Below are positions 1 through 64,000 of a stretch of DNA of 64,000 nucleotides, piece by piece (positions within the stretch are counted from its first letter, which is position 1; each line of letters starts with the position of its first letter). Both the position numbers and the translations under genes were made by a program. The notes under the pieces are model-generated. The model was not told the DNA's origin. It worked only from the letters and a program-made list of their open reading frames with translations, and ran no database searches. The stretch comes from Cetorhinus maximus. Its lineage: Eukaryota. The stretch is from positions 18,476,001 through 18,540,000 of the forward strand of contig NC_135901.1 of the NCBI RefSeq assembly GCF_964194155.1, in the 5' to 3' direction.

Positions 1-104
1 GCAATATATAGCGTAGCTACAGTACTATATCACGAGACTAGAAATAATAATAAATGTACTTGACTACAGAACCATAAGTAATATATCTGTGTAGCAGATA
101 ATAA

Positions 105-895
105 CACTGGACATATCTGGCAGATGAAGTTCAATGCGGAGAAGCGTGAGGTGACACACTTTGGTACAAAGAACATGGAGAGACTATAAAACAAAGGATA
201 CCATTCTAAAGAGTGTGCAGGAGCAGAGGGACCTGGGTGTATATGAACATAAATCATTAAAGGTGGCAGGACAGGTAGAGAGAACTGTTTCTAAAGCATA
301 CAGTATTTTAGGCATCATTAATAGGGGCATAGAGTACAAGGGCAGGGAGGTTATGTTGAGCTTATATAAGGCACTGGTTAGACCTCAGCTGGAGTACTGT
401 GTGCAGTTCTGGGCGACACACTATAGGAAGGATGTGAACGCATTGGAGAAAGTGCAGAAGATGTTTACAAGAATGATTCCAGGGATGAGACACTTCAGTT
501 ATGAGGAAAGATTGGAGAAGTTGGGACTGTTTTCCTTGGAGAGGAGAAGGGTCAGAGGAGACTTGATAGAAGTTTTCAAAATCATGAGGGGTCTGGACAG
601 AGTAGATAGGGAGAAACTGTTCCCGCTCGTAAAGGGGTCAAGAACCAGAATGCACAGTTTTAAAGATTTTTGCAAAAGAAGCAAATGCGAGGTGAGAAAA
701 AACTTTTTCACACAGCGAGTAGTTAGGCTTTGGAATGCACTGCCTGGAAGTGTGTGGAGGCAGGTTCAATTGAGGCATTGGATGATTATCTAAACAGAAA
801 CAATCTGTAGGGTTACGGGGAAAAGGCACGAGATCGGCACGAAGTTAAAATGCTCAGGGAGCCGGTGCAGACACGATGGGCCGAATGTCCTCCTC
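105..895 (+). mobile_element. CR1-clade LINE, 3' portion (ORF2 C-terminus and 3' UTR)
   Basis: ORF 161..793 has the CR1 motifs LYKALVRPQLEYCVQFW and YEERLEKLGLFSLERRRVRGDLIEVFKIM, followed by a GGGCCGAATG-type 3' UTR. Confidence 0.92.
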
Positions 896-1079
896 AACAA
901 TTCTGCGTTTCACTCACAGCTTCACTGCTCTATTACTGAAATGTTCCATTTTCTCCTGAAAACCTCAGCTTCCCAAACCCTGCCTGTTTCTCTTCTCTTT
1001 CTCTTCAACACAAACAAACTCTTCAACTCACAGATCTTGGACACAGATTTAGTCCCTGTGAATCTCCATCTTCATTGCC

Positions 1080-1620
1080 ACAAAGCCCACCTTCTGATTG
1101 GCTGGAGGATTAATGTCCTTCCGGTCCTCCAGAGCTCCCCATTGGCCGAAGCCGTCAACCTTGGCTCGAGAGAGGACAATGATGGTGGGGCTCCCGTGTC
1201 CGTGAGTCTGGCGCGGATTGGAACCCGAGGACGTCACCGCGGCGCAGGATGATTTCTATTGGATGATTCGGATAGCATTTCATTGTGGACTTCACAATGA
1301 CTTATGGGGCGTTCCCAGCGCACAGTCTCCCATTGGGAGGAATAGCACTGGTGACAGAAGCAAGATACTGCGGATTGGACAATAGCTCAGCGCGTCTGGA
1401 GGTCAAAGTCTCTCCCGCCCCCATGTGGGCTCGGCTTCCGCTTCCTCACTGGCTTCATACGAGGGAGTGACCAATAGGAAAGCTGGAGGAACGGAATGGC
1501 GCTGATGTTCCAACCAATCAGAGCGCGGGCTTTGAGCTAACGGCCCTATTGTCTGAAGCGGAAGTTGGACAATGACCTTCTCACACACTTAAACTGCCTC
1601 CTCTGTTCCACATCTGTGAG
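1080..1620. promoter_or_regulatory. CpG-rich promoter and first exon of ZNF1 (possibly bidirectional)
   Basis: CpG enrichment; CCAAT boxes at 1097, 1141 (as ATTGG) and 1471, 1514; ETS-like GCGGAAGT near 1558; donor GTGAGT at 1616; acceptor TTGCAG ending 1678. Confidence 0.7.
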
Positions 1621-2552
1621 TGAAACACTTTCTTTCCACCCGCTTTTCTAATTCTGAGTTTAAATTGCTGACTTGCAGGAACTGAAGGGAAAGGAAGTGA
1701 ATCTAGGGAGGGTGCAGACTCTGGAAAGATTGGCTCAGGTCTCTCTCTTTCTCTCTTTTAAAGACATTGACATCTTTTGCTCTCTCAGCTTGACACATTT
1801 ATTTGCCTGCCTAAGAGGACGGCCTCCTTCCTAATGTTCACATTTCAAGGGGATGGCTGACATTTAAGGGGACGGTAAATTAATATAGGCCAGAGATAAG
1901 TCTTGCTGTTATAAGGTACATATTAGAAATATTATTTATGGTTCTGCAAAAAAGTATAATTATAGTTATTTCTACTTGTTTTAATATGTTACTGTATATA
2001 TTTACAATCATAGACTTATCATGACACAGAAGGAGATCATTCAGCAACTCGAGTCCATGTCAATTGTCTGTAGAGCAATCCAGGCAATCCCATTCCCCCT
2101 CTATATCCCTGTTCCTGGGTAAGTTTATTTCCTTCAAGTGCCCATCCAGTTTCATTTTGAAATAATTCATCTCGGCTTCGACCATCCTTATAGACAGAGA
2201 TGCAGATTAAGACCTCTCATTGCTGACATAAAGTTCTTCCTCACATCCCCCTTCCACTGTATCTCTAATTAAGAAGTACTACATATCACACATTTTTCGT
2301 CTAGTTTCATGCATGTCTATCACATATATAAACATAAAGATTTTAAGGTCCTTGTGTTCAGAACATGAAGCTATGACCATGGACCTGTCGATCAGCATGA
2401 ATCGCTGCTTCGGAAGAGTGGTTAGGGTGACTATTATGTACAACAAAGAGAGAATAGAGTTACTTTTGGGAAATGAGAGAGGAAAGAATGATCCATAGAA
2501 ACTAGAATTGTCTTTTTTGAACTTATATCCTGCACTGACAGTGATGAATCTT

Positions 2553-2762
2553 ATAAAAGCAAAATACTGTGGATGCTGGAAATCTGAAATAAAAATGGAA
2601 AATTCTGGAAAATCTCAGCAGGTCTAACAGCACCTGAGAGATCAGAGTTAACGTTTCAAGTCCGTATGAGTCATATGGACTTAAAAGATTAACTTTGCTT
2701 CTCTCTCCACAGATGCTCTCAGACATTCTGAGTTTTTCCAGCATTTTGTTTTTATTTTACAT
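2553..2762. mobile_element. Short foldback element derived from a Penelope-like terminal repeat
   Basis: Two inverted copies of the CAGATGCT...CTGAGTTTTTCCAGC tail; flanked by TGATGAATCTT (2542) and TGATGAATTTT (2763). Confidence 0.7.
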
Positions 2763-2987
2763 TGATGAATTTTGTAAACTCCCTTTACAGGGTTTTAGAA
2801 GGGGAGATTTTGCAGACAGAAATCTCAAACCAAACATCACATCAAGATCTGACAGAGTCGCTTGATTTATTGGGACCTGAAAAAACATCACACCCTTCAC
2901 AGTGGGGAGAGACTGTACACGTGTTCCGTGTGAGGACGGAGCTTCAACCGATTGTCGAACCTGGAAAGATACAAGGACACTGGCACC

Positions 2988-4250
2988 ATGGAGAAACCAT
3001 GGAAATGTGGAGACTGTGAGAAGGGATTCAGATCCCCATCAGAGCTAGAGATTCATCGACGCAGTCACACTGGGGAGAGGCCGTTCACCTGCTCTGAGTG
3101 TGGGAATGGATTCAGTAATTCATCCAACTTATTGAAACACGAAGGCGTTCACACCGGCGAGAGACCATTCACCTGCCCTGACTGTGGGAAGGGATTCAGA
3201 TCCCTATCTAAGGTGGAGATTCATCGATGCGTTCACACTGGGGAGAGGCCGTTCACCTGCTGTGAATGTGGGAAGGGATTCACTCATTCATCCAACCTCC
3301 TGACACACAAGCGAGTTCACACCGGGGAGAGGCCATTCTCCTGCTCTGAGTGTGGGAAGGGATTCAGTGATTCATCCACCTTGCGGAAGCATCAGCGAGT
3401 TCACACTGGGGAGAGACCATTCACCTGCTCTGAATGTGGGAAAGGATTCACTCGGTCATCCAACCTGCTGATGCACCAGTGTGTTCACACTGGGGAGAGT
3501 CTATTCATCTGCTCTGAGTGTGGGAAGGGATTCAGTAATTCATTCAACTTGCAGACACACCAGCGGGTTCACACTGGGGAGAGGCCATTCAGCTGTTCTG
3601 AGTGTGGGAAGGGATTCACTCATTCATCTGCCCTACGGACCCACCTGCGAGTTCACACTGGGGAGAGGCCATTCATCTGCACCATGTGTGGGAAGCGATT
3701 CACTCAGTCATCCAGCCTGCTGGCACACCATGTCACTCACACCAATGAGAGACCCTTTAAATGCTCTGACTGTGGAAGTGGCTTCAAAATTGCTGCAGAT
3801 ATGAGAGTGCACCAGCGCATTCACACTGAGGAGAGGCCATTCAGCTGCTCTCACTGCAGAAAGAGGTTTAGAACGTCATCCAGCCTTCGGATACACCAGC
3901 GGGTTCACACCGGGGAGAGGCCGTTCACCTGCTCCGAGTGTGGGAAGGGATTCCGTGAGTCATCCACCCTGCATACACACCTGCGAGTTCACACTGGGGA
4001 GAGACCGTTCACCTGCTCTGAGTGTGGGAAGGGATTCCGTCGGTCATCCCACCTGCTGACACACCAGCAAGTTCACACTGGAGAGAGGCCATTCATCTGC
4101 CCTGAGTGTGGGAAGGGATTCACTAATTCATTCAACTTGCGAACACACCTGCGAGTTCACACTGGGGAGAGGCCATTCACCTGCACCGTGTGTGGGAAGG
4201 GATTCACTCAGTCATCTCACCTACAGACACACCAGCGAGTTCACAGGTGA
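2988..4250 (+). CDS. ZNF1: C2H2 zinc-finger protein, 15 tandem fingers, subfamily A, intact
   Basis: ORF 2952..4250; first ATG at 2988 in ACCATGG context; 15 repeats of C-x2-C-x12-H-x3-H with TGERP linkers; acceptor TTTACAG ending 2790. Confidence 0.9.
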
Positions 4251-4544
4251 TTACAGGGATTCTGCTGTTATTGCTGCTGTTAATCACATCCAGGACTGAA
4301 CCATGTTCATTCTGACAGCTGGTGAAGTGGGGTGGGGAGGTCAGTGGGTTTCTTTCTGCTGAGCTGGCCAGTCTCATGACTTTGCTTCCAGTGGGTGGAT
4401 GCTCTTTGAGCCTGGGAGTGCATGTTTCTACTGAAGTGATCCACAAAAGCTGATGAATTACATTTATCCTGGATAGTAAATAGTGTTTTCCCTACCACTA
4501 CAGGTAGATCTAAAATAAATACATTTGTCTCTGTTACTTTGAGT

Positions 4545-5055
4545 CTGCAGCACAGGGTCAGGCCAGTCGGCACAATTGGTCTATGTCAGCATTTATGTTC
4601 CACATGAGCCTCCACTTCATCTCCCCTGTCAGCATATCCTTCTATTCCTTTCTCCCTCATGTTTGTATCTCGCTTCCCCTGAGATGTATTTATGCTGTTC
4701 CCCTCAACCAATGGCTGTGGAATTCCACATTCTCACCACTCACTGGGTAAAAAGGTTTCTCGAGAAATCTCTATTGGATTATTGAACTTCTTCAGAGTCT
4801 TAAGGACTTCCATCAGGTCACCCTTCAGTCTTCTCTTTTCCAGAGAAAAGCAGGCGCAGCCTTTCCTGAGGGTTAAATGCTCTCAGTTCTGGTATTGCTC
4901 TTGTGAACCTTTGTTGCACCTTCTCCAGTGCCTCTGTTTATTTTTTCTAAATGAAGATCACAAATGTTGACAGTCCTCCCAGTGTAATCTAACCACTGTT
5001 CTAAACAAGTTGAACATAATCTCCCTGCTTTTCAATTCTATCCCTCTAGAACGGA
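4545..5055 (-). mobile_element. Degenerate CR1 3' fragment
   Basis: Antisense CR1 tail text (ATTCCACATTCTCACCACTCACTGGGTAAAAA; TCTTCTCTTTTCCAGAGAAAAG). Confidence 0.75.
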
Positions 5056-5794
5056 ATCCTACACATGGTTCTACATTAAAGGAAATTTGTGAAGTTCTTC
5101 GAAAGGCTGGATGGAGGGTTGATGCGAATGGCACCAGGGATGAGCGATTTCAGTTAGTTGGAGAGACTCCAGCAGCTGAAATCCCTCTCTTTAGATCATT
5201 GAGTCTTCAGTATAGGGAATAGGGCCATTCAGCTCACTGAGTCCATGCCAGCAACCTGTAGAGAAAAACCAGTTAGTCACATTGCCTGTTCCATTCTCAG
5301 ATCCTTGTAGGTTTATTTGCCTCAAGTGTCCATCTTATTTCCTTTTGAAATCATTCCATCATCTCTGCTTCTAGCATACTCAGCAAGTGGGGTCCAGGTC
5401 ATTACCACTCACGTTAAATGCACACAAGGCCCATAGAGCACAGGAGGAGGCCATTTGGTTCATCCTGTTCATGCCAGATATTTGAGAAAACTAGCCAGTG
5501 AATCCCTGAGCCTTGCAATTTTCTTTAACTTTAAAGAATCTGCTGAATTCCTTTTTGAAAGATAGAGTCCAATCTGCTCTCTGCACCATTTTCAGGCAGT
5601 GCATTCCAAATCACAGTAACTCCCTGTGCTTTAAAACACGTGATTCAGGATATAATGTGTTTGGATTTTTACAGAGCATTCAAAATGGTGTCAAAGACAT
5701 GGCTATTACACAAAATTAAGATTCAATCCTGATCAATGATGTTGATGATGGGACCAAGTGTAACATATCCAAATTAGTGGATAATTAGAAAAAA

Positions 5795-5894
5795 ACTGCA
5801 TTTCTGTAGCATCTCTCAGGACCACAGGACCTCCTAAAGCGTTTCACAGCCAATGAAGTACTTTTGAAGTGTAGTCACTTGTTATGTATGAAAC
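5795..5894 (-). mobile_element. Deu-domain SINE 3' tail, truncated
   Basis: CAGCCAATGAAGTACTTTTGAAGTGTAGTCAC is the reverse complement of the SINE tail seen at about 38040-38130. Confidence 0.7.
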
Positions 5895-6628
5895 TGTAGG
5901 TAGGCCTAGGTAGTCAAATTTAGTGTTAAAAATCAATCACTTTCATACCGTATTCACTGTGATAAATAAAAAGGTCAAGGAAACCATTTTAAACTCTAAC
6001 ATATGGCTGGATCTTTATTTTTTATCATAAACACTGTATTAACATAAATGTTTCCAGAAACTGAAGGCCGAATGGAAATTGTTTAAACAAAGAAATGCTT
6101 TTCTAATTTTGATAAGCTACAGGACATTAGATTCTACCAAAGCCCAGCTCAAGAATAAGGCCCATTGTTCAATCCAATCAAGATTAGTAAGAAAGCTATT
6201 GTCTTCCACAAACAGTCTTTTTGAACCAGTCTATCATGTATTAACCAAATCTATTAATTAAACATTACTGGATTAATTAGGTACCAGTCAGTAACAGAAG
6301 ATTGAATAAGTAGTGGGCCTTAATTGAATTACAATTAATAAATCAATAATGAATCAATCGTTATAGTAAAAGACTGAGTTTTATTTGCTGTAAAAATGTA
6401 AAACCTTAATTGCTGTGTATGTGACAAATGTGCAATGAAGATAAATGTACTGACAAGAGAGACCTTCAAAACCTGATTAGCCTCAACATTTGAAACTGTA
6501 TAAGGGTTGTATGGAATCAAATAAAGGGATAGTATGAAACAGTTCTATTGTATTGCTGTCTAAGATAATGAGAGAAGGTAGTGTAAGTAATTTGAGATCC
6601 AATTGAGTTAACCAATTGTCATGTTACA
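5895..6628 (-). mobile_element. Solo LTR-like element
   Basis: TGTA...TACA termini; minus-strand AATAAA about 120 nt from its 3' end; both flanking features are cut exactly at its termini; no TSD. Confidence 0.5.
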
Positions 6629-7347
6629 ACAAGCCCCATTCAGAGCAGGCAAATGGCCTCTCGCCAATGTGAATTCTCTGGTGTGTCAGCAGGTTAGATG
6701 ACTTAATGAATTGCTTCCCACAATCGGAGCAGGTGAACGGCCTCTCCCCAGTGTGAACTCGCTGGTGTGTTCGCAGGTGGGTCAAACAAGTGAATCCCTT
6801 TCCACACTCAGGGCAGGTGAACGGCCTCTCCCCGCTGTGAACTCGCTGATGTGTCTGCAGGTTGAATGATTTAATGAACCCCTTCCCACACTCAGAGCAT
6901 GTGAACGGCTTTTCCGTGATATGAACGTGTCGATGGGTTTCCAACTCAGACGGGCAACAAAAACCCTTCCCACAGTCCCCACATTTCCACGGTTTCTCTC
7001 AGATGTGGGTGTCCATGTGTCTCTCTGGGTTTGATAACCAGTTGAAGCCTCGTCCACACACACATCACGTGTACAGGATCTCCCTCCTGTAAATGGTGTG
7101 ATGCTTTCTCAGGCTGTGTAACTAGTCAAAGCTCTTTCCACAATCCGTTCACTGGAACACCCTCACTCGCGTGTGTGTGTGTATCTTTTCCAGTCACACT
7201 GATGTTTGAAATTTTTTTCCCTCAGACAGAACGGACAAACATTTCTCCTTCCACATTCAAGGGCTGATGATATTCAGTTCCTGATGAATTGAGTGACTCT
7301 GACAGATCTCGATAATTGGTTTTCCTTTTCCTTTGATTCCTAATACC
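6629..7347 (-). pseudogene. ZNF2: truncated C2H2 pseudogene, subfamily A
   Basis: About 4 readable fingers (ORF 6624..6944 plus upstream WKCGDC finger); TGA where paralogues have their ATG; array cut near 6630; acceptor at 7348-7350. Confidence 0.85.
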
Positions 7348-7364
7348 CTGTAAAAAGAGTTTAC

Positions 7365-7712
7365 ATAGAATTACAGAAAATACAGAATAGAAAGAGGCCA
7401 TTGGCCCAACTAATGTGTGCTGGCGTTTATCCTCCACACTCTTCTCCTTCAATTCCATCTACCTCAGCTCAGTCTTTCACTTTATCTTTCTATTCCTTTT
7501 TCTCTCATGCACTCATCTAGTTTCCTTCTGAAAGTATCTCAGTTTTTTGCCACAACCACTTCCTGTGGTAGTGAGTTCCACTTTCTAACTATTCTCTGAG
7601 TAAACACATTTCTCCATATTTCCCTATTGGATTTATTAGCAACTATCTTGTATTTCTGGCTCCTAATTTTGGATTCTCCCACAAATGGAAACATTCTCTC
7701 CACATTGACAAG
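7365..7712 (-). mobile_element. CR1 3' fragment
   Basis: ORF 7539..7916 ends with ERMFPFVGESKIR...FTQRIVRKWNSLP. Confidence 0.8.
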
Positions 7713-7779
7713 GCCCCAGATGACCGACTGGACAGAAAAATAGAAGCTGATGGGACCCCGGAGCAAGTTACAAGTTGAA

Positions 7780-8698
7780 TCCAAATTTGGCTCAATAGTA
7801 GAAAGTGATGAATGACGGTTGATGGGTGTTTTTTTGTGACTGGAAGGCTGGTTGCAGTGGGGTTTCACAGGGCTCAGTATTGGTTCCTTCATTCCTGGTT
7901 TATTTACTAGATTCACACTTAACTGTAGGCATATGAATAAGAAGTTTGATGATGATACAAAAAATAGCTGTGGGCTTAATGGAAAGGAAGAAAGTTGTAG
8001 GGAAAAGAAGGCAAAGGATCACATGATAAATGGTAGGATACTGAGAATTGTAGAGGAACAGAGATCTTGGAGTTCATGTCCACAGATCCCTGAAGGTAGC
8101 AGGGCAGGTAGATAAGGTGATTAAGGATACAGGATAATTACCCTTAATGAGGCATGGATTATAAGAATAGGGAGGTTGTGCTCGAACTGTATAACACACT
8201 AGTTATGCCAGAGCTAGAGTACTGTGTACAGTACAGGAAGGATGTGATCACACTGGAGAGAGTTACAGAAGGGGATATAAGAAGATGTGCCAAGAATGGA
8301 GAATTTTAGTAATGAGGAAAGGATGGATAGGCTGGAATTGTTTTCTTTGGAACAGAGGAGGCTGAGGGGAGACCTAAATAAAATGCATAAAATTATGAGG
8401 GGTCCATAGATTGGATAGGAAAGCAGTATTCCCTTTGTTGGAGGGGTCCATAATGAAGGGAAAGAAGTAGGAGGGTTAGAGCAGATATGAGGGATTTTTT
8501 TTTCACCCAGAGGGTGGTGAGAAGCTGTAACCCTCTGCTTGAAAAGATGGTAGTCACAGAACCCCTCATAACATTTATAAGGCACTCGGATATACATTTG
8601 AAGTGACCTAACCTACGAGGCTGCAGACCAAGATCTGGAAATTGGGATCAGGCTGGATGGCTACTTATTGGCCATTTTGGACATGACGGGCCGAATGA
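7780..8698 (+). mobile_element. Degenerate CR1 ORF2 (RT and 3' end)
   Basis: KFDDDTK (from KFADDTK), FSLEQRRLRGDL-type text and a CR1 3' UTR. Confidence 0.8.
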
Positions 8699-8924
8699 AC
8701 TGCAACATGGACAAAAAACTTTACCCAAAACTGGGACAGTAACTCTCAGGAATAACACAGCTCAACGGTTTGCGCATTTAGCTGCCAAGTATGTTTATTT
8801 AAGCATACGAGTTAATTTGTCTGCATAGAACAAATTCTTCAACATACCCAATGAGATCGATGTAATTGGTCTCACGTTTAACCTGAAAAGATCATTAAAA
8901 GTTTCCCAGTCTCTCTAATATCTG

Positions 8925-9125
8925 AAATCTTTGCCCACAGACATTTCACCTTCCACATTCAGAGGCCGCTGATATTCAGGTCCTGATAATCGAGTGACTG
9001 TCAGATCATGACATGATATTTGGTTTGAGGTTCCCGCTTGGGAATCCTTCTGTTCTGACCACCTGTAAAAGGAGTTTCCAGAGGAGTTTCACTGTGAATC
9101 CAGGGCAGAAATTCACAACATCCTT
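8925..9125 (-). other. Orphan copy of the ZNF exon leader with its acceptor, lacking fingers
   Basis: Matches 7230-7360 and 39300-39470 (CCTTCCACATTCA..GATATTCAGGTCCTGAT..CCTGTAAAAGGAG). Confidence 0.7.
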
Positions 9126-9129
9126 TCTT

Positions 9130-9525
9130 CGTGCATCCGGTCCGAGGATGGCCGCGCATGCGCCCTGTCCTTATAGAGATAGCGGCCGCGCATGCGCTCG
9201 GCTGCACATTGCCCCTATAAGGATGGCGGCTGCTCACCCGGACCTGTCACTGGCAGAAACATAAAGGGTATCGGGCCGCTCGGATAAAACACCGGACTGC
9301 ATCAAAAGTACTGAAACAGACGTCTTACCATATGGAAAGATTCTGAATAATGGCGGATGAGGCTACCCAGGATTCTCCGCGCGGGTGAATACGCCCTATC
9401 TCTAACAGAAGGGCAGTAACGCGCAGGCGCGGGAAGGCCCCGCCCCCGGAAGCCGCCCGCCTGCGCGGTGCGGCTCCAGGCTGAGCGCAGTCTCAGTGAG
9501 AGCGAGCGGGGACGGGGGTACAAGG
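9130..9525. promoter_or_regulatory. Bidirectional CpG-island promoter between ZNF2 (-) and ZNF3 (+)
   Basis: GCGCATGCGC (NRF1) twice; ATGGCGG (YY1-type) twice; GC box; CCGGAAG; homologous to 41780-42690. Confidence 0.75.
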
Positions 9526-9719
9526 ATTCATGTAGGAGCTGTTAATCCATTTCACACAGGCAGATACTTTTAATTTATGATGGGTTTATAGGAGTCAGTA
9601 GCAAGACCAGCTCATATTGCCAATCCCCAGTTGCCTGTTGAGAAATTGATGGTGGGTTTTGTTCTTGAACCGCTGCAGCCCGTGTGGTGAAGGGGCTTCC
9701 CCAAAACTGTTAGGTAAGG

Positions 9720-10180
9720 ATGGGATGAAGCATTTAAGTTATGAAGAGAGGTTGGATAGACTTGGGTTGTTTTCGTTGGAGCAGAGAAGACTGAGGGGTG
9801 ACCTGGTCGAGGTGTACAAGATTATGAGGGGCATGGACAGGGTGGATCGGGAGCAGCTGTTCCCCTTAGTTGAAGGGTCAGTCACGAGGGGTCACAAGTC
9901 CAAGGTGAGAGGCAGGAGGTTTAGGGGGGATGTGAGGAAAAACCTTTTTACCCAGAGGGTGGTGATGGTCTGGAATGCGCTGCCTGGGAGGGTGGTGGAG
10001 GCAGGTTGCCTCACATCCTTTAAAAAGTACCTGGATGAGCACTTGGCACATCATAACATTCAAGGCTATGGGCCAAGTGCCGGAAAATGGGATTAGGTAG
10101 GTAGGTCAGGTGTTTCTCACATGTCGGTGCAGACGCGATGGGCCGAAGGGCCTCTTCTGCACTGTGTGATTCTGTGATTG
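9720..10180 (+). mobile_element. Young CR1 3' fragment
   Basis: ORF 9659..10096 (YEERLDRLGLFSLEQRRLRGDL); TGTGATTC tail; same subfamily as 59678-60087. Confidence 0.92.
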
Positions 10181-10205
10181 AGAGGATCTTCATCCAGTGA
10201 TGAAG

Positions 10206-11278
10206 CAACAGTGATGTGTGTCCAAGTCTGTAACATTGACTTACATTTATAACGGTGAGATGTGTCCAAGTCTGTAACATTGACTTACATTTATAACGGT
10301 GAGATGTGTCCAAGTCTGTAACATTGACTTACATTTATATAAAACCTTTGATGTATGTTGTTTTATGGGAGTTTTACAAGTGACATCTAACACTGAGACA
10401 TATAAGGAGATATTGGGGCAGATGATCTGGAGTTTGGTCAAAGAGGTAGGTTTTAAGGAGTGTCTTAAAGCAGGAAAGAAAGGCACAGAGATGGAGAGAT
10501 TTCTGAAGGGAATTCCAGAGTTCATGGCTTGGCACACACACTAACACTGAAGCAATTGAAAATGGGGGTGCTCAAGAGGTCAGAATTAGATGAGCGCGGA
10601 GATCTCAGAAAGCTGTGGGGCTGGAGGAGATGACAGAAATAGGGAGGGGTGAGGTGTCAAGGAATTTGAAAACAAGGGTAAAACTTTAAAATTGAGGTGC
10701 TGCTGGATCTGGGGCTGTGTAAGTCAGCGAGCAGAAGGACACTCCTGAGATCTCTGCGCTCATCTAATTCTGGCCTCTTGAGCCTTTCTTTTGTCCTTTA
10801 AGACACTCCTTCAAACCTATCTCTTTGAACAAACTCCTGATTATCTGCCCTAATATCTCCTTATATGTCTCAGTGTCAGATGTTATTTGTAAAGCTCCGT
10901 AAAACAACATACATCAAAGGTATATAAATATAAGTCAATGTTACAGACTGGGACACACATCACCGTTATAAATGTAAGTCAATGTTACAGACTTGGACAC
11001 ACATCACCGTTATAAATGTAAGTCAATGTTACAGACTTGGACACATCTCACCGTTGTAACTGTAAGTTCAATGTTACAGACTCGGACACATCTCACCGTT
11101 ATAAATGTAAGTCAATGTTACAGACTTGGACACATCTCACCGTTGTAACTGTAAGTTCAATGTTACAGACTCGGACACATCTCACCGTTATAAATGTAAG
11201 TCAATGTTACAGACTTGGATACACATCACTGTTATAAATTTAAGTCAATGTTACAGACTTGGACACGCATCACTGTTA
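10206..11278. repeat. Imperfect palindrome: 43-bp minisatellite arms around an inverted L2 3' end
   Basis: About 3 units at 10208-10340 and about 8 reverse-complement units at 10925-11278; 10340-10608 is mirrored by 10746-10925. Confidence 0.85.
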
Positions 11279-11279
11279 T

Positions 11280-11735
11280 GAAGAAGGCCATGGGCAGCAG
11301 AATTCTGAATGATCTCAATTTACAGGAGGTTGGATATGGGGGGCTGCTCAGGGGTGCGTTAGACTAGAAATTAGAACAAAAATTGCTGGAAATATTCAGC
11401 AATTCTGGCAGCATCTGTGCATTAGAATAGTCAAGGTGGGAGATGACAAAGGAATGGATGAGAGTTTCAGAAGCAAATCAGCTGAGACTGGGGAAAAGCA
11501 GGTGAGGTTACTGAGGTGGAATTTGGAAGTCTTCTGTGATCAGAAGATCAGCTGGGGGTGAAATATGACACCAAGATTGTGACCAGACTTGTCCACCCTC
11601 AGATAGTTGTGAGGGAGAGAGATGGAGTCAGTGGCTACGGAATAGAGTTTGTCGTGGAGACTGAAGACAATGGTGTCAGTCTTTCCAATATTTAATTGGA
11701 AGAAATTTCTTTTCATCCAATACTGGGTAACGGAC
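11280..11735 (-). mobile_element. L2 LINE fragment
   Basis: ORF 11540..11737 WMKRNFFQLNIGKTD..NLGVIF. Confidence 0.8.
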
Positions 11736-12329
11736 AAGTTAGGAGAGTTTGCAACTTGGAGGGAAACTTACAGGTATGGTGTTCGCATACACCTACTTCT
11801 CTGGTCCTTTGAGATGGTAGAGGTTGCGGGTTTGGAATGTTCTGTTAAGCGGCAGATGTATAAAATCCCTCTCCTTCACCCCCTGATACTCCCACCTCTC
11901 ACTCTGTCTGTTCTCCCTAGACTAGACTGGCTAGAAGTCAGAGTCCAGGTCCAGATTGGATTGCAGGATCCCTTCCTTGAAGGACATTAATGAACCAGTT
12001 GGGTTGTTTTGACAATCCAGCAACTTTCATGGTCACTTTTTCCAAGTGCTGACCCCAGAAATTACCAGATTCATTTAGATCAATTTCACAGCCTGCCTTT
12101 GTGGTCAGAGCTGGGGTGAAATATGACACCAAGATGGTCACCAGTCTTGTCCAGCCTCAGACATTTGTCAGGGAGTCAGTGGTTATGGAACAGAGATTGT
12201 AGTGGGGACTGATGAGAATGGTTTCGGTCTTCCCATATTTAACTAGAGGAAATTTCTGTTCATCCAGGACTGGGTGACGGACAAGTTGGGACGGTTTCAA
12301 CTTGATGGGGAACATGCAGTTGATGGTAT

Positions 12330-12558
12330 AAAGACAGAAAATGATGGAAGAACTCAGCAGGTCTGGCAGTATCTGTGGAGAGAGAAAAATAGAGTTAACG
12401 TTTTACATCCATATGATTTTTCTAGCTCTGAAGAGTCATATTGGACTCGAAACATTAACTCTGTTTCTCTCTCCACAGATGCTGCCAGACCTGCTGAGTT
12501 TTTCCCATATTTTCTGTTTTTATTTCAGATTTCCTGCATGTGCAGTATTTTGCTTTTG
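12330..12558. mobile_element. Penelope-derived foldback element with TSD
   Basis: Inverted tail copies joined near a hammerhead-like core; TSD TGCAGTTGATGGTAT (12315) and TGCAGTTAATGGTAT (12559). Confidence 0.75.
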
Positions 12559-12627
12559 TGCAGTTAATGGTATTCACATACACCTACTTCTCTGGTCCTT
12601 TCACATGGTGCAGGTTGAGGGTTTGGA

Positions 12628-12859
12628 TGATAAAAGCAAAATACTGCGGATGCTGAAAATCTGAAACAAAAACAAAAATAGCTGGAAAAACTCAGCAAGT
12701 CTGACAGCATCTGTGGAGAGGAAGACAGAGTTAACCTGTCGAGTCCGTATGCCTCTTCATCAGAACTCTGAGTCATAAGGACTCGAAACATTAGCATCTG
12801 TGGAGAGGAAGACAGAGTTATCAGACCTGCTGAGTCTTTCCAGCTATTTTTGTTTTTGT
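12628..12859. mobile_element. Penelope-derived foldback element with TSD
   Basis: Inverted tail copies; TSD TTGAGGGTTTGGA (12615) and TTGAGAGTTTGGA (12860). Confidence 0.7.
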
Positions 12860-13270
12860 TTGAGAGTTTGGAAGGTTCTGTCAAAGTTTAGGTCAAGTTG
12901 TGGATATATAAAATCCCTCACCCCTAATGCTGCCACATCTCACTTTCTTTATCTTCTCTCTTAGAAGCCAGAGCCCAGGTTCAGACCGAATGCATCAGTG
13001 AACCAGTTGGATTGTTTTGACAATCCAACAGTTTTCATGGTCACTTTTTCCTAGTGTCAGCCCCATAAATTACCAGATTCATTCAGCTCAATTTCACAAC
13101 CTGCCCTTGTGTTTTTGTGGCTTCTCACAAACTCCTATTTTTGTTTTAAATCAATTTCACAGGGTAATAGAAGGGAAGGAAGGCAGTCGGGAAATTCAAA
13201 CCCAACATCACATCAAGATCTAACAGAGTTGCTCAATTTATCGTAACCTGAATATTGTTAGATTTTGAAC

Positions 13271-13978
13271 ATGGAAGGAAAAAACGCCGTTCACAGTTGG
13301 GAGAAACCATACACGTGTTCTGTGTGTGGACGAGGCTTCAACCGATCATCTGACCTGTCGAGACACAAGCGCAGTCACACTGAGGAGAAACCGTGTAAAT
13401 GTGGGGACTGTGGGAAAGGATTCAATTTTCCAGTTCAGCTGGAATCTCATCGGCGCAGTCACACCGGGGAGAAGCCGTTCACCTGTTCCGAGTGTGGGAA
13501 GGGATTCACTCTGTCATGCAACCTGTTGGCTCACCAGCGTGTTCACACTGATGAGAGACCTTTTAAATGCCCAGACTGTGGGAAGTGCTATAAAAGTTCT
13601 GGTGAACTGATGCGCCATCAACGTATTCACACTGATGAGAGGCCATTCAGGTGCTCTCAGTGCCATACTGGGTTCAGGCAATTATCTGACCTCACTGTAC
13701 ACCAGCGAGTTCACACTGGAGAGAGGCCGTTCACCTGCTCAGAGTGTGGGAAGGGATTCACTCAGTTAGCCAACCTGCTGACACACCAGCGCATTCATAC
13801 TGGTGAGAGGCCATTCACCTGCTCCTTGTGTGGAAAGGGATTCACCACATTATCCAACCAGCTGGAGCACCAGCGAGTTCACACTGGGGAGAGGCCATTC
13901 ACCTGCACCTTTTGTCAGAAAGGATTTGCTCATTCATCCACCGTCCTGAGACACCAGCAAATTCACAAAGATGCATGA
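13271..13978 (+). CDS. ZNF3: C2H2 zinc-finger protein, 8 fingers, subfamily B, intact
   Basis: ORF 13265..13978; ATG 13271 (AACATGG); in-frame TAG just upstream; acceptor TTTCACAG ending 13162. Confidence 0.88.
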
Positions 13979-14235
13979 GAACGCCACTATCTTCAAGTTC
14001 CCCTCCAAGCTACATACCATCCTGACTTGGGACTATATTCCATTCCTTCACTGTAACTGGGTCGAAATCCTGGAACTCCTCCCCGCTCCCGAACAGCACT
14101 GTGGATGTTCCCACGGACTGCAGCAGTTCAAGAAGGCAGCTCAGTACCATCTGCTCCAGGGGCAATTAGGAATGGGAAATAAATGCTGTCCTAGCCAGTG
14201 ATGCCCACATCCCATGAATGAATACATTTTTAAAA
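13969..14235 (+). mobile_element. 3' tail of a CR1-group LINE inserted at the ZNF3 stop codon
   Basis: AAGTTCCCCTCCAAG..CAGTTCAAGAAGGCAGCTCA..CCCATGAATGAATA; same family as 43378-43895 and 53708-54137. Confidence 0.8.
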
Positions 14236-14439
14236 ACTGCAGTGATTGGAGTTTGCTGTTAATCACATTTTAGGACTGACCTATGTTCATTGTCTATTTC
14301 TGGTGATGTTAATAAACTCTAGCCCTGTTATAGGGATTGATATTCTGGATGAAAGTTAAATCAATCAGCAATGTTTTAAATACACAATATTTCAAGTATT
14401 TTTAATATGTCTAACACCATTTAGTTCCTTTTGAAGTAC

Positions 14440-15448
14440 TCTCCCTTTCCCCTGTCTCTTCCATCCTCACTTCCAACAAGTGCTCATGGTGCAGGAGTTC
14501 ATGATCACAAGACACAATCCAATCAGTCGCCTTTGCTGCTTCCCTCCCTTCCCCTAACTCACTGGGCCAAATCCTCTAAAGTTCCCCTTTGCCCGAGCCC
14601 TGAACTCACATCTTTCTCTAGTTTCTCTCCTGCCTCCCCTCATGCCCTCTCAGATCCCATCCCATCCATGAGACACACCTCCTGTTCCCTCGACCCTATT
14701 CCCAGTAAACTACTGACCACATAACCTCTCCATGTTCACACAACCTCTCCATGTTCACTGATATTGTTAATTGTTCCTTCTCTCCTTCAAATCTGTTGTC
14801 ATTGCCCCCTCCCCTCAAGAGACAAACCTTTGACCCCACATCCTTGCAAACTACCATCCCATCTCCCTTTCCTTTCCAAAGTCCTTAAACGTTTTGTTAT
14901 CTCCCAAACCCTTGCCCATCTTTCCCAGAACTCAATGTTTGAATTCCTCCAATTAGGTTTCAGCCCCGGCTATGGTAAAGAAACAACTCTTAGCAAAGTC
15001 ACAAATGACATCCTCTGTCACTGACCGTGGTAAACTTTCCCTCCTTGTCCTTCTCGCCCTGTCTGCAGCCTCTGACACAGTTGATCACACCATCCTCCTC
15101 CATCACCTCTCCATTGTCATCCAGCTGGGTGGGACTGCAATCACCTGGTTCCGTTCTAATCTAATCGTAGCCAGCGAACCGTTTGCAAAAGCTTCCCTTC
15201 CTTTTCCCAGGCCGTTACCTCTGGTGTCTCCTAAGATCTATCCTTGGTCCCTCCTATTTCTCCTCCACACGCTGCCACCAGGTAACATAATCTGAAAACG
15301 CTGCATTAGTTTCCAAATCGACACTGGCACCAGCTCTACCTCACCATCCCCTCTCTTGACTCCCCCACTGTTGGCCATTTATCAGACTGCTGATCTGACA
15401 TCTAGTACTAGATGAGTAGAAATTTCCTCCAATTAAATATTGGGAAGA
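14440..15448 (+). mobile_element. Degenerate L2 LINE ORF2 fragment
   Basis: CSLDPIP, PFLSKVL, ETTLSKVTNDIL and LSAASDTVDHTILL motifs. Confidence 0.85.
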
Positions 15449-15684
15449 TAACACAGTGGGTCCAGAGCCCTCTTCTGCCCAGCCTTATCTAACAAGCAGC
15501 AGCTACACTGGTGATATTTATATTTAACTTGTTCACAACATTCGTGATCTGGCCCTGCTCAAAGCATAACCACAAGGATATCTGTGTATTGTTCTGAGTT
15601 GAACACAAGGCTGTGTCACTATCACACACAGATACCGTTTCCTTGGTTCACATCTCCAGGCAAAAAACAGCTCTTTACACATCC

Positions 15685-15875
15685 TCTTCCATCCTCAATC
15701 AACATCACAAAAACAGATTATCTATTCATTATCAGATTGCTGTTTGTGGGATCTTGCTGTGTGCAATTTGCGAGCCATGTTTCCTACATTATAACAGTGT
15801 CGACACTTCAGAAGTACTTAATTGCCTGTAAAACACTTTGAGGTTGTGAACAGTGGAACAGAAATACAAGACTTT
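15685..15875 (+). mobile_element. Deu-domain SINE, 3' half
   Basis: AACAGATTATCT..ATTGCTGTTTGTGGGATCTTGCTGTGTGCAA..TTTCCTACATTA; matches 37950-38130. Confidence 0.75.
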
Positions 15876-15954
15876 TATCATTCACAAGGATCAGAGCTGG
15901 GGCCTTAGCTATTTACAATCAATGTTAATGACTGAGATGAAGAGACAGAGAATA

Positions 15955-16172
15955 TTGCTGAAAAAAGAGACATGCTGTCAAAGCTTTATGCCTTGGACAC
16001 ATCAGGACATTTCACAAGAATACCAATCGTAAAAGGAACAACAATGTGTACTGTATGAGAAAATGGTGCTAATTGTTTGGCAAGTGGACTCTGATTGGAA
16101 GAGGCGTTCCCATGGAGAATGCACAAGGAAACAGTTAACTGCCAAGCTTTTGTTTAAATTCAAACCAGGCAG
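15955..16172 (-). mobile_element. Probable Penelope-related terminal fragment with a decayed hammerhead-like motif
   Basis: Minus strand TGTCCTGATGTGTCCAAGGCATAAAGCTTTGACA resembles CTGATGA..GAAA-AGCT-TC. Confidence 0.35.
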
Positions 16173-16176
16173 ATCA

Positions 16177-17192
16177 TTCCCCCAGAATATAAAACAGTGA
16201 ACATTATCCCCCCAGACCCGAATATAAAACAGTGAACATTATCCCCCAGACCTGAATATAAAACAGTGAACATTATCCCCCAGTCCCAAATATAAAACAG
16301 TGAACACAAACATATGAGCAAGGAGCAGGAGTAGGCCATTCAGCCCTTCAAGCCTGCTGCGCCATTTAATAAGGTCTGATCTGATAGTAACCTGAAATCT
16401 GCGTCCCACCTACCACCAATAACCTATCACCCCCTTGCTTCTCAAGAATCTATCCGTTTCTGCCTTAAAAATATTCAAAAACCCTGCTTCCTTCACCTTT
16501 TAAGGAAGAGAGCTCCAAAGACTCAAGGCCCTCGGAGTGAAAAAATTTCACCTCATCTCTGTTTCAAATGGGGGACACCTTATTTTTAAATAGCGACACC
16601 CTAGTTCTAGATTTTCCCACAAGAAGAAACATCCTCTCCACATCCACCCTGTCAAGGTCCCTCAGGATCTTATATGTTTCAATCAAGTCGCCTCTTATTC
16701 TTCCAAATTCCAGCAGATACAAGTCGAGCCTGTCCAACCTTTCCTCATAAAATAACCCGCCCATTCCAGGTATTAATCTGGCAAACCTTCTCTGAACTGC
16801 TTCCAACGCTTTTACATCTTTCCTCAATTAAGGTGTCTATACTGTACCCAGTACTCCAAATGTGGTCTCACTAGAACATTATCCTCCAGACCCGAATATA
16901 AAACAGTGAACATTATTCCCCAGACCCGAATATAAAACAGTGAACATTATTCCCCCAGACCCGAATATAAAACAGTGAACATTATCCCCCGGACCCGAAT
17001 ATAAAACAGTGAACATTATTCCCCCGGACCCGAATATAAAACAGTGAACATTATTCCCCCGGACCCGAATATAAAACAGTGAACATTATTCCCCCAGACC
17101 CGAATATAAAACAGTGAACATTATTCCCCCAGACCCGAATATAAAACAGTGAACATTATCCCCCAGACCCGAATATAAAACAGTGAACATTC
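16177..17192. repeat. 34-35 bp minisatellite (CCCCCAGACCCGAATATAAAACAGTGAACATTAT[T]), 4+9 units, split by a CR1
   Basis: Units counted directly from the sequence. Confidence 0.95.
16307..16873 (-). mobile_element. CR1 3' fragment inserted in the minisatellite
   Basis: ORF 16564..16827; GAACA duplicated at both junctions. Confidence 0.9.
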
Positions 17193-17369
17193 TCTTCCCA
17201 GTTATTCCTTGACGTTAGCCCTTGAATTGTGCATTGGTTCATCTTTTCCTACATTTCACTTATAAATGTTGAAATGTTTGCTCCACATCCACAGGGTTTC
17301 ATCTGTTTAAAGCCACAAACAGAAAGGTCCGGTTTTCTCCTGGAGCTTGAGACAAATCCAAATGATGCA

Positions 17370-17940
17370 GTTTCAGCCAATGAGGGAGATCCGGGCTCAG
17401 CCCCGTCCCTTATTCACTCCGATTGGTTGGAAGAACAGCCACTCTCGCTCTCTCTTTCTATTGGTCCGGTGCATCCGTCAATCACTATCCCCCGCCCCCT
17501 GGGCATTGTGAGGTGAAGCATGCGCAGTGCGGATACGAAGCTGGTTTCAGGAGGTCCTGTGAAAATTCGCAGCGGGACAAAAACTGTCGGGTGACCGAGA
17601 GAGATGGAGCCGGCTGGTGGTTTTGATAGGAGAGCTTCACAAAACCCGGTGTAAGCCCCAAACCCTCAATAAGAAGATCCCGATTCCCGCGTTTGTCCTT
17701 CTTCGGGAATAAGGCCTGGATTAACTGTCGCCATTTTTATAGGGGCTAATGCGGAATAGGGCGCATGCGTAGCCGCCATTGTTGTAGAGGGCAATCCTGT
17801 CAATCAGCCAATGAGCTTCCTGCTGATCCGCGCCCAATCTGCTGCGAGTCCAGCTTCAACACGCACTCTGATTGGTGGGAGGACCAGATGACCCCATCAG
17901 TCCTCCAGCTCCCCCCCTTTGCAATCGAAACAGTAAGTGC
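17370..17940 (+). promoter_or_regulatory. CpG-island promoter and first exon of ZNF4
   Basis: Several CCAAT boxes; GCATGCGCA and GCGCATGCG; GCCGCCAT; donor GTAAGT at 17933; homologous to 48440-48503 plus 50024-50400. Confidence 0.75.
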
Positions 17941-18205
17941 GGGAGGAACAACTGGTTGAATTGTAGAAATAAAAAAATCATCACCCGCTGACTCTCCCAC
18001 CAACTTCCTGACTGTTTCCGTCTGTATCTTTTTCTCTCTCCTCCCAGTTGGGTTTTTATGACAATCCAGCAGTTTTCATGGTCACTTTTTCCTAGTGCCG
18101 GCACAAAAAATTACCAGATTCATTCAGCTCAGTTTCACAACCTGCCTTTGTGTTTTTGTGGGTTCTCTCTCACTCTCTTTTCTCTGTTTTAAATCAATTT
18201 CACAG

Positions 18206-19164
18206 AAGGGGAGGATTTGCAGGTGGGAAACTGAAACCAAACATCACACCAGAGTCACTCAATTCAGCAGGACCTGATGATCATTGGCCTTCGAACATGG
18301 AAGCAAAAAGTACCATTCACGCTGGGGCAAAATCAGTGTAAATGTGAGGACTGTGGGAAGAGATTCAATTACCCATCTGAGCTGGAAATTCATCGGCGCA
18401 GTCACACTGGGGAGAGACCTTTCACCTGCTCTATGTGTGGGAAGGGATTCACTAGTTTCTCTTCCCTGCAGAAACACCAGCCGGTTCACACTGATGAGAG
18501 ATCTTTTAAATGTGCTGACTGTGGAAAGAGCTTTAAAAGCCTAAATGTACTAAGGATGCACCAGCGCATTCACACTGGGGGCAGGCCATTCAGCTGCTCA
18601 CAGTGTGGGAAGAAGTTCAGGGTATCATCTGAGCTGTTGATGCACCAGTGAGTTCATACTGACGAGAGACCTTTCAAATGTGCAGACTGTGAGAAGTGCT
18701 ATAAAAGGCCAGAGGAACTGCGGCACCATCAACGTGTTCACACTGATGAGAGACCGTTCACATGTTCTCAATGTGGGACTGGGTTCAGGCGATCAGCTGA
18801 TCTTATTCGACGCCAGCGCATTCACACTGGGGAGAAGCCTTTCACCTGCTCTAAATGTGGGAAGGGATTCACTCAGTTATCCCATCGGCTAAGGCACCAG
18901 CGAGTTCACACTGAAGAGAGACCTTTTAAATGTCCGGACTGTGGGAAGTGCTTTAAAAGTCCTGAGGAACTGTGGTACCATCAACGTGTTCACACTGACA
19001 AGAGACCGTACTGATGCTCTCACTGTGGGACTGGGTTCAAGCAATCAGGTGACCTCACTGTACTCCAGCACACCCACACTGGGGAGAGGCCGTTCATCTG
19101 CTCTGAGTGTGAGAAGGGATTCACTTGTTTATCCAACCTTATGAGAGATCGGCAAGTTCATTAA
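18206..19164 (+). pseudogene. ZNF4: C2H2 pseudogene, about 10 fingers, subfamily B
   Basis: Orthodox ATG (18297) is out of frame with the array; in-frame TGA at 18649 and near 19012; several His ligands lost. Confidence 0.85.
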
Positions 19165-19249
19165 TGACAGCAGGGGTTAGATTCTGTTGTTATTGCTGCT
19201 GGTAATCAAGTCCATGACTGTACTGTGTTTATTCTGATAGCTGGGATTT

Positions 19250-19895
19250 ATTCCTGAGGTCATTTACCCTTCCCATTAGACTTAGCCTGTACCCTATACC
19301 ATCTCTCATCCATGCGTGAATAGACTGTTATGTCTGCAAGCCTCTTTTAAAATTTAAATCCATTCATAAACTGTATTGAACTAAAGATGAACAACAAACA
19401 GATCACCGTCCAATCCTGCAGCTCTATGTTGACATGAGAAAGTCTTTTCTGTAACTCGAGGATGAGATTCGGTAAGCTGTGAATCACAAGTAGGCTTGTG
19501 TCATTTGAGAGATGGGCCGTTCAAAGCTGTTAACTTGTTAGATATTTAAGGAATTACTCTGAAAGAAAACTCAATTTATAACCTCAGAACCTGCTCCCTG
19601 CTGTAATTAATACTCAGCATCCATTTGTGCTGATTTACAGTGAATCACTGAATATCTTGTGGAGTCTTTGTTCCTTGTTTTGTGAAATAGCTCTCCCCAT
19701 TAGTGCTGAACTGCTGGATAACTCAGATTACATTTAGACACGTCTAGAAAGGGTCTGTGTACCCACATTTCACTGTAATTTGTAAACAATAAACAATGTT
19801 TATGGCCTGACTTGTAGTCTGGTATCCGGGTGATTTGTGAAGAAAGATTTAATTCATTCACTCAGCAGCTTGAGGGGAACCAGACTGAGGCTTAA
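19250..19895 (+). mobile_element. Possible LTR-like insertion replacing the ZNF4 3' UTR
   Basis: The conserved ZNF 3' UTR breaks off near 19250; AATAAA about 100 nt before the right end; 5' terminus not seen. Confidence 0.3.
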
Positions 19896-21363
19896 AGAAC
19901 ATAAGAAATAGGAGCAGGAATAGGCCATTCGGCCCTTTGAGCCTGCTCTGCTATTCAATACGATCATGACTGATCTTCTACCTCAGCTCCACTCCCCCAA
20001 TATCCCTTAATTCTCTTCATATCCAAAACTCTATCGACCTCTGTCTTAAATATAACTGAGAACCACCGCACCCTGGGGTGGAAAATTGCAAAGATTCACA
20101 ACCCTCTGAGTGAGGAGATTCCTCCTCTTCTCAATTTTAAATGGTCAACCCATTATTCTGAGACTGTGCCCCTGACCTTCTAGATTCCCCAGCCAGGGGA
20201 AACATTTTCTCAACATCTACCCTGGCAGGCCTCTTAAGAATTTTAAATTTCAATTAGATCACCACTCATTTTTCTAAACTCCATTAAATATAGGCCTAGT
20301 CTGCTCGATCTCTCCTCATGGGACAATCTCCTCATCCCAGGAACCAGTCTGGTGAACATTTGTTTCACTCCCTCTAGGACAAGTAGGTAAGGAGACTAAA
20401 CCCGCACACAGTACTCCAGATGAGGCCTCATCAACGCTCTGTCTATTTGTAGTAAGACTTATTTACTCTTATGCTGCAATCCCTTTGCAATAAAATCTAA
20501 CAGACCATTTGCCATTTGCTTGCTGTACCTGGGTGTTAACTTTCTGTCATTCATGTACAAGGACAGCTAGGTCCCTCTGAATGCAAATATTTCCCAGTCT
20601 CTCACCATTCAAAAAAATATCCTGCTTTTATAATTTATCTATCAAAATTGATAACTTCACACTTCACCATGTTGTATTCCATCTTCCATGTCCTTACCCA
20701 CTCTCCCAATCTCTCTATCCCTCTGCAGACTCTTTGCATCCTTGTCACCGTTGACTTTTCCAATTAGCTTTTTTCGACAGCGATCTGGATACATTATACT
20801 CAGTCTCCTCATCTAAATCATTGATATCGATTGTAAATAGCTGAGGTTTAACTACTGATCCTTGTGGTACCCACAAGTTACAGCCTGTCAATCTGAAAAT
20901 GTCCCGTTTATTCAAATTCTCTGTTTTCTGCCCATTAATTAACTCTCAATCCACGCTAGAATATTACCCCCAATCATCTGAGACTTGATTTTGTGTAATG
21001 ATCGCTTGTGTGGTACCTTATCAAATGCTTTTTGAAAATCCAAATACACGACGTGTACTGATTTCCTCGATATCCACCTCGTCCATTACACCCACAAAAA
21101 GCTCTAAACAAACATGATTTCCCTTTCATAAATCTGTACTGACTGTTTAATCAGTTAATGATTTTCTAAGTGTCCTGTTACCACATCTAATAATAGGCTC
21201 TAGCATTTTGCCAATTACTGATGTTAGACTAATTGGTCTGTAGTTCCCCATTTTCTCTCTTCCTCCTTTTTGAATAGCAAGGTTATGTTTGCTACCTTCC
21301 ATTCCTTGGGAACTGTTCTAAAATCTAAGGAATTCTGGAAGATCAAATCCAATGTATCCACCA
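19896..21363 (-). mobile_element. Degenerate CR1 ORF2 (RT to 3' UTR)
   Basis: Antisense DFQKAFDKVPH (GTGGTACCTTATCAAATGCTTTTTGAAAATC) and AGAACATAAGAAATAGGAGCAGG tail. Confidence 0.88.
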
Positions 21364-21760
21364 TGTCATGATCCCTGTGGAGATCAACAAACCAAAAGAA
21401 CCAAATTTACCAAACGACCCCAACAAGAAAACCATTGGACAACATTTCACTTTTGATACCTTTTACTTTAACAATCAAACCAAAATCAACATAAATTAAA
21501 CATGAATTAACAGGCACATTGCAGTCGCTATTAACGAAAAATTACATATTAAATAGCAAATGCAACAAAGGGAGATGTGCATTTTTCAGAAGTCCATCCA
21601 GCAGATATGGCACCAATTTCAGCCACAAACTCCATCAAAACTCTGAAAGTCCTCAGGTAGAATTCCAGCTCCTTTTCTTTCAGGATTTAGGCACCAATTC
21701 CATATTTCAATCCTCGGAGTAGTTTGTTTCTTGAAGGTGAGATTATTATTAAAATGACTA
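21364..21760 (-). mobile_element. LTR-like fragment inserted in CR1
   Basis: Begins TGTCATG at an abrupt CR1 break; minus-strand AGTAAA about 100 nt from that end. Confidence 0.4.
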
Positions 21761-22177
21761 CATGTACTGTGTCCACCCAGGGATCTCTCTGGACTATCCA
21801 GCACCTCACAGCCGGGATTATGTGTCTAGGAAGAGGAGGCTGTTGTCCAGTATTTCCAAACCAATTCTCTATCTAAGTGATAGATTATCTCTAATTCCAG
21901 GCCCTTTCGTTTTGTTAGTTTCTTGTGTGGAACTTCATCAAATGCCTTCTGGAAGTCAATATAAGTAACATCCAGTGACATTCCCTTACCTATCACATTA
22001 GTGACCTCCTCAAAAATACAGCACAGTTAGTTAGACATGATTTAGCCTTTTACAAATCCATGCTGTCTCTCTCTAATCAGTTCATATTTCTCAAAGTGAA
22101 AATGGGGTGAATGATTCAGACTGCACAAACCCCCTGAATCTCTCCTATTTATTGCAGACAGAAGATGCAGAGTTAAC

Positions 22178-22670
22178 CTCTCTTCTGTTTGTCTCTTTCT
22201 CTCTGTCCTTCTATCTTTCTCCCTGGGTCTATTTGTGTCTCTGTCTCCTTCTCTCTCCCGGTCCTTCTGCCTTTTACTTTGAAACAATTTCTGTCTCTTT
22301 TTGTGTCTCTCATTTACTCTGGCTGTATTAATCTCTCTATTTGTCTTTCTCCCTTGCATTTCGTCGCACTGTCATTCAATCTTTCTGTTTCACTGTCTCA
22401 CGCTCTCTTTCTGTGACTGTCTTTCTCACTCCATTTGTATCTACCCCTCTGTCTCTCACACCCTGTCTGTCTCTGACCCTCTATCTTTATGTCTCTGATC
22501 CTCTTTCTGTGTCTCAGTCTATGTCTGTCTCTCCTTCCCTGTCTGTCTCTTACCCTCCGTCTGACTCTCACTCTTCGTCTGTCTCTCACTCTCCGTCTGT
22601 CTGTCACTCTGTCTGTCTCTCACCCTCTGTCTGTCTCTCACTCTCTTGTCTGTCTCATTTCCTATCTCAC
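22178..22670. repeat. CT/CTGT-rich degenerate simple repeat
   Basis: Polypyrimidine-biased low-complexity tract; source of the spurious Ser/Leu-rich and Arg-rich ORFs. Confidence 0.9.
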
Positions 22671-22877
22671 TGATATTGATTCTCCATTTCAGACACAGAG
22701 TCTCTGCCACTCCAAGGTGAACACAACAACCGAGATGAACCCAGAGCTGTGACCTCACATTGAACACAATTGGACCAATGTTCCCAGTCATTTCCAATAA
22801 AAGTCAGTGAAGCTGACAGTGAATAAGAACAACGTTAACCAGAGTGAAAGGAAATCAGACTTATCCTGGTGTGAACA

Positions 22878-23360
22878 GAGGAGATTTACCAGGATGTTGC
22901 CTGAGCTGGAGAGTTTTAGTTATGAGGAGAGATTGGATAGACTGGGGTTATTTTTCCTGAAGCAGAGGAGATTGAGGGGGGATATGATTGAGATGTTTAA
23001 AATTATGAGGGGCATAGATAGGGTAGACAGGAAGGAACTTCTCCCCTTGGTGGAGGGGTCAATAACCAGGGGGCACAGATTTAAGGCAAGGGGCAGGAGG
23101 TTTAGAGGGGATGTGAGGAAGAATTTTTTCACCCAGAGGGTAGTGGGAATCTGAAACTCATTGCCTGAAAGGGCGGTCGAGGCAGAAGCCCTCATAACAT
23201 TTAAGAAGTATTTGGATATGCACTTGCGATTCCATGGCATACAAGGCTACAGGCCTAGTGTTGGAAAATGGGATTAGAATAGTTATGCACATGTTTGACT
23301 GGCGCAGACTTGATGGGCCGAAGGGCCTTTTTCTGTGCTGTAGACTTCTATGACTCTATG
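22878..23360 (+). mobile_element. CR1 3' fragment
   Basis: ORF 22807..23154 (RFTRMLPELESFSYEERLDRLGLF); TCTATGAC tail. Confidence 0.92.
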
Positions 23361-23591
23361 AGTCAGGTACTGACTTGGAGCCCCACTGATCTTCCCTTTC
23401 TGTGATATCACTACCTCCTTACTATGAGTGTTGGGAAACAGCTGACTTGTGTGCAGCAGCAATATTGATTTCTCCAGAAATGTAAAATTTACCACAATAT
23501 AAATCCCAATTTAATTTCAAACCTGGGAATGAAACGATTTGAATTAATTGCCTACAGGTTTAGCTGTGTTTGGATTCTTGGCACCTAGGAA

Positions 23592-24153
23592 GAGGCAATG
23601 GTGTCGTGGTATTGTCGCTGGACTAATAATCCAGAGATGCTCTCGATCTGTGATGGCAAATGGTGGAATTTGAATTCAATAAAAATCTGGGATTAAAAGT
23701 CTCATGTTGATCATGAAACCATTGTCGATTGTTGTAGAAAACCCATCTGGTTCACTAACGTCCTTTAGGGAAGGAAATCTGCTGTCCTTACCTGGTCTGG
23801 CCTACATGTGACTCCAGACCCACAGCAATGTGGTTGACTCTTAAATGCCATTCAGTTGTATCAAACTGTGACAAAGTGACAAAAAAATAATGAAAGCAGA
23901 CGGGTCACCCGACATCGGCCTAGGCACCGGAAACGGCAATGGAAATCTCAGCCTGTCGGTCGCCATTCCTTTACTGTTGCTGGGTCAAAATCCTGGAACT
24001 CCCTTGCTAACAGCACTGTGGGTGGACCTACACCACATAGATGCAGTGGTTCAAGAAGGCAGCTCACCACCACCTTCTCAAGTGTAATTAGGGATGGGCA
24101 ATAAATGCTGGCCCAGCCAGCGAAGCCCATATCCCTTAAATGAATTTTTAAAA
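23592..24153 (+). mobile_element. tRNA-derived SINE with Meta-type core and CR1-group LINE tail
   Basis: A-box-like head; core AAAACCCATCTGGTTCACTAACGTCCTTTAGGGAAGGAAATCTGC..GTGACTCCAGACCCACAGC; LINE-shared tail. Superfamily label is from memory. Confidence 0.7.
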
Positions 24154-24589
24154 ACTTCAGAGAATCTCATCAACCTCCAGACTCCTGTCCAATACATTTG
24201 CTGAGTGGATTTAAATTTAAACCAGGTTTACAGATGTGATGCTGTATTCAAACATCAAAGGTGAGAGAGATGCTATGGGACACACACTGAGTCCAGTAGC
24301 TGAAAGTGATTAATAGACTTGAGTTTTGTGCTCAGTGATCCCAGGAGTGTTACTGACACCTTCCCTGGATCCCAAAGCTAGGGGAGCCACTCTAAAAGGT
24401 ATGGGGGGCTGGGACTTGGCCATGAGAGTAACAGAACGTGTGAGGACTGAAATAATCTAGAATTAGAAAGGAGAAAAGACCCAAAATGGAACAGTCAGTA
24501 ACAGGACATCAAGTAATCTCCTCTTATCCTGGAGAAATTAAAGACTCAACAAAGCTTGTGTCTGAAACAACATGAATTCATTTGACAGA

Positions 24590-25770
24590 TATCAAAATAT
24601 TGAATTTAGAGATAAGGAGGAATGAGGGCATGAATGAATTTCTGAACAAGGATGCAAAGTTTAAAATCGAGATATTATTGGACCAGGAGCCAATGTAGGT
24701 CAAGGAACACATGGGATGATGCGTGAATGGGACTTGGCATGAGAATGCAGCAGAGTTTTGCATGATCTTATGTTTCCGTGTTGAGCTGGGGTGAATGTGA
24801 GAAGCTGGTCAGGAATGTATTGGAATCGTGAAGTCTAAAAGTGACACAGGCATGGATGAGGGTTTCAGCAGGAGACGAGTTGGGGTGGGTTGGAGACAGG
24901 CGACGTTATGGAGATTGAAATATGGGGTATTAATGATGGTGTGGATGTGTAGTTGGAAACTCGTGTTGGGGTCAAATATGACACCAAGATTGTGAACAGT
25001 GTGGTTCAGCCTCAGACAGTTCCCAGGGAGAGGGATGGACTCACTAGTTAGGGGACAGAATTTGGAATGGTGACTGAAGACAACAGCTTTGGCCTTCCCA
25101 ATTTTTAATTGGAGGAAATTTCTGCTCATCCTGTACTGGATGTCGGATAAGCTGTTTGATAATTTAGTAACAGTGGAGGCACAGAGAGGGATGGTGGTGA
25201 GGTAGAGCTGGGTGTTGTCAGTGTACATGTGAACCCTAACACGGTGCTTTTGGACAATGTCACCTAGTGGCAGCATGTAGTTGAGAAATTGGAAGGTGCA
25301 AGGATAGATCTTTGGGGGACACCAAGTTCAAGTACTCTGGAGAGGAAAGGGAGGTCAGAGAGGGGGGTGGCAGTTTACCAGGATGGCGGGGTCAAGTTGT
25401 GTTTTTTCAGGATGGGTGATGACGGTGAATTTAAAGGTAAAAGGGACAGTGCCAAAAGAGAAGAGAGAACCCCCGTTAACAATATCAGATAACATTGGGA
25501 AAATGGATGGTCAGCAGTTTAGTGAGAATAGAGTCAAGGGAGCAGAAGGTGGGTCTCACAGGCAAGATGAGCTTTAAGGGAGATAGAAGACAGGACAGAA
25601 ATGGGAGAAAGAAGTGAGTTCAGGGCTTGAACAAGGGGCAGTTTGGCCCGATGAGCTAGTGGAAGGGAGGGAAGCAGCAGAGATCGAATTGTCTCAATCT
25701 TAGTGACAAATGACCTCCATGAGCTCCTCACACTTGTTGCTGGAGGTGAGAATGGAGGAGATGGGAGAGG
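24590..25770 (-). mobile_element. L2 LINE fragment downstream of ZNF5
   Basis: ORF 24809..25276 (MLPLGDIV..HMYTDNTQLY..NFLQLKIGK). Confidence 0.88.
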
Positions 25771-25976
25771 GAGAGCCCTTCAAAATGAATTAACCTGTGT
25801 TAGAGATATTAAAAAGACCTGACAGTTGTGTGTTGAGCACAAAGCTGATTTATTAGACTTTTATCCGGAATATTAGCCCCTATAACTGGGCTGGAGTTTA
25901 TTAACATCAACAGAAAAAGATCCAAATGAATATGGCCCAGTCCTGGATGTGATTAAGAAAAATTCAATCACTGTAG

Positions 25977-26930
25977 TTACTCGTGAACTCGCTGGTGTTT
26001 CAGCACGTTGGATGAGGTTGTGAATCCCTTCCCACACTCGGAACAGGTGAACGGCTTCTCTCCAGTGTGAATTCGCTGGTGTGTCAGCAAGTTAGATGAC
26101 TGAGTGAATGCCTTCCCACAATCAGGACAGGCGAATGGCCTCTCTCCAGTGTGAACTCGCTGGTGTGTCAGCAGGTGGGATGACCGAGTGAATCCCTTCC
26201 CACAGTCGGAGCAGGTGAACGGTCTCTCTCCAGTGTGAACTCGCTGGTGTACAATCAGATCAGATGAACGTGTGAACCCAGTCCCACAGTGAGAGCACCT
26301 GAATGGTCTCTTGTCAGTGTGAACACCCTGATGAAACTTCAGTTCCCGGGAACTTTTATAGCACTTCCCACAGTCTGGGCATTTAAAAGGTCTCTCATCA
26401 GTGTGAACTCGCTGGTGTGTCAGCAGGTGAGATGAGTGAGCAAATCCCTTCCCACACTTTGAGCAGGTGAACGGCCTCTCCCCAGTGTGAACTCGAAGGT
26501 GCACGGTGAGGTCAGATAATGTCTTGTGCCCAGTCCCACAGTGAGAGCACCTGAACGGTCTTTCGTCAGAGTGAACACGTTGATGGCCAGTCAGTTCCCG
26601 GGGACTTTTATAGCACTTCTCGCAGTCTGGACATTTGAAAGGTCTCTCGTCAGTATGGACTTGTCGGTGTTTCAGCAGGGTGGATGAACAAGTGAATCCC
26701 TTCCCACACTCAGAGCAGGTGAACGGCCTCTCCCCAGTGTGAACTCGCTGATGATTTTCCAACTCTGATGGGTAATTAAATCCCTTCCCACAGTCCCCAC
26801 ATTTCCATGGTTTCTCCCCAGTGTGACTGCATTTATGTTTGGACAGGCCAGATGATCTGCTGAAGCCTCGTCCACATACACAACATGTGTACGGTTTCTC
26901 TCCACTGTAAACGGTGCTTTTTTCTTCCAT
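25977..26930 (-). CDS. ZNF5: C2H2 zinc-finger protein, 11 fingers, subfamily B, intact
   Basis: ORF 25977..26936; ATG 26930; all Cys/His ligands present; acceptor at 27040-27042. Confidence 0.9.
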
Positions 26931-27464
26931 GTTCAAAATCCAATGATATTCAGGCTACAATAAATGGGGCAACTCCTTCAGATCCTGATGTGATGTTTTG
27001 TTTCTGTTTCCCAACTGCAATTCCTCCCCTTCTAATAGCCTGTGAAATTGATTTAAAACAGAAAAAAGGGAGTGAGAGAGGACCCACAAAAACACAAAGG
27101 CAGATTGTGATATTGAGCTGAATGAATCTGGTAATTTGTGGGGCTGGCACTAGGAAAAAGTGACCATGAAAACTGCTGGATTGTCGTAAAAACCCAACTG
27201 GTTCACTCATGTCCTTTAGGGAAGGGAATCTGCCACCCATTCTGGGCCTATACAAGACACTGGCCTAGATTGGAGAAGATAACAAGAGAGAGAAGGATCA
27301 GGTGGGAGGGGCTAGGGTTGAAAAAGAAGGATTACAACTCAACCAGAGCTTTCACAGAACCTCCAAAGCCCTCAGCCTCCACCACTTAGAAGGACAAGGA
27401 TAGTAAGTGAATGTGAACACCATCACCTCCAAATACCCCTCCAAGTCACACACCATCCTGACTT

Positions 27465-28002
27465 CTCTGACATCCAGTACTGGATGAACAGAAATTTCCT
27501 CCATTTAAATATCGGGAAGACCAAAGCCATTGTCTTCAGTCTCCGCCACAAACTCCACTCCCTAGCCACTGACTCCATCCCTCTCCTTGGCAACTGCCTG
27601 AGACTGAATTAGACTGTTCACAACCATGGTGAAAAATTTCACCCCAGACTGAGTTTCCAACCAGATAGCCACATTATCACCATGACTGTATGTTTCCACG
27701 TCAGCAACATCACCCAACTCTACCCAACTCTCAGTTCAACTGCCGCTGGAACCATCATCCATTCGTTTGTTACCTTTAGACTTAACCATCCTAACATACT
27801 TCCAGCAAGCCGCCCACATTCAACATTCCTGTAATCTTGACGTCATCCAAAACTCTGCTGCCCGTGTGCACACTAAGCCATGTTCACCCATCCCCCTGTG
27901 CTCGCTGACCTACAAAGGTTCCTAGTTTATAAACACACCTGTGAAACACCTTGGAAAGGTCTAATACATGAAAGGCGCTATATAAATAAAGATTGTTGTT
28001 GT
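27465..28002 (+). mobile_element. L2 LINE 3' fragment
   Basis: GACATCCAGTACTGGATG..AAATATCGGGAAGAC; end AAAGGCGCTATATAAATAAAGATTGTTGTTG. Confidence 0.8.
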
Positions 28003-28042
28003 GATTTGGACATTTATCACTGTTCCTTGGAGAGGAAGACAG

Positions 28043-28081
28043 AGTTAACATTTCGAGTCCGTATGACTCTTCGTCAGAACT
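28043..28081 (-). ncRNA. Minimal type I hammerhead ribozyme motif
   Basis: AGUU-CUGACGA-A-GAGUC(AUACG)GACUC-GAAAU-GUU-AACU: complete core, with stems I and II pairing. Confidence 0.7.
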
Positions 28082-28110
28082 AAGGAGAAATAGAAATGTG
28101 GTGAAATATA

Positions 28111-28227
28111 GGGTGAAATTTTATGGCAGCGGGGTTTTACGTTTCTGCCAAAGTCAATGAGGTTTAGAATATCTCACCGCATTTTACGGCCTCGTCCCCA
28201 CCGAAACGGGGCCATAAAACTCTGTCC
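28111..28227. mobile_element. 117-bp MITE (PIF/Harbinger-like)
   Basis: Imperfect TIR GGGTGAAATTTTATGGC / GCCATAAAACTCTGTCC; 3-bp TSD ATA; absent from the other Penelope arm. Confidence 0.7.
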
Positions 28228-30027
28228 ATAAGCTGTTTAAGTGGGGTGGGACAGGTGGAGCTGGATAGAGGGCCAGTGATAGGTGGAGGCAAAGGAGAGA
28301 TTGCCAAAGATGTCATAAACAAAAGGACAAAGGGGTGTTGACGGTGGAGATATTATCTAAAGGATGTGCTAATGGGGACATTAAGGGTAGAAAGCAGGAT
28401 GATCAAGTGACAGATGGACCTAGTGGGGGTGGGGTGGGGGGAAGTGATCGAAATAGGCAAAAAGGTGGAGATAAAACAATGGATGGAAATGCATTTTAAA
28501 AATAATAATAGAAATAGGTGGGAAAAGAAAAATATATATATAAAAAAATAATAATTATCAGAAAAAAGGGAATCAAAAAGGGGGTGGGGATGGAGGAGAG
28601 AGTTCATGATCTGAAGTTGTTGAACTCAATGTTAAGTCTGGAAGGCTGTAAAGTGCCTAATCGGAAGATGAGGTGCTGTTCCTCCAGTTTGCGTTGAGCT
28701 TCACTGGAACATTGCAGCAGGCCAAGGACGGACATGTGGGCATGAGAGCAGGATGGTGTGTTTAAATGGTATGCGACAGGAAGGTCTGGGTCATGCTTGC
28801 GTACACACCAAAGATGTTCCGCAAAGCGGTCACCCAGTCTGCGTTTGGTCTCTCCAATGTAGAGGAAACCGCATTGGGAGCAGTGAATCGAGTAGACCAA
28901 ATTGAGGGAAGTGCAAGTGAAATGCTGCTTCACTTGAAAGGAGTGTTTGGGCCCCTGAATAGTGAGGAGGGGGGGTGGTAAAAGGGCAGGTGTTGCACCT
29001 TCTGTGGTTGCATGGGAAGGTGCCATGGGAGGGGGTTGAGGTGTAGGGAGTGGTGGAGGAGTGGACCAGGGTGTCCCGGAGTGAATGGTCCCTACGGAAT
29101 GCCGACAGGGGGTGAAGGGAAGATGTGTTTGGTGTTGGCATCATGCTGGAGCTGGCAGAAATGGATCATCCTTCCAGTGAAGCTCAACACAAACTGGAGG
29201 AACAGCATCTCATCTTCCGATTAGGCACCTTACAGCCTTCTGCACTGAATATTGAGTTCAACAACTTCAGATCATGAACTCTCTCCTCCATCCTCACCCC
29301 CTTTTTGATCCCTTTTTTCTAATAATTATTTTTTCATATATATATTTTTCTTTTTCCACCTATTTCTATTATTATTTTTAAAATTTATTTCCATTCATTG
29401 TTTTATCTCCACCTTTTAGCCTATTTCGATCCCTTTCCCCACCCCACCCCCACTAGGGCCATCTGTCACTTGCTCATTCTGCTTTCTACCCTCAATGTCA
29501 CCCTTAGCACATCCTTTAGCTAGTGTCACCACCATCAACACCCCTTTGACCTTTTGTTTATAACATCTTTGGCAATCTCTCCTCTGCCTCCACCTATCAC
29601 TGGCCCTCTATCCAGCTCCACCTGTCCCACTGCCCTCAAACAGCTTATTTTTCATCACATTTCTATTTCTCTTTAGTTCTGATAAAGAGTCATACGGACT
29701 CGAAACGTTAATTCTTCCTCTCCACAGATGCTGTCAGACCTGCTGAGTTTTTCCAGAAATTTTTGTTTTTGCTTCAGATTCCCAACATCCACAGTATTTT
29801 GCTTTTATCACTGTTCCTTTATCATCACTGGGTGAAATAACCTGTAACTTCTTATCTAACAGCATTGTGGGAGCACCTTCATCACACGGACTGCAGCAGT
29901 TCAAGAAGATCAAACATCATCTTCTCCACACGTAACTGGGGATGGTTAATATCTGCTGCTGGTCTTGTTAGTGAAAGGGCAGGGGAGTGGGACCAGCTGA
30001 TTTGCTCTTGCAGAGAAACAGCACAGG

Positions 30028-30930
30028 CAGGTGGAGGGACAGGTAGTATTGAGGAGGCCGGGAGGCTGCAGAAGGATTTTGACAGGCTAGGAGAATTGGC
30101 AAAGAAGTGGCAGATGGAATACAACATGGGGAAGTGTGAGGTCATGCACTTTGGTAGGAAGAATAGAGGCATAGACTATTTTCTAAATGGGGAGAGAATT
30201 CAGAAATCTGGAGTGCAGAGGGACTTGGGAGTCCAAGTCCAGGATTCTCTTAAGGTTAACTTGCAGGTTGAGTCGGTAGTTAGGAAGGCAAATGCAATGT
30301 TGGCATTTATTTCGAGAGGACTAGAACATAAAAGCAGGGATGTGCTGCTGAGGCTTTATAAGGCCATGGTCAGACCACATTTAGAATATTGTGAGCAATT
30401 TTGGGCCCCGTATCTCAGGAAGGATGTTCTGGCCGTGGAGAGGGTCCAGAGGAGGTTCACGAGAACGATCCCAGGAATGAAAGTCTTAACATATGAGGAA
30501 CGTTTGAGAGACTCTGGGTCTATACTCGATGGAGTTTAGAAGAATGAGGGGGGGATCTGATTGAAACTTACAGAATACTGAAAGGCCTGGAAAGAGTGGA
30601 CGTGGGGAAGATGTTTCCATTAGTAGGACAGACTAGGACCCGAGAGCACAGCCTCAGAGTAAAGGGAAGACCTTTTAGAACAGAAATGAGGAGAAACTTC
30701 TTTAGCCAGAGAGTGGTGAATCTATGGAATTCATTGCCACAGAAGGCTGTGGAGGCCAGGTCATTGAGTGTATTCAAGATGGAGATAGATAGGTTCTTGA
30801 TTGGTAAGGGGATCAAAGGTTACAGGGAAAAGGCGGGAGAATGGGGTTGAGAGACTTATCAGCCATGATTGAATAGCGGAGCAGACTCGACGGGCCGAAT
30901 GGCCTCATTTCTGCTCCTATGTCTTTTGGC
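30028..30930 (+). mobile_element. CR1 3' portion
   Basis: ORFs 29865..30539 and 30596..30850 (KWQMEYN..KCEVMHFG, LYKAMVRPHLEYC). Confidence 0.93.
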
Positions 30931-31109
30931 TCTTACAGGACGGGCTGAATGGCCTCCTCCTATAATTGTAATCATTGAATGAATCTTTGACTTAGTGACA
31001 AAAGGACCAACATCCTCTCCGCAGATGCTGCCAGACCTGCTGAGTTTTTCCAGGTATTTATTTTTGTTTTGGATTTCCAGCATCCGCAATTTTTTGCTTT
31101 TATCTTATT

Positions 31110-31560
31110 GGAGACCAGGGACTGACGAGCCAACCCCGTAACAAACCCACTTCTCATTGGTCCGCCTGGGTTCCGAGACTCGAGCATGCGCAGTGCGAGT
31201 GATGGCGATGGGCAGAGATTATTTGTCTCATCTGCAGCCGGTAAGGAATCAGTAAGTGGAGGGTGCAATGGAGCCGGCGGCTGAACCGGGAGGGTTTCTA
31301 AACACTTGATGAAGGCCTCAAACCCCGATACGAACCTGCAGCTCCCGCGCTCGCAGCTCCGGGTCTTTTTCGAGGAAACAGGCCCAGGTTAACGGCCACC
31401 ATCTTGCTTCAAAGGGGAGCAGAGCGCATGCGCTGGCACTTTGTTGACGTGTTGTAAATGGGCGGGGCTTCTCGGTCACCGTTCCCAATGGGGTCCTAGT
31501 GCCCAAAATATTATGGAACCCGGGTTGAAGCTGGTTTTTAATCAGCCTCACCTACTCCAA
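31110..31560 (+). promoter_or_regulatory. CpG-island promoter of ZNF6 (head-to-head with ZNF5)
   Basis: CCAAT; GAGCATGCGCAGTGCG; donor GGTAAGG at about 31241; GCCACCATCTTG; GCGCATGCGC; homologous to 50230-50400. Confidence 0.7.
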
Positions 31561-31571
31561 GGCTGCAGGTT

Positions 31572-31930
31572 ATGTTTGCTGCCTAGGGGAGTCCAAGGGC
31601 CATGTACATATTCAATTGAGAGGTTGCAGCCCCTGTACAGTTACCTGAAGGGGCTGATCCTCAGTGTTTGGTTACACTTTAGCCTCAGGCTCCTAATCTT
31701 GGGCTACCCTGGGTGGAGGAGGGTGAGTAAGTCGGAGGATCTTCTCCTGGTCTTCGCCTGCTCTTGAGCCTGGTTAAAACAGCAGTTTGTTGGACCTGAA
31801 TGAGCAGGGGCCATGGCGGGGGGGGGGCGGGGTGGGTGGTGTCACACTGCCTGGCAGCCTCTAATAGAAAGTGGGCATGCAGTGTCCAACGGTACACTTG
31901 CTACTTTCCACAATAGGCACCTCTGGGTAT
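31572..31930 (+). mobile_element. Tx1/L1-clade LINE ORF2 C-terminal fragment
   Basis: ERLQPLYSYLKGLILSVWLHFSLRLLILGYP..EDLLL resembles a Tx1 ORF2 end. Confidence 0.6.
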
Positions 31931-32494
31931 AGAGTGTCTCATAGACACTGGAAACAACATTCTGGTTCAGCACAGAAGCTTTAGTTGGTACTTTGTAGCT
32001 GATTTTGTCTTCATTTAGTTTATTTGGACCACATATTTGGGGGGACAAGAGAAAAATCAATATTCCATAGAAAGAAGAATTGTTTGTTCTCAATTTCTAT
32101 AACTTTGCTGTGATGACTTTTGTAAAGTCCTTTTACAAGGTATTGGAAGAGGAAGTTTTACAAGTGGGAGACTCAAGCCAAACATCATGTCAAAATCTGA
32201 CAGAGTCACACAATTGATCAGAACCTGAATATCATCATCCTTTGAATGTGGAAAGAGGAATATTTGTCTGTTCTGTCTTTGGGAGAAGATTTCAAACATC
32301 AGCGTGACTGGAAAAGCACCAAGGCACACACACCCGAGTGAGAGTGTTCAAGTGAACTGACTGTGGAAAGAACTTTAACCAGTTACACAGCCTGAAAAAA
32401 CATCACAGTATTCACGGCAGGGAGAAACTGTACACATATTCTGTGTGTGGACAACTGATTGTGCAACCTGGAGAGACATAAGGACACCGGCACC

Positions 32495-33418
32495 ATGCAG
32501 AAACCATGGAAATGTGAGGACTGTGGGAAGAGATTCAAGTTTCCATCCCTGCTTGAAAATCATCGACGCAGTCACACAGGGGAGAGGCCGTTCACCTGCT
32601 CTGTATGTGGGAAGGGATTCACTCAGTCTTCCCACCTGCTGACACACCAGCAAGTTCACATTGATGAGAGGCTGGATAACCGCTTGGACTGTGGGAACAA
32701 CTTTCAAAGCTCCAAAGACCTGGTCAGGCACCAGGTTTTTCACACCAAGAGACAGTTCAGTTGCTCTCACTGTGGGAGAGTGTTTATACGATCACAGAAT
32801 CTCATTGAACATGAACGCATTCACACTGGGGAGCGGCCATTCAACTGCTCCGTGTGTGGGAAGGGATTCACACGATCATCCCACCTCACTACACACCAAC
32901 TGGTTCACACGGATAAAAGACCTTTCAAATGTTCTGAATGTGAGAAGAGTTATAAAACCACTAGTGAACTGCTCATACACCGGCGAGTTCACACTGGGGA
33001 AAGGCCATTCACCTGCTCCGTGTGTGGGAAGGGATTCATACGATCATCCCACCTTGCTAAACACCAACTCGTTCACACGGATAAAAGACTTTTCAAATGT
33101 TCCGAATGTGAGAAGACTTATAAAACCACAAGTGATCTGCTGACACACCAGCGAGTTCACAATGAGACGAGGCCATTCAGATGCACAGTGTGTGGGAAGG
33201 GATTCACTCTGTCATCCAGCCTCCAAAAACACCAGCGAGTTCACACTGGGGAGAGGCCATTCATCTGCTCCACATGTGGGAAAGGATTTATTCATTCATC
33301 CAATCTTCTGACACACCAGAGAGTTCACACTGGGGAGAGGCCGTTCATCTGCTCTGTGTGTGGGAAGGGATTCATTCATTCATCTCACCTTTGGAGACAC
33401 CAGAAAGTTCACAAGTGA
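32495..33418 (+). CDS. ZNF6: C2H2 zinc-finger protein, 11 fingers (third degenerate), subfamily A
   Basis: ORF 32459..33418; ATG 32495 (ACCATGC); fingers 5-6 duplicated as 7-8. Confidence 0.88.
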   Translation: MQKPWKCEDCGKRFKFPSLLENHRRSHTGERPFTCSVCGKGFTQSSHLLTHQQVHIDERLDNRLDCGNNFQSSKDLVRHQVFHTKRQFSCSHCGRVFIRSQNLIEHERIHTGERPFNCSVCGKGFTRSSHLTTHQLVHTDKRPFKCSECEKSYKTTSELLIHRRVHTGERPFTCSVCGKGFIRSSHLAKHQLVHTDKRLFKCSECEKTYKTTSDLLTHQRVHNETRPFRCTVCGKGFTLSSSLQKHQRVHTGERPFICSTCGKGFIHSSNLLTHQRVHTGERPFICSVCGKGFIHSSHLWRHQKVHK

Positions 33419-33584
33419 CTACAGGAGTTGGATTCTGTTGATATTGCTGCTGTTAATCACGTCCGTGACTGAACCAAGTTCGTTCTGAAAGCTGGAGTTT
33501 GTTCATGCTGATGTTAATAATCCCCATAACTGGGCTGGAGTTTAATATTCTGATATCTGAAATGAACTGATACTGTTTCAATCA

Positions 33585-33928
33585 CACCATCAATGCATTC
33601 ACACTGAGGAGAGACCGTTCACCTGCTGTGTGTGGGAAGGGATTTACTAAGCCAACCGGCCTCAGGTTACACCAGTGAATTCACACTGAGGAGAGGCCGT
33701 TCAGTTGCATTTCCTGTGGAAAGATGTTCAGGGAGTCATCCAACTTGCTGAGACACCAGTGAGTTCACAATGGGGAGAGCTCGTTCACCTCTTTGTGTGC
33801 AAAGAGATTCACTCGGTCACAATGCCTCCTGAGACATCAACAAGTTCATAAGTGACTGTGGGGATTGGATTCTGCTGTTAATCATGATTATTAACCCCTA
33901 AAACTGGCTGGAGTTTAATATTCTGGAG
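33585..33928 (+). pseudogene. Remnant of a further ZNF 3' end (3 broken fingers plus 3' UTR)
   Basis: HTEERPF-type text with stops and frameshifts, then a second copy of the conserved 3' UTR. Confidence 0.8.
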
Positions 33929-34259
33929 ATGTCACTGATTTTTGGGCCTGCTGTGTCCCTTTTTAAAAGCACCATGATCTTTCCCCTTAATTCAAGAACC
34001 CTCAACAGGAACTCATTTACAATAAAATTATGAACTTTTACTTCAATCATAAATTGATCTTTGGTGCAAAATCTACAATCAGTGTCTGCGAGATAACATC
34101 TCCAATTAGAAAGTGCTGATTAATCCTTGCTGACAATTCTTACTGACTTCCACATTCTTCACAGTGACACCTTTTTGACATGAAACTATCAAGGAATATA
34201 AACAAAACAGTAAAATATTTCACATTGATGTTGAACAAGATTGAATGTTGATAAAGATT

Positions 34260-35150
34260 GGAAGTTGCTGAGTTCAACACAGTTGAACGCAGTGACAGTT
34301 CTGACACGGCAGCAACAACATTTGGTAAAGGTGGAACCCACAACAAAGACTGGTTTGAGATCTACTCAGCAGAGGTGACATCTGTCATTGAAGCAAAAAG
34401 CAAAGCCTACCTGATGCACAACATAAACCCAACAGCTAGAGCACTGCATAATTTGAAAGTATCTGAGACAATCATGGAACAGACAGGGAATTACTGTGTC
34501 AATAAACACTGGATCAGCCTACATCAAGAAATCCAAACTGCCTGTGACAATGGAAATCTACATGCTATGTACGATGGGATCAAGAGGGCGCTTGGTCCGA
34601 CCATCACCAAAGTTTCCGCTCCTGAAATCGGCAGAAGATGAAGTACTCACCAACAGAAATAAACATATGTCTCACTGGGTTTAACACTAGGAGCCGTACT
34701 TCCATGAGACAGACATCTCCCTGTCTCTGTTTGACTCTCCTGCAGCTTCATGGTTGAGTTGGATGACGAAACCTGATCACTTGAGCTGGAAAAGGCCATT
34801 GATTGTTCAGCAAGCAGAAAGGCAGCCGGCAAGGATGGAATTCCAGCTGAACTGCTCAAACACGGAAAGTCCCGTCGACTTTCACACCTTCATGACCTCC
34901 TCCTTCTCTGTTGGAAGGTAGGATCCGTTCCACAGGACATGTGTGATGCTAAAATCACCACAATAAACAAAAACAAAGGTGACAGGAAATTGCAACACCC
35001 AAAGGGATACCTCGCTCTTTAGCATCACAGGGAAAGCCTTCACTGGGGTGATGTTTAAAAACTTCATCTACTTGCAGACTGAGTGTATCCAGAAGCACAG
35101 TGTGGTTTCTGTGCTGGCAGATCTTCTCCATACACCAGCTACAAGAGAAA
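34260..35150 (+). mobile_element. RTE-clade LINE fragment
   Basis: DWF..; EIQTACDNGNLHAMYDGIKRALGP; KAAGKDGIPAELLK; VPQDMCDAKITT; SITGKAF. Confidence 0.85.
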
Positions 35151-35749
35151 TTCACAACTAATATTTAATCTAAAATGCTGCCAGCTTCTCTGCTGAGAAA
35201 AGTGAAACGTTATAATTGCTGAGCAACAGTAAACCTTTAAGTATGAATTACAATTTACTTGTATAATTGTAAAAGGCACAAAATGTTTGATTTTCTAAAA
35301 CTAAGCTTCATCATTGAGCTTATGACCCGGAGCTCACAAGCTGTGGAAGCTCCACCCTCTTTAACTCTTTTTGGTCCAAGAATGTTGAAGTGTCCATTTA
35401 CTTGTGAAAGCTGTTTTTTTTAGTTGTTATTTTTCTTCAGTTTTATTCCAGTCATTTGGAAAGGTGCCTGAAGAAATAATAGAGAGAAAAAAACACTAAC
35501 GTTTGGTCAAAGCTGAGAAAATACCAAAAGAATTGGTAAAACAAAAATAGAAATGGTGTTTGGTTCATCTTTGATCTGAAAATAAAGTTACGTAAAGTTG
35601 ACACAATTGTGTGCATTTGAGAATGTTAACACAGGCCTTTCCAAAACAAGCAGAGGAGTTAACCCTTTACACTGACAACATGGTGACGATCTGAACTAAA
35701 GACTTTGCCTTTTAAAGATTTGACTTCATCCCATTTGTTATCTTTCAAG

Positions 35750-36899
35750 GACAAAGTGCTTGAGAATAGAGAACATGGGAGTTATCTCCAAACTGATTGC
35801 AGATACCTGTAGTTCTGTCTCTGATGTAAAAATATCATATTATGAGAATATTGAATTGGTGAGTAAAGTTCCTCCAGGGCTCCTGAATGAGATAGAATGG
35901 CCCACCTAGAATAAGAGAAAAATCACACCATCAAATGGGAATTGGAATGACTTATCGTGGGTATAGTTCAATAGAATAGATCAACCTGGTATCCACGTAC
36001 ATCCTAGTGAAGGCCAGGAAAGCGTAGCTCAAACTAGTAAATTGATGACTTTGAAATGTTTGTATCCTTGCCTCTCAATTGCATTTGATAGTTGGACACC
36101 ACCTAAGGCATTGAACTATGCAAGAGGAGATAAGCAAAGATCTTCAGATAAACATTCCCCTAATCATTTGATAAGATTACCTGAAAATCAAGAGTGGCTT
36201 ATATCAGATGGCAACTGTGGCATGATTTTGGGATACCGGTATGAGTGTGCACATGTGATTTGTTATTTGTGGAGTAACTAACATGCAGAAATGCATGTGA
36301 AGCTACTCTGAGGAATAGGTCCCAGTCATGTTCAGCTACTTGTCAACAGAAGAACATGAAGTAATTAATGTAGTCAAGAGAATGAGACATTTTAAATCAT
36401 CAAGGTATTGGCACAAACTCCATAGACTCGGATTGACTTTAAAACAATCCGAATAGAATTAAACACACTGGTATCTATCAGATAGAGTAAAATTAAAGTG
36501 AAGAGGGATATAGAATCTGGATTTAGAAAATATCCACAAGGTGGATGCAGGTGAACAGAGAGCTGGAGAATCTTTAGAGTCCATCATGAACTTTTGTTTG
36601 AACCATACGTATTTACGACATGCCAATGATTTAAATTATGTGAGATGATCTGCAGGTGGGGAGGATGAATCAAAGTCGATATTTATCACATTTTACTCGG
36701 AACGTTTTTACATTTATTCTTGGTGGCAACTCAAGGGCTTGTGTTGCTGATTCTGTTAATTCTAGAAGCTTTAGTATGTTATCGACAGTCTGTAATCAAG
36801 AAATTAGGAAAACAAACTCGTAGCTTAGAAATGGCTGGATTAGCCAGAAATCTGATGTGAGAAGTCAATAGTATATTCCCTTCTCAAGGTTGGGAGATC
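35750..36899 (+). mobile_element. Decayed env-like region of an endogenous retrovirus or LTR element
   Basis: Ends in a hydrophobic anchor and basic tail (HILLGTFLHLFLVATQGLVLLILLILEALVCYRQSVIKKLGK..NLM*), then a purine-rich tract and an LTR. Confidence 0.55.
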
Positions 36900-37632
36900 T
36901 GTAAGAAATCACCATCAAATAACCTTATGAAATCTTCAAAAATTTATGAACTGTTATAAGAATCTCTCTGTCTCACTTATGAAGAAAGCTTCCTGGGTTG
37001 ACAGACACAGGACAGTGAGGCCTGTTAACTCTGCCAAGGACATGTCTCCAGTACAGACCCTGAAACAAGACAAACTTGATAGGGTGAGGGGGACCTCATG
37101 TCCCAAATGTAAACTAACTGTCTGAGTAAAGATTAAACAGGATGTTCTAGAGAGAGGTGAGCCACAAAATGGCAAAAAGATGATGGAATAAGCGATAGAC
37201 ATTAGAACCCCAGAAATAAGGTATATGATCAGGATTTCGAGAGGGAAAATCACCTCAGACTAGGAAGAGCTTCTCAAAGTGATCTGTGCCAGCTTCAGCT
37301 GAACACTTTGGCTCAAGGAAACCGAGAAGAGAAGAATCTGTCACCTCCAGCCACGGAAATCAGCATCCCCCTGATCCGGGACCAGTAAACCATTCCGAGG
37401 AGACTGTCACCTCCAGCCACGGAAATCAGCATCCTCCCCTGCTTCTCCCCATCCATTTGTCCAATCAGGGACCAATAAACCGTTCTCACCAGTTATGGGT
37501 CATATGTTTTTTCTGCCTATTTAACTGATGTATTGTATCTAAACTATTGCTTCATAATAAAATGCTTTAAGATCACCCCGGACTTCGACCCACTTTTTGG
37601 GTAATCGGTAACTCCCAGCCTAAAATTTTACA
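36900..37632 (+). mobile_element. LTR (733 bp)
   Basis: TGTAA...TTACA termini; AATAAA near 37556; internal direct repeat GTCACCTCCAGCCACGGAAATCAGCATCC twice. Confidence 0.7.
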
Positions 37633-37696
37633 CTTGTCCATGAAAGTAATTGAAGGTATCAGAACTGGAATAATCCAGAGTAATGATGAGGTGTTA

Positions 37697-38137
37697 GTTG
37701 TGGGTCAGTGGTTGCATTCTTATCTCTCAGTCAGGAGGTTGTGGGTTCAAATCCACATCCAGAAACATGAGCATAAAATCCAGGTTGATATTTTGATGCA
37801 TTACATGCACTGCACTGTCAGAGGTCCTGTCTTCCAGATCAGACCTTCAACTATGGCCCCATCTGCCCTCTCAGTTGATGTAAAAGTTCCCATGATGTTA
37901 TTCCAAAGAGCAGGGGAGTTCTCCCTGGTGTACTGTTTCATATTTATCCTCAGCAAACATCACTGAACAGATTCTCTGGTCACAATCACATTTCTATGAG
38001 TGGGATCTTGCTATGCACAATTTGGCGTCTGCATTTCCTCCATTACAACAGTGCCTACATTTCAAAAGAACGTCATTAGCTGTAAAGCACTGTGGGACAT
38101 CCTGAAGCTGTGAAAGGTGCTATATAAATACAAGTCT
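37697..38137 (+). mobile_element. Near full-length Deu-domain SINE (SacSINE1/AmnSINE-like)
   Basis: tRNA-like head (GGTTCAAATCC B box); Deu core (TGCACTGTCAGAGG..GTAAAAGTTCCCATG..GAGCAGGGGAGTTCTCCC); tail GTGAAAGGTGCTATATAAAT. Confidence 0.8.
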
Positions 38138-38344
38138 CCATTAATAAAGGAGAAAAGGTCCAAAAATGGAACAGTCGGTAACAGGACATCAATCAGTCTC
38201 TTCTTTGAGAAATCAAGGGCTCGAACATCGTGTGTTTGACACAAAGCTGATTTATTTAATCTAAATCCAGAATATTAAACTCCAGCCTATCTAGAGATTA
38301 TTGTCATCAACTGAAACAAACTCCGACTTTCAGGATGAAATGGT

Positions 38345-39070
38345 TCAGTCCTGGATGTGATTAACAGCAGCAATAATAGCAGAATCCAACCCCTGCAACT
38401 TGTGAACTCGCTGGTGTGTCTGCAGGGTGGATGAACGAGAGAATCCCTTGCCATACACGGAGCAGGTCAACGGTCTCTCCCTGGTGTGAACTCGCTGGTG
38501 TTTCAACCGGAGGGAATGCAGAATAAATCCCTTCCCACACACACAGCAGGTGAACGGCCTCTCTCCAGTGTGAGTGTGCTGGTGAGTCAACAGATCCATT
38601 TTGCCTTTGAAACTCCTCTCACAGTTAGGACATTTGAAAGGTCTTGTGTCAGAGTGAACACATTGATGCGAAGTAAGTAGGGCGAGCTGAATGAACCCCT
38701 TTCCACACTCGGAGCAGGTGAATGGTCTCACCCCAGTGTGAATGTGCTTGTATCTCAGCAAGGTGGATAACTGAGTGAATCCCTTCCCACACACACAGCA
38801 GGTGAATGGCCTCTCCCCAGTGTGAACTCTCTGATGATCCAACAGTTTACATAACTGAGTGAATGCCATCCCACACTCAGGGCAGGCGAATGGTTTCTCC
38901 CTAGTGTGAACTCGCATGTGTATGAGAAAGCCAGATAACTGAGTGAATCCCTTCCCACACTCGGAGCAAGTGAACAGCCTCTCCCCAGTGTAACTACGTT
39001 GATGAATTTCCAACACAGATGCGGATCTGAATCCCTTCCCACAGTCTCCACATTTCCACGGTTTCTCCAT
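38345..39070 (-). CDS. ZNF7: C2H2 protein, 8 fingers (3 with lost ligands) plus 17-aa tail, subfamily A
   Basis: Open ORF of 241 aa; H>Y in fingers 1 and 4 and C>Y in finger 8, so it may be decaying; acceptor at 39411-39413. Confidence 0.75.
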   Translation of the reverse strand: MEKPWKCGDCGKGFRSASVLEIHQRSYTGERLFTCSECGKGFTQLSGFLIHMRVHTREKPFACPECGMAFTQLCKLLDHQRVHTGERPFTCCVCGKGFTQLSTLLRYKHIHTGVRPFTCSECGKGFIQLALLTSHQCVHSDTRPFKCPNCERSFKGKMDLLTHQHTHTGERPFTCCVCGKGFILHSLRLKHQRVHTRERPLTCSVYGKGFSRSSTLQTHQRVHKLQGLDSAIIAAVNHIQD

Positions 39071-39659
39071 GTGTCAGTGTCTTAGTATCTCACCAGGTTG
39101 GATGATCAGTTGAAGCCTCGTCCACACACAGAACACAGTATGGCCTCTCCCCACTGTGAATGGTGTGATGTTTTTTTAGGCTGTGTAACTGGATAAAGCT
39201 CTTTCCACAGTCAGTTCACTGGAACACTCTCACTGGGGTGTGTGTCTGTCTGTGAAGTTGCTTTTCCAGTTACACTGATATTTGAAATCCACAGAGCATA
39301 GGAAAAATTCTTCTTCCACGTTCAAATATCCAATGATATTCAGGTCTTGATGAATCAAGTGACTTCGTCAGATCTGCAGAAAGTTTTGCAAATTATACCC
39401 TTCTAATCTCCTGTAAAAGGAGTTGACAGTTTGAGTGTCGCTATCATCCCAGGATAGAAATTCAGAATAGGAAATTATAGTTCCGATGGAACATTCTTCT
39501 CTTGTGGTTCAATCAAACTGAAAGAAGGGAAAATCAGCAACAAAGTCCCAACAAGAGTTTAGAGAACCTTTCTAAATAAATAAGAATATCGTTCCCAGTG
39601 TATATGAAGCACTCTGTCCGCTGATGTCCCCACCAATTCTGCAAGGTATCAAGAGGTGG

Positions 39660-40080
39660 ATACCGCATGGTTAAGGACATCTCCTCAGGGCTGGAGAGGA
39701 ACTTGGAGTGGGAGGGGAGGGATCCAGTTGTCATCACCAATGTTGGTACCAACGACATTGATAGCACCAGAAAGGAGGTTCTGCTGAAAGAATTTGAACA
39801 ATTAGGAGCCAAATTTAAAAAGTAGAACCTCCAAGGTAATAATCAAGGGATTGCTACCTGAGCCATGGGCAAACTGGCATAGAGTAAATAAAACCAAGGA
39901 GTTAAATGTGTGGCTCAGAGATTAGTGTGGGAGGAATGGGTTTCAGTTCATGCGGAACTGGCACCAGTGCTGGGGTAGAAGGGAGCTGTTCCGGTGGGAC
40001 GGTCTTCATTTGAACCGTCCTGGGACCAGTGTCCTGGCAAACTGAATAACTGGGGCTGTAAGAGAGGGCTTTAAACTAAA
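39660..40080 (+). mobile_element. CR1 ORF1 (SGNH esterase) fragment
   Basis: VGTNDI..KEVLLKEFEQLGAK, GLLPEP and DGLHLN motifs. Confidence 0.8.
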
Positions 40081-40103
40081 TGGGTTGTTTGGGGTGTGGG
40101 GAG

Positions 40104-40255
40104 GTTTTTTTTTTGCAAAAATATACTTTATTCATAAAATGTCTTCAACCACATTCCAAACCATTTCAAAAACACCATTACAAGGGTACAATCCGGTTCA
40201 ACTTTTACAATTTGTATCACCAGGTGCATCAGTACAAACAATATTACAATCATTT
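40104..40255 (-). mobile_element. Poly(A)-tailed LINE 3' end (Tx1/L1-like)
   Basis: Minus strand TTTTATGAATAAAGTATATTTTTGCAAAAAAAAAA. Confidence 0.6.
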
Positions 40256-41418
40256 ACAGCCTTCTGGAAGTCCAAGTAGATAACATCCATTGGCTCTCCT
40301 TTGTCTAACCTGCTCGTTACCTCCTCAAAGAATTCTAACAGATTTGTCAGGCATGACCTCCCCTTGATGAAACCATGCTGACTTTGCCCTATTTTACCAT
40401 GCACTTCCAAGTATTCTGAAATCTCATCCTTAATAATGGACTCTAAAATCTTACCAACAACCGAGGTCAGGCTAATCGGCCTGTAATTTCCCGTCTTTTG
40501 CCTCACTCCCTTCTTAAACAGGGGGGTTACATTAGCGATTTTCCAGTCCTCTGGGACCCTCCCTGACTCCAGTGATTCCTGAAATATCACCACTAACGCT
40601 TCTACTATCTCTTCAGCTATTCCTTTAGAACTCTGGGGTGTAATCCATCTGGTCCAGGTGATTTATCCACCTTCAGACCTTTCAGTTTTCCTAGCACCTT
40701 CTCCTTGGTAATGGCCACCATACTTACCTCTGCCCCCCGACTCTCTTGAACTTTGGGGATGTTACTCATGTCTTCCACCGTGAAGACTGACGCAAAGTAC
40801 CTCGTCAGTTCCTCTGCCATTTCTTTGTTCCCCGCTACTACTTCTCCAGCGTCATTTTCCAGCAGCCCAATGTCCACTTTTGCCTCTCTCTTACCCTTCA
40901 TCTATCTAAAAAAAACTCTTGCAATCTTCTTTTATATTTTTTATATTACTGGCTAGTTTGCCCTCATATTTAATCTTCTCCCTCCTTATTTCTTTTTTAG
41001 TTGTCCTCTGTTGGTCTTTGTAGGCTTCCCAATGCCCTGGTTTCCCACTGCTCTTCGCTGCATTGTATTCTTTCTCTTTAGCTTTTATGCTGTCCCTGAC
41101 TTCCCTTGTGAGCCATGGTCGCCTCGTCTTCCCTTTAGTATGCTTCTTCTTCCTAGGGATGAATTTTTGCTGTATCTCCCAAATTCCTCCCAGAAACTCC
41201 TGCCATTGCTGTTCCACTGTCTTTCCTGCTAGGCTCATCTCCCAGTCAATTCTGGCCAGCTCCTCCCTCATGCCTCTGTAGTTGCCTTTATTCAACTGTA
41301 ACACCGTTACATCTGATTCCAGCTTCTTCCTCTCCAATTACCGGGTAAATTCTATCATATTATGGTCACTTCCTCCTAAGGGTTCCTTCACCTTAAGCTC
41401 CCTTATCAAATCTGCCTC
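40256..41418 (-). mobile_element. CR1 ORF2 internal fragment (tether to RT start)
   Basis: KSPGPDGLHPRVLKE, NYRPISLTSVVGK, QHGFIKGRSCLTNL, DVIYLDFQKA. Confidence 0.93.
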
Positions 41419-41774
41419 TACTTCTGCTCCTTTGTTTCATGGTCTTATGGAGCTAGCTGATTTCCTCTTGACGAGAACAAGCAAAGGCACGATGGGCTGA
41501 ATGGCCTCCATCTGTATTGTACTCATTCAATGATTCTATGACTTGAAGAAAAAAGGGCCGACACTGGAGGCCAGGGACCAATGCCCAACCTGATACAAAC
41601 TGGCACTTAATTGGTTTGTCTGTGATTCCAGACTTGGTTCCATGAGCAATGCCTGCAATAAAATAATAGCAAAATACTGCAGCTGCTGGAAATCTGAAAT
41701 AAACAGAGACAATGCTGGAAACACTCAGCAAGTCAGGTAGTATCTACAGAGAGAGAAACCAAATTAATGTCCCT

Positions 41775-42720
41775 GGGCCACGATGATACGCATGCGCCTA
41801 GCTGCACAGTGCCCCTCACTTACACAACATGTTTCCAGAGCCTCTCCGTCCTGCCGGATCCATCGCTCCCTCCGCCCCGCCATCCCCCCCTTTACCCATT
41901 GGGGATCTGACAAAGAACCATCTGTCCATCGCTATTAGTCGCAGTGCGCATGCTCTAAACACTGTTTGGCACTGCGCCTCCGCATTGCTCTCCTGTTATG
42001 TGGATAGGGGACATACTTCACCGAGGGGAATGCTAGGTGGAAGAGCCGCCATTGTGCACCACGATTATTCTGAAGAATGATCATATTGCACCCTCTCTCC
42101 ACAGATGCTACCAGACCTGCTGAGGTTTTCCAGCGTTTTCCGTACTTATATTCTATCCTGATATGTTTTGCACTGAGGGGGTGGACACTGATGCAGGAGG
42201 GTGAAATAATACAATTAGAAAACAAATTATGCGGACACGGAGACATGACCGCCCTGAAGACGGGTAATACAGACTCGAAACGCGAAACGTTAACTCTGTT
42301 TCTCTCTGCACAGATACTGTCAGACTTGCTGAGTTTTTCCAGCATTTTCTGTTTTAATTTCAGATTACCAGCATCCAAAGTATTTTGCATTAATTATACT
42401 GAAACGCATTTGTGGGTGAGACCATTGTGATAGATGAGCGGTACACGTCTTCTTCTGTGTTGAGCTATCTTGTGAAAACGAGACTATAATGGCAGTCAAT
42501 GCTACCCGGAATGCTTCGCGCGAGTGAATACGCCATATCGCATCAGAAGGGCCGCAGTGCGCAGATGCGGGAAGGTTCCGCCCCGGGCGCCAGCCTGCGC
42601 GGGGCATGCGCAGTGCGACTCCTGGAAGCTGAGCAGGGTTGAGTGCGGCTCTCAGAGTCTGAAGGGGTGGGGGGTGGTGGGGAGGTACATCAGACAGCGG
42701 CTGGAGGGAAGGGGTTTATT
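41775..42720. promoter_or_regulatory. Bidirectional CpG-island promoter between ZNF7 (-) and ZNF8 (+), interrupted by Penelope tail fragments
   Basis: NRF1 and YY1 motifs; 42486-42620 aligns with 9345-9480, and 41788-41815 with 9188-9216. Confidence 0.75.
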
Positions 42721-43377
42721 ACCTGACGTAAGGTCAGAGACCTGAAACATTAACTCTGTCTCCCTCTGCTCAGATACTGCCTGAACTGCTGAGTATTTCT
42801 TTTTGTTTCAGATTTCCAATTTTGCAGATTTTTGCTATTGCTTTATTGCAGGAATTGCTCACAGAATCGAGCCCAGAAACATAACAGCCGGTTTGCATTA
42901 GAGTGGCGGGTGGATGAGGAAGCCGCTCCCTGTCCTCCTGTGTAGGTTTTCTTGTTTCAGTTGATCTGGACGAGAGATCGAGGAGAAGCTGCTGGGTTTA
43001 ATCTCGAGTCCTGTTGAGAGGAGCAGGGTCCAACAATTTCCAGTGTGGGATTATCGGGGGAGATGGATTCTAACGGAGATCGGGTTGTACAACAGACATT
43101 GTCCATTCAGTGTAAAAGAGCATCGTTTCAGGAACAAGTATTTCTGTGGAGGCTTTTAATCCATTTTACATATCCAGATATTTTAATTTATTTGGGGTTG
43201 TGGGTATCATTAGCACGATGACATGTATTATTAATTCCCAGTGACTGATTGAGGAAATGTTAGTGGGCCTTCTTCTTGAAGCACAGTGAAGAAGATGCTC
43301 TCACAGTGCTGTTAGGTGAGGAGTTACTGGATTTTCACCCAGCGATGATGAAGGAATGGTGGCGCATTTCCAAGTTT

Positions 43378-43895
43378 TCTTTTAGTCATTCACGGGATGT
43401 GGGCTTCGCTGGCTGGGCCAGCATTTATTGCCCATCTCTAATTGCCCTTGAGAAGGTGGTGAGCTGCCTTCTTGAACTGGTGCAGTCCATGTGTTGTAGG
43501 TACACCCACAGTGCTTTTGGGGAAGGAGACCCAGGATTTTGACTCAACAACAGTGAAGGAACGATGATATATTTTCAAGTCAGGATGGTGAGTGATTTGG
43601 AGGGGAATTTCCAGGTGGTGGTGTTCCCATCTATCTGCTGCCCTTGTCCTTCTGGGTGGTAGAGGTCGTGGGTTTGGAAGGCGCTGTCTAAGGAGCCTTG
43701 GTGAATTCCTGCAATGCATCTTGTAGATGGTACACACTGCTGCTATTGTGCGTCGGTGGTGGAGGGAGTGAATGTTTGTGGATGTGGTGCCAATCAAGCA
43801 GGCTGCTTTGTCCTGGACGGTGTCAAGCTTCTTGAGTGTTGTGGGAGCTGCACTCATCCAGGCAAGTGGGGAGTATTCCATCACACTCCTGACAC
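43378..43895 (-). mobile_element. CR1-group LINE 3' portion (second family)
   Basis: ORF 43438..43902 (VRSVMEYSPLAWMSAAPTTLKKLD..SLHHRR). Confidence 0.85.
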
Positions 43896-44269
43896 CTGAC
43901 AAGTCAACAACATCACCTTGAATTTATATATCCTTTGACACAGCCTCTCCATCGGCAAGTTTTAAAAAAATATTATTTCATGGTATTTGGTCATTACTGA
44001 CAAGGTCAGCACTTGTTGCCCATCCCTAATTGCCATTGCACTGTGTGTCTTGCTAGGCCATTTCAGAGGCAGTTAAGTGTCAACCACATTGCTGTGGGTC
44101 TGGAGATACTTGTAGGGCAGACCAGGTACTCACATCATATGGACTGCAACGGTTCAAGGAGACAGCTCACCACCACCTTCTCAAGGGATGGCAATTAGGG
44201 ATGGGCAATGAATGCTGGCCTAGCCAGCAACACCCACATCTCATTCAAGAATAAAGAAGAACAGTGGTA

Positions 44270-44693
44270 ATGGTTGAACAAGACGAGGTGTAAGCACACT
44301 GGCAGCAGAGTTTTGGATGATCTGAGGTTTATAGGTGATTGAATGTGGGAGGCCGGCTGGGAGCACATTAGAATTGTGAAGTCCAGAGGTAACAAAGGAA
44401 TGGATGAGAGTTTCAGAGCAGATGAGCTGAAGCAGGGGCATGGCTGTGTGATGTCCCTGAAGTGGAAACAGACCGTCTTTGTGATGTCACAGATATTTGG
44501 TCAGAAGCTCAGCTGAAATATGACATCAAGATTATGAGCAGATATATCTAACATTAGACAGTTACCTGGGAAAGAGATGAAGCGGGTGCTTAGGGAGTGG
44601 AGTTTGTAGCGGAGTTTGAGGATAATGGCTTCAGTTTTCCCAATATTCAAATGGAAGAAATTTCTGTTCATCCAGTACTGGATATCAGACAAG
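44270..44693 (-). mobile_element. L2 fragment upstream of ZNF8
   Basis: DIQYWMNRNFFHLNIGKTEAI; ETLIHSFVTS. Confidence 0.8.
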
Positions 44694-45079
44694 TCAGGAC
44701 GATGTGTGATTTGGAGGTGATGGTGTTCATAGGTGGTGGAGGTTGAGGATTTGGGAGGTTCTGTCAAACCTTTGGTTGAGTTGGAGAACTATAAACCCCC
44801 CCACCCCCACTTCCCCCTTCACCGTTCCCTCTCTCTCTTTCTCTCTCTCTTCCCATAGAGGACAGAGTCTTCTGTAGGTCCAGACCAGGTGACAGGCTCC
44901 TTTCCCTGAAGGATATTAGTGAACCAGTTGGATTTTTAAAACAATTCGGCAGTTTTCATGGTCACTTTTTCCTAGTGCCGGCCCCACAAATTACCAGATA
45001 CATTCAGCTCAATTTCACAACCTGCCTCTTTGTTTTTATGAATTCTCTCACACCCCATTTTTAAAAATCCATTTCACAG

Positions 45080-45825
45080 GATAGCAGAAAGATTTGCAGC
45101 CAGGAAACTCAAACATCTCATCAGGATCTGACAGAGTTGCCTAACTTACCCTAACCTGAATATCATAGGAAGGAAAAAGCAGCATTTTCAGCAGAGAAAA
45201 ATCATACATGTGTTCTGCATGTGGATGAGGATTCAGCCAATCATCTAGCCTGTCGAGACACAAGCGCAGTAACACCGGGGAGAAACCATATAAATGTGGT
45301 GACTGTGGGAAGAGATGTAATTATCCATTTGAGTTGGAAACTCATCGATGTAGCCACACTGGGGAGAGACCGTTCACCTGCTCCTTGTGTGGGAAGGAAT
45401 TTGCTAATTTACCCAACCTGCTGCAACACCAGCGCAGTCACACTGACGAGAGACCTTTTAAATGTCCCGACTGCAGAAAATGCTATAAAAGTTCTGGGGA
45501 ACTGATGACACATCAGCGTGTTCACACTGACGAGAGACCATTTAGGTGCCTTCACTGTGGGACTGGTTTCCGCCAATCATCTCAACTCACTGTACACCAG
45601 CGAATTCACACTGGAGAGAGACCATTCACCTGTTCAGTATGAGGGAAGGGATTCACTCGATCATCCTGTCTGGTGCGACACCAGAGAGTTCACACTAGGG
45701 AGAGGCCATTTACCTGCATCACTTGTGGGGTGAGGTTTACTTGTTCATCCAACCTGCTGAGACACCAGCGAGTTCACAAACAACAACAGCGATTGGATTT
45801 TGATGTTAATCACATCCAGGACTGA
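45080..45825 (+). pseudogene. ZNF8: C2H2 pseudogene, 7 fingers, subfamily B
   Basis: ATG deleted from the leader; TGA at 45226 and 45640. Confidence 0.85.
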
Positions 45826-45910
45826 ACTATGTTCATTGGGATCTGTTTCTATTGATGCTAATGAACTCCAGCCCTTATATTCTGGATAAAAGTCAAATGA
45901 GTCAGCTTTC

Positions 45911-47005
45911 TGTTCTGATCTCAAGGAAGACCATTAAGTTTTGAAAGGAAATTCAAACTCCCAGTTATTAACTGAAAGAATTACAGCACAAGGCTTCATG
46001 TTTTAAAGAAAAATCTTTACTGTACAAGAATTAAACAAAGCAGGTACTAGTAACTTAAAACTACATTTCGTAAACATTTATTCTTTCAGCCTGAAAATCT
46101 CAATGTGGCACTCCATGATCTATTTATATTTCACCTGAGTTCCCCTATACTTTCCAGGATCTTGAGGGTTCATTCACTTTCCGTGGGACCAAACCAAGGT
46201 GTGCCACAGCTCTAAGGTCCTTCTACTATTATTCAGCCAGGTTACACTGCAATTCTGTTTAAGCACCTCACAATCGTGGACATCGAGCTCAAGCAGGTGC
46301 TTCTTGCTTAGCAGTTTACAGATTCTGGCAGCTTTTCTCTCTCTGCCTGTTTGCAACTGTTCCAGCTCCAGACGTAAACTGCCTGCATCTGTGAGAAAAT
46401 ACTCAGATGAACCCAAAACAAAACAAATGAAAACGCATTCCTTCAATATATCCACAGGTCCCAGATAGAGATTCGAACCAATCATTTACAATTCCCAAAC
46501 CTATCCTTTGATCTGAAAGGTATATGGATACTTTAAGACTTTCTGTTGTTTACCAGTTGCTTTCCAACCTTCCTATAATCTGGGAAATTACATGAAGAAT
46601 TTATACTTCTAAAGGGGACAACTGTCATCTTACCAGACTCACTGACTCCATTCTGAAGCTGAGAGAAACCACCTCTTGTTTATTATCCTCTTACCTTGAA
46701 CTCTAACCTTATTAAATAAGCAAATTCACCTTTTGAATTAAAATCACTTTCAGTTTGTTTACTGACCTCCCAAATCAAGTGCTTCCTTATCTTATTTTAA
46801 AACTTCGACCTCCAAAGTATAAGTTACATTTTTCAAATAAATCATTCATGAAATTAGACATTTTTGTAACATTTGTATGGAAAGGTTTGTTTACTGACCT
46901 CCCAAACCAAGTGCTTCCTTATGTTATATTTAAATCTTCGATCCCCCAAAGTAAAAGTTATTTTCCTCAAACATATCTTTCATGAAATTAGACATTTTTG
47001 AAACA
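45911..47005 (-). mobile_element. Solo LTR-like insertion with a duplicated terminal ~120 bp
   Basis: Interrupts the conserved 3' flank (CAGCTTT..AAACACACAA); TGTT/AACA ends; repeat at 46754-46871 and 46886-47005. Confidence 0.55.
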
Positions 47006-47059
47006 CACAAAATGTTGAGTCTTTTTAATATCTCAATATCACAAGTTACTTCCTTTTGA

Positions 47060-48075
47060 AGTGCTCTCCCTCTCCCTGTCTCCACCATCCTCACCTCCAA
47101 CAACAAGTGTGAGGAGCTCATGAAGCTTCTCAGATTGAGACAATCCGATGAGCTGCCTCTTCTGCTTCCCTCTCTTCCAGTGGTCCACTGTGCTGAACTG
47201 CCTCCAAAGTTCCCCTTTTCCTAGTCCTGAACTTGCATCTTCTCCGCTTACCCTCCCATCACCTCTCATGCCCTCTCAGTGCTCATCCTGCCCATGAGAC
47301 CCACTTCCTCTTCCCTCAATCTTATTCTCACTATACTAGAGACCACCCAAACTCCCCAGTTATCTGATATTGTTAATGGTTCTCTGTCAGGTACTGTGCT
47401 GTTAACTCTAAATCTGCCATCATCATCCCTCTCCTCAGAAAATAAACTCTTGACTCCACCATTCTTGCAAACTTCCACCCCACCTCTAACCTCCTTTTTG
47501 TCTCCAAAGTCTGAGAACATTTTGTCGCCTCCCAAATCCATTCCCATCCTTCCTGGAACTCCATGTTTCAATCCCTCTAATCAGATTTCTGTCCCTCTAT
47601 CATAAGAACATAAGAACTAGGAGCAGGAGTAGGCAATTCAGCCCCTCAAGCCTGCCCCGCCATTCAATATGATCATGGCTGATCTCATTTCGGCCTCAAC
47701 TCCAATTTCCCGCCCTCTCCCCATAACCTTTCAACCTGTTACTAATTAAAAATCTGTCTATCTCCTCCTTAAATTTATTCAGCATACCGGCACCCACTGC
47801 ACTGTGATGTAGTGAATTCCATAGATTCATGACCCTTTGAGAAAAGTGATTCCTCACATCTCTGATTTAAATCTACCGCCCCTTAATCTAAAACTATGGC
47901 CCATCACAGTACTGGAACTCCTATCAAAGTCACAGATGACATCCTATGTAACTGTGACAAAGGTAAACTATCTTCCACAGATGCTGTCAGAGCTGCTAAG
48001 TCTTCCCAGCAATTTTTGTTTTTGTAAACTATCCATCCTTGTCCTTTTCGATCTGTATGCAGCCTTTTACCAAAT
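47060..48075 (+). mobile_element. L2 fragment downstream of ZNF8, with a nested antisense CR1 tail (47602-47900)
   Basis: Paralogous to 14440-15100. Confidence 0.8.
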
Positions 48076-48503
48076 GATCATTTCATTATTTCTCTCAGAG
48101 GTTTGTTAGTCTCCAGGATTCTCTTCCCCAGAGCACAGTGGTGGCAGGATCATTAAATATATTTAAGGCTGAGTTAGATAGTTGTTGATTAATAATGGAG
48201 TCCAAAGTTAATGGGGGTGGGCATGAAAGTAGAGTTGAGACCACAGTCTCGCAAAGCCGGTTCAAGGGGCTGAATGGCCTACTCCTGCTCCTAATTCGTA
48301 TGTTCGTATGAATGTCCATATTCAGTTTGTTGTCATTTTCTTGCTTCTTCCTCCAGACTATTTCAGTTCTCAAAACTTCAGTATTCCCTCAAATCCCTGC
48401 TGTCTGCCCTGAATTAATCCATTTCACTAAGAAATGTAGAAATGTTTGCTCCACACCCACAGGGTTTCATCTGTTTAAAGCCACAAACAGAAAGGTCCAG
48501 TTT

Positions 48504-50023
48504 CTGGCACTGTGTCTCTGACACTTCCCTTCCCTTCCCTTCCTTGACCTCTCTGTCTCAATTTCTGATGATATACTGTCCACCAATATCCATTACAAGC
48601 CTACCGACTCCCACAGCTACCTCGACTACAGCTCCTCACACCCCGCTTCCTGTAAGGACTCCATCCCATTCTCTCAGTTCCTTTGCCTCCGTCGCATCTG
48701 TTCTGATGATGCTACCTTCAAAACAGTTCCTCTGACATGTCCTCCTTCTTCCTTAACCGAGGTTTTCCACCCACGGTCGTTGACAGGGCCCTCAACCGTG
48801 TTCGGCCCATCTCCCGCGCATCCACCCTCACGCCTTCTCCTCCCTCCCAGAAACATGATAGGGTCCCCCTTGTCCTCACTTATCACCCCACCAGACTCCG
48901 CATTCAAAGGATCATCCTCCGCCATTTCCGCCAACTCCAGCATGATGCCACCACCAAACACATCTTCCCTTCACCCCCCCTGGCGGCATTCCGTAGGGAT
49001 CGTTCCCTCCGGGACACCCTGGTCCACTCCTCCATCACCCACTACTCCTCAACCCCCACCTATGGCACCTCCCCATGCCCACGCAGAAGATGCAACACCT
49101 GCCCCTTCACTTCCTCTCTCCTCACCGTCCAAGGGCCCAAACACTCCTTTCAAGTGAAGCAGCATTTCACTTGCATTTCCCCTAACTTAGTCTACTGCAT
49201 TCGTTGCTCCCAATGCGGTCTCCTCTACATTGGAGAGACCAAACGCAAACTGGGTGACCGCTTTGCAGAATACCTGCGGTCTGTCCGCAAGAAAGACCCA
49301 AGCCTCCCTGTCGCTTGCCATTTTAACACTCCACCCTGTTCTCTTGCCCACATGTCTGTCCTTGGCTTGCTGCATTGTTCCAGTGAAGCCCAATGCAAAC
49401 TGGAGGAACAGCACCTCATCTTCCGACTAGGCACTTTACAGCCTTCCGGGATGAGTATTGAATTCAACAACTTTAGATCTTTAACTCCCTCCCCCATCCC
49501 CACCCCCTTCCCGTTTCTTCCCCCTCCCTTTTGTTTTTTCCAATAATTTATATAGATTTTTCTTTTCCCACCTAGTTCCATTATTTTTAAATCTATAACT
49601 GTTATACCCTGTCAGTCTTTCCACCCCACCCCCACTAGAGCTGTACATTGAGTGTCCTGCCATCCATTCTTAATTAGAACATTTTCTTAGATAATATCAC
49701 CACCTTTAACACCTCTTTGATCCTTTTGTCTGTGACATCTTTTGATTATCTGCTCCTATCACTGCATGCTTGTCCCTACAACCACCCCCCCCCCCCCACC
49801 ACAACTTCTTTCCCCCCACCTCCCCCCCCCCCCCCCCCAACCTTAAACCAGCTTATATTTCACCCCTCTCCTAACTATACTCAGTTCTGCTGAAGGGTCA
49901 TGAGGACTCGAAACGTCAACTCTTTTCTTCTCCACCGATGCTGCCAGACCTGCTGAGTTTTTCCAGGTAATTCTGTTTTTGTTTTGGATTTCCAGCATCC
50001 GCAGTAGTTTTTTTGTTTTTATT
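48504..50023 (+). mobile_element. Penelope-like element, 5'-truncated (RT end, GIY-YIG, terminal repeat)
   Basis: ORF 48737..49546 with LVYCIRC..LYIGETKR; TSD AAGGTCC(A/T)GTTT at 48492 and 50024; hammerhead-like motif at 49883-49921. Confidence 0.92.
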
Positions 50024-50059
50024 AAGGTCCTGTTTTCTCCTGGAGTTTGAGACAAATCA

Positions 50060-50480
50060 GCTTTTAAAATGATGCAGAGTTTCAGCCAATGAGGGAGATC
50101 CGGGCTCAGCCCCGCCCATCATTCACTCTGATTGTTTGGAGGACCAGCCGATCGCCGCTTGGTCCTCCAGGCCCACCCCCTTTTTCTATTGGTGCGGAGC
50201 TGCCATCAATTACCCCCCCCCCACCCCGGGCATTGTGATCTGGAGCATGCGCAGTGCGGGTGATGTCCATGGACAGACGCTTGTTTGCCTCATCTTCAGG
50301 CGGGAAGGAGGCGGATAAGCGGAGGCAGCGTTAGGGGCAGTGGGTGGGAGGGGAGGCTTCACAAACACCCAGTGGAGGCCTCAACACCCCCAGTAAGAAA
50401 GTACCGGGCCCGCCTTCACACTGAACGGAACGGCAGCTGCGGGCTTTCTCCCGGTGCCAGGCCCGAGTGGACAAATGTGG
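50060..50480 (+). promoter_or_regulatory. CpG-island promoter upstream of ZNF9
   Basis: CAGCCAATGAGGGAGATCCGGGCTCAGCCCCG identical to 17375-17405; GAGCATGCGCAGTGCGG. Confidence 0.72.
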
Positions 50481-50569
50481 GTTAATGAAGGAAATGCAGC
50501 AATGGGTTTGTTAGTGAGAAATCACCTTTAACTCACTTTACTGATCCTGGAGCAGGAGGAGAGAATGGT

Positions 50570-50727
50570 GTGAATTTCTATCCTGGGCTGACAGGGATGG
50601 ATTTTGGAAACTCCTTTTACAGGGGGTGAGAAGGGGAGGATTTACAGATGGGAAAGTCAAACCTGACATCACATTCAGAGCAGACCCGATTCATCAGGAC
50701 AGGGATATTATCGGCCTTTGAGTGTAA
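50570..50727 (+). other. Orphan subfamily-A ZNF exon leader, cut by an antisense CR1 (50730-51058)
   Basis: AAACTCCTTTTACAG|GGGGTGAGAAGGGGAGGATTTACAG matches 2775-2880. Confidence 0.7.
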
Positions 50728-51794
50728 GCATTGAGTTCCACGTCATTATCACTCACTGTAAAAATAAGTTCTTCCTCACATTCCCCCTGTAACTCTTGCC
50801 AAAATCTTAAATCTGTGTCCTGTAATCATTTTACAATCAGATAAAGGGAACAGCTTTTCTTTATCTACCTTATCTAAATCTATTATAAACTTGTACACCT
50901 CAGTCAAATCTGCCCTCAATCTTCAATGCTCTAAGGAGAACCCCAGTTTCTCCAACCTAGCATTGCAACTTAAATCCCTCATCCCTGGAACCATCCTCGT
51001 AAACCTCCTCTGCACCCTCTCAAGGACCCTCACATCCTTCATAATGTGTGGTGACCACTGGTTTGCACAGACCCAGATGTTCTGTGTTCGTGTCTGTGAT
51101 GTCATCACACATCGACAATTGCTCAGTGACATCACCCCGCTCCCCAGGTATTTCGTCAACTGGGAGATTTTTCTCTGACTCCAGTGCTTCTGATATCTTT
51201 CCAGCTGCAGGCTCCAGCAGGAGATTTTAAAATTGAAAATGGTGCAATTGTTTTGGTGGTGAGTATTTTTGTGCATTCATCTAAAATTTAGAGCTTTTAA
51301 TGCAATGCTCTGTTACCTGTGAGAGGTTCCATGGCTCTGGGGCTGGTGTGGCTCCTTTACTGTGGATCTGAATCCATGTCCATCCATTGCTCTGTTTCAC
51401 CTCTGGCCTCCTTAATCACCTCTCTGCCATTGTCTAATCTCCTCTGTCTCTAATAATGAGTATATTTTAGCTGTGTTCAGCATTTTGCTGTTCTTTCCAC
51501 TGACTATGTCCAAATGAGGCTTCCACCGCTGACCATGTGCTGCTGGCTGACCAGCTTTATCTTCCCATAGTATCTTCCAGAGTCAGGAATTGCTTTTTCT
51601 GCACTATAGTCCATTTCTCTCCTGCTTCTGAGCTTTTATTGACCATCAAATTTTATTCCCCGTGGTTCATTCTGCACAGCCTGAAACGTTAACTCTGTTG
51701 CTCTCTCCACAGACACTGCCTGACCTGCTGAGTACTTCCAGCATTTTTCTCTTTTCATTTTAGATTTCCAGTAGCTGCAGTTTTTTAAAAATAA

Positions 51795-52070
51795 TATTCA
51801 TTCATGGGATGTGGGTGTCGATGGCTTGGCCAGCATTTATTGCCCATCCCTAATTGCCCTTTTTTCAGAGGGCATTTAAGAGTCAACCACATTGCTGTGG
51901 TTCTGGAGTCACATGTAGGCCAGACCGGGTAAGGATGACAGATTCCCTTCCCTAAAGGACATCAGTGAACCAGTTGGGTTTTTACGACAATCCAGCAGTT
52001 TTCATGGTCACTTTTTCCTGGTGCCAGCCCCACAAATTACCAGATTCATTCAGCTCAGTTTCACAGCCTG
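51795..52070 (-). mobile_element. Meta-type SINE, antisense, upstream of the ZNF9 acceptor
   Basis: Reverse complement of 23700-23850 plus the SINE tail. Confidence 0.75.
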
Positions 52071-52231
52071 CCTTTGTGTTTTTGTGGGTTCTCTCTCACT
52101 CCATTTTTTCTGTTTTAAATCAATTTCACAGGATGTTAGAAGGGAGGATTTACAGTCAGGAAACTAAAACCAAACATCAGAGCAGGATCTGATGGAGTTG
52201 TCCAATTCATAATAAACTGAACATTGTGAAC

Positions 52232-53519
52232 ATGGAAGGAAAAAGTACTGTTCACAGTGGAGAGAAACCAAATACATGTGTGTGTGGACAAGACTTCAGC
52301 CAATCATCTGGCCTCACGAACCACAAATGCAGTTACACTGGGGAGGAACTGGGGAAATATGAAAACTATAAGAAGGGATTCAGTTACCCGTTTGACCTGG
52401 AAACTTATCGATGCAGTCACAGCAGGGAGAGGACATTCACCTGCTCCGTATGTGGGAAGGGATTCACTCAGCCATCCAATCTGCTGAGACACCAGCGCAT
52501 TCACACTAGGGAGAGGCCGTTCACTTGCTCTGAATGTGGGAAGGGGTTCAATCAGTCATTCACTCTGCTGAAACACCAGCGAGTTCACACTGATGAGAGA
52601 CAATTTAATTGCCCAGTCTGTGGGAAGTGCTATAAAAGTTCGAAGAAACTGGTGTTCCATCATCGTGTTCACACTGATGAGACACCATTCAGGTGCTCTC
52701 TCTGTGGAACTGGGTTCAGGCAATCATCTCATCTCACTAAACAACAGAGGATTCAAACTGGGGAGAAGCCGTTCACCTGCTCCGAGTGTGGAAAGGGATT
52801 CACTTGATCATGCCACCTGATGGCATACCAGCGAGTTCACACCGGGGAGAGACCTTTTAAATGCCTGGACTGTAGGAGATGTTCTAAAAGTTCTGGGAAA
52901 CTGATGCGCCATCAACATGTCCATACTGGTGAGAGACTTTTTAAATGTCCAGACTGTGGCAAGTGCTATAAAAGCTCCGGGGAAATGATGTTCCATCAAT
53001 GTGCTCACACTGAGGAGAGACCTTTTAAATGCCCAGACTGTGGGAAGTGTTATAAAAGTTCCGGGGAACAGATGCGCTATCAACATGTTCACACTGAGGA
53101 GAGACCGTTCAGGTGCTCTCACTGTGGGGCTGGGTTCAGGCAATCATCTCATCTCATCGAACACCAGAGGATTCACACTGGGGAGACACCGTTCACCTGC
53201 ACTGAGTGTGGGAAGTGTTTCACTCGATCATGCCACCTGATGGCACACCAGCGAGTTCACAGTTGGGAGAGACCATTTAAATGCCCAGACTGTGGGAAGT
53301 GTTATAAAAGTTCCGGGGAACGGAGGCACCATCAACTTGTTCACACTGAGGAGAAATCGTTCAGGTGCTCTCAGTGAGGGAACTGGGCTCAGGCAATTAT
53401 ATCAGCTCACTGTGCACCAGAGGATCCACACTGGAGAGAGACTGTTCACCTCCACTGGGTGTGGCAAGAAATTCACTCGAAAATCCCACCTGCTGAGACA
53501 CCAGAGAGTTCACAGGTGA
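52232..53519 (+). pseudogene. ZNF9: C2H2 gene, about 15 fingers, disrupted, subfamily B
   Basis: TGA at 52805 and 53375 plus a frameshift; first two fingers degenerate; a truncated product from ORF 52226..52807 remains possible. Confidence 0.8.
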
Positions 53520-53707
53520 CTGCAGGTGTTGGATTTCGCTCTTGATCATGTTGTAGACACAGCCATATTTATTGGGGTCTTTTTCTGCTGATGTTATTAA
53601 GTTCCAGCCCAGTTATAGATATTAATATCTGGATAAAAGTCAAATAAATCAGCTTTATAAACAGAGGGTGATGAGTCTTTTTAATACTTCGAACACAGGT
53701 TAATTCC

Positions 53708-54137
53708 TTGATTGGCGCCCCATCCACCACTGTAAACATTCACTCCTTCCACTACCAACGCACAGTGGCAGCAATGTGTACCATCTACAAGATGCACTGC
53801 AGCAACTCACCAAGGCTCCTTCAACAGTTCCTTTCAAACGTGCAACCTCTACCGAAGTACAAGGGCAGCAGATAGATGGGAGCACCACCACCTGCAAGTT
53901 CCCCTCCAAGCCAGTCACCATCTCGACTTGGAAATATATCACCATTCCTTCACTGTCACTGGACCAAAATCCTGGAATTCCCTTCCTAACAGCACTGTGG
54001 GTGTACCTACACCACATGGGCTGCAGCGGTTCAAGAAGACAGCTCACCACCACGTTCTGAAGGGCAGTTAGGGATGGGCAATAGATGCTGGCCTAGCATC
54101 TTGTGAACGAATCCACATCCTGTGAACGAATAAAAAT
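53708..54137 (+). mobile_element. CR1-group LINE 3' portion (second family)
   Basis: Same family as 43378-43895; inserted in the conserved ZNF downstream flank. Confidence 0.82.
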
Positions 54138-54409
54138 AGTGCTCTCCATCTCCCCTGTCTCCATCCTCACCCCCAACAACAAGTGCGAAGAACTCATGGA
54201 GCTTCTTTGTCACAAAGATTGAGACAATTTGATCAGCTGCTTCCCTCCCTTCCACCAGCCCACAAGGCCAAACTGTCTCGAAAGTTCCCTCTTGTCTGAG
54301 CCCTGAACTCGCATCTTTCTCCAGTCATGTTCTGTCAGAGCTCATCTTATTCACCTCCTAGGCCCTCGACCCTAATCCCACTAAACTGCTGACCATCCAC
54401 CTTGCCCAA

Positions 54410-54880
54410 AGTACTGGGGAAATTGCCTGGACAGTATCAGCTGCCACTGTGGATCAGGGTTGAGGAGTTGTTGAAAATGTTCTTTCCTGTGTTGATGGAT
54501 GACATTGTCATCCCCAAGGAGAGAAACACCATCCTGTGAAGGGGATTTTGTCCATTTATCTTGGTCTATTCATGGCCCTGGTGGCTTCAAAAAGCTTTGC
54601 TTGTCATGATGGTCAGCGTATTGTTGGGTATCTCGGGCTTGCTCCTCCCACCACTTGTACTTTATTGTCTTTGGCCGTCAGCTTTGAGCTGTTGGAACTC
54701 TGCCTTCTTGCAACCTCGGGTTGTTCTGCCAGACAATGAAGGTTGTTCATTTTTGTTACAGGAGGTCACATTTTGAGCACCATTTTCATTGAACCAGACC
54801 TGGTGATGACAATGCTCGAACCCAATGGTCTGGGTACAGGAGCCTAGTACAGCTGACTTCATCCGATCCCAACGTTCTGA
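54410..54880 (-). mobile_element. RTE-clade LINE fragment
   Basis: Minus strand reads WDRMKSAV..HHQVWFNEN and KWWEEQARDTQQYAD. Confidence 0.65.
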
Positions 54881-54889
54881 GGAGAGACA

Positions 54890-56360
54890 ACACAAACCAA
54901 ATGGTATAACTTTGAAGAGGATGCAGAAAAGGACAGATTTGGGTTTGTTTATGCACAAATCTCTGAAGGTGTGAGGACAGGTTAACAAACAGTCAATGAA
55001 GCAGATGGGATGCTGGGCTTTATAATGAGAGACAGGGAGCAGAATTTTCTGCCAGTCAGGCGGGCGGGCCCGACCCAATCTCCGGCGGGCGGGGAGCTGA
55101 TCCCCGCCGGAGAAGCGGGCCCCGCCATTATTTTACATGGGCGGGCCAATTAAGTCCCGCCCAGCATGATGTCCGGTGGGAAGCGCGATGCGCTCCCTGT
55201 GCGAGGGCAGGGGAAGGGGGTGGGGGGGGGAGAATTCCCTAAAAGCGAGAGTGCGCTCCCTTGCGCATGCGCACGAAAGAATGCACATCTCCCTGAGGCA
55301 AAGTGCAGCCTCAGGGAGATCGCTTCCACATTGAAAAAGATTAAAAATAGGAAAAAAAAGTTCCCTAACTTGTCCCCCTCCTGTGACAATGAGATGGATA
55401 TGTTCATAATTTACACTATAACTTGATTAAACTTTTAAAAACCCTGCATGAAACCTCATCTCGCCACTGGATGAGGTTTCATGTTTTCTCTATTTGTCGC
55501 TGGGGCTCCTGGCCTGCCCGCCAGCCTTAAGGTTGGACGGGCAAGTCCTTTAATTGTTTAATTGATCCTGTCAATGGCCTCAATTGGCCAATGACAGGTT
55601 GACGGGCCCGCAGCTGATTTTGCTGCGCCCCTGCCTTCCTGAAAATTTAAATGGGGCGCGATGACATCAGGGGTTCCACCCGACATCACCGCACGTCACT
55701 TTACACATCGGCGAGTAGGCCCCGCCTCCTGCTTGCTTGCTGACAGCAAAATTCTACCCTGGGAGTACAAAGGTCAGGGAGTCTCATTATAAAAAACATT
55801 ATTTCTGCCCCGGCTGGAGGGTTGTGTCGAATTCTGAGCATCACATTTTAGGGAGGACATGAAGGCTTTGGAGAGGGCACAGAAGAGATTGACTCTAATG
55901 ATTCCAGCATTGGTGGATCACAGGACCACGGATCAATGAGAGAACCTGGGGCTGTTCTCCTTGGACAGAGAAAGTGAAGAGATTTGATAGACCTGTTTAA
56001 AATCATGAAGGGTTTAGATAGAGTGAATAAGGAGAAAATATTTCCAATGGCCAATGGTTCGATAACCAGAGGACATTGATTTACGGCAATTGGCAAGAGA
56101 ACCAGAGGCCTCAGGAGGAAATCTTTTCAGTAACAAATGGTTAGGATTTGGAATGCACTGTCTGATGGGGCGATGGATACAGGTTCAAGAGTGACCTTCA
56201 AAAGGGAATTGGAGAAATACTTGAAGGAGAAATGATGCAGGGATGGGATAAAGAATGGGAGAGTGGGACTAACTGGATAGCTCGTTGAAAGTTACCAGCA
56301 CAGATTCTATAGGCCAAATAGCCTCCTTCTCTGCTGTACTATTAGGAGATTCTGTGATTT
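54890..56360 (+). mobile_element. Degenerate CR1 3' portion interrupted by a MITE
   Basis: GDLIDLFKIMKGLDRVNKEKIFP-type text; CR1 3' UTR. Confidence 0.8.
55037..55759. mobile_element. GC-rich non-autonomous DNA transposon (PIF/Harbinger-like MITE)
   Basis: TIR GAGCAGAATTTTCTGCCAG / CTGACAGCAAAATTCTACCC; flanks AGG and TGG; internal hairpin at 55447-55483. Confidence 0.75.
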
Positions 56361-56571
56361 ATAATACAATGATTTATAGTAAACATATGATAGAATCATA
56401 GAGCATGGATGGTGGCCATTCAGCCCATTGTCCCTGTACTGTCCCTGAAAATGTTACCAATCTGTCCCACTCCCCTGCTCTTTACCGATCGCCCTCCAAA
56501 TCTTTCCTAATTAAATAAAAGTCCAAATCACTTTTGAAAGTTACTATTGAATCTGCTTCTAGCAATCATTC

Positions 56572-57620
56572 CGACAATGAAAACGATGACTTCAGTCTTC
56601 CCAATATTTAATTGGAGGAAATTTCTGCACATCCACCACTGGATATCAGACAAACAGTCTGATAATTGACCAAAAGTGGAGAAGTCGAGAGAGGTGGTGG
56701 TGAGGTAGAGCTGGGAGCTGTCAGTGTAAATGTGATAAGTGACAGTGTTTTCAGATGATGTCATTGTGTGGAACAGGTTGATGAGAAATAAGAGGAGACC
56801 AAGGTGGATCCTTTGGGGATGCCAGAGGTAACTGTGGGATTGGAAAGGGAAGACATTGCAAGTGATTCTCTGGCTATGATTCGATAGGGACGAATGGAAC
56901 CAGGAGAGAGCAGCCCCACCCAGTTGGACGACAGGGGAGAGGCGAAGGTGCAGAATGATATAGTCAGCATTGTCAAAGGCTGCAGGCAGGTCGAGGACAA
57001 GGAGGACGCGTTTATCTTTGCCACAGTCACATAGGATGTCATTTGTCACTTTGATAAGAGCTGTTTCAGTACTGTGGCGGGGGCAGAAACATGATTGGAG
57101 GGATTCAAACATGGAGTTCTGGGAAAGATGGGCAGGGATTTGGGAGGTGACAACACGTTCAAAGACTTTGGAGAGGAAAGGGAGGCAAGAGATGGGGCAA
57201 TAGTTTGGAAGGACAGTGGGGTCAAGGATTTGTTTTTTGAGAAGGGTATAATGATGGCAGATTTGAAGGTAAGAGGGACAGTACCTGAGAGAAAAAAACT
57301 ATTATCATAGTCAGTGAACATGGGGAAGTTGAGTGATCAGCAGTTTAGTGGGAGTAGGGTCGATGGAGCAGGAGGTGAGTTTCATGGACAAGGTGAACTC
57401 TGAGAGGGCATGAGGGGAGATGGGAGGGAAACTACAGAAAGATGTGAGTTCAGGGCTCGGGCAACAGGGAACTTTAGAGGCAGTTCAGCCCCGTGGGCTA
57501 GTGGAAGGGAAGCAGCAGAGGCAGCTGATCAGATTGTCTTAATCTTAGTGACAAAGAAGCTCCATGAGCTCCTCACACTTGTTGTTGGAGGTGAGGATGG
57601 AGGAGACGGGGAGAGGGAGA
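56572..57620 (-). mobile_element. L2 fragment downstream of ZNF10
   Basis: ORF 56528..57112 (HSTETALIKVTNDIL..LDLPAAFD). Confidence 0.88.
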
Positions 57621-57824
57621 GCCCTTCGAAAAGGACTAACCTGAGTTAGAGATATTCAAAAAACCTCGATGGATTTGCGTTTAACACAAAGCTGCTTATT
57701 TGATTTTTATCAAGAATATTAGCCCCTGTAAGTGGTCTGGAGATTAGTAACATCAGCAGAAACAGACTCCAATTAACAGGGTTCAATCCTGGATATGATT
57801 AACAGCAAAATCAAATCATTTTAG

Positions 57825-58779
57825 TTACTTATGAATTCGCTGGTGTCTCAGCCGGTGGGATGAGATAGTGAATCCCATCCCACACTGTGAGCAGGTGAAC
57901 AGCCTCTCCCCTGTGTGAACTCACTGGTGTGTCAGCAGGCTGGATGAGATAGTGAATCCGTTCCCACACTGTGAGCAGGTGAATGGTCTCTCCCCGCTGT
58001 GAATTCGTTGATGTGTCAGCAGGCTGGATGATTGAGTGAATCTCTTCCCACACTTGGAGCAGGTGAATGGTCTCTCCCTTGTGTGAATTCACTGATGGTC
58101 AGTGAGTTGAGATGATTGTCTGAATCCAGTCCCACATTGAGAGCACTTAAATGGTCTTTCGTCAGTGTGAACACGTTGATGGTACATCAATTCCCAGGAA
58201 CTTTTAAAGCACTTCCCACAGTCCAAGCATTTAAAAGGTCTCTTATCAGTGTGAACTCGCTGGTGTGTCAGCAGGGTGGATGAGGTAGTGAATCCCTTCC
58301 CACACGTGGAGCAGGTGAACGGCCTCTCCCCAGTGTGAATTCGCTGGTGTACAGTGAGTTGGGATGATCGCCTGAACCCGGTCCCGCAGTGAGAGCATTT
58401 AAATGGTCTCTCATCAGTGTGAACACGTTGATGGTACATCAGTTCCCAGGAACTTTTATAGCACTTCCCGCAGTCTGGGCATTGAAAAAGCCTCTCTTCA
58501 TTGTGAACTCGTTGGTGTCTCAGCAGGTTGGATGAGAGAGTAAATCCCTTCCCACCACATGGAACAGGTGAACGGCCTCTCCCCAGTGTGACTGCGCTGA
58601 TGCTTTTCCAGCTCAGCTGGGGATTTGAATCCCTTCCCACAGTCCCCACATTTCCACGGTTTCTCCCCAGTGTTACTGCACTTGTGTTTCCACAGGCCAG
58701 ACGATTGCCTGAAGCTTCATCCACACACAGAACACGTGTACAGTTTCTCCCCACTGTGAACAGTGCTTTTTTCTTCCAT
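57825..58779 (-). pseudogene. ZNF10: C2H2 pseudogene, about 11 fingers, subfamily B
   Basis: ATG 58779; +1 frameshift near 58556; TGA at 58089-58091 and near 57922; acceptor at 58887-58889. Confidence 0.85.
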
Positions 58780-59289
58780 GTTCAAAATCCGATGATACTC
58801 AAGTTACAATCAATTCGACGACTGTCAGATTCTGATGTGATGTTTGGTTTGAGTTTCCTGACTGCAAATCCTCCTCTTCTAATACCCTGTGAAATTGATT
58901 TAAAACAGAAAAAAGGGCGTGAGAGAGAATCCACAAAATCATAAAGGCAGGTTGTGAAACTGAGCTGAATGAATCTGGTTATTTGTGGAATTGACACGAG
59001 GAAAAAGAGACCATGAAAACTGCTGGATTGTCATAAAAACCCAACTGGTTCATTAATGTCCTTCAGGGAAGGGAACCGGAAACCCAGACTGGGCCTACAC
59101 AAGACTTTAGCCTCTATTGGAGGAGAGAGAGAGGTGGGAGATGCAAGGGGTGAAGAAATACTCTGCACATCTGCAACTCATCCAGGAATTTCACAGAATC
59201 CCCAGAGCCTCAACCACCACCACCTAGAAGGAAAAGGGTAACAGGTGCCAGTGAACACCATCACCTCCAACTCACACACCGTCCTGACT

Positions 59290-59672
59290 TGTCTGACATC
59301 CAGTGCAGGATGAGCAGAAATGTCCTCCATTTAAATACTGGGAAGAGCGAAGCCATTGTCTTCAGCCCCCACTACAAACTCCACTCCCTAACCACCGACT
59401 CCATCCCTCTTGCAGCTGTCTGAGGCCGAACCAGACTGTTCACAATCTTGTTGTCATATTTCAGCCCAAGCTGAGCTTCTGACTACATATCACTAAGATC
59501 GCCCATTTCCACCTCAGTAACATCGCCCGGCTGTGTCCCTGCCTCAGTTCATCAGCTGCTGAAACTCATCCATTCCTTTGGTCCCTCTAAACTGGACTAT
59601 TTGAATGTGCGTCTTGGTGGCCTCCCCGATTCAACTCCATAGAAACTGGAGGTCACCCAAAACTCAGCTGTG
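59290..59672 (+). mobile_element. L2 fragment upstream of ZNF10
   Basis: Paralogous to 27465-27870. Confidence 0.78.
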
Positions 59673-59677
59673 CATGA

Positions 59678-60087
59678 CAGAATCACAGTGCAGAAGAGGC
59701 CCTTTGGCCCATCGAGTCTGCACTGACACGTGAGAAACACCTGACCTACCTACCTAATCCCATTTACCAGCATTTGGCCCATAGCCTTGAATGTTATGAC
59801 ATGCCAAGTGCTCATTCAGGTACTTTTTAAAGGATGTGAGGCAACTCACCTCCACCACCCTCCCAGGAAGCACATTCCAGACTGTCGCCACCCTCTGAGT
59901 AAAAAAGTTTTTCCTCAAATCACCCCTAAACCTCCAGCCCCTCACCTTGAACTTATGTCCCCACATGACTGACCCGTCAACTAAGGGAAACAGCTGCTCC
60001 CTATCCACCCTGTCCATGCCCCTCATAATCTTGTACATCTCGATCAGGTCACCCCTCTGTCTTCTCTGTTCCAACGAAAACAACCCA
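59678..60087 (-). mobile_element. Young CR1 3' fragment
   Basis: ORF 59754..60158 (LFSLEQRRQRGDLIEMYKIM..GYGPNAGKWD). Confidence 0.9.
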
Positions 60088-62055
60088 CCAGCCTCCGCAT
60101 TAAAAGGATCATCCTCCACCATTTCCGCCAACTCCAGCATGATGCCACCACCAAACACATCTTCCCTTCACCTCCCCCGGCGGCATTCCGTAGGGATCAT
60201 TCCCTCTGGGACACCCTGGTCCAGTCCTCCATCACCCCCTACTCCTCAACCCCCACCTATGGTACCTCCCCATGCCCACGCAGAAGATGCAACACCTGCC
60301 CCTTCACTTCCTCTCTCCTCACCGTCCAAGGGCCCAAACACTCCTTTCAAGTGAAGCAGCATTTCACTTGCATTTCCCCTAACTTAGTCTACTGCATTCG
60401 TTGCTCCCAATGCAGTCTCCTCTACATTGGAGAGACCAAACGTAAACTGGGCGACCGCTTTGCAGAACACCTGCGGTCTGTCCGCAAGAAAGACCCAAAC
60501 CTCCCTGTCGCTTGCCATTTTAACACTCCACCCTGCTCTCTTGCCCACATGTCTGTCCCTGGCTTGCTGCATTATTCCAGTGAAGCCCAACGCAAACTGG
60601 AGGAACAGCACCTCATCTTCTGACTAGGCACTTTACAGCCTTCTGGACTGAATATTGAATTCAAGAACTTTAGATCTTGAACTCCCTCCTCCATCCCCAC
60701 CCCCTTTCTGTTTCTTCCCCCTCCCTTTTGTTTTTTCCAATAATTTATATAGATTATTCTTTCCCCACCTATTTCCATTATTTTTAAATCTATAATTGTA
60801 ATGCCCTGTCAGTCTTTCCACCCCACCCCCACTAGAGCTGTACCTTGAGTGTCCTGTCATCCATTCTTAATTAGCACATTCTCTTAGATAACATCACCAC
60901 CTTCAACACCTCTTTGTTCCTTTATCTGTGACATCTTTTGATTATCTGATCCTATCACTGCTTGCTTGTCCCTACAACCACCCCGCCCCCCAACTTCTCT
61001 CCCCCCACCTTAAACCAGCTTATATTTCACCCCTCTCCTAATATTACTCAGTTCTGTTGAAGGGTCATGAGGACTCGAAACGTCAACTGTGCTCTCCTCC
61101 GCCGCTGCTGCCAGACCTGCTGAGTTTTTCCAGGTAATTCTGTTTTTGTTTTGAAGAAGTACTGCTCTGCTCTCCGACAGGATTTTCGTATATCTCTTCT
61201 GCCTTGTTCACCTTCATTGCTTTCCATTTCTCTCCTGGTGTTTGACAAGGTGTTTACTAATACCCGCTTTCACAGCCATATTTCCGTTCTCAGTGACTAT
61301 CTCCGTCTCTGACTTACCCCACGTGGATTTCAACTGAAATTCCATCCCTCTTGTTTCGAACCCACCCAGGATTCCATTTTAACACTCCACCCTGCTCTCT
61401 TGCCCACATGTCTGTCCTTGGCTTGCTGCATTGTTCCAGTGAAGCCCAACGCAAACTGGAGGAACAGCACCTCATCTTCCGACTAGGCACTTTACAGCCT
61501 TCCGGACTGAATATTGAATTCAAGAACTTTAGATCTTGAACTCCCTCCTCCATCCCCACCCCCTTTCTGTTTCTTCCCCCTCCCTTTTGTTTTTTCCAAT
61601 AATTTATATAGATTTTTCTTTTCCCACCTATTTCCATTATTTTTAAATCTATAATTGTAATGCCCTGTCAGTCTTTCCACCCCACCCCCACTAGAGCTGT
61701 ATCTTGAGTGTCCTGCCATCCATTCTTAATTAGCACATTCTCTTAGATAATATCACCACCTTCAACACCTCTTTGTTCCTTTGTCTGTGACATCTTTTGA
61801 TTATCTGCTCCTATCACTGCTTGCTTGTCCCTACAACCACCCCGCCCCTCAACTTCTCTCCCCCCACCCCCCCACCTTAAACCAGCTTATATTTCACCCC
61901 TCTCCTAATATTACTCAGTTCTGTTGAAGGGTCATGAGGACTCGAAACATCAACTGTGCTCTCCTCCGCCGCTGCTGCCAGACCTGCTGAGTTTTTCCAG
62001 GTAATTCTGTTTTTGTTTTGGATTTCCAGCATCCGCAGTAGTTTTTTGTTTTTAT
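60088..62055 (+). mobile_element. Tandem Penelope-like element; second copy internally deleted
   Basis: GIY-YIG ORF 60351..60623; near-identical 3' regions 60515-61153 and 61374-62020; hammerhead-like motifs at 61049-61089 and 61916-61956. Confidence 0.9.
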
Positions 62056-62084
62056 CGATTGTTTCTCGCTTCTCCATCTAACTC

Positions 62085-62215
62085 CAGGTACAACCTGCAC
62101 TGCGCAGGCTCCGTTTACAGCCCAGCAGTGCGCCTGCGCAGGAAGCTCGTGGTTTGGTAGGACACATTCTTCTCCACGGAGAATTCTGGGTAAACTCACC
62201 GCCATTGAAAGGTGC
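62085..62215 (-). promoter_or_regulatory. Promoter of ZNF10
   Basis: Minus strand AATGGCGGTGAGTTTACCCAGAATTCTCCG..TGCGCAGGCGCA aligns with 9348-9430. Confidence 0.65.
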
Positions 62216-62609
62216 TGCTGTTGAATTGATCATTCTGCTTTGCTTTGTGATCCGATTTTGTTTGGAGCCATCAGGATCAAGATCTCAACTTATTAAAATC
62301 AATTCATACAGCAACCAAACTCCACTACTTTTCTGTCCTGGATGCGACTAACGGGAGAACTAATCCCTACTGTCGGATGCGACCTTAGTGGAGTCTCAGC
62401 AGGTGTGGTGAACAAATGATTTGTTTTCCTTCAACAGAGCAATCAAGCTGCTCCTCACCAATAAGATTGTGCTGATTGCGCAACAGATGCTTTGAACTTT
62501 CAAAGCTCGAGTGCCAGCAGGTGGGAAAATTGAATAAATCCCTCCGCACAAGTGAAGTATTTGAATGGTCTTACTCCAGTGTGACTGAGCTGTTCTGTAA
62601 GTAAATGGG

Positions 62610-64000
62610 TTGACCGAGAGATGGGGGGACGGTAAACAGCCAGAGGTCGTGGTGCACATTGGGACCAATGACATAGGTAGGAAAAGGGATGAGGTCCTGA
62701 AAGTAGATTTTAGGGAGTTAGGAAGGGAATTAATAAGCAGGACCTCAAACGCATTGATCTCAGGATTACTCCCAGTGCCACATGCTAATGAACATAAGAA
62801 TAGGAAGATTGAGTAGTTCAACACTTGGCTGGAGAAATGGAGTAGGAGGGAGGGCTTTAGATTTATGAGGCATTGGGACCAGTTCTGGGGCGGGTGGACC
62901 TTTGCAAGAAGGATGGGCTACACTTTAACATAACTGGGGCTAGTGTCCTTGCGAGGAGGTTTGCTGGTGCTGTTGGGGAGAGTTTAAACTAGATTGGCAG
63001 GGGTTTGGGAACCTGAGGCGAAATTCAGAGTGCAGAGGAGAAAAATTGGCAGTGGGAAGTCGTGAAATATCTACTGATAATGAGGGTATATCAGAGAGTT
63101 CCATCAGAGAGGGAGATAGAATACTTGGAGAGTTTGATAAAATTAGAGTAGGCAACACAAGATCATTAGATGGGGTCATATTAAACCGGAAAGTAGAAAA
63201 AAGCCTAAATCAGGGCTAATGTGCATGTATGTGAGTGCATGGAATGGGATTAGTAAGATTGGCGAACTGCAGGCACAGGTTAAGAAATGGAATTATGATA
63301 CTTTTGCTATAATGGAGACCTGGCTTAAAGAAGGGCCGGACTGAGCGTTAAATATTCCTGGGTATAAGGTGTTTAGGAGCGACAGGAAAGGAAGAAAAGC
63401 GGGGGGCTGGGCGGGAGGGGGTGGGAGTTACAATACTGGTTAAGGATGGCATTACAGTGCTGGAAAGAGAGGCTCTTCCAGATGGGTCAAGGACAGAATC
63501 TCTCTGGCTAGAGGTAAGGAATGGGTCAGGTGCAATATCATTGATTGGTGTAGGATATAGACCACCAACTAGTGGAACAGATGCGGAGAAACAAATTTGC
63601 AAAGAAATTACGGAGAGGTGCAAGAGTTATAGAATAATTATAATGGGAGAGTTCAGTTATCCAAATAGGATAGGAATAGTACAAAAGGACAAGAGGGGCG
63701 AGAATTCCTGGAATGTGTTCAAGATAATTTTCTACAGCAGTATTTTTCCAAGGGGACATGCCCTTTTGGACTTGGTTCTGTCGAATGAGTTGGCCCAAGT
63801 GAATCAAATATCAGTGGGAGAACCTCGAGGGGACAGTGACCCATTGGATCAGAAGGTTTAGGTTAATCATTGAAAAGAACAGAGAACAATCCAGAGCAGG
63901 GATAATTAATTGGGGGAAAGCCAACTTTGATGGGAGGAGAATGCATCTGAGTCGAGTGAGTGGAGTCAAACGTTGGCAGAAAAGACAGTGGCTGAACAAT
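62610..64000 (+). mobile_element. CR1: ORF1 SGNH esterase and ORF2 APE endonuclease, degenerate, running off the window
   Basis: VVVHIGTNDIG..ISGLLPVP; METWL; ESLWLEV..VGYRPP..IIMGEFSYP; LLDLVL. Confidence 0.9.

Follow-up and report, generated by a model that had tools for sequence, protein, structure and literature searches.

The FiNZ-ZNFs of cyprinid fish comprise 684 genes, almost all of them on zebrafish 4q, and in the available text of PMC10547256 they appear as a lineage-specific poly-C2H2 expansion on one chromosome, with the array in a single 3' exon and with surroundings rich in transposable elements (TEs), all of which the family described here shares. The same source reports that, across animals, the number of ZNFs follows the number of retroelements, independent of any accessory domain. 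The KRAB-ZFP clusters of sarcopterygians (available text of PMC2604467 and PMC10380595) are likewise tandem, carry TGE(R/K)P linkers, undergo birth-and-death and change fastest at helix positions -1, +3 and +6, again as in our family. A further set of likenesses comes from the hemipteran ZF271-like/APEZ proteins, which the available text of PMC6444547 presents as finger-only, organized in tandem clusters with pseudogenes, prone to array shuffling and with no known co-repressor route.

The window analysed in the present study is a stretch of 64,000 nucleotides of Cetorhinus maximus (NC_135901.1, positions 18,476,001 to 18,540,000). Cartilaginous fish genomes are rich in retroelements and, to our knowledge, these fishes have no KRAB-ZFPs. 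A first-pass annotation had claimed ten poly-C2H2 genes plus relics, half of them disabled, and our six-frame scan of the window agreed, returning 10 C2H2 arrays (five intact genes and five disabled) together with relics (Table 1). An array-wide ORF with an ATG start was present in 5 of the 10 arrays (Z1, Z3, Z5, Z6 and Z7); in the remaining five the ATG was lost, or stops or frameshifts were present. The Z6 array (32513, + strand) counts 11 fingers in the scan, namely ten plus one degenerate, and Z7 reads into a 17-codon tail because its family stop has been lost. With Pfam, Z1 and Z5 matched zinc-finger-type families only (among the 25 families shown for each) and the Z1 leader matched nothing, while an Rfam search of the window gave 0 matches. 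A chance origin of the arrays is excluded, since eight control 10-kb samples from other contigs contained no array and no finger.

Table 1. Features of the 64-kb window (positions counted from its first nucleotide)
Feature	Position	Strand	Remarks
Z1 CpG-island promoter and non-coding exon 1	1080..1615	+	donor GT at 1616; CpG o/e 0.69-0.82; shared family cassette
Z1 leader	2791..2987	+	decayed coding DNA 3' of conserved AG acceptor; now 5' UTR
Z1	2988..4250	+	intact; array at 3006, 15 fingers; 420 aa; N-terminus MEKPWK
Z2	6624..7347	-	disabled: start ATG lost, truncated; array at 6669, 4 fingers
Relic, promoter and leader without array	8918..9500	-	leader at 9062
Z3	13163..13978	+	intact short type, MEGK start; ORF 13271-13978, 235 aa; array 13316, 8 fingers
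Z4 promoter, leader and disabled array	17370..19160	+	array 18343, 7 fingers; frameshift, stop
Z5	25977..27039	-	intact short type; ORF 26930-25977, 317 aa; 11 fingers (10-11 in scan, array 25983)
Z6 promoter and exon 1	31100..31240	+	donor after 31240
Z6 leader and ORF	32139..33418	+	three fossil fingers, then intact ORF 32495-33418, 307 aa
Relic finger array with stops	~33600..33900	+	broken
Z7	38345..39410	-	open ORF 39070-38345, 241 aa; array 38486, 5 fingers in scan; several degenerate fingers
Z8	45080..45800	+	disabled: frameshift, stops; array 45379, 4 fingers
GIY-YIG (Penelope-like) retroelement fragment	48710..49546	+	related copies 28604-29140 (-), 59985-60623 (+); weak Pfam E-values, 6e-5 to 6e-3
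Relic, promoter and leader without array	50079..50724	+	leader at 50623
Z9	52132..53515	+	disabled: first fingers degenerate, in-frame stop 52805-52807; array 52442, 7 fingers
LINE reverse-transcriptase fragment	56528..57298	-	second fragment at 40198-40662 (-)
Z10	57831..58886	-	disabled: stops, frameshift; 9 fingers

The family extends over the whole chromosome, and the window is a typical part of it. The tandem cluster of 62 kb proposed at first pass is real, but its unit is the chromosome: the cluster spans the whole 65.16-Mb contig (C24), along which 17 of 32 evenly spaced 10-kb samples contained arrays. Sample density gives a total of ~5,800 arrays on C24 (bootstrap 3,800-8,100) and an exact 33-mer, counted 405 times and present in 8 of 94 arrays, gives ~4,800 (2,500-10,800). 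Both counts may be inflated by blocks that are nearly identical (one pair at 99.8%; scores equal between C24 and unplaced scaffolds). We estimate the family at roughly 5,000-6,000 arrays, about a third of them with an intact frame; a family ORF of 5 or more fingers was found in 23 of 66 whole arrays and was lacking in 43. The suggested birth-and-death turnover was borne out in the window and across the C24 samples. DNA duplication spreads the units, whose orientation often alternates, and whole fingers are gained or lost within the arrays. All 43 matches listed for the Z1 promoter/exon 1 cassette (733 initial candidates) fall on C24.

Each unit opens with a CpG promoter and a non-coding exon 1; beyond an intron lies a single exon, which carries, in this order, a decayed leader, a stop in frame, an ATG in Kozak context and the array. 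The leader, which comprises ~36 codons plus up to three fossil fingers and lies ahead of 83 of 94 arrays, is decayed coding DNA that is now 5' UTR. Its pN/pS of 0.94 (0.80-1.12; 29 pairs) indicates neutral evolution, frameshifts occur in 42 of 70 genes, and among the 70 genes with AG it is open to the first finger in none in the array frame and in two in a shifted frame. A hidden FiNZ-like domain or a uORF peptide within the leader was considered and rejected, all six frames having a pN/pS near 1 (0.85-1.11), and a selenocysteine or readthrough role for the TGA at a fossil Cys was set aside because frameshifts are common and other stops fall at non-Cys positions.

Translation is predicted to begin 5-15 residues before the first finger, as the first-pass annotation had it in placing protein starts at or just before that finger. 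In each of the 31 sampled genes that have the family ATG and at least 5 fingers, an in-frame stop lies 1-46 codons 5' of that ATG; 30 of them have no candidate acceptor between the stop and the ATG, and 28 show a strong Kozak context. In exon 1 the leader frame contains no ATG. Contigs from three of four presumed-RNA runs show joints from exon 1 to the leader, and the fourth has a loose end that matches; that these runs are RNA is a guess, and the contigs come from paralogues in other organisms. The C5 retrocopy shows the same kind of joint, from a Z6-type exon 1 end to the leader. When four runs were compared with positions 1000-4700, a repeat and paralogous fingers swamped the signal, and there was no splice among the joints listed.

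The tandem C2H2 array, the canonical linkers and the one 3' exon are all traits that the family shares with KRAB-ZFPs. KRAB-ZFPs carry KRAB, whereas the shark family is without it: over the whole genome the KRAB profile gave a single match, on C34, in a PRDM9-like KRAB-SSXRD-PR/SET-ZF gene, and a search of 784 kb of C24 with the C34 KRAB sequence gave no match (best E 2.2). Of the 150 SCAN matches that were scored (from 4,987 candidates), none lies on C24. The earlier remark that no KRAB or SCAN exon is visible was upheld. At the sampled genes the short stretch before the first finger leaves no room for an N-terminal BTB, and an upstream coding exon for a 28-aa acidic domain of FiNZ type is absent, exon 1 being non-coding and the leader interrupted by stops. 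Intact members are predicted to be finger-only, with no N-terminal effector.

As to the age of the system, leader homologues point to sharks, as had been proposed: 12 of 12 are shark proteins. The leader also occurs in predicted proteins of sawshark and horn shark, which terminate at the same FQTSV stop (3 of the 11 viewed), and the leader and the start are retained across shark orders. A whole-protein search with Z5 returned generic vertebrate ZNFs, with one shark match among the 120 listed, at the highest identity (66%). The family is likely shark-specific, and we infer that an ancestor lost its N-terminal part before sawsharks and horn sharks diverged. Predicted shark proteins that join histones or random frames to the leader look like annotation artefacts of this UTR. 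From the literature on shark ZNFs we found only ZNF counts in a supplement, and the available parts of PMC10208646, PMC13047888 and PMC12513265 contain nothing on shark ZNF clusters.

Purifying selection acts on the zinc ligands and the linkers: in the collinear clade of 18 genes that includes Z5, omega is 0.09 for Cys/His and 0.29 for linkers, compared with 0.85 for contacts. The first finger was identified in 79 of 90 arrays, and over 79 genes the contact positions -1/+3/+6 (codon positions 1-2) have accumulated 11.5 transversions per site in the first finger and 13.5 in the next. The leader has 3.7 and fourfold sites have 4.1-4.3; none of 200,000 resamplings reached the observed level. At family depth, then, these positions change about three times faster than neutral sites. 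The expectation that site models would reveal helix diversification held only in part: the threefold excess stands across the family, but on trees that ignore gene conversion M2a was never better than M1a, and 0 of 4 young clades (18, 10, 3 and 4 genes) were positive. Contact omega in these clades was 0.85, 0.66, 1.32 and 0.50, respectively, part of the tests including two mis-paired fingers in the Z6 clade and a Cys/His omega of 0 that is built in because fingers were picked by their Cys/His pattern; among the 9 closest pairs contact pN/pS was 0.36. Therefore, diversification looks episodic. In the first finger omega falls to 0.45 at +1 and 0.27 at +5, compared with 1.35 and 2.46 in the next finger, and its contact omega, given its own rate, is 1.22 (not significant). 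The first finger as a purely non-binding module was rejected, since its contact residues diversify like those of other fingers.

We give roughly an even chance to the reading that this is a chromosome-wide, finger-only family, likely confined to sharks, that likely binds repeats such as transposons and likely represses them via a putative partner docked on the fingers. Duplicating and dying zinc-finger units would have filled one chromosome after the ancestral gene shed its N-terminal part and left the decayed leader; new DNA specificities would arise in bursts and then be held, with TEs or other repeats as putative targets. The putative docking site is the side of the first finger that is conserved but makes no base contacts (MEKPWKC..., Pro+1, Glu+5), which might stand in for KRAB/FiNZ, and plain steric blocking of promoters would be the fallback. 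The link between ZNF and retroelement numbers across animals speaks for this reading. The small share of whole arrays with a family ORF counts against it, as do the negative site models in the four young clades, the low contact pN/pS of the closest pairs and the hemipteran expansions, which do not follow repeat content. More tentatively, an entire shark chromosome may be given over to the largest vertebrate zinc-finger repertoire yet seen, a third independent and putative TE-policing system whose N-terminal domain was lost in an ancestor of living sharks and which would silence via the fingers (first-finger face or readthrough tail), independently of KRAB, FiNZ and TRIM28.

A modest chance must be left to the same finger-only proteins having other main targets, namely host promoters, satellites or the ZNF chromosome itself, where they would compete, insulate or stabilise the genome and not silence TEs. 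No silencing domain was found, and the conservation of contact residues within young clades is what stable targets would produce. According to Wells et al., ZNFs in general may have targets other than TEs or help to stabilise the genome (available text of PMC10547256), and the finger-only ZF271-like expansions in bugs do not follow repeat content in the available text of PMC6444547. Nevertheless, thousands of copies, two-thirds of them broken, and a threefold contact excess at family depth fit a moving target better than they fit unchanging host promoters.

An unlikely account is that the family is mostly the product of runaway duplication of a compact recombinogenic cassette: only a minority of its genes would be of importance, the others would turn over neutrally, and shuffled fingers and relaxed constraint would explain the variety of helices. 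The many whole arrays without a family ORF, the very recent near-identical blocks and a contact omega near or below 1 in young clades all agree with it. Neutrality does not give contact transversions at about three times the level of fourfold and leader sites, the low Cys/His omega came from a DNA-aligned clade that included pseudogenes, and the leader and start have been kept across shark orders.

We hold it equally doubtful, or slightly more so, that an effector is hidden from view, either in a 17-residue in-frame tail added by stop readthrough or in a coding exon added by a rare isoform. The tail is common to 55 aligned genes, is free of internal stops in all but 4 of 39 TGA-type genes, has an omega of 0.56 in frame versus 1.85 and 1.56 in the other frames, and is reached directly in some genes that have no first stop in frame, Z7 among them. 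Yet the third-position excess in the tail is not significant (permutation p 0.077), with a like asymmetry past the second stop; of 24 indels in the tail, 12 are frameshifts; and short-type genes have a second stop within the tail. The readthrough motif is TGA-CTAG, whereas the commonest stop context of the family is TGA-TTA-C.

That the unit is a mobile element carrying zinc-finger arrays, as its compact, repeated form in both orientations and a few dispersed copies on C5, C10, C11, C22 and C36 might suggest, is largely refuted and very improbable because matches are confined to one chromosome (75 of 83 for an exact 46-mer), and, besides, copies retain introns (C5 holds a processed pseudogene, C11 an intron-containing duplicate) and, within the window, the unit is not repeatedly accompanied by a transposase or RT frame.

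Returning to the preferred reading of repeat-binding, finger-only proteins, the family bears directly on the need for an accessory domain in ZNF-based repeat control, and on whether ZNF expansion follows TEs without an attached domain. Furthermore, the shared 5' sequence at the start codon allows class-wide knockdown or profiling, as done for zebrafish FiNZ. The family belongs to neither the KRAB nor the FiNZ kind, and the TRIM28 route cannot be assumed for it. Contact residues are under selection in 4 of 7 FiNZ clades, which the excess at family depth in the shark family resembles. The FiNZ-ZNFs encode a 28-aa acidic domain in an upstream coding exon, whereas the shark family has a non-coding exon 1 and stops ahead of the ATG; TE repression was shown by knockdown for FiNZ and is putative for the shark family; and the shark family is several times larger (available text of PMC10547256). 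A precedent for its putative role comes from ZNF512/ZNF512B, zinc-finger proteins on satellites and LINEs that recruit SUV39H by a route not tied to KRAB/TRIM28; these are two conserved genes, whereas the shark family is expanding (available text of PMC13537249). Finger-only expansion is not unique to sharks, as the insect precedent makes clear, but ZF271-like/APEZ amounts to ~115 insect proteins in clusters of 4-8 with variable exon structure (available text of PMC6444547), in contrast to thousands of uniform cassettes with a fossil leader on one vertebrate chromosome. The closest kinds are the FiNZ-ZNFs, for the one-chromosome array, and the hemipteran ZF271-like proteins, for the finger-only state, the latter likened by their working alone and with a separate origin assumed.

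The six-frame scan of the window returned ten C2H2 arrays on both strands, five of which keep an open frame across the entire array (table), and the remaining five (Z2, Z4, Z8, Z9 and Z10) have been inactivated through loss of the start, stops or frameshifts. With the additional relics, namely two leaders without arrays (decayed coding DNA behind a conserved AG acceptor, upstream of the array start ATG) and one broken array, the first-pass annotation of ten poly-C2H2 genes, half of them disabled, proved accurate. Fragments of RT and GIY-YIG retroelements occupy intergenic positions (Pfam matches in 5 of 14 ORFs tested).

Open arrays and located features (Z, arrays of the window; C, contigs of this assembly, C24 holding the window; L, sampled stretches; window positions count from its start)
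Feature	Location	Observation
Z1		intact ATG-initiated frame across entire array; 420 aa, 15 fingers
Z3		intact ATG-initiated frame across entire array; 235 aa, 8 fingers
Z5		intact ATG-initiated frame across entire array; 317 aa, 11 fingers
Z6		intact ATG-initiated frame across entire array; 307 aa, 10 fingers
Z7		ATG-initiated frame across entire array; 241 aa, 5 canonical fingers plus degenerate ones
44-bp and 34/35-bp minisatellites	window 10217-11279 and 16185-17191	both in two separate blocks; 44-bp blocks inverted relative to each other, with an insertion between
Z5/Z10 units	window 25315-27860 vs 57146-59670	local duplication, 2.5 kb, 78% identity
GIY-YIG retroelement pair	window 48884-49986 vs 60081-61153	young, 92% identical
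In-frame tail	window 33419-33470 (+) and 38345-38400 (-)	17 codons beyond the stop
Exon-1 joint	L050, 6919/6920 to 7810	predicted donor and acceptor; exon start 7808
Near-identical genes	C24:0-17 Mb and small scaffolds	the same genes recur in many copies of equal score, owing either to haplotypes left uncollapsed or to very recent segmental duplication
Head-to-head gene pairs	C24:27-31 Mb (L042-L061)	promoter cassette in common
Copy abutting exon-1 end	C5:45.76 Mb (L104)	intron absent
Dispersed copy	C10:89.0 Mb (L112)	5'-truncated
Dispersed copy	C11:10.15 Mb (L113)	duplicate retaining intron, with promoter
KRAB gene	C34:9.105-9.125 Mb, - strand (L021, L122, L123)	sole KRAB match in the genome
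Histone gene arrays	C32:8.7-21.4 Mb and C39:1.0-1.9 Mb	most of the best 150 histone-family matches; two small contigs, megabase-scale

The same annotation had described these genes as effector-less. A conserved leader precedes 83 of 94 arrays, its AG acceptor being retained in 70 of 77 leaders and its majority reading comprising 36 open codons. In the long type, these codons are followed by three fossil fingers with common stops and then by a Kozak ATG (MEKPWK). The short type has lost two fossil fingers by deletion, has an open third finger and carries a TAA ahead of its new ATG (MEGK/MEEK). The leader is non-coding today: its pN/pS of 0.94 (0.80-1.12; 29 independent pairs) resembles that of the other five frames, and the reading from acceptor to first finger (the N-terminal finger of the array) is open in the array frame in none of 70 genes and in a shifted frame in two. 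All 31 genes with the family ATG and at least five fingers carry an in-frame stop 1-46 codons before that ATG, at a distance of 12 for 16 genes and of 8 for five; in 30 of the 31 no plausible acceptor lies between stop and ATG.

Further upstream, CpG-island cassettes bear a short exon 1, whose ATGs open just small out-of-frame uORFs. The predicted donor and acceptor were found joined in contigs from three of four presumed-RNA runs, and in the fourth the end of exon 1 appears as a loose end at the acceptor; as these runs belong to four studies of other organisms, the contigs stem from paralogues, and their RNA status is guessed. The C5 copy lacks the intron: immediately before its leader stands a match to the Z6 exon-1 end at 13 of 15 positions, which marks the copy as a processed pseudogene. 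The KRAB gene on C34 encodes, in order, KRAB, SSXRD, a zinc knuckle, PR/SET and an array of some 12 uniform fingers that differ chiefly in the helix, and by this predicted architecture it is a complete-looking PRDM9-type gene. SCAN matches are scattered over the genome, with none on C24 among the 150 scored. Taken together, the leader stops, the exon-1 joint and the KRAB and SCAN results leave "effector-less" at the N terminus well supported.

The family reaches far beyond the window, which occupies C24:18,476,001-18,540,000. Arrays were present in 17 of 32 samples from C24 (65.16 Mb in a 3.99-Gb assembly; 10-kb stretches spaced 2 Mb apart between 0.5 and 64.5 Mb), versus none of eight from other large contigs. 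By density, C24 would hold about 5,800 arrays (bootstrap 3,800-8,100), and the estimate from an exact 33-mer with 405 genome occurrences, which 8 of the 94 sampled arrays contain, is about 4,800 (2,500-10,800); uncollapsed haplotypes may inflate both totals, since some blocks are nearly identical. A longer exact motif matched 83 times: 75 on C24, one on C36 and seven on small scaffolds. Two contiguous regions of 264 and 210 kb contain 39 and 27 arrays; a family-type ORF with at least five fingers occurs in 23 of these 66, hence roughly 1,700-2,000 potentially coding genes. Strand alternates between neighbours in 43 of 64 array pairs. Gene conversion is suggested by the head-to-head pairs, in which exon 1 of the shared cassette and the next 250 bases are far more similar than the genes themselves.

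Tests for positive selection at the helix contacts (-1/+3/+6) gave a mixed picture: excess change exists across the family, but all four young clades were negative. With codon-model code written for this analysis, omega among Z5 and its relatives (18 collinear genes) was lowest for Cys/His, at 0.09; core Phe/Leu gave 0.25, linkers 0.29, the contacts 0.85 (0.64-1.11) and all other positions 0.43, and M2a fitted no better than M1a; three further clades (10, 3 and 4 genes; contact omega 0.66, 1.32 and 0.50) likewise gave no positive selection, and contact pN/pS was 0.36 in the nine closest pairs. At family depth, with the first finger placeable in 79 of 90 arrays, contact omega was 1.8 in that finger and 2.7 in the next. 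A further count took transversions alone, so that CpG effects would not enter. For the contacts, at codon positions 1-2, it gave 11.5 (first finger) and 13.5 (next) per site; the leader gave 3.7 and fourfold sites 4.1-4.3, and none of the leader-column resamplings reached the contact rate. Under a class-specific rate, second-finger contact omega was significant (2.44; LRT 13.0) and that of the first finger (1.22) was not. Arrays also gain and lose whole fingers. Retargeting in bursts followed by conservation would be the simplest reading of these data, under models that assume exact finger pairing and no gene conversion.

How might such proteins act? The 559 common-type fingers carry 351 distinct -1/2/3/6 sets on canonical DNA-reading helices. 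The proteins would bind repeats, with recruitment through the fingers themselves, a prediction to which we give an even chance. Two leads point to a possible built-in docking surface. The first finger, N-terminal in most genes, retains Trp, Pro+1 and Glu+5, with omega at +1/+5 of 0.45/0.27 versus 1.35/2.46 in the next finger. The second is the family-wide tail, whose core shows conservation at every codon position. Read in frame, the tail has an omega of 0.56, but the excess at third positions falls short of significance (p 0.077); it may be a readthrough extension or a 3' UTR element.

A profile of six open leaders matched 12 proteins, every one of them from a shark (sawshark, horn shark, white shark and catsharks). 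The beginning of a sawshark protein was also compared (14 residues, not printed here). The FQTSV stop of this genome's leader also ends three of 11 shark proteins viewed; given this sharing, the N-terminal part was likely lost before these lineages split. Four of five horn-shark leader matches fall on one 59.5-Mb contig, a hint that the ZNF chromosome may be common to sharks. Separately, the predicted sawshark proteins P0121 and P0128 fuse histone H2A and H2B to the ZNF leader frame; they are likely annotation artefacts or read-through transcripts, and they indicate that histone and ZNF genes adjoin in sawshark.

The shark family, predicted to be finger-only, is real and striking; its function we infer. 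In the open literature searched, what is in print amounts to large counts as table rows: ORFs with at least five fingers number 3,586 in catshark, 1,851 in white shark, 1,223 in thorny skate and 475 in elephant shark (Wells 2023, PMC10547256, Supplemental Data 1), and neither "shark" nor "chondrichth" occurs in the main text of that paper. The chromosome-wide array and the gene structure appear new, no account of either having been found in that open literature, although an earlier mention is possible. According to the whale shark paper, KRAB-domain families were lost in cartilaginous fishes (PMC8455134), and for ray-finned fish KRAB-like or FiNZ domains with TRIM33 are a proposed route (PMC11603059, PMC10380595). 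PMC2604467 remarks that numerous poly-ZF genes lacking an annotated domain may be either genuine or artefactual, and it also describes in KRAB-ZFPs the selection pattern on fingers seen here. Like the FiNZ-ZNFs, the shark family sits on one chromosome; unlike them, as characterized in PMC10547256, it has no upstream coding exon. Finger-only expansions are also known from bugs, as PMC6444547 reports.
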